Position numbers and translations under genes: made by a program. A stretch of DNA of 64,000 bases from Atractiella rhizophila (taxonomy: Eukaryota), in the NCBI GenBank assembly GCA_021432655.1, contig MU271264.1, forward strand, positions 1 to 64,000. Reading direction: 5' to 3'. Below the pieces are notes generated by a model, which was not told where the DNA came from, made no database searches, and worked only from the letters and a program-made list of their open reading frames with translations. This document shows positions 1-64,000 of the stretch, in pieces. Position 1 is the first letter of the stretch; each line of letters opens with the position of its first letter.

Positions 1-51
1 GAGGAGAAGAGGATTGCAGAAGTGTGGAAAAGAAAGCAAAGAAGCAAAAAG

Positions 52-133
52 CGACGTTGGTAGGATTCGAACCTACGCGCCCGAAGGGCAATGGTTTTCT
101 AGACCATCCCAGTAACCACTTTGGTACAACGCC
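52..133 (-). tRNA. tRNA-Ser, anticodon AGA, intronless, long variable arm
   Basis: The reverse complement folds as a cloverleaf: acceptor GGCGTTG/CAACGTC plus discriminator G, D-loop AGTGGTTA, anticodon stem ATGGT/ACCAT with loop CT-AGA-AA, variable arm GCCC-TTCG-GGC, T arm GTAGG-TTCGAAT-CCTAC. A T-run (plus-strand AAAAA, 46-50) lies just downstream as a Pol III terminator. Confidence 0.93.
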
Positions 134-296
134 GATTGAAGATCCATTGTGTTGTTTGCATTTACACCCTAAATGTCCAACAAAGAAAGTTTGTTCCGAG
201 CCTTCTAGCCGATTTGTGGCTTCCGTGTTTTCCGACCTGGATTCTCCTCTTCTTTGCTAGCTTGTAAGTCCCCTCCCGACTCTCTCACGACAAACA

Positions 297-844
297 ATGG
301 CCGCCAAAAAAGACCACCCTTCTGGACGTGTTGCTCTGCGCACGCGCAAATCTTACAACACCAAGTCCAACCGCCGAAGAATCATCAAGACACCCGGTAC
401 GCTCTCCACTTGCATCGGAGTGGTTGAATTGGAGATTGTCATGTTGAGGGAGTGAAGGAGGATGGTTCTGATGTGTGTTGGATGGGATAGGCGGAAAACT
501 TCGATTCCTGAGGCTCAAGAAGCCCGCTTCGAAACCCAAGTGTGGAGATTGTCACGTCGCCCTTCCCGGTGTTCGTCTCCTTACATCCAATATTCACGGC
601 ACATCTCACGAAAGATGATTGGTCTAGATCCCTGCCCTCCGTCCCCGCCAATACGCCACCATTTCTAAGCGTCAGAAGACCGTCAACCGAGCTTACGGAG
701 GATCGCGATGCGCTAAGTGCGTTAAGGAGAGGTATGTTTTCTCCTTTCCATCACTCTAACGAGGTTTGAACCATGAGGGACAGGATTGTAAGGGCGTTCT
801 TGGTTGAGGAAGCCAAGATCGTGAAGAAGCTCTCAAAGGCTTGA
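297..844 (+). CDS. RPL34: 60S ribosomal protein L34 (eL34), 4 exons
   Basis: Spliced translation: MAAKKDHPSGRVALRTRKSYNTKSNRRRIIKTPG|GKLRFLRLKKPASKPKCGDCHVALPG|IPALRPRQYATISKRQKTVNRAYGGSRCAKCVKER|IVRAFLVEEAKIVKKLSKA*. Contains the classic L34e motifs. Confidence 0.95.
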
Positions 845-2138
845 AAAGTTATGGGGAGGGAGAGTTGTATGCCGCAGCGTTTCGATTTGAGCTCATGCAA
901 TATTGCATTATGTTTTCATGCCTTCGAAGGTGATTAGGTGGAAATGCTGAAACTGCTGAGAAAGATCAAGTGAGCCCTTGCTTCCCTTGGTTAGAACGTG
1001 GAAATTGGTCGATGGTTCAATCGCTCCCAACCTTCTGTGAAGGCTCGATCGTCCTGTTTACTGCAATAGCTCCGATGACCTTTGTTCAAGCCTCGAGACT
1101 GCTTCTTTATAACCAATTAAGCTGTCGATCCTGTCCTAACAGTGGGGCTCCTGGATTCCTCATTAGTTGAGGCTATTTGCCAACCTAGTTCATTCGTGCT
1201 GATGCTCACACACTCAATGACCCCCTTAGTTGTTGTGTACTGTAATAAAGCATAAAGTCTGGCTAGCTATCCAGTTATTTTGTCGTGATACTCGCATGTC
1301 CAGAGTCTGTCCGGGTCGCATAACCGAGCACTGGTTCTTTGCCAGCACATGACGATGGCTCTCTTGATCTAACAGCAAGCTTGCCTGATGCAATTCATTC
1401 TAGTATCAATGCCACACCACCGCAATGAACATTTATACCGTTGCCTTATATTTATTGGAGTGCCAGCAATGCGTTCTGTAGAGATTTTTGTAGAAGGCAA
1501 TGTGAGAGAGTAGAATGAACGGGGAAGCGATTCGACAGGGAGACGCCACTTACCGTAGCACCTCTAGGCCTGCGCATCTTCAAATGAGGGCAGAGATGAA
1601 GAGATTGCTGCAATTGTGATCGAGATCATGAGAGGCGATAAGAGAGTTAGGTTGCTGCGAGTCGCTCGTTCCCTCAAATGAAGTATACACAAGTTGGATT
1701 GCGCTCAATCAGCATTTCAACTGGTGCTCCTCCTGGCGAGCGGCGTTCACATTGTGACCGCCGTTTACCTCATGGTACGTTAGGTGGGGCATCATGGAAG
1801 TGCTTGGATTAGATCGATGAAGCACAAAGCACTGACTTTGCTGGATACATTTAGCCACACATTGGCATCTTTGAAGCTATCGACACATCACTTCATCGAA
1901 GTCTCATCGATTGCATCACCACACTCTCCTCCTGCTGTTTGAATAGTCCATCATTGTTTCTCAGCGTCTCTCCTTAGCTAACCCCGCAGGATCGACTCGA
2001 CACCGTGACTTTTTTTGTGACCCAACACGCGTCCATGCCCATCATTCTAGACTGGCCCTACGTGGAGTGGTCATATAAGATCATGCGTGGCTCAACTACC
2101 AACCTCTCAGCAAGTCACTACTTGCCGCTTATTCCACA

Positions 2139-3816
2139 ATGAAGCGACTTGTCACCATTTATATCGCTACCTGGCTGCTGAGACCTGCTCAAGCTGCCCT
2201 CAAGGATGTCTATGCACATTACATGGTCTCCCGTTTTCGCTACATCATTGACAGTGTTCTTACTAATTGTCTTCCACAGGTTGGCTCGACGAATGCTGAT
2301 CATGCCGTGACTGATGTCCAGCAGGCAAAAGCACTGAGTATTGATTGTTTCCTTTAAAATGCGCTTGAATCTGACGCAATAAAGCTAGACATCGACGCTT
2401 TTGCTCTTAACATTCAATGGGGCACAGATCAACCGTGGCTCGTAACCGCACTGTCTAATTTATTCAATGCCGCAGTCAATAACAATTTCAAGCTTTTCTT
2501 CTCCTTCGACATGGCAACGCAAGGCAACCTAGACGTATACCTCCCTTTCTTCAGGCAATACGTTTCCAGTTCTGCTTACCACCGTCACTCGAATCTTCCC
2601 ATAATTTCCACATTTTGGGGATCGGGACTTGGGAACGATTACTACGCAAACAACTTGCGGCAGACCCTCAAAAACGAAGGCTACGGAGACGTGTATTTCT
2701 TGCCTGCCTTTTCCGATTATTCTGGCGGCCCATCTGGGTTTTGGAACGCGTTTCCGACTGTGGACGGAATCTTCAACTGGGAGGCATGGCCGACGGTGGA
2801 TCAAGGGAATGTTAACGTCAGTAGTGCGGTGGACCAACAATGGTTGAATGGCGCCAGATCGGCTGGAAAGACGTTCATGATGGGTTCGTTCCGAAACTGA
2901 AACTTGGGTGTTGTGTACTGACCAAAGGCCTAAATGCAGGTTTGTCTACTGTACAGTTCAAGCACATCGATGGTGGACAAAATTGGTATAGGTACTTTTT
3001 TTCATCTATCTTTCGTGGTAACCCAGCTCATACCGTGAAATGTGAAAAGGTGAACTGAACTATGGGCTTCGTCTTGGTCAAATACTTGCTCTCCAGCCAG
3101 ATTTTGTAGAGATTAGTGGGTCTTTCTTACCAACATCCATTCTGCACTGACCAAATCATATGATAGTAACTTGGAATGATGCTGGGGAGAGCCATTACTT
3201 CGGTAAGAGAAGTTTTACAGGTGGCGGAAATGCCCTCATGAAAAGTCTCAGGGAATGTTTGGCCAGAAAGCATCGCTGGTTCAGGTCCGTCCTCTCCTTT
3301 TGTCTTTTCCCCTGGTAATTAACGTGCGAGTAAGTGATTGGTCAATACACGGATGGCTACCCCCATGACGGTTGGCAAGCGGTCCTGTCCTCCTTCATCA
3401 CTGCTTATAAAGCTGGATCCACAAGTACGAGCTCGCTCGTGCCAACCACTTCCGCCTCTGTCGTTGGAACGTTCTGGTACCGTCCCCTGCTTCGATCGGC
3501 AACCTGCAATGGAGATTCGCTGGGAAAACCCTCTGGTTGGCAGAACGCTGAAGATACCATCAATATTGCCATTCTCGTCGCTCAAAACGCAGTTGGAGGC
3601 ACCGTCAACGTTTTCAGCGGTGGTGCCCAGATTGCTAGTTACTCTGGAGCCAAATTGGGATTGAACGCTTATGCTGTTCCTGGCGTCAGAACAGGAGCTG
3701 TGAGAGTGCAATTCCTCAATAGTGCTGGCGCGAGTATCATCGATGTGAGTGGTGCGAGGGATGTCGTGGCGGACTCTTCCTACTGCAATTTCAACTATCA
3801 AGTTGTTGGAATTTGA
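2139..3816 (+). CDS. Secreted glycoside hydrolase family 71 (alpha-1,3-glucanase/mutanase), multi-exon
   Basis: Signal peptide followed by GH71 motifs VYAHYMV, IDAFALNI, FKLFFSFDM, DGIFNWEAWP, PDFVE..TWNDAGESHY, GYPHDGW and FWYRP; ends CNFNYQV. Confidence 0.9.
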
Positions 3817-4233
3817 TTATTATCGATCGATCAACAGGCTTGCGAACTTGATTATTTGTTTGTTATGATCCCACAACATTCGCCGAAATTTTCCTGTCTA
3901 TTTTTACCTTCCAAGACGTCAATACAATGTTCTACTTTGGTCCCATCATCTTCGAGCTCATCAATGATTGTGTTCGCCGTCAAAAAGTCGCGCTGCACTT
4001 CGTCAGAGACTGCCTTTGCTCGTTGTCAGCCTGCAATTGACTGGATATAGCGGCATACGCAACAGTTTTATTAACTTGGCATTTACCCATGACCCATGAG
4101 ATTCGTGAGGCCCGTGTAATAGATCTGTATGATCGTAAAAAGCACGACGTCCCAAACGCCAGCGGAGTGCACGTGCACGTGACAGCGTGACAAGCACTTC
4201 TCCCGCGAAATCTCTGAATCGTTACAACAAACA

Positions 4234-7200
4234 ATGGCTCTTCCCGCGAGCCTTCTTCAGGCGCTCTTCTCCCTCTCCCTCCCGGCTGACCGCGCCTCAA
4301 CACTATGGCTGCGCTCTTTCTACGTGGTCGACGGCAGGGACACGCTGCCAAACGCGGTCTGGGAGGACCGAAGGGTGGAATGGTGCGTTGGCGCCGTATT
4401 GGATGGAGATGACGACTTGGATGGAGCAGAAGGACTCATGGATGTGGACGTGGAAGGGGAAGTGGGACAGCACACGGAGAGTAAGTCTTCGAGCGGGAGC
4501 GGAAGCGTCGTTCTGCTTGACCTACCCCCTGGAAGGGGTAAGCGTAAACGTAGTGTGGTCGAGCTGGACGACTCGGATGAAGTTGTTCTTACTGGTGGAA
4601 ACGGGAACGAAAGGGCGAAGAAGAAGCAGAAGGAGGATAAGAGATTGGAGAGAGGAAAGGAGAGAGAGGAGGAGGAGGAGGAGGAAGAGATTGATTGGTG
4701 CAATGAGGAGGAAAGGGCTATAGAAGGGGTCGATTACGAACATGCTTGGTACGTTCGTGCTCTCGCCTCGTTAGTGATGGGAATTAGGGTGTGAAGAGAC
4801 GAGAGGAAACTGAGAAAGCTTGGCTCCTAGTAGGGAGTTCTCTTTGTGTGGAAAGCATTCGTGTATAACGTTCCACTCCGTCTGCTTGAGTCTCTTATCC
4901 TCATTGGTAGTTAAGTACGCGCAGGGAGGTGGGACATTGCCCTGCAGACTCTCAAGCTCTTCACCGCTGACATGAGGAGGTGAACGCAATAAAGAAATAA
5001 CATCCTGGTGAAGGAGTAGCCACCTTCATGGAGCAGAAGTAGCTTTGCCGTATCAGTGTGAACCTATTGGCCTTTACTTCCCTGGGTTCTGTGTGGCCTA
5101 AGACAATTAGCTCAAAGTCGTGCTAAGAATATTGGCGGTATTGAAACGACAGAGAAATACATGAAAGAAAGTCGTCATTCGTATCGAAGCTGAGATTCGC
5201 CCTTTCCTGGATGTGATGCTCTATCGTAGGGTTTTTGTCAACTTTTTGATTTACGCGGTTTGACAATGAGAAAATGGACAGCTGCGAAAGCTAGATGTCT
5301 CCCTGAACAACTTATTCTCTCTTCTCGCCAACAGTATTTCCCTATTCTAACTACTACGATGATCAATCACCTATTTTTTTGTTGTTGTAGAAGTAAAACC
5401 TTTTTAGTAACAAAACAAGCCTGTTCCTGAAGCTGCTTCTTTACAAAACATTGGCCATTGGCTCCTCGTTGTAGAAATCCTTAATGTGGGTCACAAGGGA
5501 GAGAACGACTATATCTCAACAACTGAACTGACCTAACTACTTTGTGTTATTCATCCCATATTTTCACCCAAACTCGACAGCACAGTGGCATGAATGCCAG
5601 CGGTCTGATCTTTCTGAGGTACCTCCCAGTTGGTTTAACGAGATGTGTTCTTTCTCTACTCACAGCTTCTCCGGTTGAATATTTCTCATATTGACACTGG
5701 AGCAGTCTCGAAGCCCTCTTTTCGGACTTCCCACGAATATCGAAGGTCTACATACGCAAAGTTTGCAGGGACCATGGTGGATACTACGCTTCGACGTTCT
5801 TCAAACTTTCCAAAGATTCCGAAATGGAACGACCGCCGTTCGAATGGCTGAAAATCGAGCGAAAGGGGAAGAAAGCGAGCGTGTTGCAGGTCGATGATCT
5901 TGTTCGCGAGAGATTAGAACGAGAACGAGAGTGGTGTAGAGCAAAAAAAGGTTCGTGCTTGATCCTCATTCATTCAGCTCGATGATGAATGTTCGGATGT
6001 CTCTGCAGTCAAGGATGCACAAAGACGTGAAAAGGAGCACCGGGAACGATCGGAGAGGTTGGAACGGGAACGCATGAAAGCAATCGTAGCAGGCGATGAA
6101 CAGCTGGCGAGGGAGTTAGCGGAGCAAATGGAGAGCGGAGAAGGTATTGGAATTGATTGCGGGTGAGGTTCAATCGGCAGTCTTCAAGCTAAAGTTGACC
6201 ATGGAGGATCAGTTGCTGCTACGGCTCCTATGGTTTCAGCGAGATGATCCAATGCAGAGAGGGCCATCTGTTCTGCAAGGATTGTGTGATTCGATATTGC
6301 CAGGAACAGATCGGGAACCAAAAGGCGGTACGCGTCGCCTGTCGCAGTGGTAGTATTCTGCAATCTGCTTGCTTATGGACCGCTGCAGAGCATCAATTGC
6401 ATCGACGCAGACGGCTGCGACGATTATTTCCCTGATCAAGAAGTAGAAAGAGTGCTACCAGAGAAGGAACTGAAGCTACTACAAAGAATACGGCAAAAAA
6501 TTGAGCTAAATGCTGCCAACATCCAGGGACTTGAGGAATGCCCGTGGGTCCCTTTCTGCATCTTACCGACAACATGTGGCATTATCTCTGCATCTGATAG
6601 ATTCTGCCCTTTTGCGATGGTAATCGACAATCCGGAAGAGAAGGTGTTCCAATGTCAGAAGGAAGACTGCATGAAGATATCGTGCCGGAAGTGCAAGAAG
6701 GTCATTTCTTCTCCCTCATCGCAATATCGGGGAGACATTGATGCGGAACGCAGGAGAGCCATTTGCCGAAAACTTGTGAAGAGGTGGATCAAGATAAGAA
6801 GATTGATGGTCTCCATCAAGTTGAAGAAGCCATGTCTGAAGCACTTCTTCGAGTCTGTCCGAATGAACGCTGTAAGAATCGATTCATTAAAGAGGACGGG
6901 TAAGCATCTTCCTCACCACTTCTTTAACGCAGTTTGCTGACGCTGCCTCCCTGTAGGTGTAATAAGATGTGGTCTGTTTGTTTTCCTGATGCGCTTCTTA
7001 GCTAACGGGCGGCGCTACAGGTGCCCGTCATGTCGCACTAGTTCATGCTGTCTGTCTCCTTTCTGCTATGTTTCTGCTGCGAACGATCGAACATTGTCTG
7101 ATATGCAGACCTCTGTGGAGCCGTCGTCAGCGATTACAGCCACTTCAGGAATGCAGGCGGTATGCCTCTTGTTTGAGGTCCTAATGTTGTCTGTCTAACC

Positions 7201-7856
7201 TTTGGAATTTTAGCGAACTATGCTGGCGCTCCTAATTCAAATGCTCAATGCGGTACATCTCTACGTTATTTCTAATCCAGAAACACACTGTATACTGATT
7301 GTCACACCTGCTATGTGTAGATCTTTGGGATGACAGCAGGATGAAAGACCACAATCGGGTTGAAGAAGCGCGTCAGCGAGTTGCAGCAGAAGGTGGGTAT
7401 CCTTTCCTCTTCGTCGAGATGACCTACTCGCATTGATTTGTGGTCTCTAGTTGCGGCGAACAATGAGGCAGTAACGACTGAAGACGTCCAACGTCTCGCG
7501 AATGCAGCTCCAATTCCAAACAGACGCTACGACATGAATCCAGTCCTTCCATTTGGCGCTCGTCCAGGCGCCGCACCTCAGATACAGTGTGCGTATCCCT
7601 CTTTTCCAGCTAATGCAATTCTAAGAGCACCTGCAAAAAGACGCGAATATGTTTGGCCATGGATTAGCACAGCGTGTGTTCATTGCATTCTGCCTAGGAC
7701 CTTGCACTCAAACTGGGCATAGGGCTGGCATTCCCCCAACCTCAAATTAACGCCCCTATGCTCGCTTTCAATCCAGGACGCGGAGCTGAGATGCTTCGTC
7801 CCGTCATCCATGTTGCACGTGCTCCAGCCCGTGGGAGAAGGGCGAGGAGAAGATAG
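4234..7856 (+). CDS. RBR (RING1-IBR-RING2) E3 ubiquitin ligase, RNF216/TRIAD3-like
   Basis: Exon 1 (4234-4748, acidic) splices in frame across a 957-nt intron to LEALFSDFPRISKVYIRK. RING1: CGCCY...QCREGHLFCKDC...CIDADGC. IBR: CPFCPF...FQCQKEDCMKISCRKC...HLPKTC. RING2: CPNERC...IKEDGCNKMWCPSC...CYLC. The 3' exons are less certain. Confidence 0.85.
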
Positions 7857-8073
7857 CTCAAGCAGAGTTGACCACTGTTCTCGTTCACAAATCACTATCA
7901 CATTTGTTGCATGTGATCATCTACTCATTTTCTCACGTTTTTGCAATCGTAATGCTACGACTAATACTGTAACTTCTTCCTCAAATGCACATGATGCGAA
8001 GTCACGTTCGTCAAGTGGCGCTGTGTGTGAACGCCAGCGATCATCTGAAAGTGGAACAACATCCACAATAAGA

Positions 8074-9210
8074 ATGAGAATTGTCGCGCCGCTTCGTCGA
8101 TTGTCCAGCGCTGCGCTCCCTCCGTCCCCCTTCCCGATTCTTACCAGCGTTTCCTCTGTGCGGTCATGGCGTTCAGAACAGAAGGAGCGTGGGAAAAGAG
8201 TTGGGTTTGTGCCTACAATGGGAGCGCTACATAAGGGACATTTAGACCTAGGTTAGAATTTGTGAGCCTCTTCAGCCTGTTATTGCTATGTATCCGGTTT
8301 TGGGATACTGGGTGTTGATTACTTGCTTTGTGGGTGGCATGAAGTGAACGCATCCCTCCAGAAGACGGATTCTACAGTCGTCTCCATATTCGTCAATCCC
8401 TCCCAGTTCGCACCTCATGAAGACCTCTCCACGTATCCACGCACTCTGAACTCCGACGTATCGGCGCTATCCTCCCTATCCCTCCCATCTTCTACCACTT
8501 ACAAAGACAATTTTGCTCTTTTCTTACCCCCAGTCTCAGAAATGTACCCCACTGGCATCGTCCAAGACGTGTCTCAGCAGCGAGGAGCGTTCGTAGAAGT
8601 TTCTGGTCTTCAGTCAGTATTGGAAGGGTGGACGAGACCAACATTCTTCCGCGGAGTCGCGACTGTGGTCACGAAGCTGTTCAACATTGTGACCCCTGAC
8701 ACGGCTTTCTTTGGGCAGAAGGATATTCAGCAGGCGCTTCTCTTACGTCGTATGCTGAAGGACCTACATTTCTCCTACCCCACACCGGAACGTTTGGTTA
8801 TTTGTCCTACCACGAGGGAGGGGGATGGACTGGCGATGTCCAGTCGGAACGCTTACCTCTCACCCGCTGAACGGAAGCACGCAACTATTCTTCATCGAGC
8901 CCTAAGAAGGGGAGAAGCTGAGATTGCGGCTCTGAAACAGGTGGGGTTACAGGATGCAAGGAGAGTGAAGAGCATCATGGAAAATTGCATCGAGGAAGGC
9001 GTACAGGCGGCGGCAACGGATGGAGTGAGCGCAAAGAGAGACTATGTAGCTGTTTGTGGGAGGGAGCTGGATGACCTCACGGAAGAAACGGAAAAGGATG
9101 CAAGAGGTGAAGATTCTAGAGCTGTTGTTCTCGTTGGAGCTATTTGGGTTGGGAAGACGAGGTTGATCGACAACCTTGTTGTGGGATGGAATCTGAACGC
9201 TGCTTCCTGA
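8074..9210 (+). CDS. PAN6: Pantoate--beta-alanine ligase (pantothenate synthetase)
   Basis: Motifs GFVPTMGALHKGH, VSIFVNPSQF, RPTFFRGVATVVTKLFNIV, FGQKDIQQ, REGDGLAMSSRNAYL and TRLIDN; one intron near 8251-8343. Confidence 0.95.
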
Positions 9211-9304
9211 CGGACAACCTTAGTTACTCCTTGACCTCAGTCTCATCAAAAGTATGATTAGTGGAATGTATTGTGCTTGAGTCCATTAACCAAGCTTATC
9301 TGAA

Positions 9305-10817
9305 CTACTCTTTCCCATCTTCTGGCCTTATCCATCCCCCTCCGTCCCTCCTCTGCCCCCTTGCTACCACCTTCACTGTATCACCGACTTGGACAACTCC
9401 CGCACTACTCTTTGGTATCGTGTTGATTCCGAAACATGGCGAATACTTGTCTGCAGGGTCTACGCGTCGGTAGGAGGAGATGATCTTGTACGGTACGGTT
9501 TTGGATGGAACTCCTGTGGCAGGATCAACATTTGGTAGCTGACACCTGTGCATCCCAGCAATCCCATCAATGAGAGCTCTCCCTGAGGTGAGGAGAAAAA
9601 GGGCAAACGGAGAAACGAGGCTCACCGTCCACACCTCGTTACAAGATTGAAGATGTCCTTCCCTTCTCCCACCTCCAACCGTATCCATCCATCCTCTTCC
9701 CATTCCTCTGCTCCTTTAACCACCACATTAGGCCGAAAGCGTTCAATGACGATTTCTTCGCTTCCTCCCTCCTTCCACAGCTCCCTCTCCTTCTCATTCT
9801 TGATAATTTTCCCCTCCTGGGCATCCAACCTCACCCGACTCCAGACGTGTTGGAACGATTCTCGAGTGGTGACGAGGAATGGATAGCCGTCAGCGAACGC
9901 GGTGTGCGCACCACCGTTCGAACCTTTCCCACTCCCATAGTCCACCTCGTATGTGATGGTATTCCTACCCACTGCTCTTTGTTGTGAGCCTTTTCGAACG
10001 AGCAATACTTCCTTCCCGAGGTATTTCGAGAGTGCCTCATCCAGCGAGGGTTGGGTGGATGTAGCGGGGACTACTACATGGTACCCGTCTGTGGTGGAAG
10101 ACCAGATTTGAATGTCTTCATAGCGGGTGGATGAGGAGGGTGAGGGATCGAGAGGGACAACGTAGGTTAAAGGACCAATGAGAATGGTCAATGTGCCTGC
10201 GTTTTGATTGACAACAGGGTGGATAAGAACCATCTAATGTCATCATTAGGACTCCTGCTTTGGCCGAAGTGAAAAGGAGGGAAGGACGCACTTGAGGATA
10301 TTCTCTCGCGGTGCATTGTTTATGAGTTGTCGCGTCCACTACTACCCAATGCCTGTCATACTTTGAACAGGAGATCAATATTAGGCGCCGAAGACCAAGG
10401 AGAGCGCAAGAAACACCGACTTTGAATCCTGTCTCGGTGTATTCACAGGACTCGAGCTTCGTGCCCTTGCAGCTCTTCACGCGACATCTTCAGCCACCTT
10501 CCTTCGTGCCAATAATCAAAACGAACGCACTTTAATGGGGTAGACTACAAATCGTGCAATGAGATTTTCGCTTCCTATAGGTGCTGAGAGAAGAAGGACG
10601 AACCACAGAACAACGACACAACAAACAACCGCCGCTCGACGACATCATCCTCCCTCAACAAGAAGCCGACGAGAGCATCCAGGACTGCTCGGAAGAAGAA
10701 CAAAACAACAAAAAAGAAGATGGCCACAAAGAAGAGAACAGACAACAAGAAGAAGGCAACAAGAAGGAAAGAAAAGAAGAAGAACGACACCAACAAGGTC
10801 GTTGCGTTCGTCGCCAT
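9305..10817 (-). CDS. MOSC_N + MOSC domain protein (mARC-like molybdenum cofactor enzyme) with hydrophobic N-terminus
   Basis: Spliced motifs YPIK|SCKG, YDRHWVVVD..TAREYPQ|MVLI, FADGYPFLV, IERFRPNVVVKG..W.EDGW, CGRCQLPNVDP.TG and FGIN...GVVQVGD. Exon 1 lies in a suspiciously T-poor tract. Confidence 0.88.
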
Positions 10818-13503
10818 TTTCTGGTATGCCTTTTTGTGGGAGAGGTGATAAAGATGAAGACTGAACGAATCCCTCTTTTATAATTTGTGGCTCTCGAATC
10901 GAATTTGACTTGCAAGTTCCAGTGCCGCTTAACCCTGCATTGAGTGGGTGGTGCAGACTCAGCCGAATCTCCACAATCCGCAAGATTCAACCTATCCTTC
11001 TTGTGAGCTCTCAACTTGACAGAAGGCAAAAGTCGCACGTTTCAATGCAGAAAGCTGTAAACAACAGGGATTCGTTGGCTGTCCAATCAATGAGCAACAA
11101 TTGCTGGTCGCTCCGAACCTTAAAACTTGAAACTTTTTTCAAATCAGTGCTCACTATTTGTTTTCGAATGTCCAAAGGAATACGGCGGCTCTCGAGAGGG
11201 TTGAGATATGGATGTGGGGGTCGCTAGACGGTGGGTGGTCGAATTGAACTGCCTTCTGACAGGAGAACTTTGCTTGCTTTCTCACCAATCTCACGATCGA
11301 TCTACCTATCTGTTTCCCCATGATGGTTGACCATGTCTCTGTGAGCCAATATTGTTGAGCACCTCTTCGGGAGCAATTCAGCAGCTTTTCCCGTGTTGCG
11401 ACACAATGCGTGCTGATTGACTCACAATAAGGGTTCATAATTTCAGGCTGGACGGCAACATTTTTGGATGAAAGATCATGAAGTTGGATCAAAAGGCTTA
11501 CATTGCGCATGATAGATAACCATTAGTAGCTAAGTCTTTGTTCGAAACTTCGGTCGGTTTTGACATGTCTGATCTGGTTTCATTGAGGTCTCTGGTTCCC
11601 CTAGCTCACTTCGATCGATCATGATCATGATGAGAAGGTCAGGAATATTATAATCGGTTGTCATTATCAAATCGAAATCTACGTACTACTCTGCGTGTAT
11701 CTCCTCTTATTTCATGGATTAGCACAAGAAGAGCGCCGGGCGTTGCTAGTTTCGGCTTGGACAGACGAGTTATGTTGATCTTTGGTGTCGTGAACGTTTC
11801 TTGCCGCGCGAACCGAGCAAAGAGGCGGAGGCGGAGGATACGATACAAGCAGGATGGTTGGGGCTTGCACTCAACGGTCCCGCGGAAAGAGCATCGAGAC
11901 CAAGAACATTGAGCCTGGCTCGTCACGATCGCGACCTGACGCGATGTGAGGTTTTTGTTTGCTCTGGTAGTCTTTCCATCTGTTTCGTACAGACTTGCCC
12001 GATGAGGATATCGCAACCTCTCCATTTTAGGCTACTGCAGTTCAAGTTCTCAAAAAACACTTGAAGAAGAGTTCCCTACCCACGCCATGCAGAAACAAGC
12101 GTTGGCTTCATCGGGAGGACGATGAGGTACCGGCGAAGATACGGGTATGGAACATGATCCAGAAGGGACGATTTGGGTGTCAGTGCGCTTAACGGGCTCA
12201 ACGTGAACATGGAACTTCTTATTTCGGCGCAAGAGAGAGGAGGAGCGAACCGGAGCTCCTATTTGGCGTGGTAAAAACTTGAGGGCCACGATTGGCAACT
12301 TGGAGAAGACTCCAAAAATGCCAGCCAACGACGCAACTGCAACCCCGTGACCCCGATCTCGCCGACGAATTTATGACCCCTTGTTCTGCTCGATCGCCCT
12401 TGTCCTGCTCGATCGCTTGATTCGCTTCGCTTGCGCTGAAATGATCATTGCTTCTTGGCTACTGATTGCCCGCTTCCCCGCTGGATTATTACTGTACTCT
12501 CATAAGCGATCGATAAAGGTCCTAGCGGGGAGATGGGACGGGACACAATTAACAACTGACGACAGAATCCAAAAGAAACCGGGGGACGATCTTCATTGTA
12601 TTTCATTAAGAGTAGCCGTCATACCACATTGGCTAACGACAATGGCCATTGCAGTTGTCCTGGCTCCCCTTCACTACTGCAGTGCTTGCAATGGTCGCTG
12701 GTCTAGTCGTCTGACCTTCGATGGACCAGAAGACGAGAAGGTGCAGGGACGAACGAAACAAGCTTTCGCTTACGCGCAAAGTTTGCATGTGACACGCGAC
12801 ACACCGATAAACTCAGGCGCTGCCGACTTGGAAAATACAACCGGGTTGAACGTACAAACGTTGATTTTTCCGTTCCCTTGTTCCACCAACTTTGCGTCGT
12901 CTCGATCGCAGTCTTGTGCTTGATAGCTTCCAGCGAAGCACGCTAGAAATGGCAATTGTTTATTTAAGATTTTTCTCAGAATTAGACAAACCCTTCCTTT
13001 CCAATTATCTATCTATCTAAAGGGTGGGTTTAAGGCGTGACCACTTCTGGAGATTGACAAATCTGCTTATCCCCAAGATTTGACTGTGGAAGGCTTCGCC
13101 ATGTGCTGCTGAGACAAAAGAGCCAGAAGCGAGGTCTTGTGAGATTTTCCTCGTTGTTTCATCCGAAGCACCGCTGTACGTTTTGAGTTGGGATGAGCGA
13201 AAGCTTGGAGGGAATAATGAGTGAAATGGGTCGTTGTCACGGAATATAGACCAGTGAAGGTTCTCTCTTAGGCTGCCATTTTTCCGGGGCAAAAATAAGC
13301 GATCTGTCTTTGTAGGTCCCGTCTTCCAAACCGCAATACCTGCGGAATGCTCGGTTGTAACGTCAAAAATGTACAGCTGGGAAGGACACCGCATGACGGT
13401 CGCCCGCGGACGATCAGGAGAAGTGATCTCAAATCTCGAACTGAGTTTAGAGACCTGCCGAAAGCTTTTCGCTTCTCGGGCGATTGATGGAGATCCCTGC
13501 AAT

Positions 13504-13606
13504 GGGTATAAAAAGCCGCGTTCCTTTGCCCTTTCCTCCTTTCCCTTGGCTGACTCGAAGGAACCTCTTCGTCCGTCCCTCGCTGCGTCCCGAGTATATA
13601 TATTCG
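13504..13606 (+). promoter_or_regulatory. Candidate TATA elements (TATAAAAA, TATATATA) upstream of the cyclin gene
   Basis: GGGTATAAAAAG at ~13504 and GTATATATATTC at ~13594, with CT-rich tracts, 40-140 nt before the ATG at 13647. Confidence 0.4.
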
Positions 13607-13646
13607 TCAAATCTCTCCTTTAGCCCACAGAAGCAACTTGAACATC

Positions 13647-14500
13647 ATGACCAGCTCACCTCCAGACTCGCGATATCACGGTTTCAAAGGTATGCCTTGT
13701 TGTTCTCCAAGAATCCACTATGGAGTGTTAACGTCTGCTTTGGCGTGCAGACATCTGCATCCTCTGCGCAGAGACGCTCAACGCACTTTTCCCGATCCCA
13801 CTCACTGAATCGACATCGAAGCAACACAAGTCACGACGCGAGACGTGTACGGACGTTCTTCCAGTCGACGAATGGCTGGCCTACGTGTTTTACCGCACCA
13901 ATGCTCCTTACACGACCATATTCCATGCCCTCCGCCTCCTAGAACGACTATCCTCTTCGTTCTCCCTCGCTCCCATTTCCCAAGATACCCCAAAGTCTCG
14001 TTTACTCCATCATCGCCTTATTTTCTCAGCTCTCGTCCTCAGCTTCTGCTTTCACATGGACGACAACTATTCGTACGTTCCGTTCGTTCTCCATGTCCTT
14101 ATGGCGTGCTGAAGGGGACGGTAGGAACAAGTCGTTTGCAGTCGCATCGAAGGGTCTCTTCAACGTTCGCGAGATCAACGAGCTCCAATTCGAGCTCATG
14201 AGCGCTTTGGATTGGCAAATCGGCGAGCCGAACCTAGTAGAAATCATCGAGGGATACATCCGGGACTGGGAGGAGAGGCTGTGGCAGGAGAAGAAGCGAC
14301 GTCAACGGATGGAGATGGAGCAGATCCGTTGGGCCATTTCCACGTCCCAGCCCAAACTCAAGCTCGAGATGAGCGCAAGGAGTGCATCGAAGAGAAGAGT
14401 CGGCGTCGGAATCGTTCAAAATCCCAGTCTCGCAACCTTCCTCCTCGTCTCGATGCCAATGCCAACGTCAGTGAACGGCGGCCACGCCTCGCTCGTTTAA
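13647..14500 (+). CDS. Pho85-type (PCL) cyclin-box protein, 3 exons
   Basis: Spliced: MTSSPPDSRYHGFK|DICILCAETL...WLAYVFYRTNAPYTTIFHALRLLERL...HRLIFSALVLSFCFHMDDNYS|NKSFAVASKGLFNVREINELQFELMSALDWQI. Matches the PCL cyclin-N pattern. Confidence 0.75.
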
Positions 14501-14969
14501 CACTGGACACGATTCCCAAAGACCATTCGTGGATCGAAATCTCACCTTGTCTTCTTCGTTGACTCGTTGTCTACTGCCCACTCACTCTCGCCATTTAAAT
14601 CGCATTTGTCCATAAAAACTGCATTCATCAAGGTCTCAGGTTCTGGTCTCGTTGTTTCGCTTTTCGACAGTTGTACTGTTAATCGTTCCCTGTACACCAC
14701 CTTCGTGTCAACCTCACTTGGCTGGAACCGGACAATTTACTCTACATAGGCCAGTTCACGATTAATATTTTGCCGTCGCAATGTACTTCTTTGCTAGTCT
14801 TAGTGGTATTGTCAAATATTAATCGTCTGGAATCAACTCGCATCTTTCTAAACATTGTACTTGACGCTGCTCATTCAAACTAAGAAGGTATGAGTAGGTC
14901 TATGAACTGTCTCAAATACACCTTAGACGTTTAAACTGCATATAAATCACACTGCACCCAGCCCCAAAT

Positions 14970-17227
14970 TTACAACCCTCCACCACCAAGCATATACTCG
15001 ATAGCAGACTGCACGTCACCTCCATTAGCCATCAGTGCGCGTATATTCTGGCTCGCATTCGTGAATCCCATTTCACGCAACTGGCCCAACTGAACCTGTT
15101 CCCGCCAAACGCCAAAAGAAGGCAACCATGAGCAATGAAGAGGATAACGAGTGCGAACAAACCTCGAATCGCTCTTCTGGCGGTCTAGTGTCCGTAGGCT
15201 GGACAGGAGGAGCACCAAACATGCCGCCGCCCATCCCGCCCATACCCATTCCCTGCATCCCTCCCATAGCTTGCATCATGCGCATCATCGACGCCAAGTC
15301 GGGCTGTCCTTGACCCTGACCCAGTCCCTGGTCGGCAAGCCCTGGCGTTGTGCCAGAAGGAGCTGGGGTCGTGTTTGTTGCTTGCGCCTGATTGAAGAGA
15401 TTCCCTGCCGGTGCTCCTGCTGTAGTTGAAGGTGTGGTGCCAGCGGTAGTCGAAGGCGCTTGTGGCATTCCGAACATGCCTCCCATGCCCCCCATGCCTC
15501 CCATACCGGGCATACCGCCCATACCTCCCATTGCTCCTCTCATACCTTGCATTTGACGCATTAGGTTGGGCTACACCACAACACCTCATTAATTTTCTCC
15601 GTTGAACGATATATATACTAACGTCTGTTAACATCTGTCGATACCTGAATAGAATCTTTCAGAACGGCACAGGAGAATGGGAACAGTCTCACATAGGGAT
15701 CCTTAGCATTTCTCTAAGCATGGGACCCATTTGACGCAGCTCAGGCGGTCCTTGCTGGATCTGTCCCATGAGATGAGTTGGTATACGCTAGAATCAAAAA
15801 CAGAGGGGAGGGGCATACCATCATATCAACGAAGTGAGGATCTTGGAGCATTGTGTCCATCTGCTGGCGAAATTCAGGCGAGTCCATCATTCCGAGCATC
15901 TACCTATGCTGTCAACCTAGAAATATCAGGAGGGTGAAGGTAATGCACCTGATTGGGATCGTTCAGGTTTCCACCGAAAGGGTTGGCAATCTGTTGCATA
16001 GCACCAGCGAGCCCAGGTCCATACCCAGTGTTCGAGGCGTTGAGTAATGGCGCAAGGGGATTGTCTGCTCCCGGCCATCTGGAATCAATTGCATGTACCT
16101 GATGGGAAGAAGGAGGTTTTACGCACTCGCATACTGCTGTCCGACTTCGATATTTCTCGGTACATTATTTGTTGTACCTGAGCCGGACGATGAAGGTGCA
16201 GTCGAGCGAACGGCACCTTTCACTAGATGCATGGTGTGACCATTCTGGTGGAAAATCAGCTCCCTTTAGTGAATGTTCTGTGATATCGCCACATCTAAAA
16301 GAATACTAAGTTTCTAAAGATTTTGAGAACAGAGTAACATATGGTGCAATCACGCTCCAAAACTTATCATGTGAAAGGATAGAATGAACATAAATGAGGG
16401 ATAATCTCGACAAGGGTTAAACTCGTTTGGATACTTTGTCATTGCTACAGATCATAACGTGTAGAGCTCTATGAACACGTCAAATGGATGAGAGAGTTGG
16501 GACAAAGTCACAGATTTGAGGAACGAAATGCAACTTAGTTAAAAGCTCATTAGCACGTCCATTCTTCACAATTGCGCAGCGATCAAGTGAACACGCGAAC
16601 ATTGGGCAACTAGGGCATGGGGTGAAGAAGAAAGGAAGAGGAGAAGAAATTGAAACGTGTGACTTCACTTCATAGCGGCATCTGAAGCGGCTCTGTAAGA
16701 GTGGCGGATCACGTAAATGCATCTCTTCGGATATCCTCAGACGTGCGATGAAACTCTCGAAAGGTCGCAAGACCTGAGCATGCTATGCAAACTCGGATTT
16801 GTTCCTCGGTCCATGCATGGCTGTAGACGGAAAGAGCTCTAACAGATGGAGAGAAGGGTATCCGCCAACGGCGACCGCGGGAAGTGGCTACAATGATTTG
16901 AAATCACCCAGCATATGGGCGGCAGAAAAGTTCATTCTTTTCGAAACGACAGAACAAAGAACCGTCGTGCACCACATGTGCCTCGCCACCGACAACATGA
17001 GCACTCACCTTGATCCCATACGAATCGACCTGATCTTCGTCTTTTAGAACCCTTCCAGAATAAATCAACCTCAGCTGCTCCTTCTTGACCTCGCCTAGGC
17101 GCTCAATCTCTGGAGACTTGACCTCGATCTTCTCTTTGAGCTCGAGCACAGTGATGGATGGTGGAAAGGTGATGCTGAATGAGACGCTGGACGGTGCGCG
17201 CACTGTGACGGTAATTTCTTCGGCCAT
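14970..17227 (-). CDS. DSK2: Ubiquilin (UBL-STI1-UBA proteasome shuttle)
   Basis: N-terminal UBL with LRLIYSGRVLKDEDQVDSYGIK|NGHTMHLVK, Met/Gly-rich STI1-like middle, C-terminal UBA PPEERFE|VQLGQLREMGFTNASQNIRALMANGGDVQSAIEYML. Confidence 0.93.
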
Positions 17228-17465
17228 CTCGTTGCGCTGGAGGGGTAATTGGATAGAAGAGGCAAAGAATGTGCTGGAGTTGTTGACGGGATGATTTGAT
17301 ACCAATATCAGCCGGACGGAGGCGGTCGGAGCTCCTTGTGTGGCAAGAAGCTGGTTGATACCGTCGAATCAGAACGCGTCGAAATAATCGGGCTGTCTCA
17401 CTATTTTCTACTTTCACCCTTGCAGATCCTTGCTCTCTTTTCTCGAACAAAATATCTACTGGGTC

Positions 17466-20400
17466 ATGATTAGGAGATTCTCTACCTACAACACTGCGCG
17501 AGCTGCGTTGAACCGGTATTCACGCACCATAACTCAGCCAAAGTCACAGGGAGCAAGCCAGGCTATGCTTTATGCGACGGAAGGAGTGGACAGCGAAGCG
17601 GATTTGGAGAAAGGAATGGTTGGGGTGGGAAGTGTTTGGTAAGCTTTCAATATTTTCTATCTGTGGTGAGGTTGCGTTGTTTGTTTTCACAAGCCATCAT
17701 AGTCATGAATCACGACTATGGCTTTCTTTCATTTGAAACTGGGTTCCAATGAGACATTAGATTCTACAAGTCGCTCTGAAGAATCAGTATCAATATAGAA
17801 TATGACAGGCTTTTTGTTCAGCCGCTGAAAAAGTAAAGTTATTCAATTCAGTCATGCCTAACTCAGCCTTATTGTACATTGATGTCCCGAATATCTCGTG
17901 GTCATTATCGTTTTCTGAGGGAGCCGTAAATAGTCGGAATTTTTTGCAAAAGTTCACACCTTCTATCATCGAGGAAACCTTGGGATGTCATCACCTTATA
18001 TCTATGAATCCTACTTAATTATTGTAACAAGTTCCGTTCGACAGGATTATAAGTTGATGACAGCAGTCTTGAGTCTGTCGACATCACCAGCAATAATATT
18101 TTACCATTCCTCAACGATGGGCTTCTCTTTTAGTTAGCATCAGAAGACCAGATACTCAAATTTGACTACTGGAGTTGAAGGCAAGGAGATAAGCCCTACA
18201 TTCAAGACCTTTAAACCGGCTTTATTAGAAAGTACGACCAATGTTGTGGTGAGCCACCTCCGGTCGTTATAGCTTTACACTTAAATCGCTCAGCCCTCAG
18301 TTGCAAATTAGCTGCAGTAGCCAGTCGTATTACTCTTACTTCAAGTTCAAATAGTATAGTGGTACTTAGTTACGTTTTGTATGTCCTGATACACAAATCA
18401 ACCGCCTCAGCACTGTTCTCTCAAGTTGCAGAATCATACGCATGTTGACTACACTTTGCTTCCAATGACCTGCAATGCTTCGTCATTCCCGTGATGATAA
18501 TTACATGATTCCAAGGAAGCTACCTCAATCCCCACATACTTATGGCCCTCGAGCCGTGTGTTTGGTAGAGTTAGCACAAAAAGGGTTGACATGTCTTCAC
18601 GTTAACTGATGACTTCCTGTACCTCACCTCGAAACGCACACTTCAAACCGCGAACGGGCTTGCCAAAACTCAATTTACACTAGCCAGAACAAATCAACTG
18701 ATGTCTGCACAGGTACGAGGGAAATCCATGCAACAAGCATACCCTAGAGCTTGGACGGCGCGCAAAAAAGTCTGTACAAGACGCAGGGTTAATTGGGTAC
18801 CAGTTCGGAACTATTGGCGTCTCCGTGCGTCTCCTTCCGCTTTGAGGAGGGGAGGTGATGATGTTGAACACAGTGAATAGGATGGCATCTCTATGGGGAC
18901 TTCAGGAATGCGGTACTCACTACAAAGGTCGGTTTCCTTCTAGATATCTAAAATCAAACCTGAGGACAACATAGTCGAGATCTCATTGCGGACCAGTTTG
19001 AAACAGCCGTTAAAGGTCATTGGTTAGATGGACTAGTGGCCATTCCCGTACGCTGCCTCTTTTCCGCTGCAGACAAGAGAGGCTGAATGCATCTTGTAGT
19101 CCTGTGACAAGAACATGTAAGCGTTCTTTAGGAAGCGACGTTCCCTTCTCATATCATCAGGCCCGGATCCCTCATCGCTATGGGGCGAATTGACCGTCCA
19201 TCTGTAATGGTGTACGGCGGTTCCATCAGACCTGGAAACCTCTGCCTATCAAATGGAACCAACGAGCCGATTGATATCGTGTCTGCGTTCCAGTCCTATG
19301 GTGCTTATTTGGCTGAGGGTTCTACTGTAGGTTTTCGCCATTTTTTTTATAAACCTGGGTCCAACATCGTTGGGTGCAGGCAGAAGCGGAGGATAAGAGA
19401 AAGAAGACTATCAAGAATGCTTTGGGCAAAGGATGTGGAGCCTGTGCTGGTGCGGCAATTGTGTTCCAGTCTATCAGGTCATTGACGCCATGCGAAGGAA
19501 TGTATACAGCGAACACAATGGCCTCCGCTGCAGAAGCACTGGGCATGTCACTCCCTGGATCGTCCTCTTTCCCTGCAGATTCTCCTGAAAAATTAGCGGA
19601 GTGTGACTCCATTGGTGCCGTCCTCAGAAACTTGTTGGAGATGGACCTGAAGCCGAGTGATATCATGACACCAAAGGCTTTCGAAAATGCCATGGTTAGC
19701 TTTTTTTGCTAATACCGTGCTAACTGCTCACAATCATACTCAGATTTTGACCATGATTCTTGGAGGCTCGACCAATGCAGTGCTTCATCTGATTGCCATC
19801 GCCCACTCAGTTGGAGTGAACCTGACCATTGACGACTTTCATCGCGTGTCAGACAGCACTCCTTTCATTGCTGATCTAAAACCGTCTGGCCGTTACGTGC
19901 GTCGTTTCTCTCAACTTTCCGCTCTTTGACAAGGTGTGGTGTATTAGGTCATGGAAGACCTTCACAAAATCGGAGGAGTCCCCGCAGTCCTCAAGTTCCT
20001 CCTGAAGAACAAGCTCATAGATGGCAGCGGAATGACTGTCACCGGCAAGAGCTTAGAAGAGAACCTCTTCTCTGCTCCTGATCTCCCCAGCGGCCAAGAC
20101 TTGTTGCGACCACTTAATCAGCCAATCAAGAGCACAGGTCACATCCGGTTTGTTACTCCCCTTTCCTTCTTAGAGATTGAGTGAATCTGGTCAAATAGAA
20201 TCCTGAAAGGTTCACTCGCGCCAGGCGGGGCAGTGGCAAAGATCACTGGAAAGGAAGGACTTTCTTTCGTCGGAAAAGCGCGTGTCTTCGATGACGAGGC
20301 GTCGATGGTTGCAGCGGTCGAAAAAGGAGAACTCAAGAAAGGCGAGAAGACGGTCGTCGTCCTGCGATATTTGGGACCTAAGGGGGGTCCAGGTGCGGCG

Positions 20401-20967
20401 GCTCTTTTCTCATATCAGTCACATCTTTACAATGAACGTTAGGCATGCCGGAGATGTTGAAACCTACAAGTTTAATCAGTAGGTGTCACTGAGAAGCTGT
20501 TGTGTGACGCTGATGATTTGCTAGTTGGCGCTGGACTTGGCAAAGATTGTGCATGCGTGACAGATGGTCGATTCAGTGGAGGGTTCGTAATTTTTTCAAG
20601 TTATTATCAATGAGTCACAACTAGGCTTCTACAGATCTCATGGCTTTTGCATTGGTCATGTTGTGCCTGAGGCTGAAGAAGGTGGGTCGTGTCAATCCCT
20701 GCTCAATCTGTTAACCAAAGTCACCACTCATTAGGTGGTCCCATCGCTCTCGTGAGAGATGGAGATGAGATTTCCATTGACGCCGTTAAGAATACCATCG
20801 AGCTTTTGGTTTCAGAGGACGAACTAGCAAGGCGAAGGAAGGAATGGGAGAGCCCAGGTGGGAAGAGGGACGAGAGAAGGAGGCGTGCGGAAGAGCTCAA
20901 AGGCACTCTAAGAAAGTATTACAGGAATGTAGTGGACGCCTCCAGGGGGGCAGTTACAGACCTGTGA
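17466..20967 (+). CDS. ILV3: Mitochondrial dihydroxy-acid dehydratase, many exons
   Basis: Motifs [80 protein letters not shown] and TDGRFSG; N-terminal presequence MIRRFST. Confidence 0.96.
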
Positions 20968-21481
20968 TTCTGTGTCGGTTTAAAAGTACTATTCATCCTG
21001 AATGATACACTTGATAATCACAACTTTGTTGCTCCATGATCGAGAACGAAGCGCAGTTGAACGGATGTTGCACGTCGTCCATCCTTCAACAATTCTCCAG
21101 CTTGGTAGATGACGATGCTTGCGGGTAGAGAACTTCCGTCCTTGTTTTGAGTTTGACCATTGACCGTACTGGACAAAACTGCCAATCCTCCACTTCATAC
21201 CGAAATCGGGGGTAAACCGCAGATGAGGCATCATGAGCTTGCACTTACTTCACTCTTCCGCCAATTGCTGAATAGTCTGTTGAACATCGCTTTGCTTTCC
21301 CGCTTTCCTGCTGAGTTGTCGGGTTCGGCCTCCACAAAGGTATCGGAGTTCGGATAGTTGAATGAGATGCTCTACCCGATAGCGGAGGTCGCCAATAGGG
21401 GCGAGAAACCATTCTTCATGGCGAAGATATATAAAGGGTAGACATCCTGGTTTATGCCTATAGCAGACAACATCGTTAAAC

Positions 21482-22762
21482 ATGTTCAGCACCAAACTTA
21501 TCCGTGAGAAATACACACAAGTGCCTCTGGCTTCTCGAAATTTAACCGGAAGAACTGTCATTGTCACTGGAGCAAATGTGGGCTTAGGATTTGAGACAGC
21601 TCTCGCCCTTCTGCGAAGTATGTAACGTCGTTCTTCATATGGCAACGATAGCTCAATAGTCATCATAGTGAAACCTGAAAGGCTCATTCTGGCAGTAAGA
21701 AGCCAGGAAAGGGGGGATGCAGCCGCAGAGAAGCTCAAAAGTCTCGTAAAAGGGACGACTACCGCGATTCAGGTGTGGATCCTCGATCTCGGGAGCTTCG
21801 AAAATGCGAAAGCCTTCGCTGCCAAAGCGAACAGGGAGCTTGATCGCCTCGACATCCTAGGTCAGGTTTTTGAATATCATTTTCTCTAATTCTGACGGGA
21901 CCAACAGTCGAGAACGCCGGAATGGTAACCCCTGAGAAGAAAATGACGACTGATGGTTGGGAGACGATGTAGGTGCTTCGACATCTACACTAAACCTAAC
22001 TGACTTTGGCGGTAGGCTTCAGGTGAACGTCATGTGAGCGTTTCCTACCTTCTATAACTATCACTAGTAAGCACTTTTCTCACATGACTTTAGAGCAACG
22101 GCCGCCGTCGCCCTAGCTCTGGTCGGCAAGATGCAAGCAACGGCGAGGCTTCCAGTTCCAACTGGTGGCGAACCTTTCAAGCCGCACCTGACAGTGGTAG
22201 CTAGCGATGGTAAGCATATCCTCACAAAATGGCAACTCCAGGCTGAACATTGGCTGCAGCTCATGCTGGAGCAAAGTTCAAGGAACACAAGGAGTCTTCG
22301 ATCTTGGAAGCCATCAACAAGGGGGAGAACTTCAGCACAAGGGAACGATACCCGGTTTCAAAGCTGTTGGACATTCTCTTCGCGAGAGAACTTGCAAAGC
22401 AACCCAGTGCGCAAGGGGTCATCGTGTCTGCCTCAAATCCAGGGTTTTGTCACTCAGAATTTCGTCGAGAAATATCAGCTGTGATATTTAGGTATGTTTG
22501 AACCTTTATTATTCCACAGAACAATAGTTGACTCCGTACAAGGGTGATGGAGGTTGTGGCAGCGAAACCGACGGAGCTTGGAGCCCGAAATCTCGTTTGG
22601 GGTGCGGTGGAAGACTTTGATAGTGGAAGCTACATCCATCTGTGCAAAGCACAGGAGGAGGCACTTTCGCCTTTCGTTACCTCTCCTGAAGGTGCGAAAG
22701 CTCAGAAAAAGGTGTTTGACGAGCTTGTGACGATTCTTCGTGCTGAAGGGTTCGTGTTTTGA
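21482..22762 (+). CDS. Short-chain dehydrogenase/reductase (RDH/WWOX-like), paralog 1
   Basis: Cofactor motif TGANVGLG, then LDLGSF, LDIL|VENAG, catalytic YPVSK and NPGFCHS; ends LRAEGFVF*. Confidence 0.9.
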
Positions 22763-23776
22763 GCAGCTGCTGTGCTGGAACAAAGTTGTAATTGATTGAG
22801 TTTGATGGGAACTGCGTCCTCACTGCTTGATCACGAGAGATTTCTAAAGTCTAGCATGAATTTCAACTGCAGGTATATTTGGCAGCGGTGATATAGACAC
22901 GGCCAACGATCAAGACTGTGAGCCCTGCACAGAAAAGAGTCGAAACCAAGGGACGGGGTTGTTCCCTTTGTGTCACATTGGATATGGGAAAGAGGAGAGA
23001 AGGAGCCAGTACGGACAACGATAGCTTCCTTCCTCTCCTTTCCCTGTCCATTGTTGGATGGGATCATCGTTCTTATGAAAAGCAAAGGTTGTCCTTTACC
23101 AGAGGAATCTTTCGAGCTCAGGACTTCGTCCCATTTCCGTCTTTGAATGGATTCACGCACAAATCACAATCAATAAAATCCCAGGACAACTGCATTGGTC
23201 AACCCCTTGGAAGACTTAAATTGTCGCTTCTATGCCTCCCTCACAAATTGAACCTTGGCCGCGTTACGTTGAGATTACTTGAATCTCAAGTCACGTGCCA
23301 TCATAACAGGAAATTGAAATTACGTAGCCCATGTGGACGAAACTGGTCTTGCAACCAATGCAACACCATTTGAGTGAGACTGTGAGTGGGCTATATATGC
23401 CTTACTGTGCATAGACATAGAAATGAGATCGACAAGGCCAGCGACAAGGCATTGGTTTGTCTGCCCAGTTGAATCCCTGAAAACGCTCACTGAGACGATG
23501 TTCTGGTGCAGCAGTGTCAGGTTTACCACCCAAGAACGCCTAGAAGAGCGTCTAGTTGACTGGGATGTCTGCACTGGGAAATACTTACTGACAACATCGG
23601 TCCCATTTGACCCCTCCTCTGGTCGAACCCAATGCCTGACGCGCGGAGAAACTGATCTTCCCCGGTCAGCTCCCTTCTCTCAGCTCCCAACATAAAAGGA
23701 ACACCCACTCCCTCTTGGGCAATATCACTTGCCACCTAGTCTCAGAGGTTGTTGTTCTTGAGAGTCCTTACTCGAA

Positions 23777-25748
23777 ATGGCATCTGCGAAAGCCGCCTAC
23801 TCCGTCTCTTCCTCCACGCCAAAACAAGATCCCTACACCTACCAAGTCGGCTTCGGAAATGCTTTCGCTTCAGAAGCGATCCCTGGCGTTTTGCCCATTG
23901 CGCAGAACAGCCCGCAGAAGTGCAAATATGGACTCTATGCAGAGCAGATGACTGCCACTGCTTTTGTCGCTCCAAGGGCACACAACATGAGAAACTGGCT
24001 CTATCGCATTCGGTCAGTCTTTCCTGCTATCATACAACATCCGAAAGTACAATGTAAGCCTAATCGATGATCCATCCTGTAGTCCTGCAGTCGCCCACCA
24101 GGGTTTCGTCAGACTACCCGACAATCCAGACATTGAATCTTGCTTCCTCCCCATCAATCCAAAAGTCCACATCTCTCCCACCCAGCTAGCATGGACCCCT
24201 TTCTCCCTCCCGAAAGATGGAGAGAAGGTAGATTTCGTAGATGGACTCAAGACAGTGGCTGGAAATGGAGACGCGAGCCTAAAACAGGGTTTGGCGATTC
24301 ACATGTACGTCTTTTAATCCTCGTCTCCTCTTTCGAATGAGAGGTAGACTAATGATTGCTCACCCGTATAGGTATCTAGCCAACACTTCAATGGGGAGAC
24401 GTGCATTCATTAACAACGATGGTGACATGCTCATCGTCCCTCAACTCGGCAGACTCGACATCCAAACCGAGCTCGGAAAACTCATGGTTCGTCCTGGAGA
24501 AATAGCCGTCATCCAGCGAGGGATCAGGTTCAAGATCTTGCTTCCGGATGGCCCTTCGAGAGGTTACATTCAGGAGGTGAGCCTCCACTACTTTTATTTA
24601 CTTTTCTTACGCCATACTTCGGATGCAGGTCTTTGGCGGCCATTATGAACTCCCGGAACTTGGGCCACTTGGTGCTAATGGGCTGGCAAACGCAAGAGAC
24701 TTTGAGCATCCCATCGCACATTTTGAAGTGGACCAAGAAGGTATTTTCCGTTTACCCGAGTATCTCGCGATTTGATGCTTATGTCGATGCTTTGGATGCA
24801 CAGGGTATGAAATCATCTACAAGCTCCTTGGTCAGCTCTGGAAATGTTCTCAGGAGCATTCGCCCTTTGATGTTGTCGCTTGGCACGGGAACTACGTACC
24901 CTATAAATACAACCTGTGCGTCTCTACTTTCTTGAGTGCATTGTTAGAGAGAGAACCTGATAATAAATAAAGGGAGCGGTTCGTCAACGTCGGTTCAATT
25001 AGCGTAGACCACATTGATCCCTCCATCTGTACGTCCTTACTTTTAGCATCGTGTCTGTCACTGACGATGAATCGCAAATTACTCAGTCTGCGTCCTCACC
25101 GTTCCGTCTGCTATTCCAGGGACCCCTCTCGCCGACTTCCTCATCTTCTCTCCCCGCTGGGACGTCGCATCCCACACCTTCCGACCTCCTTACTACCACC
25201 GCAATGTCGCATCGGAGTTCATGGGCCTCATCTATGGAGAATACGGCGGGAGGAGCGACGAGTTCCAACCTGGAGGAGCGAGTTATGAGTGCGGGTTCAC
25301 ACCACGTATGTCCTTCGTTGAAGAAAAATCATACCGTAGATACTGATACTCTGATTGAAGATGGTGTCGATTACGAAGTGTTTGATGCAGCTTCCAATTT
25401 TGAATTGCAACCACAAAGGATCTCAGAAGGTTGTATTGCCTTCATGTTCGAGTCTTCCATGGTCAGTCCTGTTCCTACCTACCCACCGATCAAATGTAGC
25501 TATATCTATCTAAACTCTAACTATTTTCTGCTGAACAGCCATTCACTATCGCTGAGTACGCCTGGTCGCGTTCAGGAAACATCCACGAGCACGAACCAAA
25601 GATGTGGAACCCGCTCGTTGCCAAATTCATCGAGAACCTCGACCAAGTGAATAAGGATTTAGCCGCCATGGGACTTGCAAAGATCGAAAAGGGGACGGCG
25701 AGCGCGACGAGGAAGGGAATCGACAGTGAGGGTAAGAAGGAGGCGTAA
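23777..25748 (+). CDS. hmgA: Homogentisate 1,2-dioxygenase
   Basis: Motifs [105 protein letters not shown] and AFMFES. Confidence 0.95.
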
Positions 25749-25969
25749 GGATTATGGTGAAATTTGTAAATATGTATCGTCGAAACAATGTATTGTTGAC
25801 TGTCGCGGATCATCAAAATTGTGAACCAGACTGAAAACTTAGGACCAGGAGTTCGTTTGAACAAACAGGAATCTTAATACTACATGGCTAATCTTTTCCA
25901 TACACATATCAATCGACATACCCAAAGTTCTCCCATTTTACCCTCATTTTACATTACCCACCGAGCCTT

Positions 25970-28317
25970 TCACTCTCCTTCCCCTTGCATGACTGGTGCA
26001 GGTATGCCCCTCCTGTCCCTTTCCGCCCTCTCAACATACCTCTCCAACACTTTTATTGCGTCCTCGACCTTCAATCCGTTCTTGATTACATGAAATTGAC
26101 GTGCACCTTCAGCTTTCTTGGCTGAGATGTCGGAGAGCATGGACATGATGGCGGAGTAGACGAGGGAGATGTCATCTATTATCTATCCTCACATTTATAG
26201 TCACACATAACAGCTTTAAGGGCCAAAGGGGACTAGAGACAAACCTCAGAAGTGTATGCTTGCGTATGGCGAGCCAACTCGAGCTCACGGTTTATAGCCT
26301 CCTATCTGTGACATCAACATCGTCTTTCAGAAGGCAAACGACATACCTTTCCTTCCCCTGAGATAGCGGGGAACCATTTCCACTGTCCTTTCTTCTTGTT
26401 GACATGTCCCACCACCTTCTCTGCGCCTTCATAAGCTCTGGCACCCCACTCCCTTGCCTCAGTTGCTTTCTCCCTTGGGCCGTTAAGCGCGACCCTCATG
26501 ACCTCAAGGTGCTCATCGAACTCTCCAAGGAATCGGGCATGAGCCTTACTGAGCGTTCTGAGGGGATACCGCCTCGGGTTCTCCAGCATGGTCTTCAAAG
26601 CGGTGACGCCGTCGATGATAGCGTCGATGCGGATGCGGAGGACACCAGAAGCGGTGAACAAGTCGTTCTCGAGCTCTCGAAGCGAGTGTTCCCACCTCCC
26701 GTAGTCGGTGGCGACGGCAAAACGTTCGGGGAATGTGCTCCCCTCCAAGATGTGCACTCGGAGCTTCATCGCACTGTCTGCGTGCAAAGGAGCGTTCGCG
26801 GGATGGGTGAGACGCGAGAGTCCCGCCGTGATGCTGCCGAGGTGTTGAGCGTGAGATGTGGCAGAGGTGGCATAGTAGGACAAGTGGACGGGAGAAGGAG
26901 GGAGGAGCGGCAGAGTACAAAAGTAGCCTAAATTGTGGCAGTACCAGGACGAGAGGGATGTAAGTTGAGCAAATGGCGAAAATGAGAGGGAGGGGAAGGA
27001 TGGGAAGGATAGGGATGGTACATAGGTGTGGAGCCAAGTTGGGAGGAGGAAGGTGACGATGAATATTAACCTAAGGAAGGTAATCGAGTCAGTTTGGGTT
27101 TACAAAGAGTTATATACAAGATTTCTGCCTGTATCGCTATAAGAACCACGAAGCCCATCATAGTATAAGAGGCACGTCTTTTTTGCAAGAAAAAGCTTTA
27201 ATTTCACCAAGAGGGATATGAGCCCCGTAAAACAACGGTAACATTCGACTCAAAAGGAAAGGCGAATAAATCGAGAGCGAAAACAGTAACACTTTGTGTT
27301 TTACTGAAATGTCCTGAGGCAACCTAAATGAGCAGGCTGCAGTTCAGGTCGACTATGTTGGCTTCCACTGAACCAAGGATGCACCAGAAAAGTTCAAATC
27401 ACTCTGATTATTATCCACCGCAACGGATGCTCAACGTACGGTGTCTGAAGTATCCTAGCCAATCAAGGAGATGCAGGTTTACGAAATAGGATCGTAGTTG
27501 TCAAAACCGAGTTCGCCTAGGACAATGTCCTCATACCGAGATATTCACAAACGACAAGCAATTAGTGCAACGGCTACTCGTTCTCAAATTTCTTCTGCTC
27601 CACAGGAGCGCGTGACATTGCATTTAGCGATATCATCCTTGACCTCTGATATTTACTTTATTCCTGAAGCGCAAACTACGATGGAAAGCGATGAACTGAT
27701 TTGGCGATGGAGAACATAGGTGAGGGACTGAAATGACTCAATTCTCTCTGTCATTCTCGCTGGCATTGTGAGTGTGAGGCCAGAGAATGCGAGAAAAAAG
27801 GCTGAAAAACTATCCCGAGTCTAATGCACCTCACATGCTGATAGACTGTGCATCGATATTATAATATTGTGAAGATAAATCGCCTTTTCTAACAAGAGGA
27901 TAATTAAAAGCAAAAGGAAGAAAATACGTACGCAAGTTTGAACATTGTTGTCGAGAAAAGGATGGGCAGCAATGTCTTGAGCACCAGGATCGTAACCTCC
28001 ATCCCCTGTCCCTTTTGCACGCCCGTTTCTGTCTGTCTCCTTCTATGAATCTCCTCCACCAACACATCCTCATTCAAGCTTACCCGTTCTGAACGGACGG
28101 TGGCTACCTTCCTCCTCCTTTTCGTTGGGGATCCTGGTGGACTCTTCGTATTCAAGTTCTTCTTTTTACCTGGAGACATAGATGCTGATGCCGTTGTGTT
28201 GATAGTGCCACCGGTACGCAATGGGGAAGTTGAAGACGAGGGGTCGTCGCTCCATCCATCCTCTTCATTCGCTGATTCATTGGAAGGATTAGCGTATCGA
28301 GGTGTGTTGGGAGGCAT
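25970..28317 (-). CDS. Hypothetical membrane protein: disordered basic N-terminus, hydrophobic segment, helical C-terminal region
   Basis: Exon 1 (28317-27932) joins in frame across an 861-nt intron to LIFIVTFLLPTWLHTY..., continuing into the 26314-26883 ORF. The last exon ends ...MQGEGE* at 25970. No family recognised. Confidence 0.6.
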
Positions 28318-29004
28318 CGTTAGTGACAATATCCCGGGACGTAACAGTGAAGATACAATATCTAAAAAGGCAGAAGATTATGCAGCCTCTGTTGAAGCTC
28401 CAGTGCCACGTGACGTCATCTCTCTCACTGCACAACAACATTGAACAAACAAACGGGAGGTCACGAGCGTGGCAGCGATTCTGTCCATGCATCTTCTCAC
28501 AAAGCACATCATCTGCCTGAGCCCTCGTGGCAGACTGGATAACTTTGTATCAGACGTACGGTGGCTAGGAACATCGGGAGTGACGGGAGTGGACAGGACA
28601 GTGGCTTGGTGGGGATTTCAAGTTGGGGATCAAATGGTGAGCCTTCTCCAATTATTAAGAAGAGGGAATGGTGCGCTCGTAAATCAGAAACTCGCTTTTT
28701 CCTTTTATTTAAATAAGATCTGTTATTTTAGTTATGTTGCATCAACTTGCAAAAGCTTCTATTATCCACATTGGTGCTGTAATCTTTTCTCAAGCAAACG
28801 CTTTCCTGTTCTCTTACATGATTGTTCAGGGCCGACTTCTCAGCTGCAGAGAGGACGGACTAGCAGTCTTGAATATTATTTTAGCCTGCGGAACGAATGT
28901 AAGATGGATGGGAATAAAGCATTATGTGCTGTAGCTGTGTGAACTGTTAACCAAAACTTTACATCCACTTGCCTTATGAAAGACATATATGTCAGAATTG
29001 AAAT

Positions 29005-30219
29005 TCCTCTGCACGTAGAATAGCCACTACCTCTTCGAAAACCCGCCTTTGCGCTTCAACACCGTCTGGGGATGTGTCGAATTTTGAAAGGGCTTCTTGA
29101 GCTTTACATGTGTGAATGTGCCTGCCGCTCTCGAAGTCTTCGGTTGCTCCCCATACTAAGTTCCGCGCGCCGGCCTCTGTTGGTTTTGCAGCGAGAGCTC
29201 TAAGGATTCTACAGAGCGAATCAGGCGCGTGAACTGTCGAAGAAGGGTGATCGCACCCAAGTGCAAGCTTTACTCCACCACCTTTTGCGTGTCTGTTGAG
29301 TCCGGTAGTGCAAAAGCCTTCTCTTTGAAGCGTAAGAACGTTCGAGTTGGTGAACTGGCATACAAACCAGGATTAGGAGCGGACCGATGATCCCTTCCGC
29401 CTCCGGACGCTGCGCCAATTCTCTCGCGCGAAGAGAATATCCAACAACGTCGATCGTTGATACGTTTCCGATAAGGTGACAGACTGCCGGTTGATCGACT
29501 TCAGTATTTCAGGATCTTTGTGCTCCTTGAATTTCCCTACAGCGTGCACTGCACTATCTTGTCACAGAGATTATATGAGATTGAATAGATGCACAATCGC
29601 TCGTTACGACGGCAAGATGTGGCTTGATCGATATGCCGCCTGGTGGAGTTGGGAGCTGCGACGTTAACTGCATTTTGTTGACTAGGGAAAGAGCGACGCC
29701 AGCAGTCGAGCTAGTTCTCTTATGACAAACAGCCACTCGAACAAAGCATGATTCTTACATTACGTTGACTTGTAGTCGGTCGTTTGTCTTAGACTTTCTC
29801 ACCTTCAAAGAGTAAGGTCCTTACGTTAGCTCCCGTCCATCCACGGTGCATTGCTGCTCGCCTGGCCACACTCCCGCATTTTCCACTATCGATTCCTCCT
29901 CAGCACGGCGAGGAGGAGTGAGGGCAAAATCGAACCCAATATATCGAGACGATCCAGTTCTGCATTTGCTTTCGCAGCAAGCTCTTTGACGCTCGCGAAA
30001 CTTTCTAAGGCAAGTCTCCATACATTTATTGTTGTGGTTGCTTCTGGCACGAGCTGCTTGAGCTTCTCAGCGGCATTTCCCCTTTCTCCACGTCTCGGAC
30101 CGCGAGAATGAGCTTGTTTGGCTTCACTGAGTATACTAATTAGAGTACCGATTGCTCCCCGTCAAGTTTCTAGAAGCGACGGGAAGGTCCAGGTACTTCT
30201 GGCGAATCAAGTCCAACAT
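29005..30219 (-). pseudogene. Degenerate SDR paralog 2
   Basis: MLDLIRQKYLDLPVASRNLTG jumps straight into the remains of intron 1, deleting the TGxxxGxG motif. Fragments ELDRLDIL, ENAGVWP, YQRSTLLDILF and GARNLVWGA follow, with frameshifts and deletions relative to paralogs 1, 3 and 4. Confidence 0.8.
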
Positions 30220-32179
30220 CCTGTCACACAATACTTGCGTTGAAAATAATACTCCTAGCTCTCACTACGAAAGGGATATATATTCCAACGCTTCAGCCTA
30301 GAACTCATCTCAGTCCCTCCCTGCCGAACGCGGGTTGCCACTTCTGTCCCAGTCTGGCTACAGGATTGTTCAAGACTTGCACTCATTCTCTCTTCGAGAA
30401 TGCAGAGAGGAAAGTTCGCGCTCTCCGTCAAAATCTAGCGGAGTTGGGACTGGAAGACATGTGAATGTATTGAAAGCACCGGTGGTTCTCTCATTGTTCG
30501 GTAAGCCTTTCAATGTACCCTGTTGCACCCAGTAATTGATTAGTACCGAGAAATGTACGATCATAGATGAAATTTTCTCGGAGCAAATTCAATCAACGAA
30601 TATTGATTGGAAGTAAAATAATGGGACACGTATTTTCAGACAATGGGCATAATTCTTGCTTACGATATGATTACGCTGAATGCAGGAACCAACACATCAA
30701 TGATTGCCAATGAAACCGATTTCGATTACCAATGTCCGTCATGATGGTCGTCAGTCTTGAAGCAACTGTTTGTCATTATGGGCGAGGACGACAGTAAAAC
30801 ATGCACACCATGGATGGGATCAGAACTACTGACGGCTAACCAGCCAAGAGGAAAGCAGAGCGAGTGGAGTTCCTGCGTTCGATTCACAGGTGGCAAAGTG
30901 GGTTCGAATGACAATCGGCCGTTTGTCCTCTGCTGTAAACTTCTGGCATGGACAGTTTTGATGGGACAGCCACAAGTCAGCGTTCTCAGTGTCGGGCAGA
31001 ACTTCGCGATCGCCGAGGAAAACATGGTTGTATGTCGATGGAGAGAAGGTCGCATGTTCGCAAAAGGTTCTGAGCCTTTGATCCTTCCGGCCTACCATGT
31101 TGATGATGGCGGCGTCGTCAATCAGGAGGAAGCATTGGCTAGAGAACCAAATGGTGAAATAATCTTTGCCGTGAACGACTCGGACTGCATAAAGTTAGCT
31201 TGTATAAGTATGCGCTACGGCACTTAATGAATGATTTTACCGCTCATTTTTTGACTCTTTCTGACTGTTTCCTCAAGTTGCACCTTGCTCTGCACACAAA
31301 GTAGGCCTCTACACCTTCCTTATATCAGTCTCCCCTTTCATGCACGGACGGGCACGGCCAGTCGGATCTATTGAACTGTCAATGTTCCCTTTCGCGTGCC
31401 TTCCAAAAGGAGACTTCGCATAATTAAAGCCCGAACATTGACACATCAAGGAATCTTCAAGAATGGTTCAAACGGCTTCGATGTTGTCATCACGGGAATG
31501 AAGCTAAACATGAATGGTTCGTTGGGTTGCGTCTTCTGTAATTTGTTTCCACTTACCGTTTGGAGGGAATGCACTGGTCAGACTAGATTCAACGCCACGA
31601 TTCAATAGCTTTCCTGCTCCTAGTGCGGGTTGGAGTCCTGGGAGAGTAATGTGCACTCGTACAAGCGCCTATGGTTTGGATTCAGTTGGAGATGGAATGG
31701 ACTTGCCATTCGCGCTCTGGCTGTAAGTTCTTTTACCACAGCAGCTGGTTGGTTTATAGAGGTGTATCAAGTTTTACCCGAGAAAATTTGGTACTTCTCG
31801 TTTCTTTCGAGCTAGATGTCGAAATGGGTTCCGTCCCGATTTTGCCGGAACAAACCTCCCACAAGCATGTGGTTCGACCTACATGAGCTTTATGAACCAA
31901 TGGAATTGGAGCGCAATGCAGAAAGATGTCAAAGAAGAATGGAGAAAAGCTGATTTCACCCTTATTGATGGCGATATTTCTGCGCATAGAGGCAGGGTTC
32001 TCCCATACCTCAAACTTAGTTCTTTGTTTTGCTTCCAAGCGATGTCTCCACAAAGTTGCAAACGTTACTGTGAGCTTCTGGCCCTTAGTACATTACATCT
32101 CGACGAGTAAATGTTCACGTCTGATCCTCATTCATCATGGCTACCTTTACGGGGAGCAAAAGCTACTCGACTGCCTTTG

Positions 32180-33609
32180 TCAACTGTTCACTCCCTCCAA
32201 GGCTAATTCCTTCTTTTGTCCCACTTTTGCTGAAGGCGGTAAGGTTTGGCCGGCTTTCAAATCATCTGGGATATTCGAGAGCTGAAAACCCTCAGCACGG
32301 AGGATCATCATCAGCTCGCGAAACACTTTCTCTTGAGCTTTTATCCCTTCAGGAGATGCGACGAAGGTCGAAAGCCCTTCCTGAATTTTGCATGTGTGAA
32401 CATAGCTGCCACTTTCAAAGTCTTCAACTGCTCCCCATACAATATTTCGCGCTCCTGCCTCCGCTGGCTTTGCAACTATAGATGCAAATAGTCTGGAAGG
32501 CAATTAGCGAGGATTGTCTGGAGAGCAGGAACCGTTCAACACACCCAAATGCCAACTTGAAACCACCGGTCGCATATCTACCAAGTTCAGTACGGCTGAA
32601 TCCTTCGCATTGGGTCATTAGAGCGTTTGAGTTGGTAATATGACGCGTACCTGGGTTAGGTGCAGAAACCGTGATTCCTTCAGCTTCGGGCCGTTTCCCC
32701 AATTCTCTTGCGAATAGGATGTCTAATAGTTTAGATCGTTGATACGACTCTAAAAAGGTAAAGTCTTTCTCGTTGACGGATTTCAATATTTCAGGCTCAT
32801 TCTGTTCCTTGAATTTGGCTGCAGAGTGCACTGTAGCACCGTTAAAGATTGTTCGATTCCCAGAGACAACGCTCACAATCGCTCGTTACGATCGTTAGAT
32901 GTGGCCTAAAGGATACGCCGCCTGGTGGGATCGGGAGAGTTGATGTTTCCTGCATTTTGCCTAGCAGAGAAAGGGCGAGACCAGCGGTCGAGCTGGTTAT
33001 CCCAGTCTGACTAAATGTTCCAAGGCAGGATGACTCTCACATGACATTGACTTGCAACCTATCAGCAACAGTTAGTTAATCTTTCTCATTCCATAGTCTG
33101 GAGCGAAGTCCTTACGTTAATTCCCATCCATCCTTTGTGAGAAGTTTGTCACCGGGCCATACTCCAGCATTCTCTACTACCAGAGTCGGAAACCTCATTA
33201 GACCGTGACGATGGAGAAAGAAAATAGATCAAGCAAACCCAATATGTCAAGGCGGTCGAGTTGGACATTCGCTTTAGCTGCGAACTCCTTGACGCTGGCA
33301 AAGCTATCAAGCTCGAGATTCCAAACGTCGATTGCTGTGGTTGTTTCTGACACGAGGCTTCTGAGCTTTTCGGCTGCTTCTTTACCTTTCTCCAGGCTCC
33401 TTACAGCTAGGATGAGCCTTTTCGGCTTCACTGTATACCGTTGTGAGCGGAGAAAGCAGCGATAGAGGAAATGACACACTTCGTAGCAAAGCGAGCGAGG
33501 TCTCGAATCCCAAGCCCGCATTGGCCCCCGTAACAATGGCTGTTCTACCCGTTAGGTTTCGGGAGGCGACAGGAATATTCATGTATTTTTCGCGAAATAA
33601 CCTGAACAT
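32180..33609 (-). CDS. SDR (RDH/WWOX-like), paralog 3
   Basis: Motifs TGANAGLG, LDRLDIL, YQRSK and [17 protein letters not shown]-terminal extension after LRAEGF. Confidence 0.88.
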
Positions 33610-34054
33610 CCTGGTGTGGTCGCATCAAAGATGTCTGGGTACCTTTATAACGGCACTCCTCCTCCTTTTACATTGATTATCACAGCTGCCCCTTTATTCA
33701 CAATTCGTCGATTGCTCCTACGCTTGAATGGACAGCAATGATGGAAAGGTTCGCGGTGGTCTTGCTTGTCAACAAGGTCAGGATGGGTAGTTTCAAACAG
33801 AGCTGGACAGTCTGCATACCCCGTGAGCTGTTTGGAGGGTCCTTAACGCCTTGGAAGTAACGGAAGACGCACGCATGACTGTAAGAGGAGATAAGGGGTA
33901 TTTGACGACGAGTACCATTTTCGCTGAATTCATCATCTGTTTTCCTTCTTGAGTGTCAACATGGACATGATGGGGCAAGAAATTGTTGTTTATGTCAAGA
34001 GCTACCGTGCCAGCGTAGTGGCTGTAGTACTACACGTTATTCCAGCTCCACAAC

Positions 34055-35394
34055 TCAGAACACAAATCCTTCAGCACGCAGAAGCGTCACAAGCTCGTTG
34101 AAGACCTTCTCCTGCGCTTTGAGACCATCTGGAGAAGTGACGAATTTGGACAGTTCCTGCTCGCGTTGCACTTTGCACATGTGGATGTAAACGCCGCTCT
34201 CGAAGTCTTCTACAGCAGCCCAGATCAGATTTCGTGCTCCCCTTTCCGTCGTTTTTGCTCCTAGAAGTACCAAAGTGCTTTACAGCGACTAAGCAATGGG
34301 AATGGTAGAGATGTGTTTGAAATACACACTTGAGGAATAGCTTTATACCACCAGTGACATGTCTACGAAGCTGAGAGTGCGTCAAGCCTTCATTTTTGGC
34401 CTTAAAAACCCCAAACAAACAAAGCAAATGCAACCAACAAGAATTGGTGCAAAAAAAAACAACCCCTGGCCCTCCGCAACGTTCCCAAAGTCCCCCCCAA
34501 AAAAGAAGGCCAAAAACCTCCAACCCCGAAAAAGTTCCAAAGCCCCGAAAGCCGCCCCAATGGGTGCCCTCAAAAATTCAAGGTTGGGGGGGTCCTTGAA
34601 ATTGGCCGAAACCGAAAACGGGAATCCCCAACAAGAAACGGGCCCCGAAAACCAAACCGGGCCAACCAAAAACCCCGGGGAACAACAACAAGGGGGGCCC
34701 GAAAGGGGGGCCAACCCGTGGGAATCGAAAAATTGAAGGAACCTGCAACCTTTGGAACAAAAAAAAGGCCAAAACAACCAACCAAACAAATAATCCAAAC
34801 AATGGGAAAAGTTCGGGAAAAGGGAAAAGGTTTCCCAAAGAAAAGTGAACCGAAACCCGCAAAAAAAACCGGTAAAAAACAGTTCCTGCGCGATCCTTGA
34901 CTGGCTTACGTCGATTCCCATCCGTCTGTTGTCATTATCTTCTGAGAAGGAACGACCGCTGCATTTTCCACTAAGCAGTCCGTCAATGACACATTTCAGT
35001 TGAGTAGATAGTAGGAATGACCTATAATATCGAGACGGTCGAGCTCCGCTTTTGCTTTTGCAGCAAAGGTTTTGACACTCTCGAATCTTTCGAGATCTAG
35101 ATGCCGGACATCTATTGTCGCCTCCGTTCCACTGACCAGTTCCTTGAGGCGCCCTGCGGCCTCATTGCCTTTCTCGAGGTTCCTCACAGCCAGGACCAAC
35201 CTTTTTGGTTTCACTATCAAGATGCTCAGGCAATGGAAACTAGTTGAGGTAGGCAAAGGCTTACTCCGTAGGAGGGCCAAAGCGGTCTCAAATCCCAAGC
35301 CCACATTGGATCCCGTCACAATGGCAGTCCTACCCGTCAAGTTACGATTGGCAAGAGGAACTTCCGTGTACTTTTCGCGAATGAGTTTAAACAT
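34055..35394 (-). CDS. SDR (RDH/WWOX-like), paralog 4 (middle garbled)
   Basis: [34 protein letters not shown] at the start and [24 protein letters not shown] at the end. Positions 34385-34885 are unreadable but colinear with paralog 3. Confidence 0.75.
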
Positions 35395-36986
35395 CCTACA
35401 GGCTGGTTGCAGAGTTCTCCAAATTGGAAACGATTTTGGCTGAAATGCCTCACCATTGTCATTGGGCAGAAGAGAAGAAGGAACTATCAAGCTCTATTTC
35501 GGTAACATCCTCAGTGGTGCCCATCCCCTCCCCGTGTGGCTGCCAAATTTTTCATTGATGACAATCATTTTCATTCTTTTTGACTTGCTCGCCGCTCTCC
35601 GACTTCGGATCGCCGCAGCTTTCACCTTGATAGGTGGGGCTCATTATCGAATGGAGACTGACCCTATCACACTGGGTGCCCGAAGAAGTTCACCAACTGA
35701 AGCACCGTTGAAGTTAGTCCTTCGGTTCCGCGTTGGACTCAAAATTCGCATTCACTTCTCTTTTGCTTGGTAGCCATATCCACATCAATGTGTCGTAACG
35801 CAAGCCTTGAAGTAGGAGGACAGTCGTTCACACAATAAGCGAGAACGATCTGACCACAGTTGCTGAAGGAATCATGCTCTGCTTAATGTGCGCATAGACA
35901 AAACAGAATGCTCCCACACGCCTTTTGGAGTTCTGTTTGGTTTCTTGTTCCTCTGAATGTCACAGCAGGTAGAAAGTGCTGACAATTTCGAGAGAGGGCA
36001 TGCAAAATGCAAATAATAGCGCTTCTTATTGCGGGCGCCATTGTTCACATCCGAGATTTGATTAACCATTCAACGCTGGATCCAATTATTCAAGCTGATT
36101 AAACGTCTAATTCACTGTCTAGCGCTTGGCCCACCATTCAGCATTTTATTAGAAATATAGGAGTATTCTTCGCGTGAAACAGAGAAGAGGCAGATTGGAT
36201 AGGTCCTCCGAAGAATGGAGCTTGGGATTTTCAAGATTAAGAGAAGTCGACAGTGGGTTTCCGTTTTACCGCACAAGGAGCGTTTCAGCCCATTGAGTGC
36301 CCATTGTGCCCACTTTGTGCTCAACAAGGAGGCAGAAATCACTACCTTGGTGATGTGGCCCTAGGGATCGACAGAGCATGACACATTGGGAATGTTGATG
36401 AGCTTGCATAGAGCAACCAGCTGCCCACAATAATACAATAATGTGACGATATGATATGATTAGAGAGAACATTTCAAGGTCAAAGGCGCAAGGATACCAT
36501 GCTTCCCATTGCAAGATTGATCGGCTCACCTCATCACGTCAGTCTCACAACAAACTATAACCTATAACCTCTTTCAACGTCCCCTGTTTCAGCCTCTCAA
36601 CGCTTATCCACCGAGGTGCCCAGTCAAGAAAGACCCTTTCGTTTCCAATCATAGGATTTCTGGCGTTATCCCCTGCCTGAAAATCGTGAAAATCTCCCTG
36701 GTAGAGTTGGTTGAAACTGGCGGAGTTGCGGGCGGGACGGTGTCTCTTCGGTTTGTTGCTCTCACAATTTGAGCGTCACCCAACATCAACCACCTCGACC
36801 TGTCTCTTCTTGCAGGCCAGTTTCATAGAGGACTATACGCAAGTTATTGGACTGGGTACTGGATATTGGACAGGGTAGAGGCTAGGGTACAAGGTGAGTG
36901 TTTTTCACGGCAAAGGGGACAGGGAGCAGAAAAGCGCCTGAAGGAGTTGGTATTGACATGTCCTTATGGATGGTTAGTGACAGAAG

Positions 36987-39900
36987 ATGCCACTCAAAAT
37001 ACCCTTTCGTCGGCGGACGACGAGCACAAATAAGCTTGCTGAGCCGTCGTCCCCACCTCCGCCCGTTCCAGAAGCGGTCCCCATACCACAACAAGTCACG
37101 CCTGCTCCTCTGGCCGACGATCCATCTCCATCTGCTGGCTCACACCTTTCCATGGCTTTCTCAGAGGACTACCGCGCCGTCGAGGCCTTCCTAGCTGCTG
37201 GAGGACGGATTTCAGAAGATGGTAACGGGAACCCAGCCAATGGAGCTAGTAACAACGTCCAAAATGAAGTGGAATACGGAGGCAGAGGCACCTTTACCAC
37301 CTCCACGACTCCGGAACCAGAGCCGACGACCGTGTACTCTGATACACCAATGAGCGTCTCCTCCGCGCTCGATCGATCCTATTCCCCCGCACCTTCCATC
37401 AGCAGCAGGCACCCTGCTGCGCTCCTCCCAGGTATGCGTCGACCGACAGAAGCGCATGGGAAGCAACTTTCCGTCTCCCCTCTTCCTTCTCCAGCTCTCA
37501 CTTCCACACCACGAGGACCTTCTCCGCAACCTCCCGCATCTCCAATGTCAGTGAGCTCCTTCTCGACTTCGACACAGCCGACCGCGTATTCCGTCCACAC
37601 CCATTCGAGGAACGGGAGCGCAAACGACCTTCCACCACCCAAATCTCAATCGAGGGCTACGGGATCTTCGCTAGCTATTTCAACCTCTGCTTCACCCGAT
37701 AAAGAGAAGGACAAGGACAAGGGTATCTTCTCAGTCTTCCAGCGGTCGAGAGGACGCAAGACTTCCGCAGTGGGAACAGCCTCTCACTCCCCCACCACCT
37801 CTCCCACATCCAACCGTCCCACACTCTCCTCCCTCGTTACCTCCATGGAACAAGGTCCTCCCGGCCCAAAGTCCAGTCAGACACTCGCAGACCTTGCGGC
37901 TTCCGATCCACAACTAGAACCTCCTCCCGCTTCTAGATTCGGTTTCTTCCGCTCTCGAAACTCCTCCAAGGAGCGCATGAACACTGGAGGGAGCGCAAAC
38001 TCCTCTCAAGCTTCGTTAGGCATAGGCACACCGAAGGATGAGAAGCTCCCTCCATCCTCGTTCCAGCTCAAAGGGTTCAGAGCGATCAGTTACAATTCAG
38101 AGTCACCCGTGACGGAGAAAGCGCCAGGTCTACCTTCGGTGAACCCGAACGCGAATGCGAACGAGCATCGAAGAAGCAGGAGTAGGACCGTCGGTGAAGG
38201 ATTCGTGGTCGTGAGGAGTGGAAAGGGCAGCTTGGACCTCGATCGTCTGGCTGGTAACCACGGTGGTGGAGGTGGAGGACACGGTGGCAGGAACATTGGT
38301 TCCTCCGCCTCCGCTCTAGGGCACGGAGAACGTTTGGAAGTCTCGAGGGGAGGACATGGACAGGGCAGGAGGATGAGCGACTACGAGGTCGCGGACGAGG
38401 GCGATCGTGTTTCAGCCGCGAGGTTCATGGAAGCTGCAAAGATGCGGTCATCCCCCTCCTTACCCTTCGCCAACGCACCAGGCGCCAGGAGCGCGAACGG
38501 GAGGGAGTCTCCGGCGCTCGGACTCGATCTTCCTCCCGTCTTGAGGGACGATAGACCCCGCGAACTTCCTCCAGGTGCAGCACCGCTGCAGCCGCCTAGG
38601 AAACCGTTTGCGGAGATGAGTAGGGAGGGGAGCTCGACTTCGCTCTCGACTAGTGAGACTGGCAGTTATGTCAAGATTGGAAAGAGCGATGGAGAGCCGA
38701 AGATTAGTGGATTCCAGGTGGCGGATGTGAAGGGGTCTGTGGCTGCGGGTGGAAAGAAGGGAAAGAAGGAGAAGAAGAAGGGGTACCAAAAGATGTATGG
38801 GAGGAAGGCGTTCGGGTCGTCGGATGAGAGCGAGGGAGAGAGCGATGGGGAGACGGTGGAGAGTGACGACCCGTATGGTGATCCGGAGGATGAGGAGGAG
38901 GAGAAGGCGGAGATTAGGAGGAAGTTGAGCCGGATGAGAAGGGAGGAGAGGTCGCAGAAGAGCGTGGTGGAGATGGCGGAGGATGCGAAGGAGTGGGAGC
39001 TCGGGGAATTGTTGGGATGGACGAACTTTGTATTGAGCCGGATGAGAAGGGAGGAGAGGTCGCAGAAGAGCGTGGTGGAGATGGCGGAGGATGCGAAGGA
39101 GTGGGAGCTCGGGGAATTATTGGGATGGACGAATTTTGTAGGCAAAAAAGAAGCACCATCTGCTTCTGGGGCTGGTAAGCAGGGAAAGAAGGGACCCGAA
39201 GCACATCGGCGCATGACTTCGATCGAAACTTCCCTCCAACCTCCAGCACCTCCTTTCGCTCAAATTCGACCGACCAGGAGCTCCACCGACCTGCAAGCCC
39301 AGGCGAAGAACCATGAGCGGACGACGAGCCAGAGCAGCACCAGCAGCAATAAGCCGGTCGGATGGGGAAGCGAGGATGGACCAAGGAAATCGAAGCTTGG
39401 TAAACGCGAGATGTCAACCTCCTCCCAACCGCCGTCGAGGACCGCTACACCCACACTTGGAAGCCCGGCGCAGATATCAAAGGAACTGCCAGTGCCGCAA
39501 CCGCAGCCGTCCGTCCAGAAGAAGATGTCAAGGGGAAAGAAAGGGAAACAGAAGGAGGAAGAGAGTTCGAGCGACGACGATGTCCCCCTTGCGAAGCTCA
39601 TGCCCACGTCCTCAGCAGGATCCCTTCCCGTGTCGCCTATTGAAGGACCGCCTCGGTTGATGCACAAGACTTCGAAGTCGACATTCCTCACCCCAAGCCC
39701 TCCCGCCGCTTCCAATCGCCAACATTCGTATTCCCAATCCGCCCACCTCTCCACATCTTCTTCCAACTTCCTCTCTCCCGCTTCTGCGGCCGCCTCGTCT
39801 AGCACTAGAGTTCACGCTCCTTCCCCCATTCCTCCACCATCAGCATTCGCCAATCGTCCTAAAGTTTCAAGTTCCCTCGCAGCCAATCCCTCCTTCCAAG

Positions 39901-42086
39901 CCGGACCAAGGTCGTTGTCCGACATGTCCCTCGTTCGAAAGACTAGCGGCACATCCCTTAATTCGGCATCAACCATGACCCACGCTCCAGCATCCGCACC
40001 CTCACGCCCAACCGCCCTCCCGTCGCTACCTACGATTATGTCCGTCAGTTCGAAAGCTGAGAGCCCACCGAAGAACCTCAAACCTCCAAATGGAGCCAAG
40101 AATCTACACGATAGTCCGGCGAGTTCTACATCGGGGAGTGGACGGAGCACAAGCGATGGTTCGAACCTCCTAAAGTCCCCCAACGTCGCTTCTGTCTCAA
40201 GTAGTATGACGAGCGACGCCTCAAAGGTGTCATTGAAGAGAGAGCCGTCGAGGAGGATGTCGATGGTTTCTTTGAGTAGGAAGATATCGACAGGTCGTCG
40301 ACAGAACTCGTATGCGGGAGAAATGTCCGCTCTTGCTGCAGGGGTAACATTAGGAGTAGATAAAAGTGCGGAAGAGAAGGAGCGGCAGGATCAGTACAAG
40401 AGGATGCAGGAGCGTCATAGGAAGGAGGCAAAGAAGGCCATCGCCATCGGTAATGAGCTCAATGGACCTGGGCCGAAGGTGGAGAATTGGGCACATGGAG
40501 CTGGAGATGATAGTGATGATGAGGACGATGTGCCGTTGGGGATGAAGAGTTATGCAGGTTCGACCATTGGCGGTCCCACTTCGACAATCGGCAGGAGTAC
40601 CGGGATGGCCTCCGCGTTAACCGTTCCGACCATCAATCCGTACCTCAATCCTCAAGCGCCAATCGCCTCCACCTCTGGCCTCAACATCAATGCTCTTCCG
40701 GCCCCACCAGGTGTCGACCCTGTTCTGTATGCCTCTTTACCACCTGACCAAAAAATGAGCTTGCATCAGCGCGGCCAGGTGCGCCGCCTTTTTACTCATT
40801 CGTCCATTAACACTGATGATATATAGATGATGATGCAAATGATGGCGATGGCGGCTCAACAAGCTAAAGCAGCGAGCGAGGCCGGTCACGGCGGTTCGAA
40901 TTGGGACACTCGCTCCAACGTGAGTGGTATGGGTGGCGGCGACAGGTGGGAGACCATGAGCACCGTGAGCGGAATGGGAAAGTCCCCCAACGTCGCTTCT
41001 GTCTCAAGTAGTATGACGAGCGACGCCTCAAAGGTGTCATTGAAGAGAGAGCCGTCGAGGAGGATGTCGATGGTTTCTTTGAGTAGGAAGATATCGACAG
41101 GTCGTCGACAGAACTCGTATGCGGGAGAAATGTCCGCTCTTGCTGCAGGGGTAACATTAGGAGTAGATAAAAGTGCGGAAGAGAAGGAGCGGCAGGATCA
41201 GTACAAGAGGATGCAGGAGCGTCATAGGAAGGAGGCAAAGAAGGCCATCGCCATCGGTAATGAGCTCAATGGACCTGGGCCGAAGGTGGAGAATTGGGCA
41301 CATGGAGCTGGAGATGATAGTGATGATGAGGACGATGTGCCGTTGGGGATGAAGAGTTATGCAGGTTCGACCATTGGCGGTCCCACTTCGACAATCGGCA
41401 GGAGTACCGGGATGGCCTCCGCGTTAACCGTTCCGACCATCAATCCGTACCTCAATCCTCAAGCGCCAATCGCCTCCACCTCTGGCCTCAACATCAATGC
41501 TCTTCCGGCCCCACCAGGTGTCGACCCTGTTCTGTATGCCTCTTTACCACCTGACCAAAAAATGAGCTTGCATCAGCGCGGCCAGGTGCGCCGCCTTTTT
41601 ACTCATTCGTCCATTAACACTGATGATATATAGATGATGATGCAAATGATGGCGATGGCGGCTCAACAAGCTAAAGCAGCGAGCGAGGCCGGTCACGGCG
41701 GTTCGAATTGGGACACTCGCTCCAACGTGAGTGGTATGGGTGGCGGCGACAGGTGGGAGACCATGAGCACCGTGAGCGGAATGGGCGGTGGGGGAGGTGG
41801 TTATGGAATGATGGGCATGGGAGGGATGGGCATGGGCTCTTGGGGAATGCCAACGTTTGGATACCCCATGATGGGCAACATGAACATGAACGGGATGGGT
41901 ATGGGGATGCCTCAGCAGCAGCAAATGAATAGAAGTCGATGGTCCTCCTCTCAATCTGCCATTGGAATTCCCACCGGTCCACCAAAAACTAAAGCTCTTC
42001 GGCGACAGAGCAGAGTAGAGACATTGTCGACTGTAGGACTCGGTTCGAATGATAAATCGGGGAGGATACCACATCGTGAGATTTAA
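36987..42086 (+). CDS. Large Ser/Pro-rich intrinsically disordered protein with Met/Gly-rich C-terminus; carries two internal tandem duplications
   Basis: A 1279-codon ORF with a 48-nt intron at 40779-40826 (repeated at 41586-41633), then the MMMQMMAMAAQQ exon. No globular domain recognised. Confidence 0.75.
38925..39140 (+). repeat. 108-bp tandem direct duplication (36 codons)
   Basis: LSRMRREERSQKSVVEMAEDAKEWELGELLGWTNFV occurs twice (38925-39032, 39033-39140), with two synonymous differences. Confidence 0.95.
40172..41785 (+). repeat. 807-bp tandem direct duplication
   Basis: 40172-40978 and 40979-41785 appear identical by eye, and each includes an intron. Confidence 0.95.
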
Positions 42087-42733
42087 ACTCGGTGTGTTTA
42101 GATTTTTGTGAAGTAACCGACCGCTGACCGTGTTGTGAAAGGATACTCGTGTGTTCTGAGCCATAAGGGACTGGCAGAGTTTCTAGAAATCTTCAGTTCC
42201 TTCTTCAAAAGCGAGCGCAGACTCTCTTCCCTTCATCTAAACCGTTCGACCTTGCACGTTCATCTTTTTAAATTTTGTAACATATCCTGTCACGTCTCAC
42301 TCTTTCGGTCAGTCCATTGGTTTTTAATCGTTCGTTCGTCCTACACACCGTCCTTGCACAATTTTTCTTTCGATTAATATTCGCATTCAGCTTAAAGGCC
42401 ATGTGATGACGGAGAGCTTCATCTCACCCTCTTAACACTTCCAACTTGCTTGACGGGACGTTAGTTTTGCATTCGAACTCCATTTTTATGGTTTTGAGAT
42501 TCCTGAACAATAAGTTTGTCTAGATGCAGAGGAATACGACTTGTACGAATAGATCAAACCTTGAACAGTCACTACTTTGCTGTCTCAACTTTACTGTTAG
42601 GTCAAGTGTCGAACTCATGTCTTGCAAATGGAAGGTAAACAAGGTAGAATCATGTAGACAGTGACAGAGATACGAAGAGAGTCATTCTGAACGACGAACA
42701 GACGATACATACACATTTTTCCCTTCTGAAGAA

Positions 42734-44671
42734 TCAAGAAACGGCGACCTCCATCTCCACATCCGTGCACTCCTTCACGCTCCTCCAAACTTCCTCCTCA
42801 ATCTCCTCACACCTCTTCGTCTTCTCCTCAAACCCCATCCTGTTTAAATTCCCCGTCCCATTCCCTCCAGCGCCGCCATTTCCAGTGTTAGTGACTCCGC
42901 TGCCGCCGACGCCAACGTTAGCGACCAATCCCTCCCAGGAGGTGCCAACTGCGAAGTTGTCTGGCAAGTCGAACTCCAACGCGCGCTCCTTTGAGCCCAT
43001 CCTTGCTCCAGCGCCGGCGTTCGCGTGCGCATGGTGGTGGTGGGAGGGAGGACGGATGAACATGGCGAAGAGGTCGTCAGCGTTCATAGGGAGGGAGGCC
43101 GCGGCCGTGGCGGTTGGGAGAGATTCCTGTTCGGTCGTCGGGTGTTGATGCTGGTGCGGCTGGTGAGCTTGGGAGTGCGCTTGAGGCCTTTGTTGGGGTT
43201 GGTTTTGTAGTCGGGAATTATGGATATGCTGCGGCTGATGTTGATGGTGACGCTGGGACTGCTGAGCTTGGGCGTGAGCCTGGAGATGTTGAGGCTGGAG
43301 TTGGTGCTGCGGCAAATTCAAGCCTGCAAGAGAGGAGGAGGCTGGAGAATGCTGTTGTTGTGGCATGACGGGCGACCCGAAGGACTGCATGAGACCCCTC
43401 CAATCTTCTTCTCTTGGTCCAGCCAAATCCATCGCACTATTTCCATTCGTTCCCCCGCTACCGCTCCCGACGGATCCATGGCCAGGGCGGGAGAGGAGGC
43501 CTGCCTGTGGAGGGAAGGGGAAGTTTGGCAGTTGGAAGAGAGAGGGAGATGGGTACGACGTCGTGGTTGGCGTGGACGGAGAAGAGGCGAGCGGGAAGGA
43601 ATAGGAAGGGCGAGAATGGGGTTGACCTGGAGTAGGGATGGAAGACGCGGGGCCAGGGTAGAACTGGGAGAGAAGTTGAGGACCACCTCCTGAGGCTGGC
43701 GAGTCGTGGGCTCCAGATGAAGGGTGAGCCGCGGTTGAAGGTGGCGGCCACTGCCCGCCGTACCCTCCATCTCCATCTCCTCCACTCCTTCCCGAGCTGT
43801 GTGGTCCACCGCCATTTCCACTCTCATTCTCGCCCGCACCTCCACCTCCACCACCACCGTCCCTGGGACCAGGACGAGTTCCAGCATTCCCTCCGCCAGC
43901 GCCTCTCCCACCACTATCGATAATGTCCCTCGTCTCTCTGTCTCTAGGCACGACATCGTTCTTGCCAGTGTGGTCAAAGTCCTTGACATCCCTCCCTCCG
44001 AGTCCAAGGACCATCTTTGCAGCCTTATGAACCTCCTCCTGCTCCTCTAACGGAGGTTTCTGCACGGCTCCACAGGCAGGACAAGGAGAGGTTCTCAGAC
44101 GGGATGTCTCGGAGGATAGATTGTCGAGTTGTTGGGAGAGCGAGTCGTTGAGATTTTGGAGGGTCTCGAACTTGGATTCGTAGGATTTGAGCGTCTCTTT
44201 TGTCGCCGAACAGAACTTTTGCATTTGCTTCATCCCTTCTTGTTGCACCGCAATCGTGTGTTCGAGCCTTTCAATGTTCGTCAGACTTTGTCTTCTTATA
44301 AACTTGAGAGGTATACGACGAACCGTTGGATGTATCCTTTTCTCCTCTCTCTGAACGCAGCCTGCGCGTCTGCGTTCCTCTTCTTTTTCTGTGCGGCGCT
44401 CTCCGTTTTCCTATCACCAACATCCAATCAGTATCCCATCCACAAGTACATGATACATGACATGTAAGTTAGTATCGAAGCCCAAGTGTAAGGAACAAAG
44501 AAAAATAAAGAAAGGAGGCACCAACCTGCTCCCCCTCTTCGCCCTGGCACTTGCCCCGCCCATTCCCTCCGCGAGCATGGACTCATCCTCCCCCTCCGCG
44601 TCACTCTCCCTGTACTCTTCTTCATCCTCCTCCTCAGTCACCGACTTTGGCTTCTTCCCACGCGTCCTCAT
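42734..44671 (-). CDS. bZIP transcription factor (Yap/AP-1-like basic region) with Gly- and Gln/His-rich C-terminus
   Basis: A short exon at ~44324-44410 encodes RKTESAAQKKKRNADAQAAFRERRKGYIQR|LEHTIAV. It is followed by a heptad coiled coil (LQNLNDSLSQQLDNLSSETSRL) in the 42734-44248 ORF. Confidence 0.82.
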
Positions 44672-45324
44672 CTCCGCTAATCTTCTAAATCCAGGAGATT
44701 TCAATTACCTAATCGTGTACGTAGTCCCTCCCAGGCTCGAAAGTGTCGACTGGCTAGAACGAGTTAAAGAGGTAAGCGATGAATCAATGAAAGGTGTTAG
44801 TCGAGGACGTTGAAGAGATCCCGAGCAGGTGTTGGTGGGGAGATGGACCGTTCGAATTCCAATCGAAAAGAAAATATTCAAGTCGGCAGCCAGGTTCTTC
44901 CGCTGCCACGGGTCACGGTCCACGCTGTCAATCGAGGCGGGATGCAAATATAGTACCTCGATGCCCTGGAATGTTGTAGGCCACGCTTGAGTTCCTAGGA
45001 TGGTGATGCCAGGTGCTGGCCAAGGTGGTGTTGGTTGAGTGAGCTGGGGAGGACTTAGGAACAAGGTTTCAACTTTGCTGGCCAACTTTACGCACGTGCT
45101 TCCGAGAGTATTGATTGATTATCTATGTTGATGTTGCTGTTGAGAGGCTAATGCAGGGTTAATGATTACCGTTGGTAGCATTATTTGGTATATGTATCAC
45201 ATATCGTGAGCCTTGAGGCCAAGTATGAAGGAATCAAGAACACAACATCGAGCACAGATGGGCAAGAAGAACAAAGCACTAAAGTCCTTTCATCCTTCCA
45301 ACACTTCCAAGAACGGACGAGTAT

Positions 45325-46859
45325 TCACTTCGTTCCTCTCCTAGCTACCTCTTCCGGGTTCTCAATCACAAAGCTCTGCGGGACCTTAACGACAGGAGGT
45401 ATAGGCGGGAACTCATCCGTAGGCGACTTCCCATCCGCTCCATCGTTCGGACTCTTCATCGGTGGAGGGAACGGGAACTCAACCGCGTCCCTCTCGCTGC
45501 TCTTCCCAAAAGGGGTCCACCGAGACGAAGATGATTTGTTAGTCTTGGTCGTGACTGCTGTCTGGGAGGAAGCGTTGGAGATGTGCGATTGTGTGGATCC
45601 CTTTCGGAGCCGTGAGAGCTGGCCACCCTCGACTTGCGATTCGGGTCGGTTCGTGAAGGCGTATGCCTTCTTCGGAGAGGAGCTTGAGAGAGAGGCGCGA
45701 CGTCGGCGGCGGAGGTAGAGGTAGAGAAGGGAGGTGAGGAGGGAGAGAAGCACGACGCCGCCGAGCACTGTTTTAATTCTTGATTAACTTTCCGCGTGTC
45801 GTAGAAGACAGGCAGAAGGGAGGCTCACCACCGCCTACGATTGCTCCAACATTCGACTTCTTCCCGCTGCTGGCTTGAGTGATGAAGCCGACATTTTTTC
45901 CGAGACATCCATTGTTCGAGTTCGGGACGACAGTGAGAGGAAATGAGCATTCGGTGGGAGCTTGCGCCGGTTCGTAGCATACTCTGTCCATGCCGATCCA
46001 TATTTAGACATAGGGAAGGATAGAGGCAGTGGGGACAACGTACGAGAGTGCGGTACGACCTTTGATGTCAATCGTCCAGTTGCAGGAGGGACCCGTGCAG
46101 AGGACGTTTTCGAGAACTCTGTAAATCAGTTGAGGGTCAGTCTCGTTCTTTTCGGGACATTAAGGGGACAGGTGTTGGCAAGACAACAGGTTTCCACTCT
46201 TTGGTATAAGAGATAAGTAATAATAACAGTGTCCGATGGAATGGAGCTTCATACATGAGGTTTATGACCATGTACCATGCGTAAATGTGGTTTACGACCA
46301 TACGAGCAAGTTCAGGCACACATACTATTAGGTCCCCTCCGGAGCAGAGTAGCATCATTTGCATTTCACAGCCCAATCAATACGAGCTAGTCTCCATGAA
46401 TGAGATCTTGTTCCTCTTGGAGGAAACGTAGGATGTATGGATGCAGAAGACTGCACGGATGGTGCTTTATAAAGCTCGACAGCCTGCACGTTCTGGAAAT
46501 CATCACCGCCTGTGCAAGATAATGAACTCGGTGTACAAAGATACACCTAGGCTTTACCTGCAACGTAAGGGACAATCTGCATCTGCCATCCCCGTGCCAT
46601 CCAAAACAAAGCAGAAGGACAAGCGAACGATGCAAAACATTACATCATCCTTTCCCAAATCCTCTCTTCCTCTCCAATGGCAACGGCAAGGCGCAGCCCC
46701 ATTCTATTCCATTTCGGAGACAAAAAGAATAATAGCAACTTACAATGCTCCCTGCCTAACAACAGCAGTCCAGACCTCCCCATCTGCGGCCCCCTCCCTT
46801 TCAATCTTCACCGACGCGCACTGGTCGGGCTCTCCTTGGACGGTCACTGCTGCCGACAT
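45325..46859 (-). CDS. Single-pass membrane protein with small Cys-containing N-terminal domain (Mid2/Axl2-like TM segment)
   Basis: Spliced: MSAAVTVQGEPDQCASVKI...GAL|VLENVLCTGPSCNWTIDIKGRTAL|SVCY...NNGCL...SNVGAIVGG|VLGGVVLLSLLTSLLYLYLRRRRR plus a cytoplasmic tail. First intron is 625 nt. Confidence 0.65.
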
Positions 46860-47730
46860 CCTTTCTTTTGTTTCCCTTTGTGTTCAAAGTGTTGATTCCC
46901 CGAGGTGGGTTCCCTGAGAACTGGGATGGATGGGAGGGCAGAGAGAGAGGGGGAGGTTTGGCGGACTTTGTGGTGGAATAAGAAAAGAAGAAAGAAGGTG
47001 ATCGAACCCGCCGGCTTCGAAATGCGACGAATTCAGTTCATGACAATAATAAATGATGCCATGAAGACAGCTTGACGGAGGGCTGTAATGGAATAATGGT
47101 GTCTGGGTGTGGTGGAATGAACGGCGGGCTAGTGAGAAGTTATGACCAGCAAGGGTTGCATGTTGCCAGTGGGAGGAACAGTGAGGATGTCAGGGCAAGG
47201 TTCTGTTTGTTGAACAAGTGACATTGGGTATAGATTCCTGGCTGTGACATGTCTTTCGCTCCTTTTCGAAACGTTGGCATATCACCCTCTTACTGTGGCT
47301 GATTTTCTCATCTCAAGAACGAGAACTATTCGTTACTGTTCTCAAGTTTCTAGGGCTTCAGCGCCGCCGACTTTCTTTTCTGTGTCTTTAAAGAATCTCG
47401 GTGTGAGACAGTTCCCCTCAATCTCTGTGACATTCATCACACACTCCACCGTATCTTTCATCGGCGTTGGATTGATTGACTGGTCCTTCGAAGCACGTTG
47501 TCTCTGTTTTTGCTTCTTCCAGTTGCTTGCGGGAACACGGAATGAGGGGTGCTGACTGTGGCCTTGAATATCACGACGGGTATTGTGGGTCTGGGTGGAG
47601 CTTGTTTGTGCCCTGGCAGTGGCGAGAAACTGCGATGTCACTGCGCTGCTCCCACTTGCGCGTCCTTGTTAAAGAATAAAAAGCGTAACAAGCGCCTTAT
47701 CTAAACAGCAAAGCAGCTTGAAAGGAAAGC

Positions 47731-48917
47731 ATGTCTGCGAAGAAGATCTTCACCGTAATCGGAGCGACGGGAACTCAGGTGCGCTCGATTGTGTGACTTT
47801 CTCGTACATGGTTGTTGTTTACTAAATTCAGGGAGGAGCGATTGTTTCGCATTTCGCGAACAAACCGCAATATCATGTTCGAGCAGTGACGAGGGATCCT
47901 TCCTCCAAGTCTGCGGTGGCGCTCTCCAAATCCTATCCATCCGTGGAACTAGTGAAAGCGTCTCTCGATGATCCTACCTCTTTGGAGCGCGCGTTTGAAG
48001 GCGCCAGTTACGTCTTTGTCGTGACCGACTTCTTCGCCACCATGTCTGTTGATAAGGAAGTCGAGCAAGGCAAGAACGCCATCAATGCCGCTCTCAAAGT
48101 TCTCAACACTGGAACCTTGGAGAGATTTATCTTCTCTGGTCTGCCGAATGTCAAGGAAGTGAAGAACCCTTATCACAACATCCTTCATGTGAACGCGAAG
48201 CCTTTGATTAAGCGGTATTTGGTAGAGCACGAGCAATTGTGGAAGAAGAGCACAGAGGTCGCCATCGGCATCTTCATGGAGGACTGGAAGAAGTTTCAGG
48301 ACCTCTTCAAGCCTTTGAAGGCGAGTCCTTCACTCCCATCTCTCCCTTTTTCTAAATCATGCCTTGATGGAATGTAGCAAGAAGATGGATCCTACTCCAT
48401 TTTCCTCCCTTTGCATGCGACGAGCAAACTTCCTACCGCCTCTGTCGCGGACGACTTGGGGCCTTTGGTCGAAAAGATCATCACATCCGATAAGTATGGT
48501 GGAAAGACTGTGAACCATGTCACGGAAGAAATCAGTCCGGTTGACCAGCTGAAGGTGTGGGGGAGCGGTGTGTTCTCTTCTCTACTTCATTACATACTCT
48601 GACCTGCTCTGCGATGTCACAGTCGTGGGTGTCGAAACCAGTTTTAAATCGCTCACGAATGAGGAGATGAATGACCGCCTCAAGAACAAATATAGCTATC
48701 CGGACTTTATGGCGTTGAACATGACGGAGCATTTCGCTTGTATAAGAGACAATCCCGATTGGTATCATGCAGACGGCAGTATTCTATCCACTGAGGTCCG
48801 TCTTCCTGTTGCTTCTATCTTAAGAAGCTTTTGCTCATCATGAAAAAGGTGCTGGATTCCTGGACGACTTGGAAACAATTTGTGGAGAAAAACGATTGGA
48901 AGAGCTACCTTGAATAA
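47731..48917 (+). CDS. NmrA-like NAD(P)-binding protein
   Basis: MSAKKIFTVIGATGTQ|GGAI...VRAVTRDPSS...LERAFEGASYVFVVTDF..EVEQGKNAINAA..FIFSGLP..H...K; ends W..FVEKNDWKSYLE*. Confidence 0.88.
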
Positions 48918-49000
48918 GCTATGAGTTTATATCAGATATCAATTCGACTGCAGGCTGATTTCCAAACATGTATCAATATGCCCAATCAATCCAAATCTGA

Positions 49001-51084
49001 CTAGCTATCTGGTCGCAAAAAGTTACGAATAGTTTTCGGAAAATCCGCGAGCTCTGGCGAAGGATATCTGGCCTCTTCTGGGCCTACTTCCATTTGAATA
49101 TTATGACGGGCATCGAGTGAATCCAGGTCTTTCTCCAGCTGAGTGGTCCTGACAGCAAGGCCATGTGCGACCCACGAAGCGTGTTTATTGATCCTAACCA
49201 CCCTGGACATGCACATCAAGGGCATGAACACGTAAGTTCAGATTGCAACGTACTCTCGCAGGAAGCTCCTGTCAGCATGAGACCCCTTTCGCTCAAGCCA
49301 AGAGGCCAAAAGCTCATTTGAGAATGGTATGTGCTCGAGGTATAGCATGGCAGGCCACCATCCTTGCTCGATGGCTCGAAAGATGCCCATTTTCGTAGCT
49401 TTCATCCATCGAAGGATAAGTCGAGCCCAATGAAGGCATAGGGCAATGTCATCGTCACACAAGCGTTGGACAGCATCGTTTATTGACTTTAGACTTTCGC
49501 TCGGTGGGAGATGGCAGTTGCATTCTTCGACGTATCGCACCATGAAGAAGGTGTTGCCCGTTTGCTGAGAAAGAAAATGCTTCGAGGTAGACAGACCTTC
49601 TTCGACTCCGTTGGGACCTACGCAGAAAGGAGGTTTGAGACGGGTGAAGTCTGGATCGCTAATGAAGCGATATTGTGATCTTCGCCATTGCGCGTAAGCG
49701 TCGAGATGGGTAAGGATTTCTCTACATGTTTGCAGGGTGATGTCCTCCGTCGTGTTCTTCCCTTGTCGTAGATTATCCACTGCATGCCACTCTTCAGCTG
49801 AGCTTAAGAATTGGCTGAAGCGTACATGCGGAGACCATGTATCTTTTCAGAAGCAACAAGTGTCCCCAAACCGCATTATCATATCGTTCCGTTGCAAAAG
49901 GAGGAAGAGTTCCCACCGTGAAGCAGGATGGGTCTATAAAGAATTTGGTCTCGTACGGAACACCCCGAAAGCACTTCTTGACGAGTCCCAAGGGAACGAC
50001 GGGAGTGGATTCCGCGTGAGTGGAAACGGTCATATCGATAGCGAACAGGGGTTCGAAATATGATGCAGTGAGACGCTCCCGCTCTTCCGTGCTCGATATT
50101 CCCTTCCAAAAGTGCTCGAAATGCGACAACGCGAGCTTCAATAAACCCCTCGCAAAATTACGCCCGCCACGATCCGAGGGCTGAGGAAGATAGTCGGAAA
50201 GAAGCGTAAAGATGAGCGTCATCGACTGTTTCGTCGGTTGACGGAGGGGCGAGTCGTCTGCCAAAGCGATACTGAATATTTCGCGGCGCAAAGTGTCCCT
50301 GATATTGTTTCGTCTTCCAGAGTGTTCTCTCAGGTCGAGTAAAGACTGGTCTAGAGTCATCGCAGGGATTATTGGCTTCGAAAGCGAACCCAATATCTCC
50401 TAGAGAGAATGAGTGAGCAGTATGCAGACAATATGCTTGGTGAATTTCTCACAGAATGGGGAGAGTACCTCGCTCCACGCCTGAGCGCGAGGGCGAACCA
50501 GATGTTGACGAATCCTCCCAAAACTGCTCCGTCTTGTTTGAGAGTCCAATAGCTGTACCAACTTTCGGGGAACTTTGGGAGGCTTTCTTGGGCGTAGCCC
50601 TTTGGGATTTGCATTAATGAAACTGGGTTATCATCAGTAATAAAACAGTTGAGATTAAGATTAGGCGTCGACGAACTGGATAGAAGGTGGTCTCCGAATG
50701 AGATTATCCTGTGGAATTCTCCTAGTCGAGAATCGACAGAGGAGCACGCGATATTGATGCCGACTCCACCACCCTTCCCGATGGCGAGGGCTAACGTGGT
50801 AGCTATATTAGAATGAGGAGCATGTCGATGTGCCTCCTGTCGCTTATGGCGAGTTTGGTTGAGCGACCTCTTCTGTCCTGTGTCCTTTCGATTCCGTCGA
50901 AAGCTAAACTCACACCTTTCTCACCACTTTTGTAAGTGTTCCTTCGTTGCGTTCGATAATAAGTATTGGAGCCTCACCTGTCACCACTCGCGCTGCATTC
51001 TCGACACGGCGCCAGCGCACGCTGACCGCGAAGTCGTTCGCACTCGATAGACAACCGTCTGCAGCGTTCGCACGATTGTTTCAT
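49001..51084 (-). CDS. Zn(II)2Cys6 fungal transcription factor, multi-exon
   Basis: MKQSCERCRRLSIECERLRGQRALAPCRECSASGDR|CEF fits C-x2-C-x6-C-x11-C-x2-C-x6-C, split by an intron at 50916-50977. Downstream minus-strand ORFs (50369-50614, 49794-50393, 49238-49780, 49001-49231) supply the helical region. The true start may be further upstream. Confidence 0.75.
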
Positions 51085-52092
51085 CTGGGATGGTGCAGGC
51101 TAAGCTCCAACCCAGAGAAGAAGACTTTTCATCCGTACGTGCGCCAAGAAGGCATGAATGTAGTTTAGACAGGACCGGAAGTACGGTGGAGCGAAAATGT
51201 GGAAGATTGAGAGCTTCCGATCCAATGCGACGGCGCCGTGTTGCATGTATTGAGAACTTGCTTCACTTCCATGAAACAAGGAAGGACTGAAGGCATGCCT
51301 GTGTACTAGTACTCTCGTGGAGAACCGGAACGACCGTCTTTACTCTCATGGGAAATGAGCCTATAAACATGATAAAGTTATCGAAGCTTCACAATCATGA
51401 TTCCGCCTGTATTGTATGTATTGTGATAGGGCACGGTGTGCGCCATTCCATGACAGATGGTTTCTCGGCGCAGCAATCGTCGACAGCGACAGCCCTAACG
51501 CTACGCTCAGTCATCAACAAAGGGCTAGTCAATGAGTGCTGTGCAAGGCAAAACAAGTCGCCTTCTCGTCGCTTGAAGGCCAGACCATCTGATTTCATTC
51601 AGGGCACAACAGCTTCTGCACATCCCACGTCATCTGGGAATGGTAGGAAGTACGAAATGATCATTTGACTTTGTGGGAGGAGGAATCGCGATTTGCCCTC
51701 ACTCTATCTCTTCACCACGCTCGCACCACGCGAATGTGTATGCCCATCCGTTGCTTGCAGCTGGGACACACCTCACTCTTTGCCTATTGCTTCTGTGACT
51801 GAATCTAGCCAGCCACCATACCGTTCATGAGTGGGGACGGTCAGAGTCAGCGTAGCTGAAAACAAGGGAAAGTGGTTGATTGTGAGTCGGCATCTTAGCG
51901 GACAAAGAAAATTTACGCCCAACTCGTTTTCGACCACCACTTCGACGACGAAAACAACGATTTGGGGCGAGAATTGGCTGCATTGCTTGACCATCTCAGT
52001 CGTCTTAGCAGCGTAATAGCACAACCACCCGACTTCCGTCAGAAAATTGCACTCCCAAACCCCCGATCGCATTGGGGTCCAATCTCCACGAA

Positions 52093-53828
52093 ATGTCAGC
52101 GACGACCACCTCGACGGCAGCCTCCCCGCTCGTCTCCTTATCAGCAACAACAACCACAGGCGTAGGTGCTTCGCCAATGATGCCCAGTCCGAGCGGCAGC
52201 GGGAGCACGACCGCCAATCCGTACACGGTCATCGTCTCCTCGAAATCCTACCATCTCTCCCACGTCCAAATCACAAGCGACGCCCCCAACCTCTTCTCCG
52301 AACACTTCCTCTCCCCTGCCGCGAAGGCCGCCTCCGCACTCTCGCCCAACATCCCACCCACTTCCCTCTTCGGCTCCTCCTTCGCCCTCACTCAACAACC
52401 CATGGCACAGCAGCAGCCCCTGCCGCTCATTATACCGCATAAAAATGCCGCTATCTTTGAGCTGATAGTGCTCCATTTGAGCGGATACGATATTCTGCCA
52501 TTGGAGGAAAAACAGTGTCCGGCTGGGATGAATATGAGCAATTTCGAGAATAACCTCGTCACTGATTTACGGTTCTTTCGGTGCGTCTCTTCCTCCTCTA
52601 AAGGAAAGGGTGAATGAGTGTACCATCTAATTGGCTGTCGTTGCTCAGGCTGAGAGGATTGCTCGAGAAGCTATTCAACCTCAAAGCTCTCACCGTTCCC
52701 ATCCCAAAATCCCCTCCCGTCCCTCCGCTCGTATGGTGCAACGACGACATCGAACCCTTCTTCGACACCCCTTCGTCGTCCTCTACCTACCTCCGTCAAG
52801 TCGCCGGCCCATTCGACATCTCGCCACGCCCGCCGCCAGCGCAGAATAGCAACTTCAGACTAGCCTGGCCAGAGAGCGTCAGGTTCGTGGGCAAAGGGTT
52901 GATTGTTGCGGATGGAAAGAATGGGGAGACTGGGAGACCGTTGTTGCTTAGGGCTAAGAATGTGCAGGTTATGTTTCAGCTGGATTTGGGCGAGAGTACG
53001 TCCGTTCTTTGTTACATCATCCAGCGATTGGAGGAAAGGATGGTGTTGAGATTTTGCCTTTGTGGGAACAGTGTGTGTAAGGGTCAGCTTCAAGTTTATG
53101 GTCGCTTCCGACAGGAAATTCCTACTCGCAAAAGTGCCAACACTCCTCATGGCACCCGTGCGTCTCCTTCCCAACATCTCCACCAAAGAGTCAAGCTAAC
53201 ATAACATCAATCGTTCGTCGCAGACATGGCTAAACGGCGAATCGCTCCTGACAGCCTCGCTAACGCTAAACTCCTTCCAAACCTCCTTCCACCAACTCCT
53301 CGCCTGGTACTTCGTCCGCACCCGTCCACTCGCGCCTCCGACCGCGAACGCGTACAGCCGATACGACTACCTAGCGCCGCTGGACAAGATCATCGGCGTG
53401 CCCTTTTGGGTGCAGAGGCCGGAGAACGTGCCCAAGTTGAGGATACCGATGGTCGCCGACGAGATGCTCTTCTATGTCTTGAAGGGCGACAATCAGGCGG
53501 AGGGCTTCATCGTCCCTGTTTGGATCAATGGTATTTCCTCCGAAATCGGATTTGTCGGTCCGGCGTCCTGATATGCTTTGGATGTAGGAAAGACGATGCA
53601 GGCGTTTTGGGCTAGTTTGGCGTCTGGAGCTAGCGTCGCCACCGGACAAGGGAACGGGTCTCCCACTGGAGTAAGCTTTTCTTTTTATCTTTCTTCCCCT
53701 ATACCTTTAGTTGCACAAAGTGCGAAAATGACCTTGTGATTGGGTAGACACGAGACTCTAATCCCCCGTCGGCACGAATCACAACGCCCGGATTGGCGGA
53801 GGAGAGGGACTTTGGAAGCTTGTTCTAA
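52093..53828 (+). CDS. BTB/POZ-like domain protein (fungal)
   Basis: YTVIVSSKSYHLSHVQITSDAPNLFSEHF...KNAAIFELIVLHLSGYDILPL...NLVTDLRFFRLRGLLEKL matches a fungal BTB-like pattern; spliced model ends ...ERDFGSLF*. Confidence 0.7.
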
Positions 53829-54246
53829 GTCCAAGTTCAGTGCATCGCATTCATGTTTGATTTCTTTTGGTTTGTTTCTCTCCTCCTCCTCCTCCTCTTC
53901 CTCCAGATTATTGTTGACAACAAGGTTCTTTAGGCTTCATTTCGTTTCGGTTGTGTCTTGTCGAAAAGGGTACCCGTCGTAGGGTCGGACGTCGGACGCT
54001 AGATATTTAGAAAAAGTATGTTCCTCGGGAATGTAAACAAGGAAGGGGAGAAATAAGAAAAGACGGATGGAGGGAGGAGAACGGAAAGGCAAGGGCCGGC
54101 TTTGAAGGGCTCTGAAGGAGTCCTTAACGCCTGTCGTCGATTGATTCATTGTCTGGTGGAAGCAACAAGCAACGTTGAAGGGTGAAGTGGAGTGTTGTGA
54201 AAAGTATTATTCCTTCGATTGCGTTTGCACGATTTTGATTACTTCT

Positions 54247-54270
54247 TGATTGATTGATTGATTGATTGAT
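54247..54270. repeat. (TGAT)6 microsatellite
   Basis: Six perfect TGAT units; a shorter copy near 54325. Confidence 0.85.
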
Positions 54271-54658
54271 GATGAGTTCGACGAGATTCGGCGTGTTGTT
54301 GTGAGAATTATTTTCGTACGGTCGATTGATTGATTGCTTGGTTACCACTTCAAAGGATTTGATTCAAGTTATATACCTTTTAGTTGTCGTGTACAATCAA
54401 ATCCTTATCATCATCACACGTCTCTTGGTGAATTGCTCGAACTGTCCATTGTAGGAAACGGTTCCTCTCAGGTTTAAAGTGTTTTAGCGGATTTGCAAGT
54501 CAGGTTGGCCTGGAAAAAAATACACATCCGAAATTGAATTAGACACTTGTCACAGGCAAATTTAGGCTCCGGCAAACATTGGAATGTTGGATTGACATGA
54601 AACAGCATGAAGCATTGGAGATCGAGTCATCCAGCAACATTGATCTCAACGGACGGCG

Positions 54659-56583
54659 ATGTACAAGGAAGACAATTGGGATATGGATGTTCCTTTGGAG
54701 GAAGTTGCAGCTTGTGAGCAGGGTTGTAAGTTCTCCACTTGTCAATGTTCTTGTGAAGTTGAGGTTCTTGACCTTCGAACTTCATTGTTCAACGTTCGTC
54801 CCTGGCGGCTTTCTTCCCTTCTTAATGCTGCTGAAGCAGAAGGCGGTTGAAAATCTGGGTATCCTAGTGATCTCTCTAGCTTTCAAGGATCGTTATTGTG
54901 TGAAATCTGACGTTGCGAACAGCAAGCTTTAGGACGCAGAAGCCTCTTTCTTTGCCAAATGAAGTGCTTGAAGAAATCCTGTTTCATCTTCCTCCACGAG
55001 TTATCCGCAGACATGACTCTCGAGCTGCCGCCCTCGCGGCAACCTCGCTCGTGTGTAAGGTACGCAGGGAGTTCTTCTACGTCATGCGTTCATCTTTGTT
55101 TGGGTAGCAATGGTACGGAGCGTCTCAACGCTTGCTCTATCGGGAAGTGGATCTGAAAGATATGTCCCGCGAGACAATCAAGATCGTCAAGGTGCTTTCG
55201 AAAGAAGAATCCAAGAGAGATCTGGTCAGGTCTGTCATTGGAGAAATGATGAAGGCTTTTCCCATCTTACAAATGGCGGCTGCTTCAATCACAAACCTCA
55301 ACCTCGAAACCGTCGCCTCACATGTCTACACTCTTCCTCCGTTTCCAAATCTTTTGGTTTTGAAGTACACGACAAAACGGACGGAGTCCACATTTCAAGC
55401 AGTCTTTTCTAGCAGCATCCTTGCGATTTTTCCTCATCTACATAAGAGTTCAAGACTTCAGAGCTTGTCCCTCGGAGGAGAGGTATCTCTTCGATATCCA
55501 AACCCGAACGATAACATCCTATTGCCTGACTTAGCTTCCTTGACGGATTTGAAGATCGAGGATTATCGTGCTTCAGAATCGCAGCCTCTGACGCTGCTTT
55601 TCCCTCTTGGGGAATCTAAATTGAAGAGACTTTGCGTTGAGAAAATCGGATTGGCATTCTGGCGCCATATCGTCGATTTGGTGACCTTGGCGCAGAGTAC
55701 CTTAGAATCTCTCCGGCTTCAAGTTTTCAGAAACGTATATTCTAGTGGGGAGACAGTTTCTGAGTACCGATGTCTTCCCCAGTTACCGGAGCTGCGACAT
55801 CTCTCTGTCGTCGAGAGCGATGATCCCGGGGCCATGCTTTGGTACTTGAGTCCAAGTCAGGATCCTGCAGCAACTCCCTTCTTCGCGCTATTTCCACAAA
55901 TCTCAATGTCTCGTCATCTAACCAGTTTGGAAGTTGATCAACTTGCTTTCGTTTCACACGAGGGAATGCCAAAAACACTTCCTCTCCTTTCTCTCAAAAA
56001 ATTATCCGCACGTCAAATTCCTCAACTCGATCCCCAGATATTTTCAGCGATGTTTAGTCAATCCGAAAGTCTTGATTATGTAGAACTGAAACACAATTAC
56101 GTTGGGCTAGGACGCCACGAGCCACTTGTTTCCATCATACAGTCACTCCATTCGAAGGTTCCTCTCTCCATAGCAATAGGGGCTACGGCAGAGGCCGTTG
56201 ATGCAGCTGTGGCGGTGTGTCGGGCAGCCCTCCACCATTCAAAGATTGAAATCACCATCCAGGCCCCATTGTTGGCTGAAAATGAGGAGTTTTTTCGTTT
56301 CTTGGAAGAAAAGGACGCTGCCATCGAGATTCTGCAGCTTCAGTTCGGATCAGTGCAATTTTTCAGATCTGGTCGTCGCACTGAATTTGTTATTACTGCG
56401 CTTAAAACCATAGAAGGTAAATTGAAGCACAGTGACGCTTTACGAAACCTCAGGGAACTTAGACTACGTTTTCTTTTCCTTGAGGGTATTTATCATCGCA
56501 AAGATCAAGTTCGTGCTGAAGAAGACCGCCTCAATGTAGCTCTAGACAGAAGAGGCATAGTTCATACTTGCGAATATGCCTAA
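54659..56583 (+). CDS. F-box protein with LRR-like (RNI-like) repeats
   Basis: F-box motif LSLPNEVLEEILFHL...LAATSLVCK|QWYGASQRLLYREVDL, then repeated LxxLxL units (LQSLSL, LTDLKI, LKRLCV, LESLRL, LRHLSV, LTSLEV). Exon 1 (54659-54725) is tentative. Confidence 0.78.
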
Positions 56584-58101
56584 CACGATCCTCTGAGCTT
56601 TGTAAAGTGCTTTCCAATACACCTTTGGTGGAGTCAAAGGACATTGGTATTTCCAGAGTGCTCGTCTTCAGGAAAACAAGCTGGCCCATGTGTTTACATA
56701 GCTTAATGCACAATAATACAGTATCAAACAGTTCCACTTTTCCGCCCGTCAAAATTTTGCGCGAAGGCCGTTTATCGGTTTTCTAGCGCTTCCAACTCGC
56801 GTTCTTTTCCTCGTGCAGCCTCCAATCGAAACTCCAGCTTTTGAGTATCTGAGCATGTCAGCCGAAGTAGAAGACCAGGTGCCTAAGCCCGAAGGCGCTG
56901 AGGTGGCTGAGAATGGGATAAATGGGAATGGGAATGAGAATGGGACGAATGGACACGCGGAGGATGATGGGACCACGATCGGTGAAGGTGTGTATCCATT
57001 TCAAGCGGTATGAAGATGAGCTGGTAGGTGGCATGAGGCACCGCACGTCAAATTCCTCAACTCGATCCCCAGATATTTTCAGCGATGTTTAGTCAATCCG
57101 AAAGTCTTGATTATGTAGAACTGAAACACAATTACATTGGGCTGGGACGTCACGAGCCACTTGTTTCCATCATACAGTCACTCCATTCGAAGGTTCCTCT
57201 TGCTATAACAATAGGGGCCACCTCAGAAGCTGTTGACGCAGCTGTAGCAGTATGTCGGGCAGCGCTCCACCATTCAAAGATTGATATCACCGTCCAAGGT
57301 CCATTATTGGCTGAAAATGAGGAGTTTTTTCGTTTCCTGGAAGAAAAGGACGCTGCCATCGAGATTCTGCAGCTTCAGTTCGGATCTGTGCAATTTTTCA
57401 ACTCTAGTCGTCGCACCAAATTTGTTATGACCGCGCTTAAAGCCATGGAAGGTAAATTGAAGCACGGTGACGCTTTGCGAAACCTCAGGGAACTCAGACT
57501 ACGTTTTCTTTTCGTTGAGGGTATTTATCATCGCAAAGATCAAGTTCGTGTTGAGGAAGACCGCCTCAATGTAGTTCTCGACAGAAGAGGCATAGTTCAT
57601 ACCTGCGAATATGCCTAACACGATCCTCTGAGCTTTGCAAAGTGCTTTCCATTACACCTTTGGTGGAGTCAAAGGACATTGGTATTTCCAGAATGCTCGT
57701 CTTCAGGAAAAGAAGTTGGCCCATGTGTTTACATAGCTTAATATGCACCAATCCTCAGTAATACAAGAATGCTAGTACTCTTGATTCAAACAGTTGCACT
57801 TTTCCGCCCGTCAAAATTTAGCGCGAAGGCCGTTTATCGGTTTTCTAGCGCTTCCAACTCGCGTTCTTTTCCTCGTGCAGCCTCCAATCGAAACTCCAGC
57901 TTTTGAGTATCTGAGCATGTCAGCCGAAGTAGAAGACCAGGTGCCTAAGCCCGAAGGCGCTGAGGTGGCTGAGAATGGGATAAATGGGAATGGGAATGAG
58001 AATGGGGCGAATGGACACGCGGAGGACGATGGGACTACGATCGGTGAAGGTGTGTATCCATTTCAAGCGGTATGAAGATGAGCTGGCACATGGCATGAGG
58101 C
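56006..58101 (+). repeat. ~1.04-kb diverged tandem duplication (3' end of F-box gene plus exon 1 of the next gene)
   Basis: Copy 1 is 56006-57040 and copy 2 is 57041-~58101. Both start CCGCACGTCAAATTCC; they differ by scattered SNPs and an intergenic indel. Confidence 0.92.
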
Positions 58102-61100
58102 GTTGTGCTGGCCTTTGACGGCTTCTGCACTTATCTTACTTTGGAAGGACCACTGCACTTTCAGAAGGGGACAAGCTGGACAAGGAAGTTGGATTGAGAA
58201 GCATATCCTCCCTTACTGCTTCCTTTTTCTCAACACAAGCGTGAAGCGAAGTGGCAGCACCTATATGCAGCTTAAGAACGTGCCAAGGGCCGTTATTAAA
58301 GCTTCCCTCAGTAGAGATATTCGCTGAAGAATTGTTCGGTCTTATTTGCGCACAAACGACGTGTCTGGATCCTCCATGCCAGGACGTTCTTCTTACGTGG
58401 AGTCCTGCTTGGGAGAAGGGTACCAATGTGACTGGTGTCCAGCTTGAGCCACGTATGCTGTCCGAAAAGGCGATTAGACACAGAAAACAGTTCCAAATAG
58501 CCGATTGTGTTAATCACTTGCTGTTCTTTCTAAAGCTTGTGGCTGCCTGCTGACTGAATAAGTGTGCTAGTTTTCCCTATGCAGAGATCTTATGAAGTAG
58601 AATATGGCGCTGACATCGGATCTTTTAGCTGTGACCACCGATGCCACCCCACCAGCTTCCTCTCCCACACCAACCGACCCAGCTACGCCTTCCGCCCCCG
58701 CCGCTAAGCCGGGCGAAAAAGCAAAAGTCCCGACTGCCAAAGTGAGCGCTGGCGTGAGATCTCCACTAAAGAAACCAGCCGGAACCACCACAGCAGCAGG
58801 AGCTCGCCCGGCTGCCTCTTCCACCACAACCGCGACGAAGACGGGTGTCAAACCATCCGCTACGGCAACAACCAAAGCGCCTGCCGCTACTACCGCCGCT
58901 TCTAAAGCACCTCTCAAAGCTGCTTCAACTGCCACAAAACCGACAACTGCTACAACGAAGACAACTACCGCTTCCAAACCTCCCGCTACTGGCACCACCA
59001 CCACTTCCACAGCACCAAAACGGACTTCTCTAGCTTCTTCAACTGCCACCAAACCCGTTGCCTCTACCACGGCAGCAGCAGGCACAGCAGCGAAGCCAAC
59101 GCATGGTCGGACACCAAGTATCGCGACGGCGGGAACCACCACTCGTACAACGGCAGCTACAAAACCAGCTGCTTCCTCTACCACCGCTGCCGCTACGACG
59201 AAAGTTGCTCCTACCCGTACAAGCGCTTCCACTACAGCGACGAAGAGCACGGCTGCTCCGGCAGTGAAGAGGACCAGTGTCTCCACTGGGAGCGGAGCCG
59301 CAACTGCAGCGAAGGGTAGTGCAGGAGCGGGAGAGAGCAAGGAGTCGGAGAAGAAGATTGCTGAGCTTGAAGCGGCGTTGGTGGAGAAGGAAGCGCTGAT
59401 TTCTACGATTAATACGGAGCTGGAAGGGCTGAAAGGAACGATTGAAGAGCTGATGACGTTGAAAGTCAAATATGAAGAGAGTACAGGTATGACGGACGCC
59501 TCGCTGCTCGCCGCTCAACAGGAGCTAGCCGCTGCTAACGAGAAGCTCGCTACATTGGAAGGCTCGGATACTTCGAATGCGGAGAAGCTCAAGGAGTTGA
59601 TTGAGAATCAGGAGCGGGCGTTGAAGGATGTGGAGGAGGCTAGGGCGGAGGGAGAGAAGCTTAGGGAGGAATTGGAAGGGGGAAAGGAGAGCCATGCGAG
59701 GGCGATAGCTGAGATGATTGAGGGTCATGGGAAGGAGAAGGAGACCTTGAAGAGCGCGGTAGAGGAGGAGAAAGCCTCGTTATCTGTTCAGATTGAGGAG
59801 TTGAAGAAAGAACTGGAAGGCGTTAAAGAGGAGAAGAAGGCATTGGAGGAAGAGTTGGAGAAGGCGAAGGCGGATTACGAGGCGAAACTCGCCTCTTTAA
59901 CATCTGAAGGAGAATCTAAGGCATCCCAGGAGCTGGAAGCCCTCAAATCCTCCCATGCCCAAGAGTTGGACTCTCTTAAATCTTCACACGCTGAACAGCT
60001 CTCCTCCCTTGAATCGAAGCATGCTGAAATCCTAAAGACTGCCACCGATGCGCAAGCCAGCGCTGCCGTCGCTCTAGCAGAGGCTCAAGCAGCGACGGAC
60101 GTCGCCTTGCAGGGTCTGCGGGAAGAGCATTCGACGGAACGAGAGAAGTTGTTGAAAGAGGCGGAAGAGAATTCTACGAATATTAAGGAGGCTGGTGCGA
60201 AGGAATTGGAGGCTCAAAAGGAGTTGTTGGAGCAGTTGAGAGAGGAAGGCGAAAGGAAAGTGGAGGACATAAAGAAGGCATCGTTGGAGGAACTAGAGGC
60301 AAAACAAAAGCTATGGGATGAGGAGAAGGAGACACTTAATGTTCAGATGAGCAAGCTCGTGGACCAGGTTTCGGTGCGTTCTTTTTTGCGCTGCGGCTCT
60401 ATATTGTGTGAGACTGAGTGCAACAACAGAATATGGAGGAAGAGTACAACGCGAAACTTGAAGCAGCAAAGAACGAGGCAAGAGGAGAGGCCAGCTCGGG
60501 TCATCAAGATGAGTTGAGCCAGTTACGGAAAACAATGGAGGAGTCCATTCAGCAGGTTTGTTTCTGCCATTCTCGATGTGAGCAATGGTTAATGGGACGA
60601 GGAACAGTTCCGGGCATCCCAACAAGCTGAGATTGAGTCGATCACCAGTTCGAATGCGGCCAAAATCACTTCTCTAGAAGCAGACCACCAATCAGCCCTC
60701 GGAACGCTGCAAATGAATCTGAACGCGACAGAGTCTGACCTCGTCAAATTCAAGACTATGGCTGCTACCCTTCAAGAACAGCTCGAAGATGCGCAAGAAA
60801 AAGCACGCCAGCTGGAGGTTCGGTATGCTGCTCAGGCTGCTTCAGCATCAGAGGACAAATCGGAAGCAGATAAAGCGAAGGATGTGCGGATCGCTGGGTT
60901 GGAGCACGAGTTGAAGACTTTGACAGAGTCACTCAAGAGTTCTGAGGAAGCACAAAAGGAAGCAGAGAAGACTCATCAAACGATGCTCGATTCACTTTCC
61001 AAGATTCACGAGGAGAACACGAAAACGAAGACCGAGGAATGGGTGTTAGATCTCAAACGGGTTGAGGACAGGCTCGCTCAATCGAATGCTGAGCACCGTG

Positions 61101-61366
61101 CTCAGATCAAGGAGTTGATGGACGAGCTGGAGAGAGAGCGGTCAAAGATTCCTCCCACGCCCCCGACTGGGAGTGAGGAGACCGGGATCGGTGCTTCGGA
61201 GTTGAAGGCAATCCATGAAGCTCACAACGCGAAGATGAAGGAGTTGCAGCAAGAGGTGGATCGACTGACGGAGGAGAATAAGAAGGTGAACGATGAGAAA
61301 GAAGAGTTGGAGATGAAGGTCCACTTTTTGGAACAGGATACGGAGGACGATAAGAAGGATGCATAA
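57917..61366 (+). CDS. Long coiled-coil protein with basic Thr/Ala/Lys-rich N-terminal region (possibly cytoskeleton-associated)
   Basis: Exon 1 MSAEVEDQ...TIGE (57917-58049) joins in frame across a 579-nt intron to AVTTDATPP. About 250 aa of T/A/K/P low complexity follow, then an E/K/L heptad-rich tail over further exons. Confidence 0.78.
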
Positions 61367-61638
61367 ACAGGTTCCCATTTCACATGTGATTTGCAGTTTC
61401 TTAATTCTTTCCCTTGTCAATTCCAGCCTCTCATTAAAGCAACCTACAATCGGGATACCCATATTAGCCAAAGTAGTAGGGATTACAATTTGTCTCTTTT
61501 GTTTATGAATATCCTCCTCGCACCCTCTGCAATGCTAACGAGCAAATGACGACCAAACGGTGACCATGTACACCTTGTATCCCAAGAAAGACTTGCAGTA
61601 CAACATTAAACGAAACGTAGCACTGTTAACTCCCTTCC

Positions 61639-63644
61639 CTACAAACTCTCCTTGTCATCGTCCAGCCGCACGGCGTCCCTCCCATCCCTGAAATCATCGA
61701 ACCGAACTTCTCTCGGAGCAGGAGCAGTGGACGGTCGAGTGGAGAGTCGACGAGCAGAAATGGGGTTCGAAGGTGTGCTAGGTGAACGGGGCGAACTGAT
61801 AGATCTCGAGCGCGATAAGGAGGGGAAGAATCCCCGTTGCTCTGTAGAAGTAGTAGGAGTGGGAGCCGGAGCAGGGGAAGAAGCCGGACGAGGTGCGAGG
61901 TCTCTTCCCCCCTTCTCCTTCCCAGGACTCTTTAACCGCGACGCTGGCGGAGAGCCAACACCGCGTCCCATTGTCATCTCCCTCAACTCGGCAATCGTGG
62001 GCAGCCTTCGCTCTGTCAGCTCCGTCCCTTCCTTGTCCTCTGATAGTGATGCCTCCGGTCCTTTCGTGGTGCGGATGGAATGGGACGAGAGGGTTTGGGA
62101 GGACTTCACTCGCCCGTTAGAAAGAGTCGTGTGGGCTGGAAGGAGGGAGGAGAAGGAAGAGGAGTTCGTCCTCATCCCGTCTTGGGAAAACCTGGTTTAA
62201 CTTCAGGTCAACTAGCTGATTATTTTTGAAGGAGGGGAGAGGCGGACCGTTGATTTGTGTCATGGGTGGACACCGCTTCTGAGTCTAAGATGTTCTGTGA
62301 GGATTTGGGAGTGCTCGATCGTGGGTTGGATAGGATCATAAGGAAGGAGAGGGTGTATATGTTCGATAGTATTATCAAGGGTATCTATTCATCGTTCAGC
62401 TCCCATCGGTCTGCTCGCTTAGGGAGGTAATGTGAGAGAGAATACCAACCTCGCTCCATTGATCGAACGGTGTCCCATTTGCCTTCTCAATCACGAAGGC
62501 GAGAAACGCCCAGAGCTGTATTGTGGTTGCGAGTAAACCAGAAGTGACGACGAGAAACAAGAGGCGATTGACGATGAGCTGGGCATTGTTGAGCGTAGAG
62601 TGGGGTAGCAAGGATTGTTTCGTGCTCCTCAGCTCGGCGATAAGGAATGTCATCAAAGTGGTGTCTTCGAAGAGGCAGCATGAGTTTGCAGTTGAAAGGA
62701 TGGAAGGAGGGACCGACCGATAAGGAATGAAGCCAACAACCAGACGTAGCTTACTATCTTGCCCAATTCCGTACCGAAACCATTGATCTGCGACGAAACC
62801 AAATTCTCAGCATCCATACTGCCCAAAAAGATCGGTCAAGACTCACAACCGAGTCCATGGCTGCCACCATACCCACACCGTTCGATCCTATGACGACGAA
62901 AGCGCCTCCGAAGATGAGAGCGAGTGAGTATCCTCGTCGCATGTTGACAAACCTACAAGTACAAATCGATGTGGCATCAGACACAGGTAAGGGTACGAAA
63001 GATGGGTCGGCGCACCTGCTAAACTGCCACGCCCTGTATAAGAGGAACAGTTGGCTCTGCGTCTGTAAGCAGTGTGCGATGAAGATGCTCGTCGGGATTT
63101 CGACACGACCAGCGACGGCGAAGTAGTCCCGATCTGTTCAACATCTCTTAACATGAAGATCTTCATAAAATCCAGCAGCTGCTCACCTCCCCAATGTATA
63201 GCAAGAGCCTGGCATTGTAAGATGAGTGCCTAAATCAAGACGTAGAAAGGAAAACTTACATTCGCCTCGTAAATGATCTGAGCCACGTTCTGCGCCCCTT
63301 GAAGCACCACAACGAAGGTGACCCATAACCTGATTTTCCAAAACCTAGATTCAGGGAAGAGCGTGAAGTAGTTCCTTGCCACGGTCAAGAGGATGCCATA
63401 AACTGTCCCCTTCTCTCATCAGTTCCTTCCTTCTCAAATATCTCAAATCCGCTGTCACATCCACCAGGTAGCTTGAAAACCCACGTATGCAAGCAAGAAA
63501 CTCCCCCAGCAAAGGGGGTAAGAAGAAGTCCAGCTAGCTCATACTTTCAGCAGGGACGACACGACAATGGAACGTTTGACACACTGGAGAAAATCGTTGT
63601 TGTGGACCAGGTTCTGTCTCATTTGCTTGTCTTGGCAGCAACAT
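61639..63644 (-). CDS. Multi-pass integral membrane protein (DUF6534-like, basidiomycete 7TM-type)
   Basis: Spliced hydrophobic exons: LLLTPLLGEFLACI, LTVARNYFTLFP.SRFWKIRLWVTFVVVL, DTTLMTFLIAELR...LIVNRLLFLVVTSGLLATTIQL and IPLIILSNIYTLSFLMIL; Ser/Pro-rich cytoplasmic tail. Confidence 0.7.
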
Positions 63645-64000
63645 CCTCCTCGAGAGTCGCCACCAGGGGGAGGGGGTCCAAAAGCAGGCGAGCGCAGATT
63701 TATAGCTTATGGAATCCACCCGTCGCAAGGAGAACTCGAAGTTGAATGTCGGAAGCGTTAATTAACACGTCGAACAAAACAGCGAGCAAACGCCAGCCGA
63801 CTCTCTCCAACAGGAATGCTCAACTTGGGTCAGCGGCGATTTATGAAACTTGGCTCATACAAAGGCCGATGAGGCAGGACGACCGACGCTGCGACACATC
63901 GTGATCATGAGCATGAATGTGGCTCAAGAGACAGCTGGAGCCTGACGTCCATAAACTGCAACACGGATAATAGAAGCTAGTATCAAGTCATTCATGGAGC

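Follow-up and report, generated by a model that had tools for sequence, protein, structure and literature searches.

First introns of 0.6-1.1 kb among introns of about 50 nt in Atractiella rhizophila: probably ordinary spliceosomal introns grown long, with end pairing at chance level

In the 64,000-nt stretch of Atractiella rhizophila DNA analysed here (the window) about six of roughly 24 genes carry an intron of 579-1074 nt, and the reading that we favour, with a probability of around two in three, is that these are ordinary U2-type spliceosomal introns, first in their genes, which have grown in this lineage. Intron lengths fall into two classes, 44-67 nt for the 25 short introns verified or modelled and 579-1074 nt for the long ones (a size ratio of 11-21 fold), and none lies between among the introns checked; an earlier preliminary description of the window had put most other introns at 40-90 nt. 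The set follows the longer-first-intron rule, locally and to an extreme degree. The same description had raised a distinct class of structured regulatory introns, and of this the discrete long first introns stand, while the structured part does not, since the helices that bridge the intron ends are real but occur at chance level. The features are collected in Table 1.

Table 1. Positions in the window of the long introns, their first exons and one end-bridging helix arm
Feature	Positions	Strand	Basis or remark
RBR-ligase exon 1	4234..4748	+	ATG 4234; frame open up to GTACGT donor
RBR-ligase long first intron, 957 nt	4749..5705	+	GT..AG; TTGAC at -12; RNA depth arithmetic
DSK2 (ubiquilin) long first intron, 764 nt	16245..17008	-	RNA joint 16244->17009
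DSK2 end-bridging helix arm	16968..16979	-	pairs with 16337-16348; 12 bp including one G-U
DSK2 exon 1	17009..17227	-	ATG 17227; X24 contig and translation
ILV3 exon 1	17466..17638	+	ATG 17466; head-to-head with DSK2
ILV3 (dihydroxy-acid dehydratase) long first intron, 1074 nt	17639..18712	+	RNA joint; GT..AG
Proposed membrane-protein first intron, 861 nt	27071..27931	-	GTACGT donor; CTGAC at -19; frame kept; putative
TM-protein long first intron, 625 nt	46119..46743	-	junction needed exactly by annotated P0002
TM-protein exon 1	46744..46859	-	residues 1-39 of P0002
Coiled-coil exon 1, second copy	57917..58049	+	first copy at 56856-56988
Coiled-coil long first intron, 579 nt	58050..58628	+	GTGTGT donor; CTGAC at -16

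As read from the sequence, all six long introns begin with GT and end with AG, the donors being GTACGT in the RBR and membrane genes, GTGAGT in DSK2, GTAAGC in ILV3, GTAAGT in the TM gene and GTGTGT in the coiled-coil gene, and each has a CTRAY-like branch motif (TTGAC, CTGAT or CTGAC) 12 to 19 nt from its 3' end. Open frames are joined across every one of them, including within SVW/YEGNPC of ILV3 and YGIK/NGHT of DSK2 (the slash marks the junction), and so the coordinates, splice signals and exact frame restoration of the preliminary description hold for all six. The junction check by RNA that it proposed reached three of the genes, with direct joints for two of the six introns (DSK2 and ILV3) and contig depth for the RBR intron. 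It relied on run X24, which behaves like the transcriptome of a slightly diverged strain (15 of its 56 joints listed); runs X1, X2 and X12 gave small shares over parts of the stretch. The DSK2 joint skips 764 nt (CT..AC) at a depth of 1620 in X24 and is present in X1 too, the ILV3 joint in X24 (17637->18712) skips 1074 nt with GT..AG, and both introns are real. Because one X24 contig runs unbroken over 17009-17638, through both start codons, these two introns are the first of their genes. The DSK2 model (385 aa) has introns of 764, 62, 49, 58, 48, 52 and 67 nt, and the ILV3 model (591 aa) has 14, one of 1074 nt and then 13 of 44-56 nt. For the TM gene the modelled introns measure 625, 60 and 61 nt, and the model is identical to the annotated 262-aa protein P0002, long first intron included. 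In these three fully modelled genes the longest intron is thus the first (of 14, 7 and 3), for which random placement gives a probability of 1/294; the claim that the long intron is always first therefore stands for DSK2 and ILV3 from RNA and for the TM gene from annotation, the other three genes being incompletely modelled. A Python ab initio gene finder fused some genes and missed others, finding 19-23 of its 28 training introns when workably set, and no count is taken from it.

Some of the age of these introns can be read from ILV3. A metagenome scan for its relatives kept 80 loci, two of which (L001 and L002) passed a filter of at least three matched pieces or more than 65% identity, and L002 alone showed a split, intron-bearing ILV3 and reached the first intron. 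The codon position and phase of that intron (TG/G in SVW/YEGNP) are common to the window and to this fungal contig, which comes from a distant fungus (the two share 59% identity over the C-terminal ILV3 exon), but the intron is 56 nt long there, and so its position is old and its length lineage-specific. Judged by its letters the interior of the long introns looks unconstrained: the window and X24 differ at 9 places in 88 nt of the DSK2 intron (16845-16932), and at 10 places with 3 gaps over the 630-nt contig of first exons and promoter. On the favoured reading splicing would use the canonical GT, branch and AG signals, and old introns would have lengthened to 0.6-1.1 kb by gathering non-coding, fast-diverging sequence, with neighbours of about 50 nt. 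Such growth may have been neutral or weakly selected, possibly bringing in promoter-proximal regulatory DNA. The ends would meet since any long RNA folds with its ends near, and a dedicated bridging helix would not be needed; the shuffle-like donor-to-branch distances given below agree with the ends-near folding treated by Yoffe et al. in the part of that paper available (PMC3017586).

Whether some of the long introns are instead intergenic spacers or untranslated leader, and hence gene-model artefacts, turns on the less complete models. The NCBI annotation makes 4234-4791 a separate 186-aa protein (P0008) that reads through the RBR donor, and RBR exon 2 was not found in any database protein of at least 143 aa (65 candidates, none scored). 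However, the same X24 contig depth of 31.6 is seen at 4500-4656, 5904, 6094 and 6901-7021, and the mean depth of 6.03 in the bin 5167-5833 is what about 127 nt at 31.6 would give, a length matching 5706-5833; by this arithmetic one contig would link exon 1 to the exon beginning at 5706, and so the NCBI split is probably wrong. The RBR joint is absent among the 15 of 56 X24 joints listed, Pfam assigned the 216-aa ORF at 6290-6937 to no family, and the identification of the gene comes from Cys/His patterns read by eye. For the coiled-coil gene a comparison of exon 2 with 1.84 billion representatives gave four weak matches (E at least 6e-6) and no self-match, leaving the model without a database protein match, and exact look-up finds no record of the unspliced exon-1 ORF. 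In this gene the exon-2 frame, open from 58601, lacks a Met over roughly 300 codons from its beginning, and a start codon must therefore be supplied by an exon further upstream. The proposed membrane intron has GT..AG ends and a branch motif and keeps the frame, but it lies upstream of Met 26769, where the annotated protein P0001 begins, and the 100-codon extension upstream of P0001 (27069-26770) has a noncoding-like coding score of -0.072; the unspliced exon-1 ORF is likewise not on record by exact look-up (one of three such ORFs is, that of the RBR gene). Since DSK2 and ILV3 have RNA joints, RBR has the depth arithmetic, the TM gene has its annotation and the coiled-coil frame lacks a start of its own, an artefact would apply to the membrane gene at most, and as an account of the long introns it is very improbable.

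A structured form of splicing control, in which a helix between the donor side and a segment ahead of the branch point would bring the two effectively closer, in the manner of yeast zipper stems, was the central idea of the preliminary description. Helices of 8-14 bp can be drawn in 6/6 introns, with one arm 19-50 nt past the donor and the other 56-130 nt ahead of the acceptor, at about the distances it had given, but chance gives as many. The fractions of dinucleotide shuffles that do as well are 0.98 for RBR, 0.027 for DSK2, 0.63 for ILV3, 0.007 for the membrane gene, 0.097 for the TM gene and 0.45 for the coiled-coil gene, so that DSK2 and membrane beat their shuffles while RBR, ILV3 and coiled-coil are at the shuffle mean or worse. 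Against natural intron sequence the putative membrane intron alone stands out among the six; the DSK2 helix is equalled or exceeded in a fraction of 0.085 of natural-sequence controls and lies outside the linker limits of yeast zipper stems. By arithmetic the best helices of DSK2, ILV3, the membrane gene and the TM gene all exceed the 85-nt linker limit. A stem of at least 6 bp within the yeast positional rules is present in 6/6 introns, but 88-99% of the 200 shuffles made for each intron have one too, as do 29/30 mismatched end pairs, so that having one tells nothing either way. Scored as zipper stems, the introns are matched or bettered by shuffles in fractions of 0.265 (RBR), 0.715 (DSK2), 0.445 (ILV3), 0.250 (membrane), 0.425 (TM) and 0.030 (coiled-coil), the 12-bp coiled-coil helix being inside the yeast positional limits and beating 97% of shuffles. 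The true 5'/3' partners beat 88% of 720 permutations (test value 0.124) and 94% of 265 derangements, a lean towards true partners which is weak, and a modest true pairing effect could be present with n=6. MFE z-scores of the long introns run from +2.0 to -1.6, and predicted donor-to-branch structural distances are 30, 1, 26, 20, 12 and 31 in window order, no shorter as a set than the shuffle medians of 26, 26, 25, 28, 23 and 33. The comparison with shuffled and mismatched-pair controls that the preliminary description asked for thus finds pairing no better than chance, the outcome it had itself set against its proposal, and so the structured-intron idea is unsupported and improbable.

A further reading is a mobile-element or ncRNA-host origin, by introner-like or transposon insertion or with a hosted snoRNA or other RNA. 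Introner-like elements of fungi also recur as unusual introns in unrelated genes; their copies share sequence, and here the six introns share none: within the window no similarity of intron to intron or intron to window was found apart from the coiled-coil duplication, no k-mer excess or shared motif was seen among the six, and no terminal inverted repeats were found. None of the six matched a known family in Rfam, whether by gathering score or with E allowed up to 10. Such an origin is favoured by the breakpoint of the tandem duplication, which lies inside the coiled-coil long intron, and by two weak candidates of C/D-box type (membrane and TM introns, vs 0.2 expected in shuffles), but the candidates are 191-195 nt with 4-bp stems, and we give this reading almost no credence. 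In each of the six introns every one of the six reading frames has a negative coding log-odds score. The preliminary description was right that the introns lack shared primary sequence and a credible internal ORF, and the Rfam and, within the window, all-vs-all comparisons that it had proposed found neither the hosted ncRNA that it suggested nor an anciently inserted element, shared or mobile.

That the long introns are regulatory first introns, acting by intron-mediated enhancement, as promoter-proximal enhancers for short shared promoters or through a poison exon, is possible though unlikely. The parts available of PMC3141229 and PMC8157754 describe intron-mediated enhancement by introns close to the promoter in plants, animals and fungi. 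The six A. rhizophila introns resemble these in position, being 116-515 nt past the ATG and so no more than a few hundred nt from it, but they have no motif in common. DSK2 and ILV3 share a divergent promoter with 238 bp between their ATGs and each has a long first intron, but the RBR and coiled-coil genes have no divergent neighbours, and the two visible interior stretches show high divergence between window and X24. An X24 contig of depth 21 (vs 351) joins ILV3 exon 1 to about 18138-18143 within the intron, where by eye there is a good 3' splice site with a GTGAGC donor at 18249, and inclusion would bring an early stop; this low-level joint hints at unproductive splicing via an internal poison exon, and the segment could be a regulated alternative exon, although it is a single low-depth contig of a diverged strain with 5 unexplained letters between the two sides. 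More doubtful again is that A. rhizophila has bimodal intron lengths in which first introns of 0.6-1.1 kb, in about a quarter of its genes, serve as regulatory modules by promoter-proximal enhancement or poison exons.

The favoured reading of ordinary introns grown long in this lineage sits within a known rule. First introns of coding sequences are longer across eukaryotes, fungi included, by about 40% overall in the part of Bradnam & Korf 2008 available (PMC2518113), and in A. rhizophila genes too the 5'-most coding-sequence intron is the longest, but with an 11-21 fold excess and two-class lengths. This excess, far above the general one, and its presence in about six of 24 genes hint against simple growth and at a second length class, perhaps selected. 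The long introns of S. cerevisiae (e.g. RPS17B) are alike in bimodal lengths, in a long class that is mostly the first or only intron and in drawable donor-to-branch helices; the hosts here are not ribosomal-protein genes and the genome is intron-rich (14 introns in ILV3). In yeast, zipper-stem stability is above that of shuffles and is seen by DMS probing too, so far as the accessible part of Rangan et al. 2025 goes (PMC12350175), in contrast to the chance-level helices of A. rhizophila, four of six best ones being over the linker limit. An end-bridged structured intron class outside budding yeast, which would be new, is not supported by the evidence here, and what stands is an extreme instance of the rule already known. 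No literature on introns of A. rhizophila was found, the Atractiella genome papers among the matches listed being, by title and abstract, on other subjects. Lengths of 44-67 vs 579-1074 nt, with the long intron first in the modelled genes, make a clean case for asking why first introns grow. The practical bearing is mostly on annotation: with gene finders set for introns of 50 nt, A. rhizophila genes whose first intron is about a kilobase long come out split or truncated. The RBR ligase is split in this way, its first exon being annotated as a separate protein, and the membrane gene may be truncated likewise.

The six long introns are probably ordinary spliceosomal introns that occupy the 5'-most position and have grown 11-21 fold. 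All six start with GT, end with AG and have strong donors (see the table), and all carry TTGAC, CTGAT or CTGAC 12-19 nt from the 3' end. Open frames are joined at each of the six junctions, as the preliminary description had it, for example in ILV3 (SVW/YEGNPC) and DSK2 (YGIK/NGHT). Besides the 64-kb window itself, the analysis drew on four public runs and a single metagenome scan, and the sample is six introns, of which one is doubtful (membrane-protein gene) and two are known from models only.

The models of ILV3 and DSK2 combine RNA joints with conserved motifs and continuity of the reading frame. A contig of the RNA run X24 is unbroken from 17009 to 17638 and spans both start codons (DSK2 at 17227 on the minus strand, ILV3 at 17466 on the plus strand), and so the long introns of these two genes are truly first. 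P0002, the protein of 262 aa annotated for the TM gene, is identical to the model proposed earlier, whose introns measure 625, 60 and 61 nt. The claim that the long intron comes first thus holds in all three modelled genes, and the chance of the longest intron being first in all three alike, if randomly placed, is 1/294. Short neighbours are borne out too: the 25 short introns checked (including two of the annotated membrane protein P0001 and two of a gene at 13.6-14.1 kb) are all of 44-67 nt, and no length between 68 and 578 nt occurs among the introns checked. First introns are the longest across eukaryotic genes, fungi included, with a reported overall excess of only about 40% (PMC2518113); against that figure the 11-21 fold seen here makes the magnitude, together with the two-class look, the unusual feature.

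Features of the window, with gene models and intron lengths
Feature	Position	Strand	Details
Long intron, RBR	4749-5705	+	donor GTACGT
Long intron, DSK2	16245-17008	-	donor GTGAGT
Long intron, ILV3	17639-18712	+	donor GTAAGC
Long intron, membrane (proposed, doubtful)	27071-27931	-	donor GTACGT
Long intron, TM	46119-46743	-	donor GTAAGT
Long intron, coiled-coil	58050-58628	+	donor GTGTGT
ILV3 model		+	591 aa, 14 introns: 1074, then 56, 47, 52, 44, 53, 48, 49, 51, 51, 50, 46, 52, 53 nt
DSK2 model		-	385 aa, 7 introns: 764, then 62, 49, 58, 48, 52, 67 nt
Micro-exon, ILV3	19100-19116	+	17 nt, placed, frame kept
Micro-exon, DSK2	15623-15644	-	22 nt, placed, frame kept
Further micro-exon	between 6901 and 7021		RNA contigs
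Further micro-exon	between 21969 and 22094		RNA contigs
Further micro-exon	between 10991 and 11047		RNA contigs
tRNA gene	52-133	-	Rfam RF00005, 55.6 bits
Open frame, 1281 codons	36981-40823	+	most G+C-rich part of window (0.52-0.58)

Alignment of the four runs to 4500-24499 gave 56 joints, of which 15 are listed, and 249 variants, of which 40 are listed. X24 behaves as the transcriptome of a slightly diverged strain, its joints being GT..AG or CT..AC at depths from below 1 to above 6000. The DSK2 intron is crossed directly by a joint from 16244 to 17009 (764 nt skipped, X24 depth 1620), present also in the run X1, and the ILV3 intron by one from 17637 to 18712 (1074 nt skipped). The other 13 listed joints skip 47-120 nt, and the two largest of these skips, 113 and 120 nt, each have a micro-exon inside. 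Such micro-exons, of 11-22 nt between pairs of introns of about 50 nt, appear as letters between the joints of RNA contigs.

For RBR the junction is supported by depth arithmetic, its joint being absent among the 15 listed of the 56. An identical per-contig depth of 31.6 is found for the pieces at 4500-4656, 5904 and 6094 and for the joint 6901-7021, and the mean depth of 6.03 in the bin 5167-5833 is what a piece of about 127 nt at depth 31.6, covering 5706-5833, would give. Together these indicate one contig linking RBR exon 1 to an exon starting at 5706, and so we infer that exon 1 is spliced exactly at the proposed acceptor. The NCBI annotation makes 4234-4791 (plus strand) a separate 186-aa protein, P0008, in which RBR exon 1 is read through the donor into the intron; the depth pattern contradicts this, and the annotated gene appears wrongly split. 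RBR exon 2 was not found in any database protein of at least 143 aa.

Exon 2 of the coiled-coil gene has a frame that is open from 58601 and free of Met for roughly its first 300 codons, which requires an ATG exon upstream, and a database search found no confirming protein for the model. The membrane-gene intron is proposed only and is a doubtful member of the six: the annotated P0001 (230 aa) starts at Met 26769, downstream of it, the 100-codon upstream extension scores as non-coding, and the gene is without homologues.

The preliminary description proposed that these may be structured first introns, with complementarity bridging the donor and acceptor sides in five of the six. Such helices are present, of 8-14 bp, 19-50 nt after the donor with partners 56-130 nt before the acceptor, but six different controls do not place them above chance (figures below follow the order RBR, DSK2, ILV3, membrane, TM, coiled-coil). 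For duplex energy between nt 7-60 and the last 150-10 nt, the fractions of 300 dinucleotide shuffles per intron at least as stable were 0.98, 0.027, 0.63, 0.007, 0.097 and 0.45, and matched ends averaged −28.9 kcal/mol against −26.5 (sd 7.6) for 30 mismatched pairs. When tiles of 140 nt cut from real introns served as partners of the 5' segment, the membrane intron alone was unusual (as stable with 0/26 tiles from itself and with 4% of those from other introns), the other five giving 0.12-1.0. The best ungapped helix gave 0.84, 0.085, 0.52, 0.12, 0.12 and 0.05 against 141 natural tiles. Donor-to-branch graph distances in minimum-free-energy folds were 30, 1, 26, 20, 12 and 31, against medians of 26, 26, 25, 28, 23 and 33 for 30 shuffles, and for no intron was the distance shorter than in shuffles at a value below 0.05; fold z-scores were +2.0, −1.6, −0.5, −1.3, −1.5 and +1.3. 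The equal closeness of the shuffles' ends in predicted folds agrees with the general result that a large RNA necessarily has its two ends near each other (PMC3017586).

Under the yeast positional rules for zipper stems (PMC12350175), a qualifying stem of at least 6 bp occurs in all six introns, in 88-99% of shuffles and in 29/30 mismatched pairs, only the coiled-coil helix being nominally unusual (0.03). Reassigning 3' to 5' ends gave energies as stable as the true assignment or more so in 12.4% of 720 assignments and 6.0% of 265 derangements. End pairing is at most a weak trend. Pairing no better than in shuffled controls is what the preliminary description itself had named as refuting, and on that measure the structured-intron idea fails. 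For Saccharomyces, by contrast, the reported enrichment has a Wilcoxon P below 1e-4 (PMC12350175). The two-class look is like the bimodal intron lengths of budding yeast, whose long class, however, is marked by stabilised zipper stems that are not demonstrable in the six introns here.

The interiors gave no Rfam match, whether at gathering thresholds or with E allowed up to 10. Shared 6-8-mers are not in excess, there are no terminal inverted repeats, and a C/D-box scan gave two weak candidates of 191-195 nt whose stems are of 4 bp. Two earlier statements are upheld: every one of the six introns has coding log-odds below 0 in each of the six frames, and in BLAST comparisons the introns resemble neither one another nor the remaining window, with one exception, the 52 nt at the start of the coiled-coil intron. 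These lie in a tandem duplication of about 1.03-1.06 kb (56008-57039 and 57040-58101), the breakpoint lying inside the long intron. The duplicated unit holds the 3' part of a 491-aa ORF (55108-56580; second, partial copy at 57037-57615), the intergenic region, coiled-coil exon 1 (with its ATG at 56856 in one copy and 57917 in the other), the donor and those 52 nt (94% identity).

Intron interior diverges fast between strains: the DSK2 stretch 16845-16932 differs from X24 at 9 of 88 nt, compared with the 17009-17638 contig, which over 630 nt has 10 differences and 3 gaps, and by eye a 30-letter loose end in the ILV3 intron has 4 mismatches and a 9-nt gap. A metagenome scan queried with the last exon of ILV3 returned 80 loci and no close relative, and only the fungal contig L002 has a split, intron-bearing gene reaching the first intron. 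Its intron lies at the identical place and phase (AGTGTCTG/gt...ag/GTACGAGGGAAACCCG, SVW/YEGNP) and is of 56 nt (7978-8033), and so the position is old and the kilobase length was gained in the Atractiella lineage or lost in the other.

A regulatory role of long first introns is possible, and two observations hint at it. DSK2 and ILV3 are transcribed from a common divergent promoter, with 238 bp between start codons and a long first intron each, and an X24 contig of depth 21 (main form 351) links ILV3 exon 1 with the interior of the intron, at about 18138-18143. This contig runs on the plus strand from 17638 to about 18143-18202, with five unmatched letters (TATTC) between the sides and then diverged sequence; by eye there is a plausible 3' splice site at about 18138-18143 and a GTGAGC donor at 18249. 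The joint may reflect an alternative acceptor or a poison exon (candidate 18138-18248, which if included brings an early stop codon), a strain deletion or a chimeric contig. Elsewhere in the window, the 1281-codon open frame matches no Pfam family at E up to 0.01.
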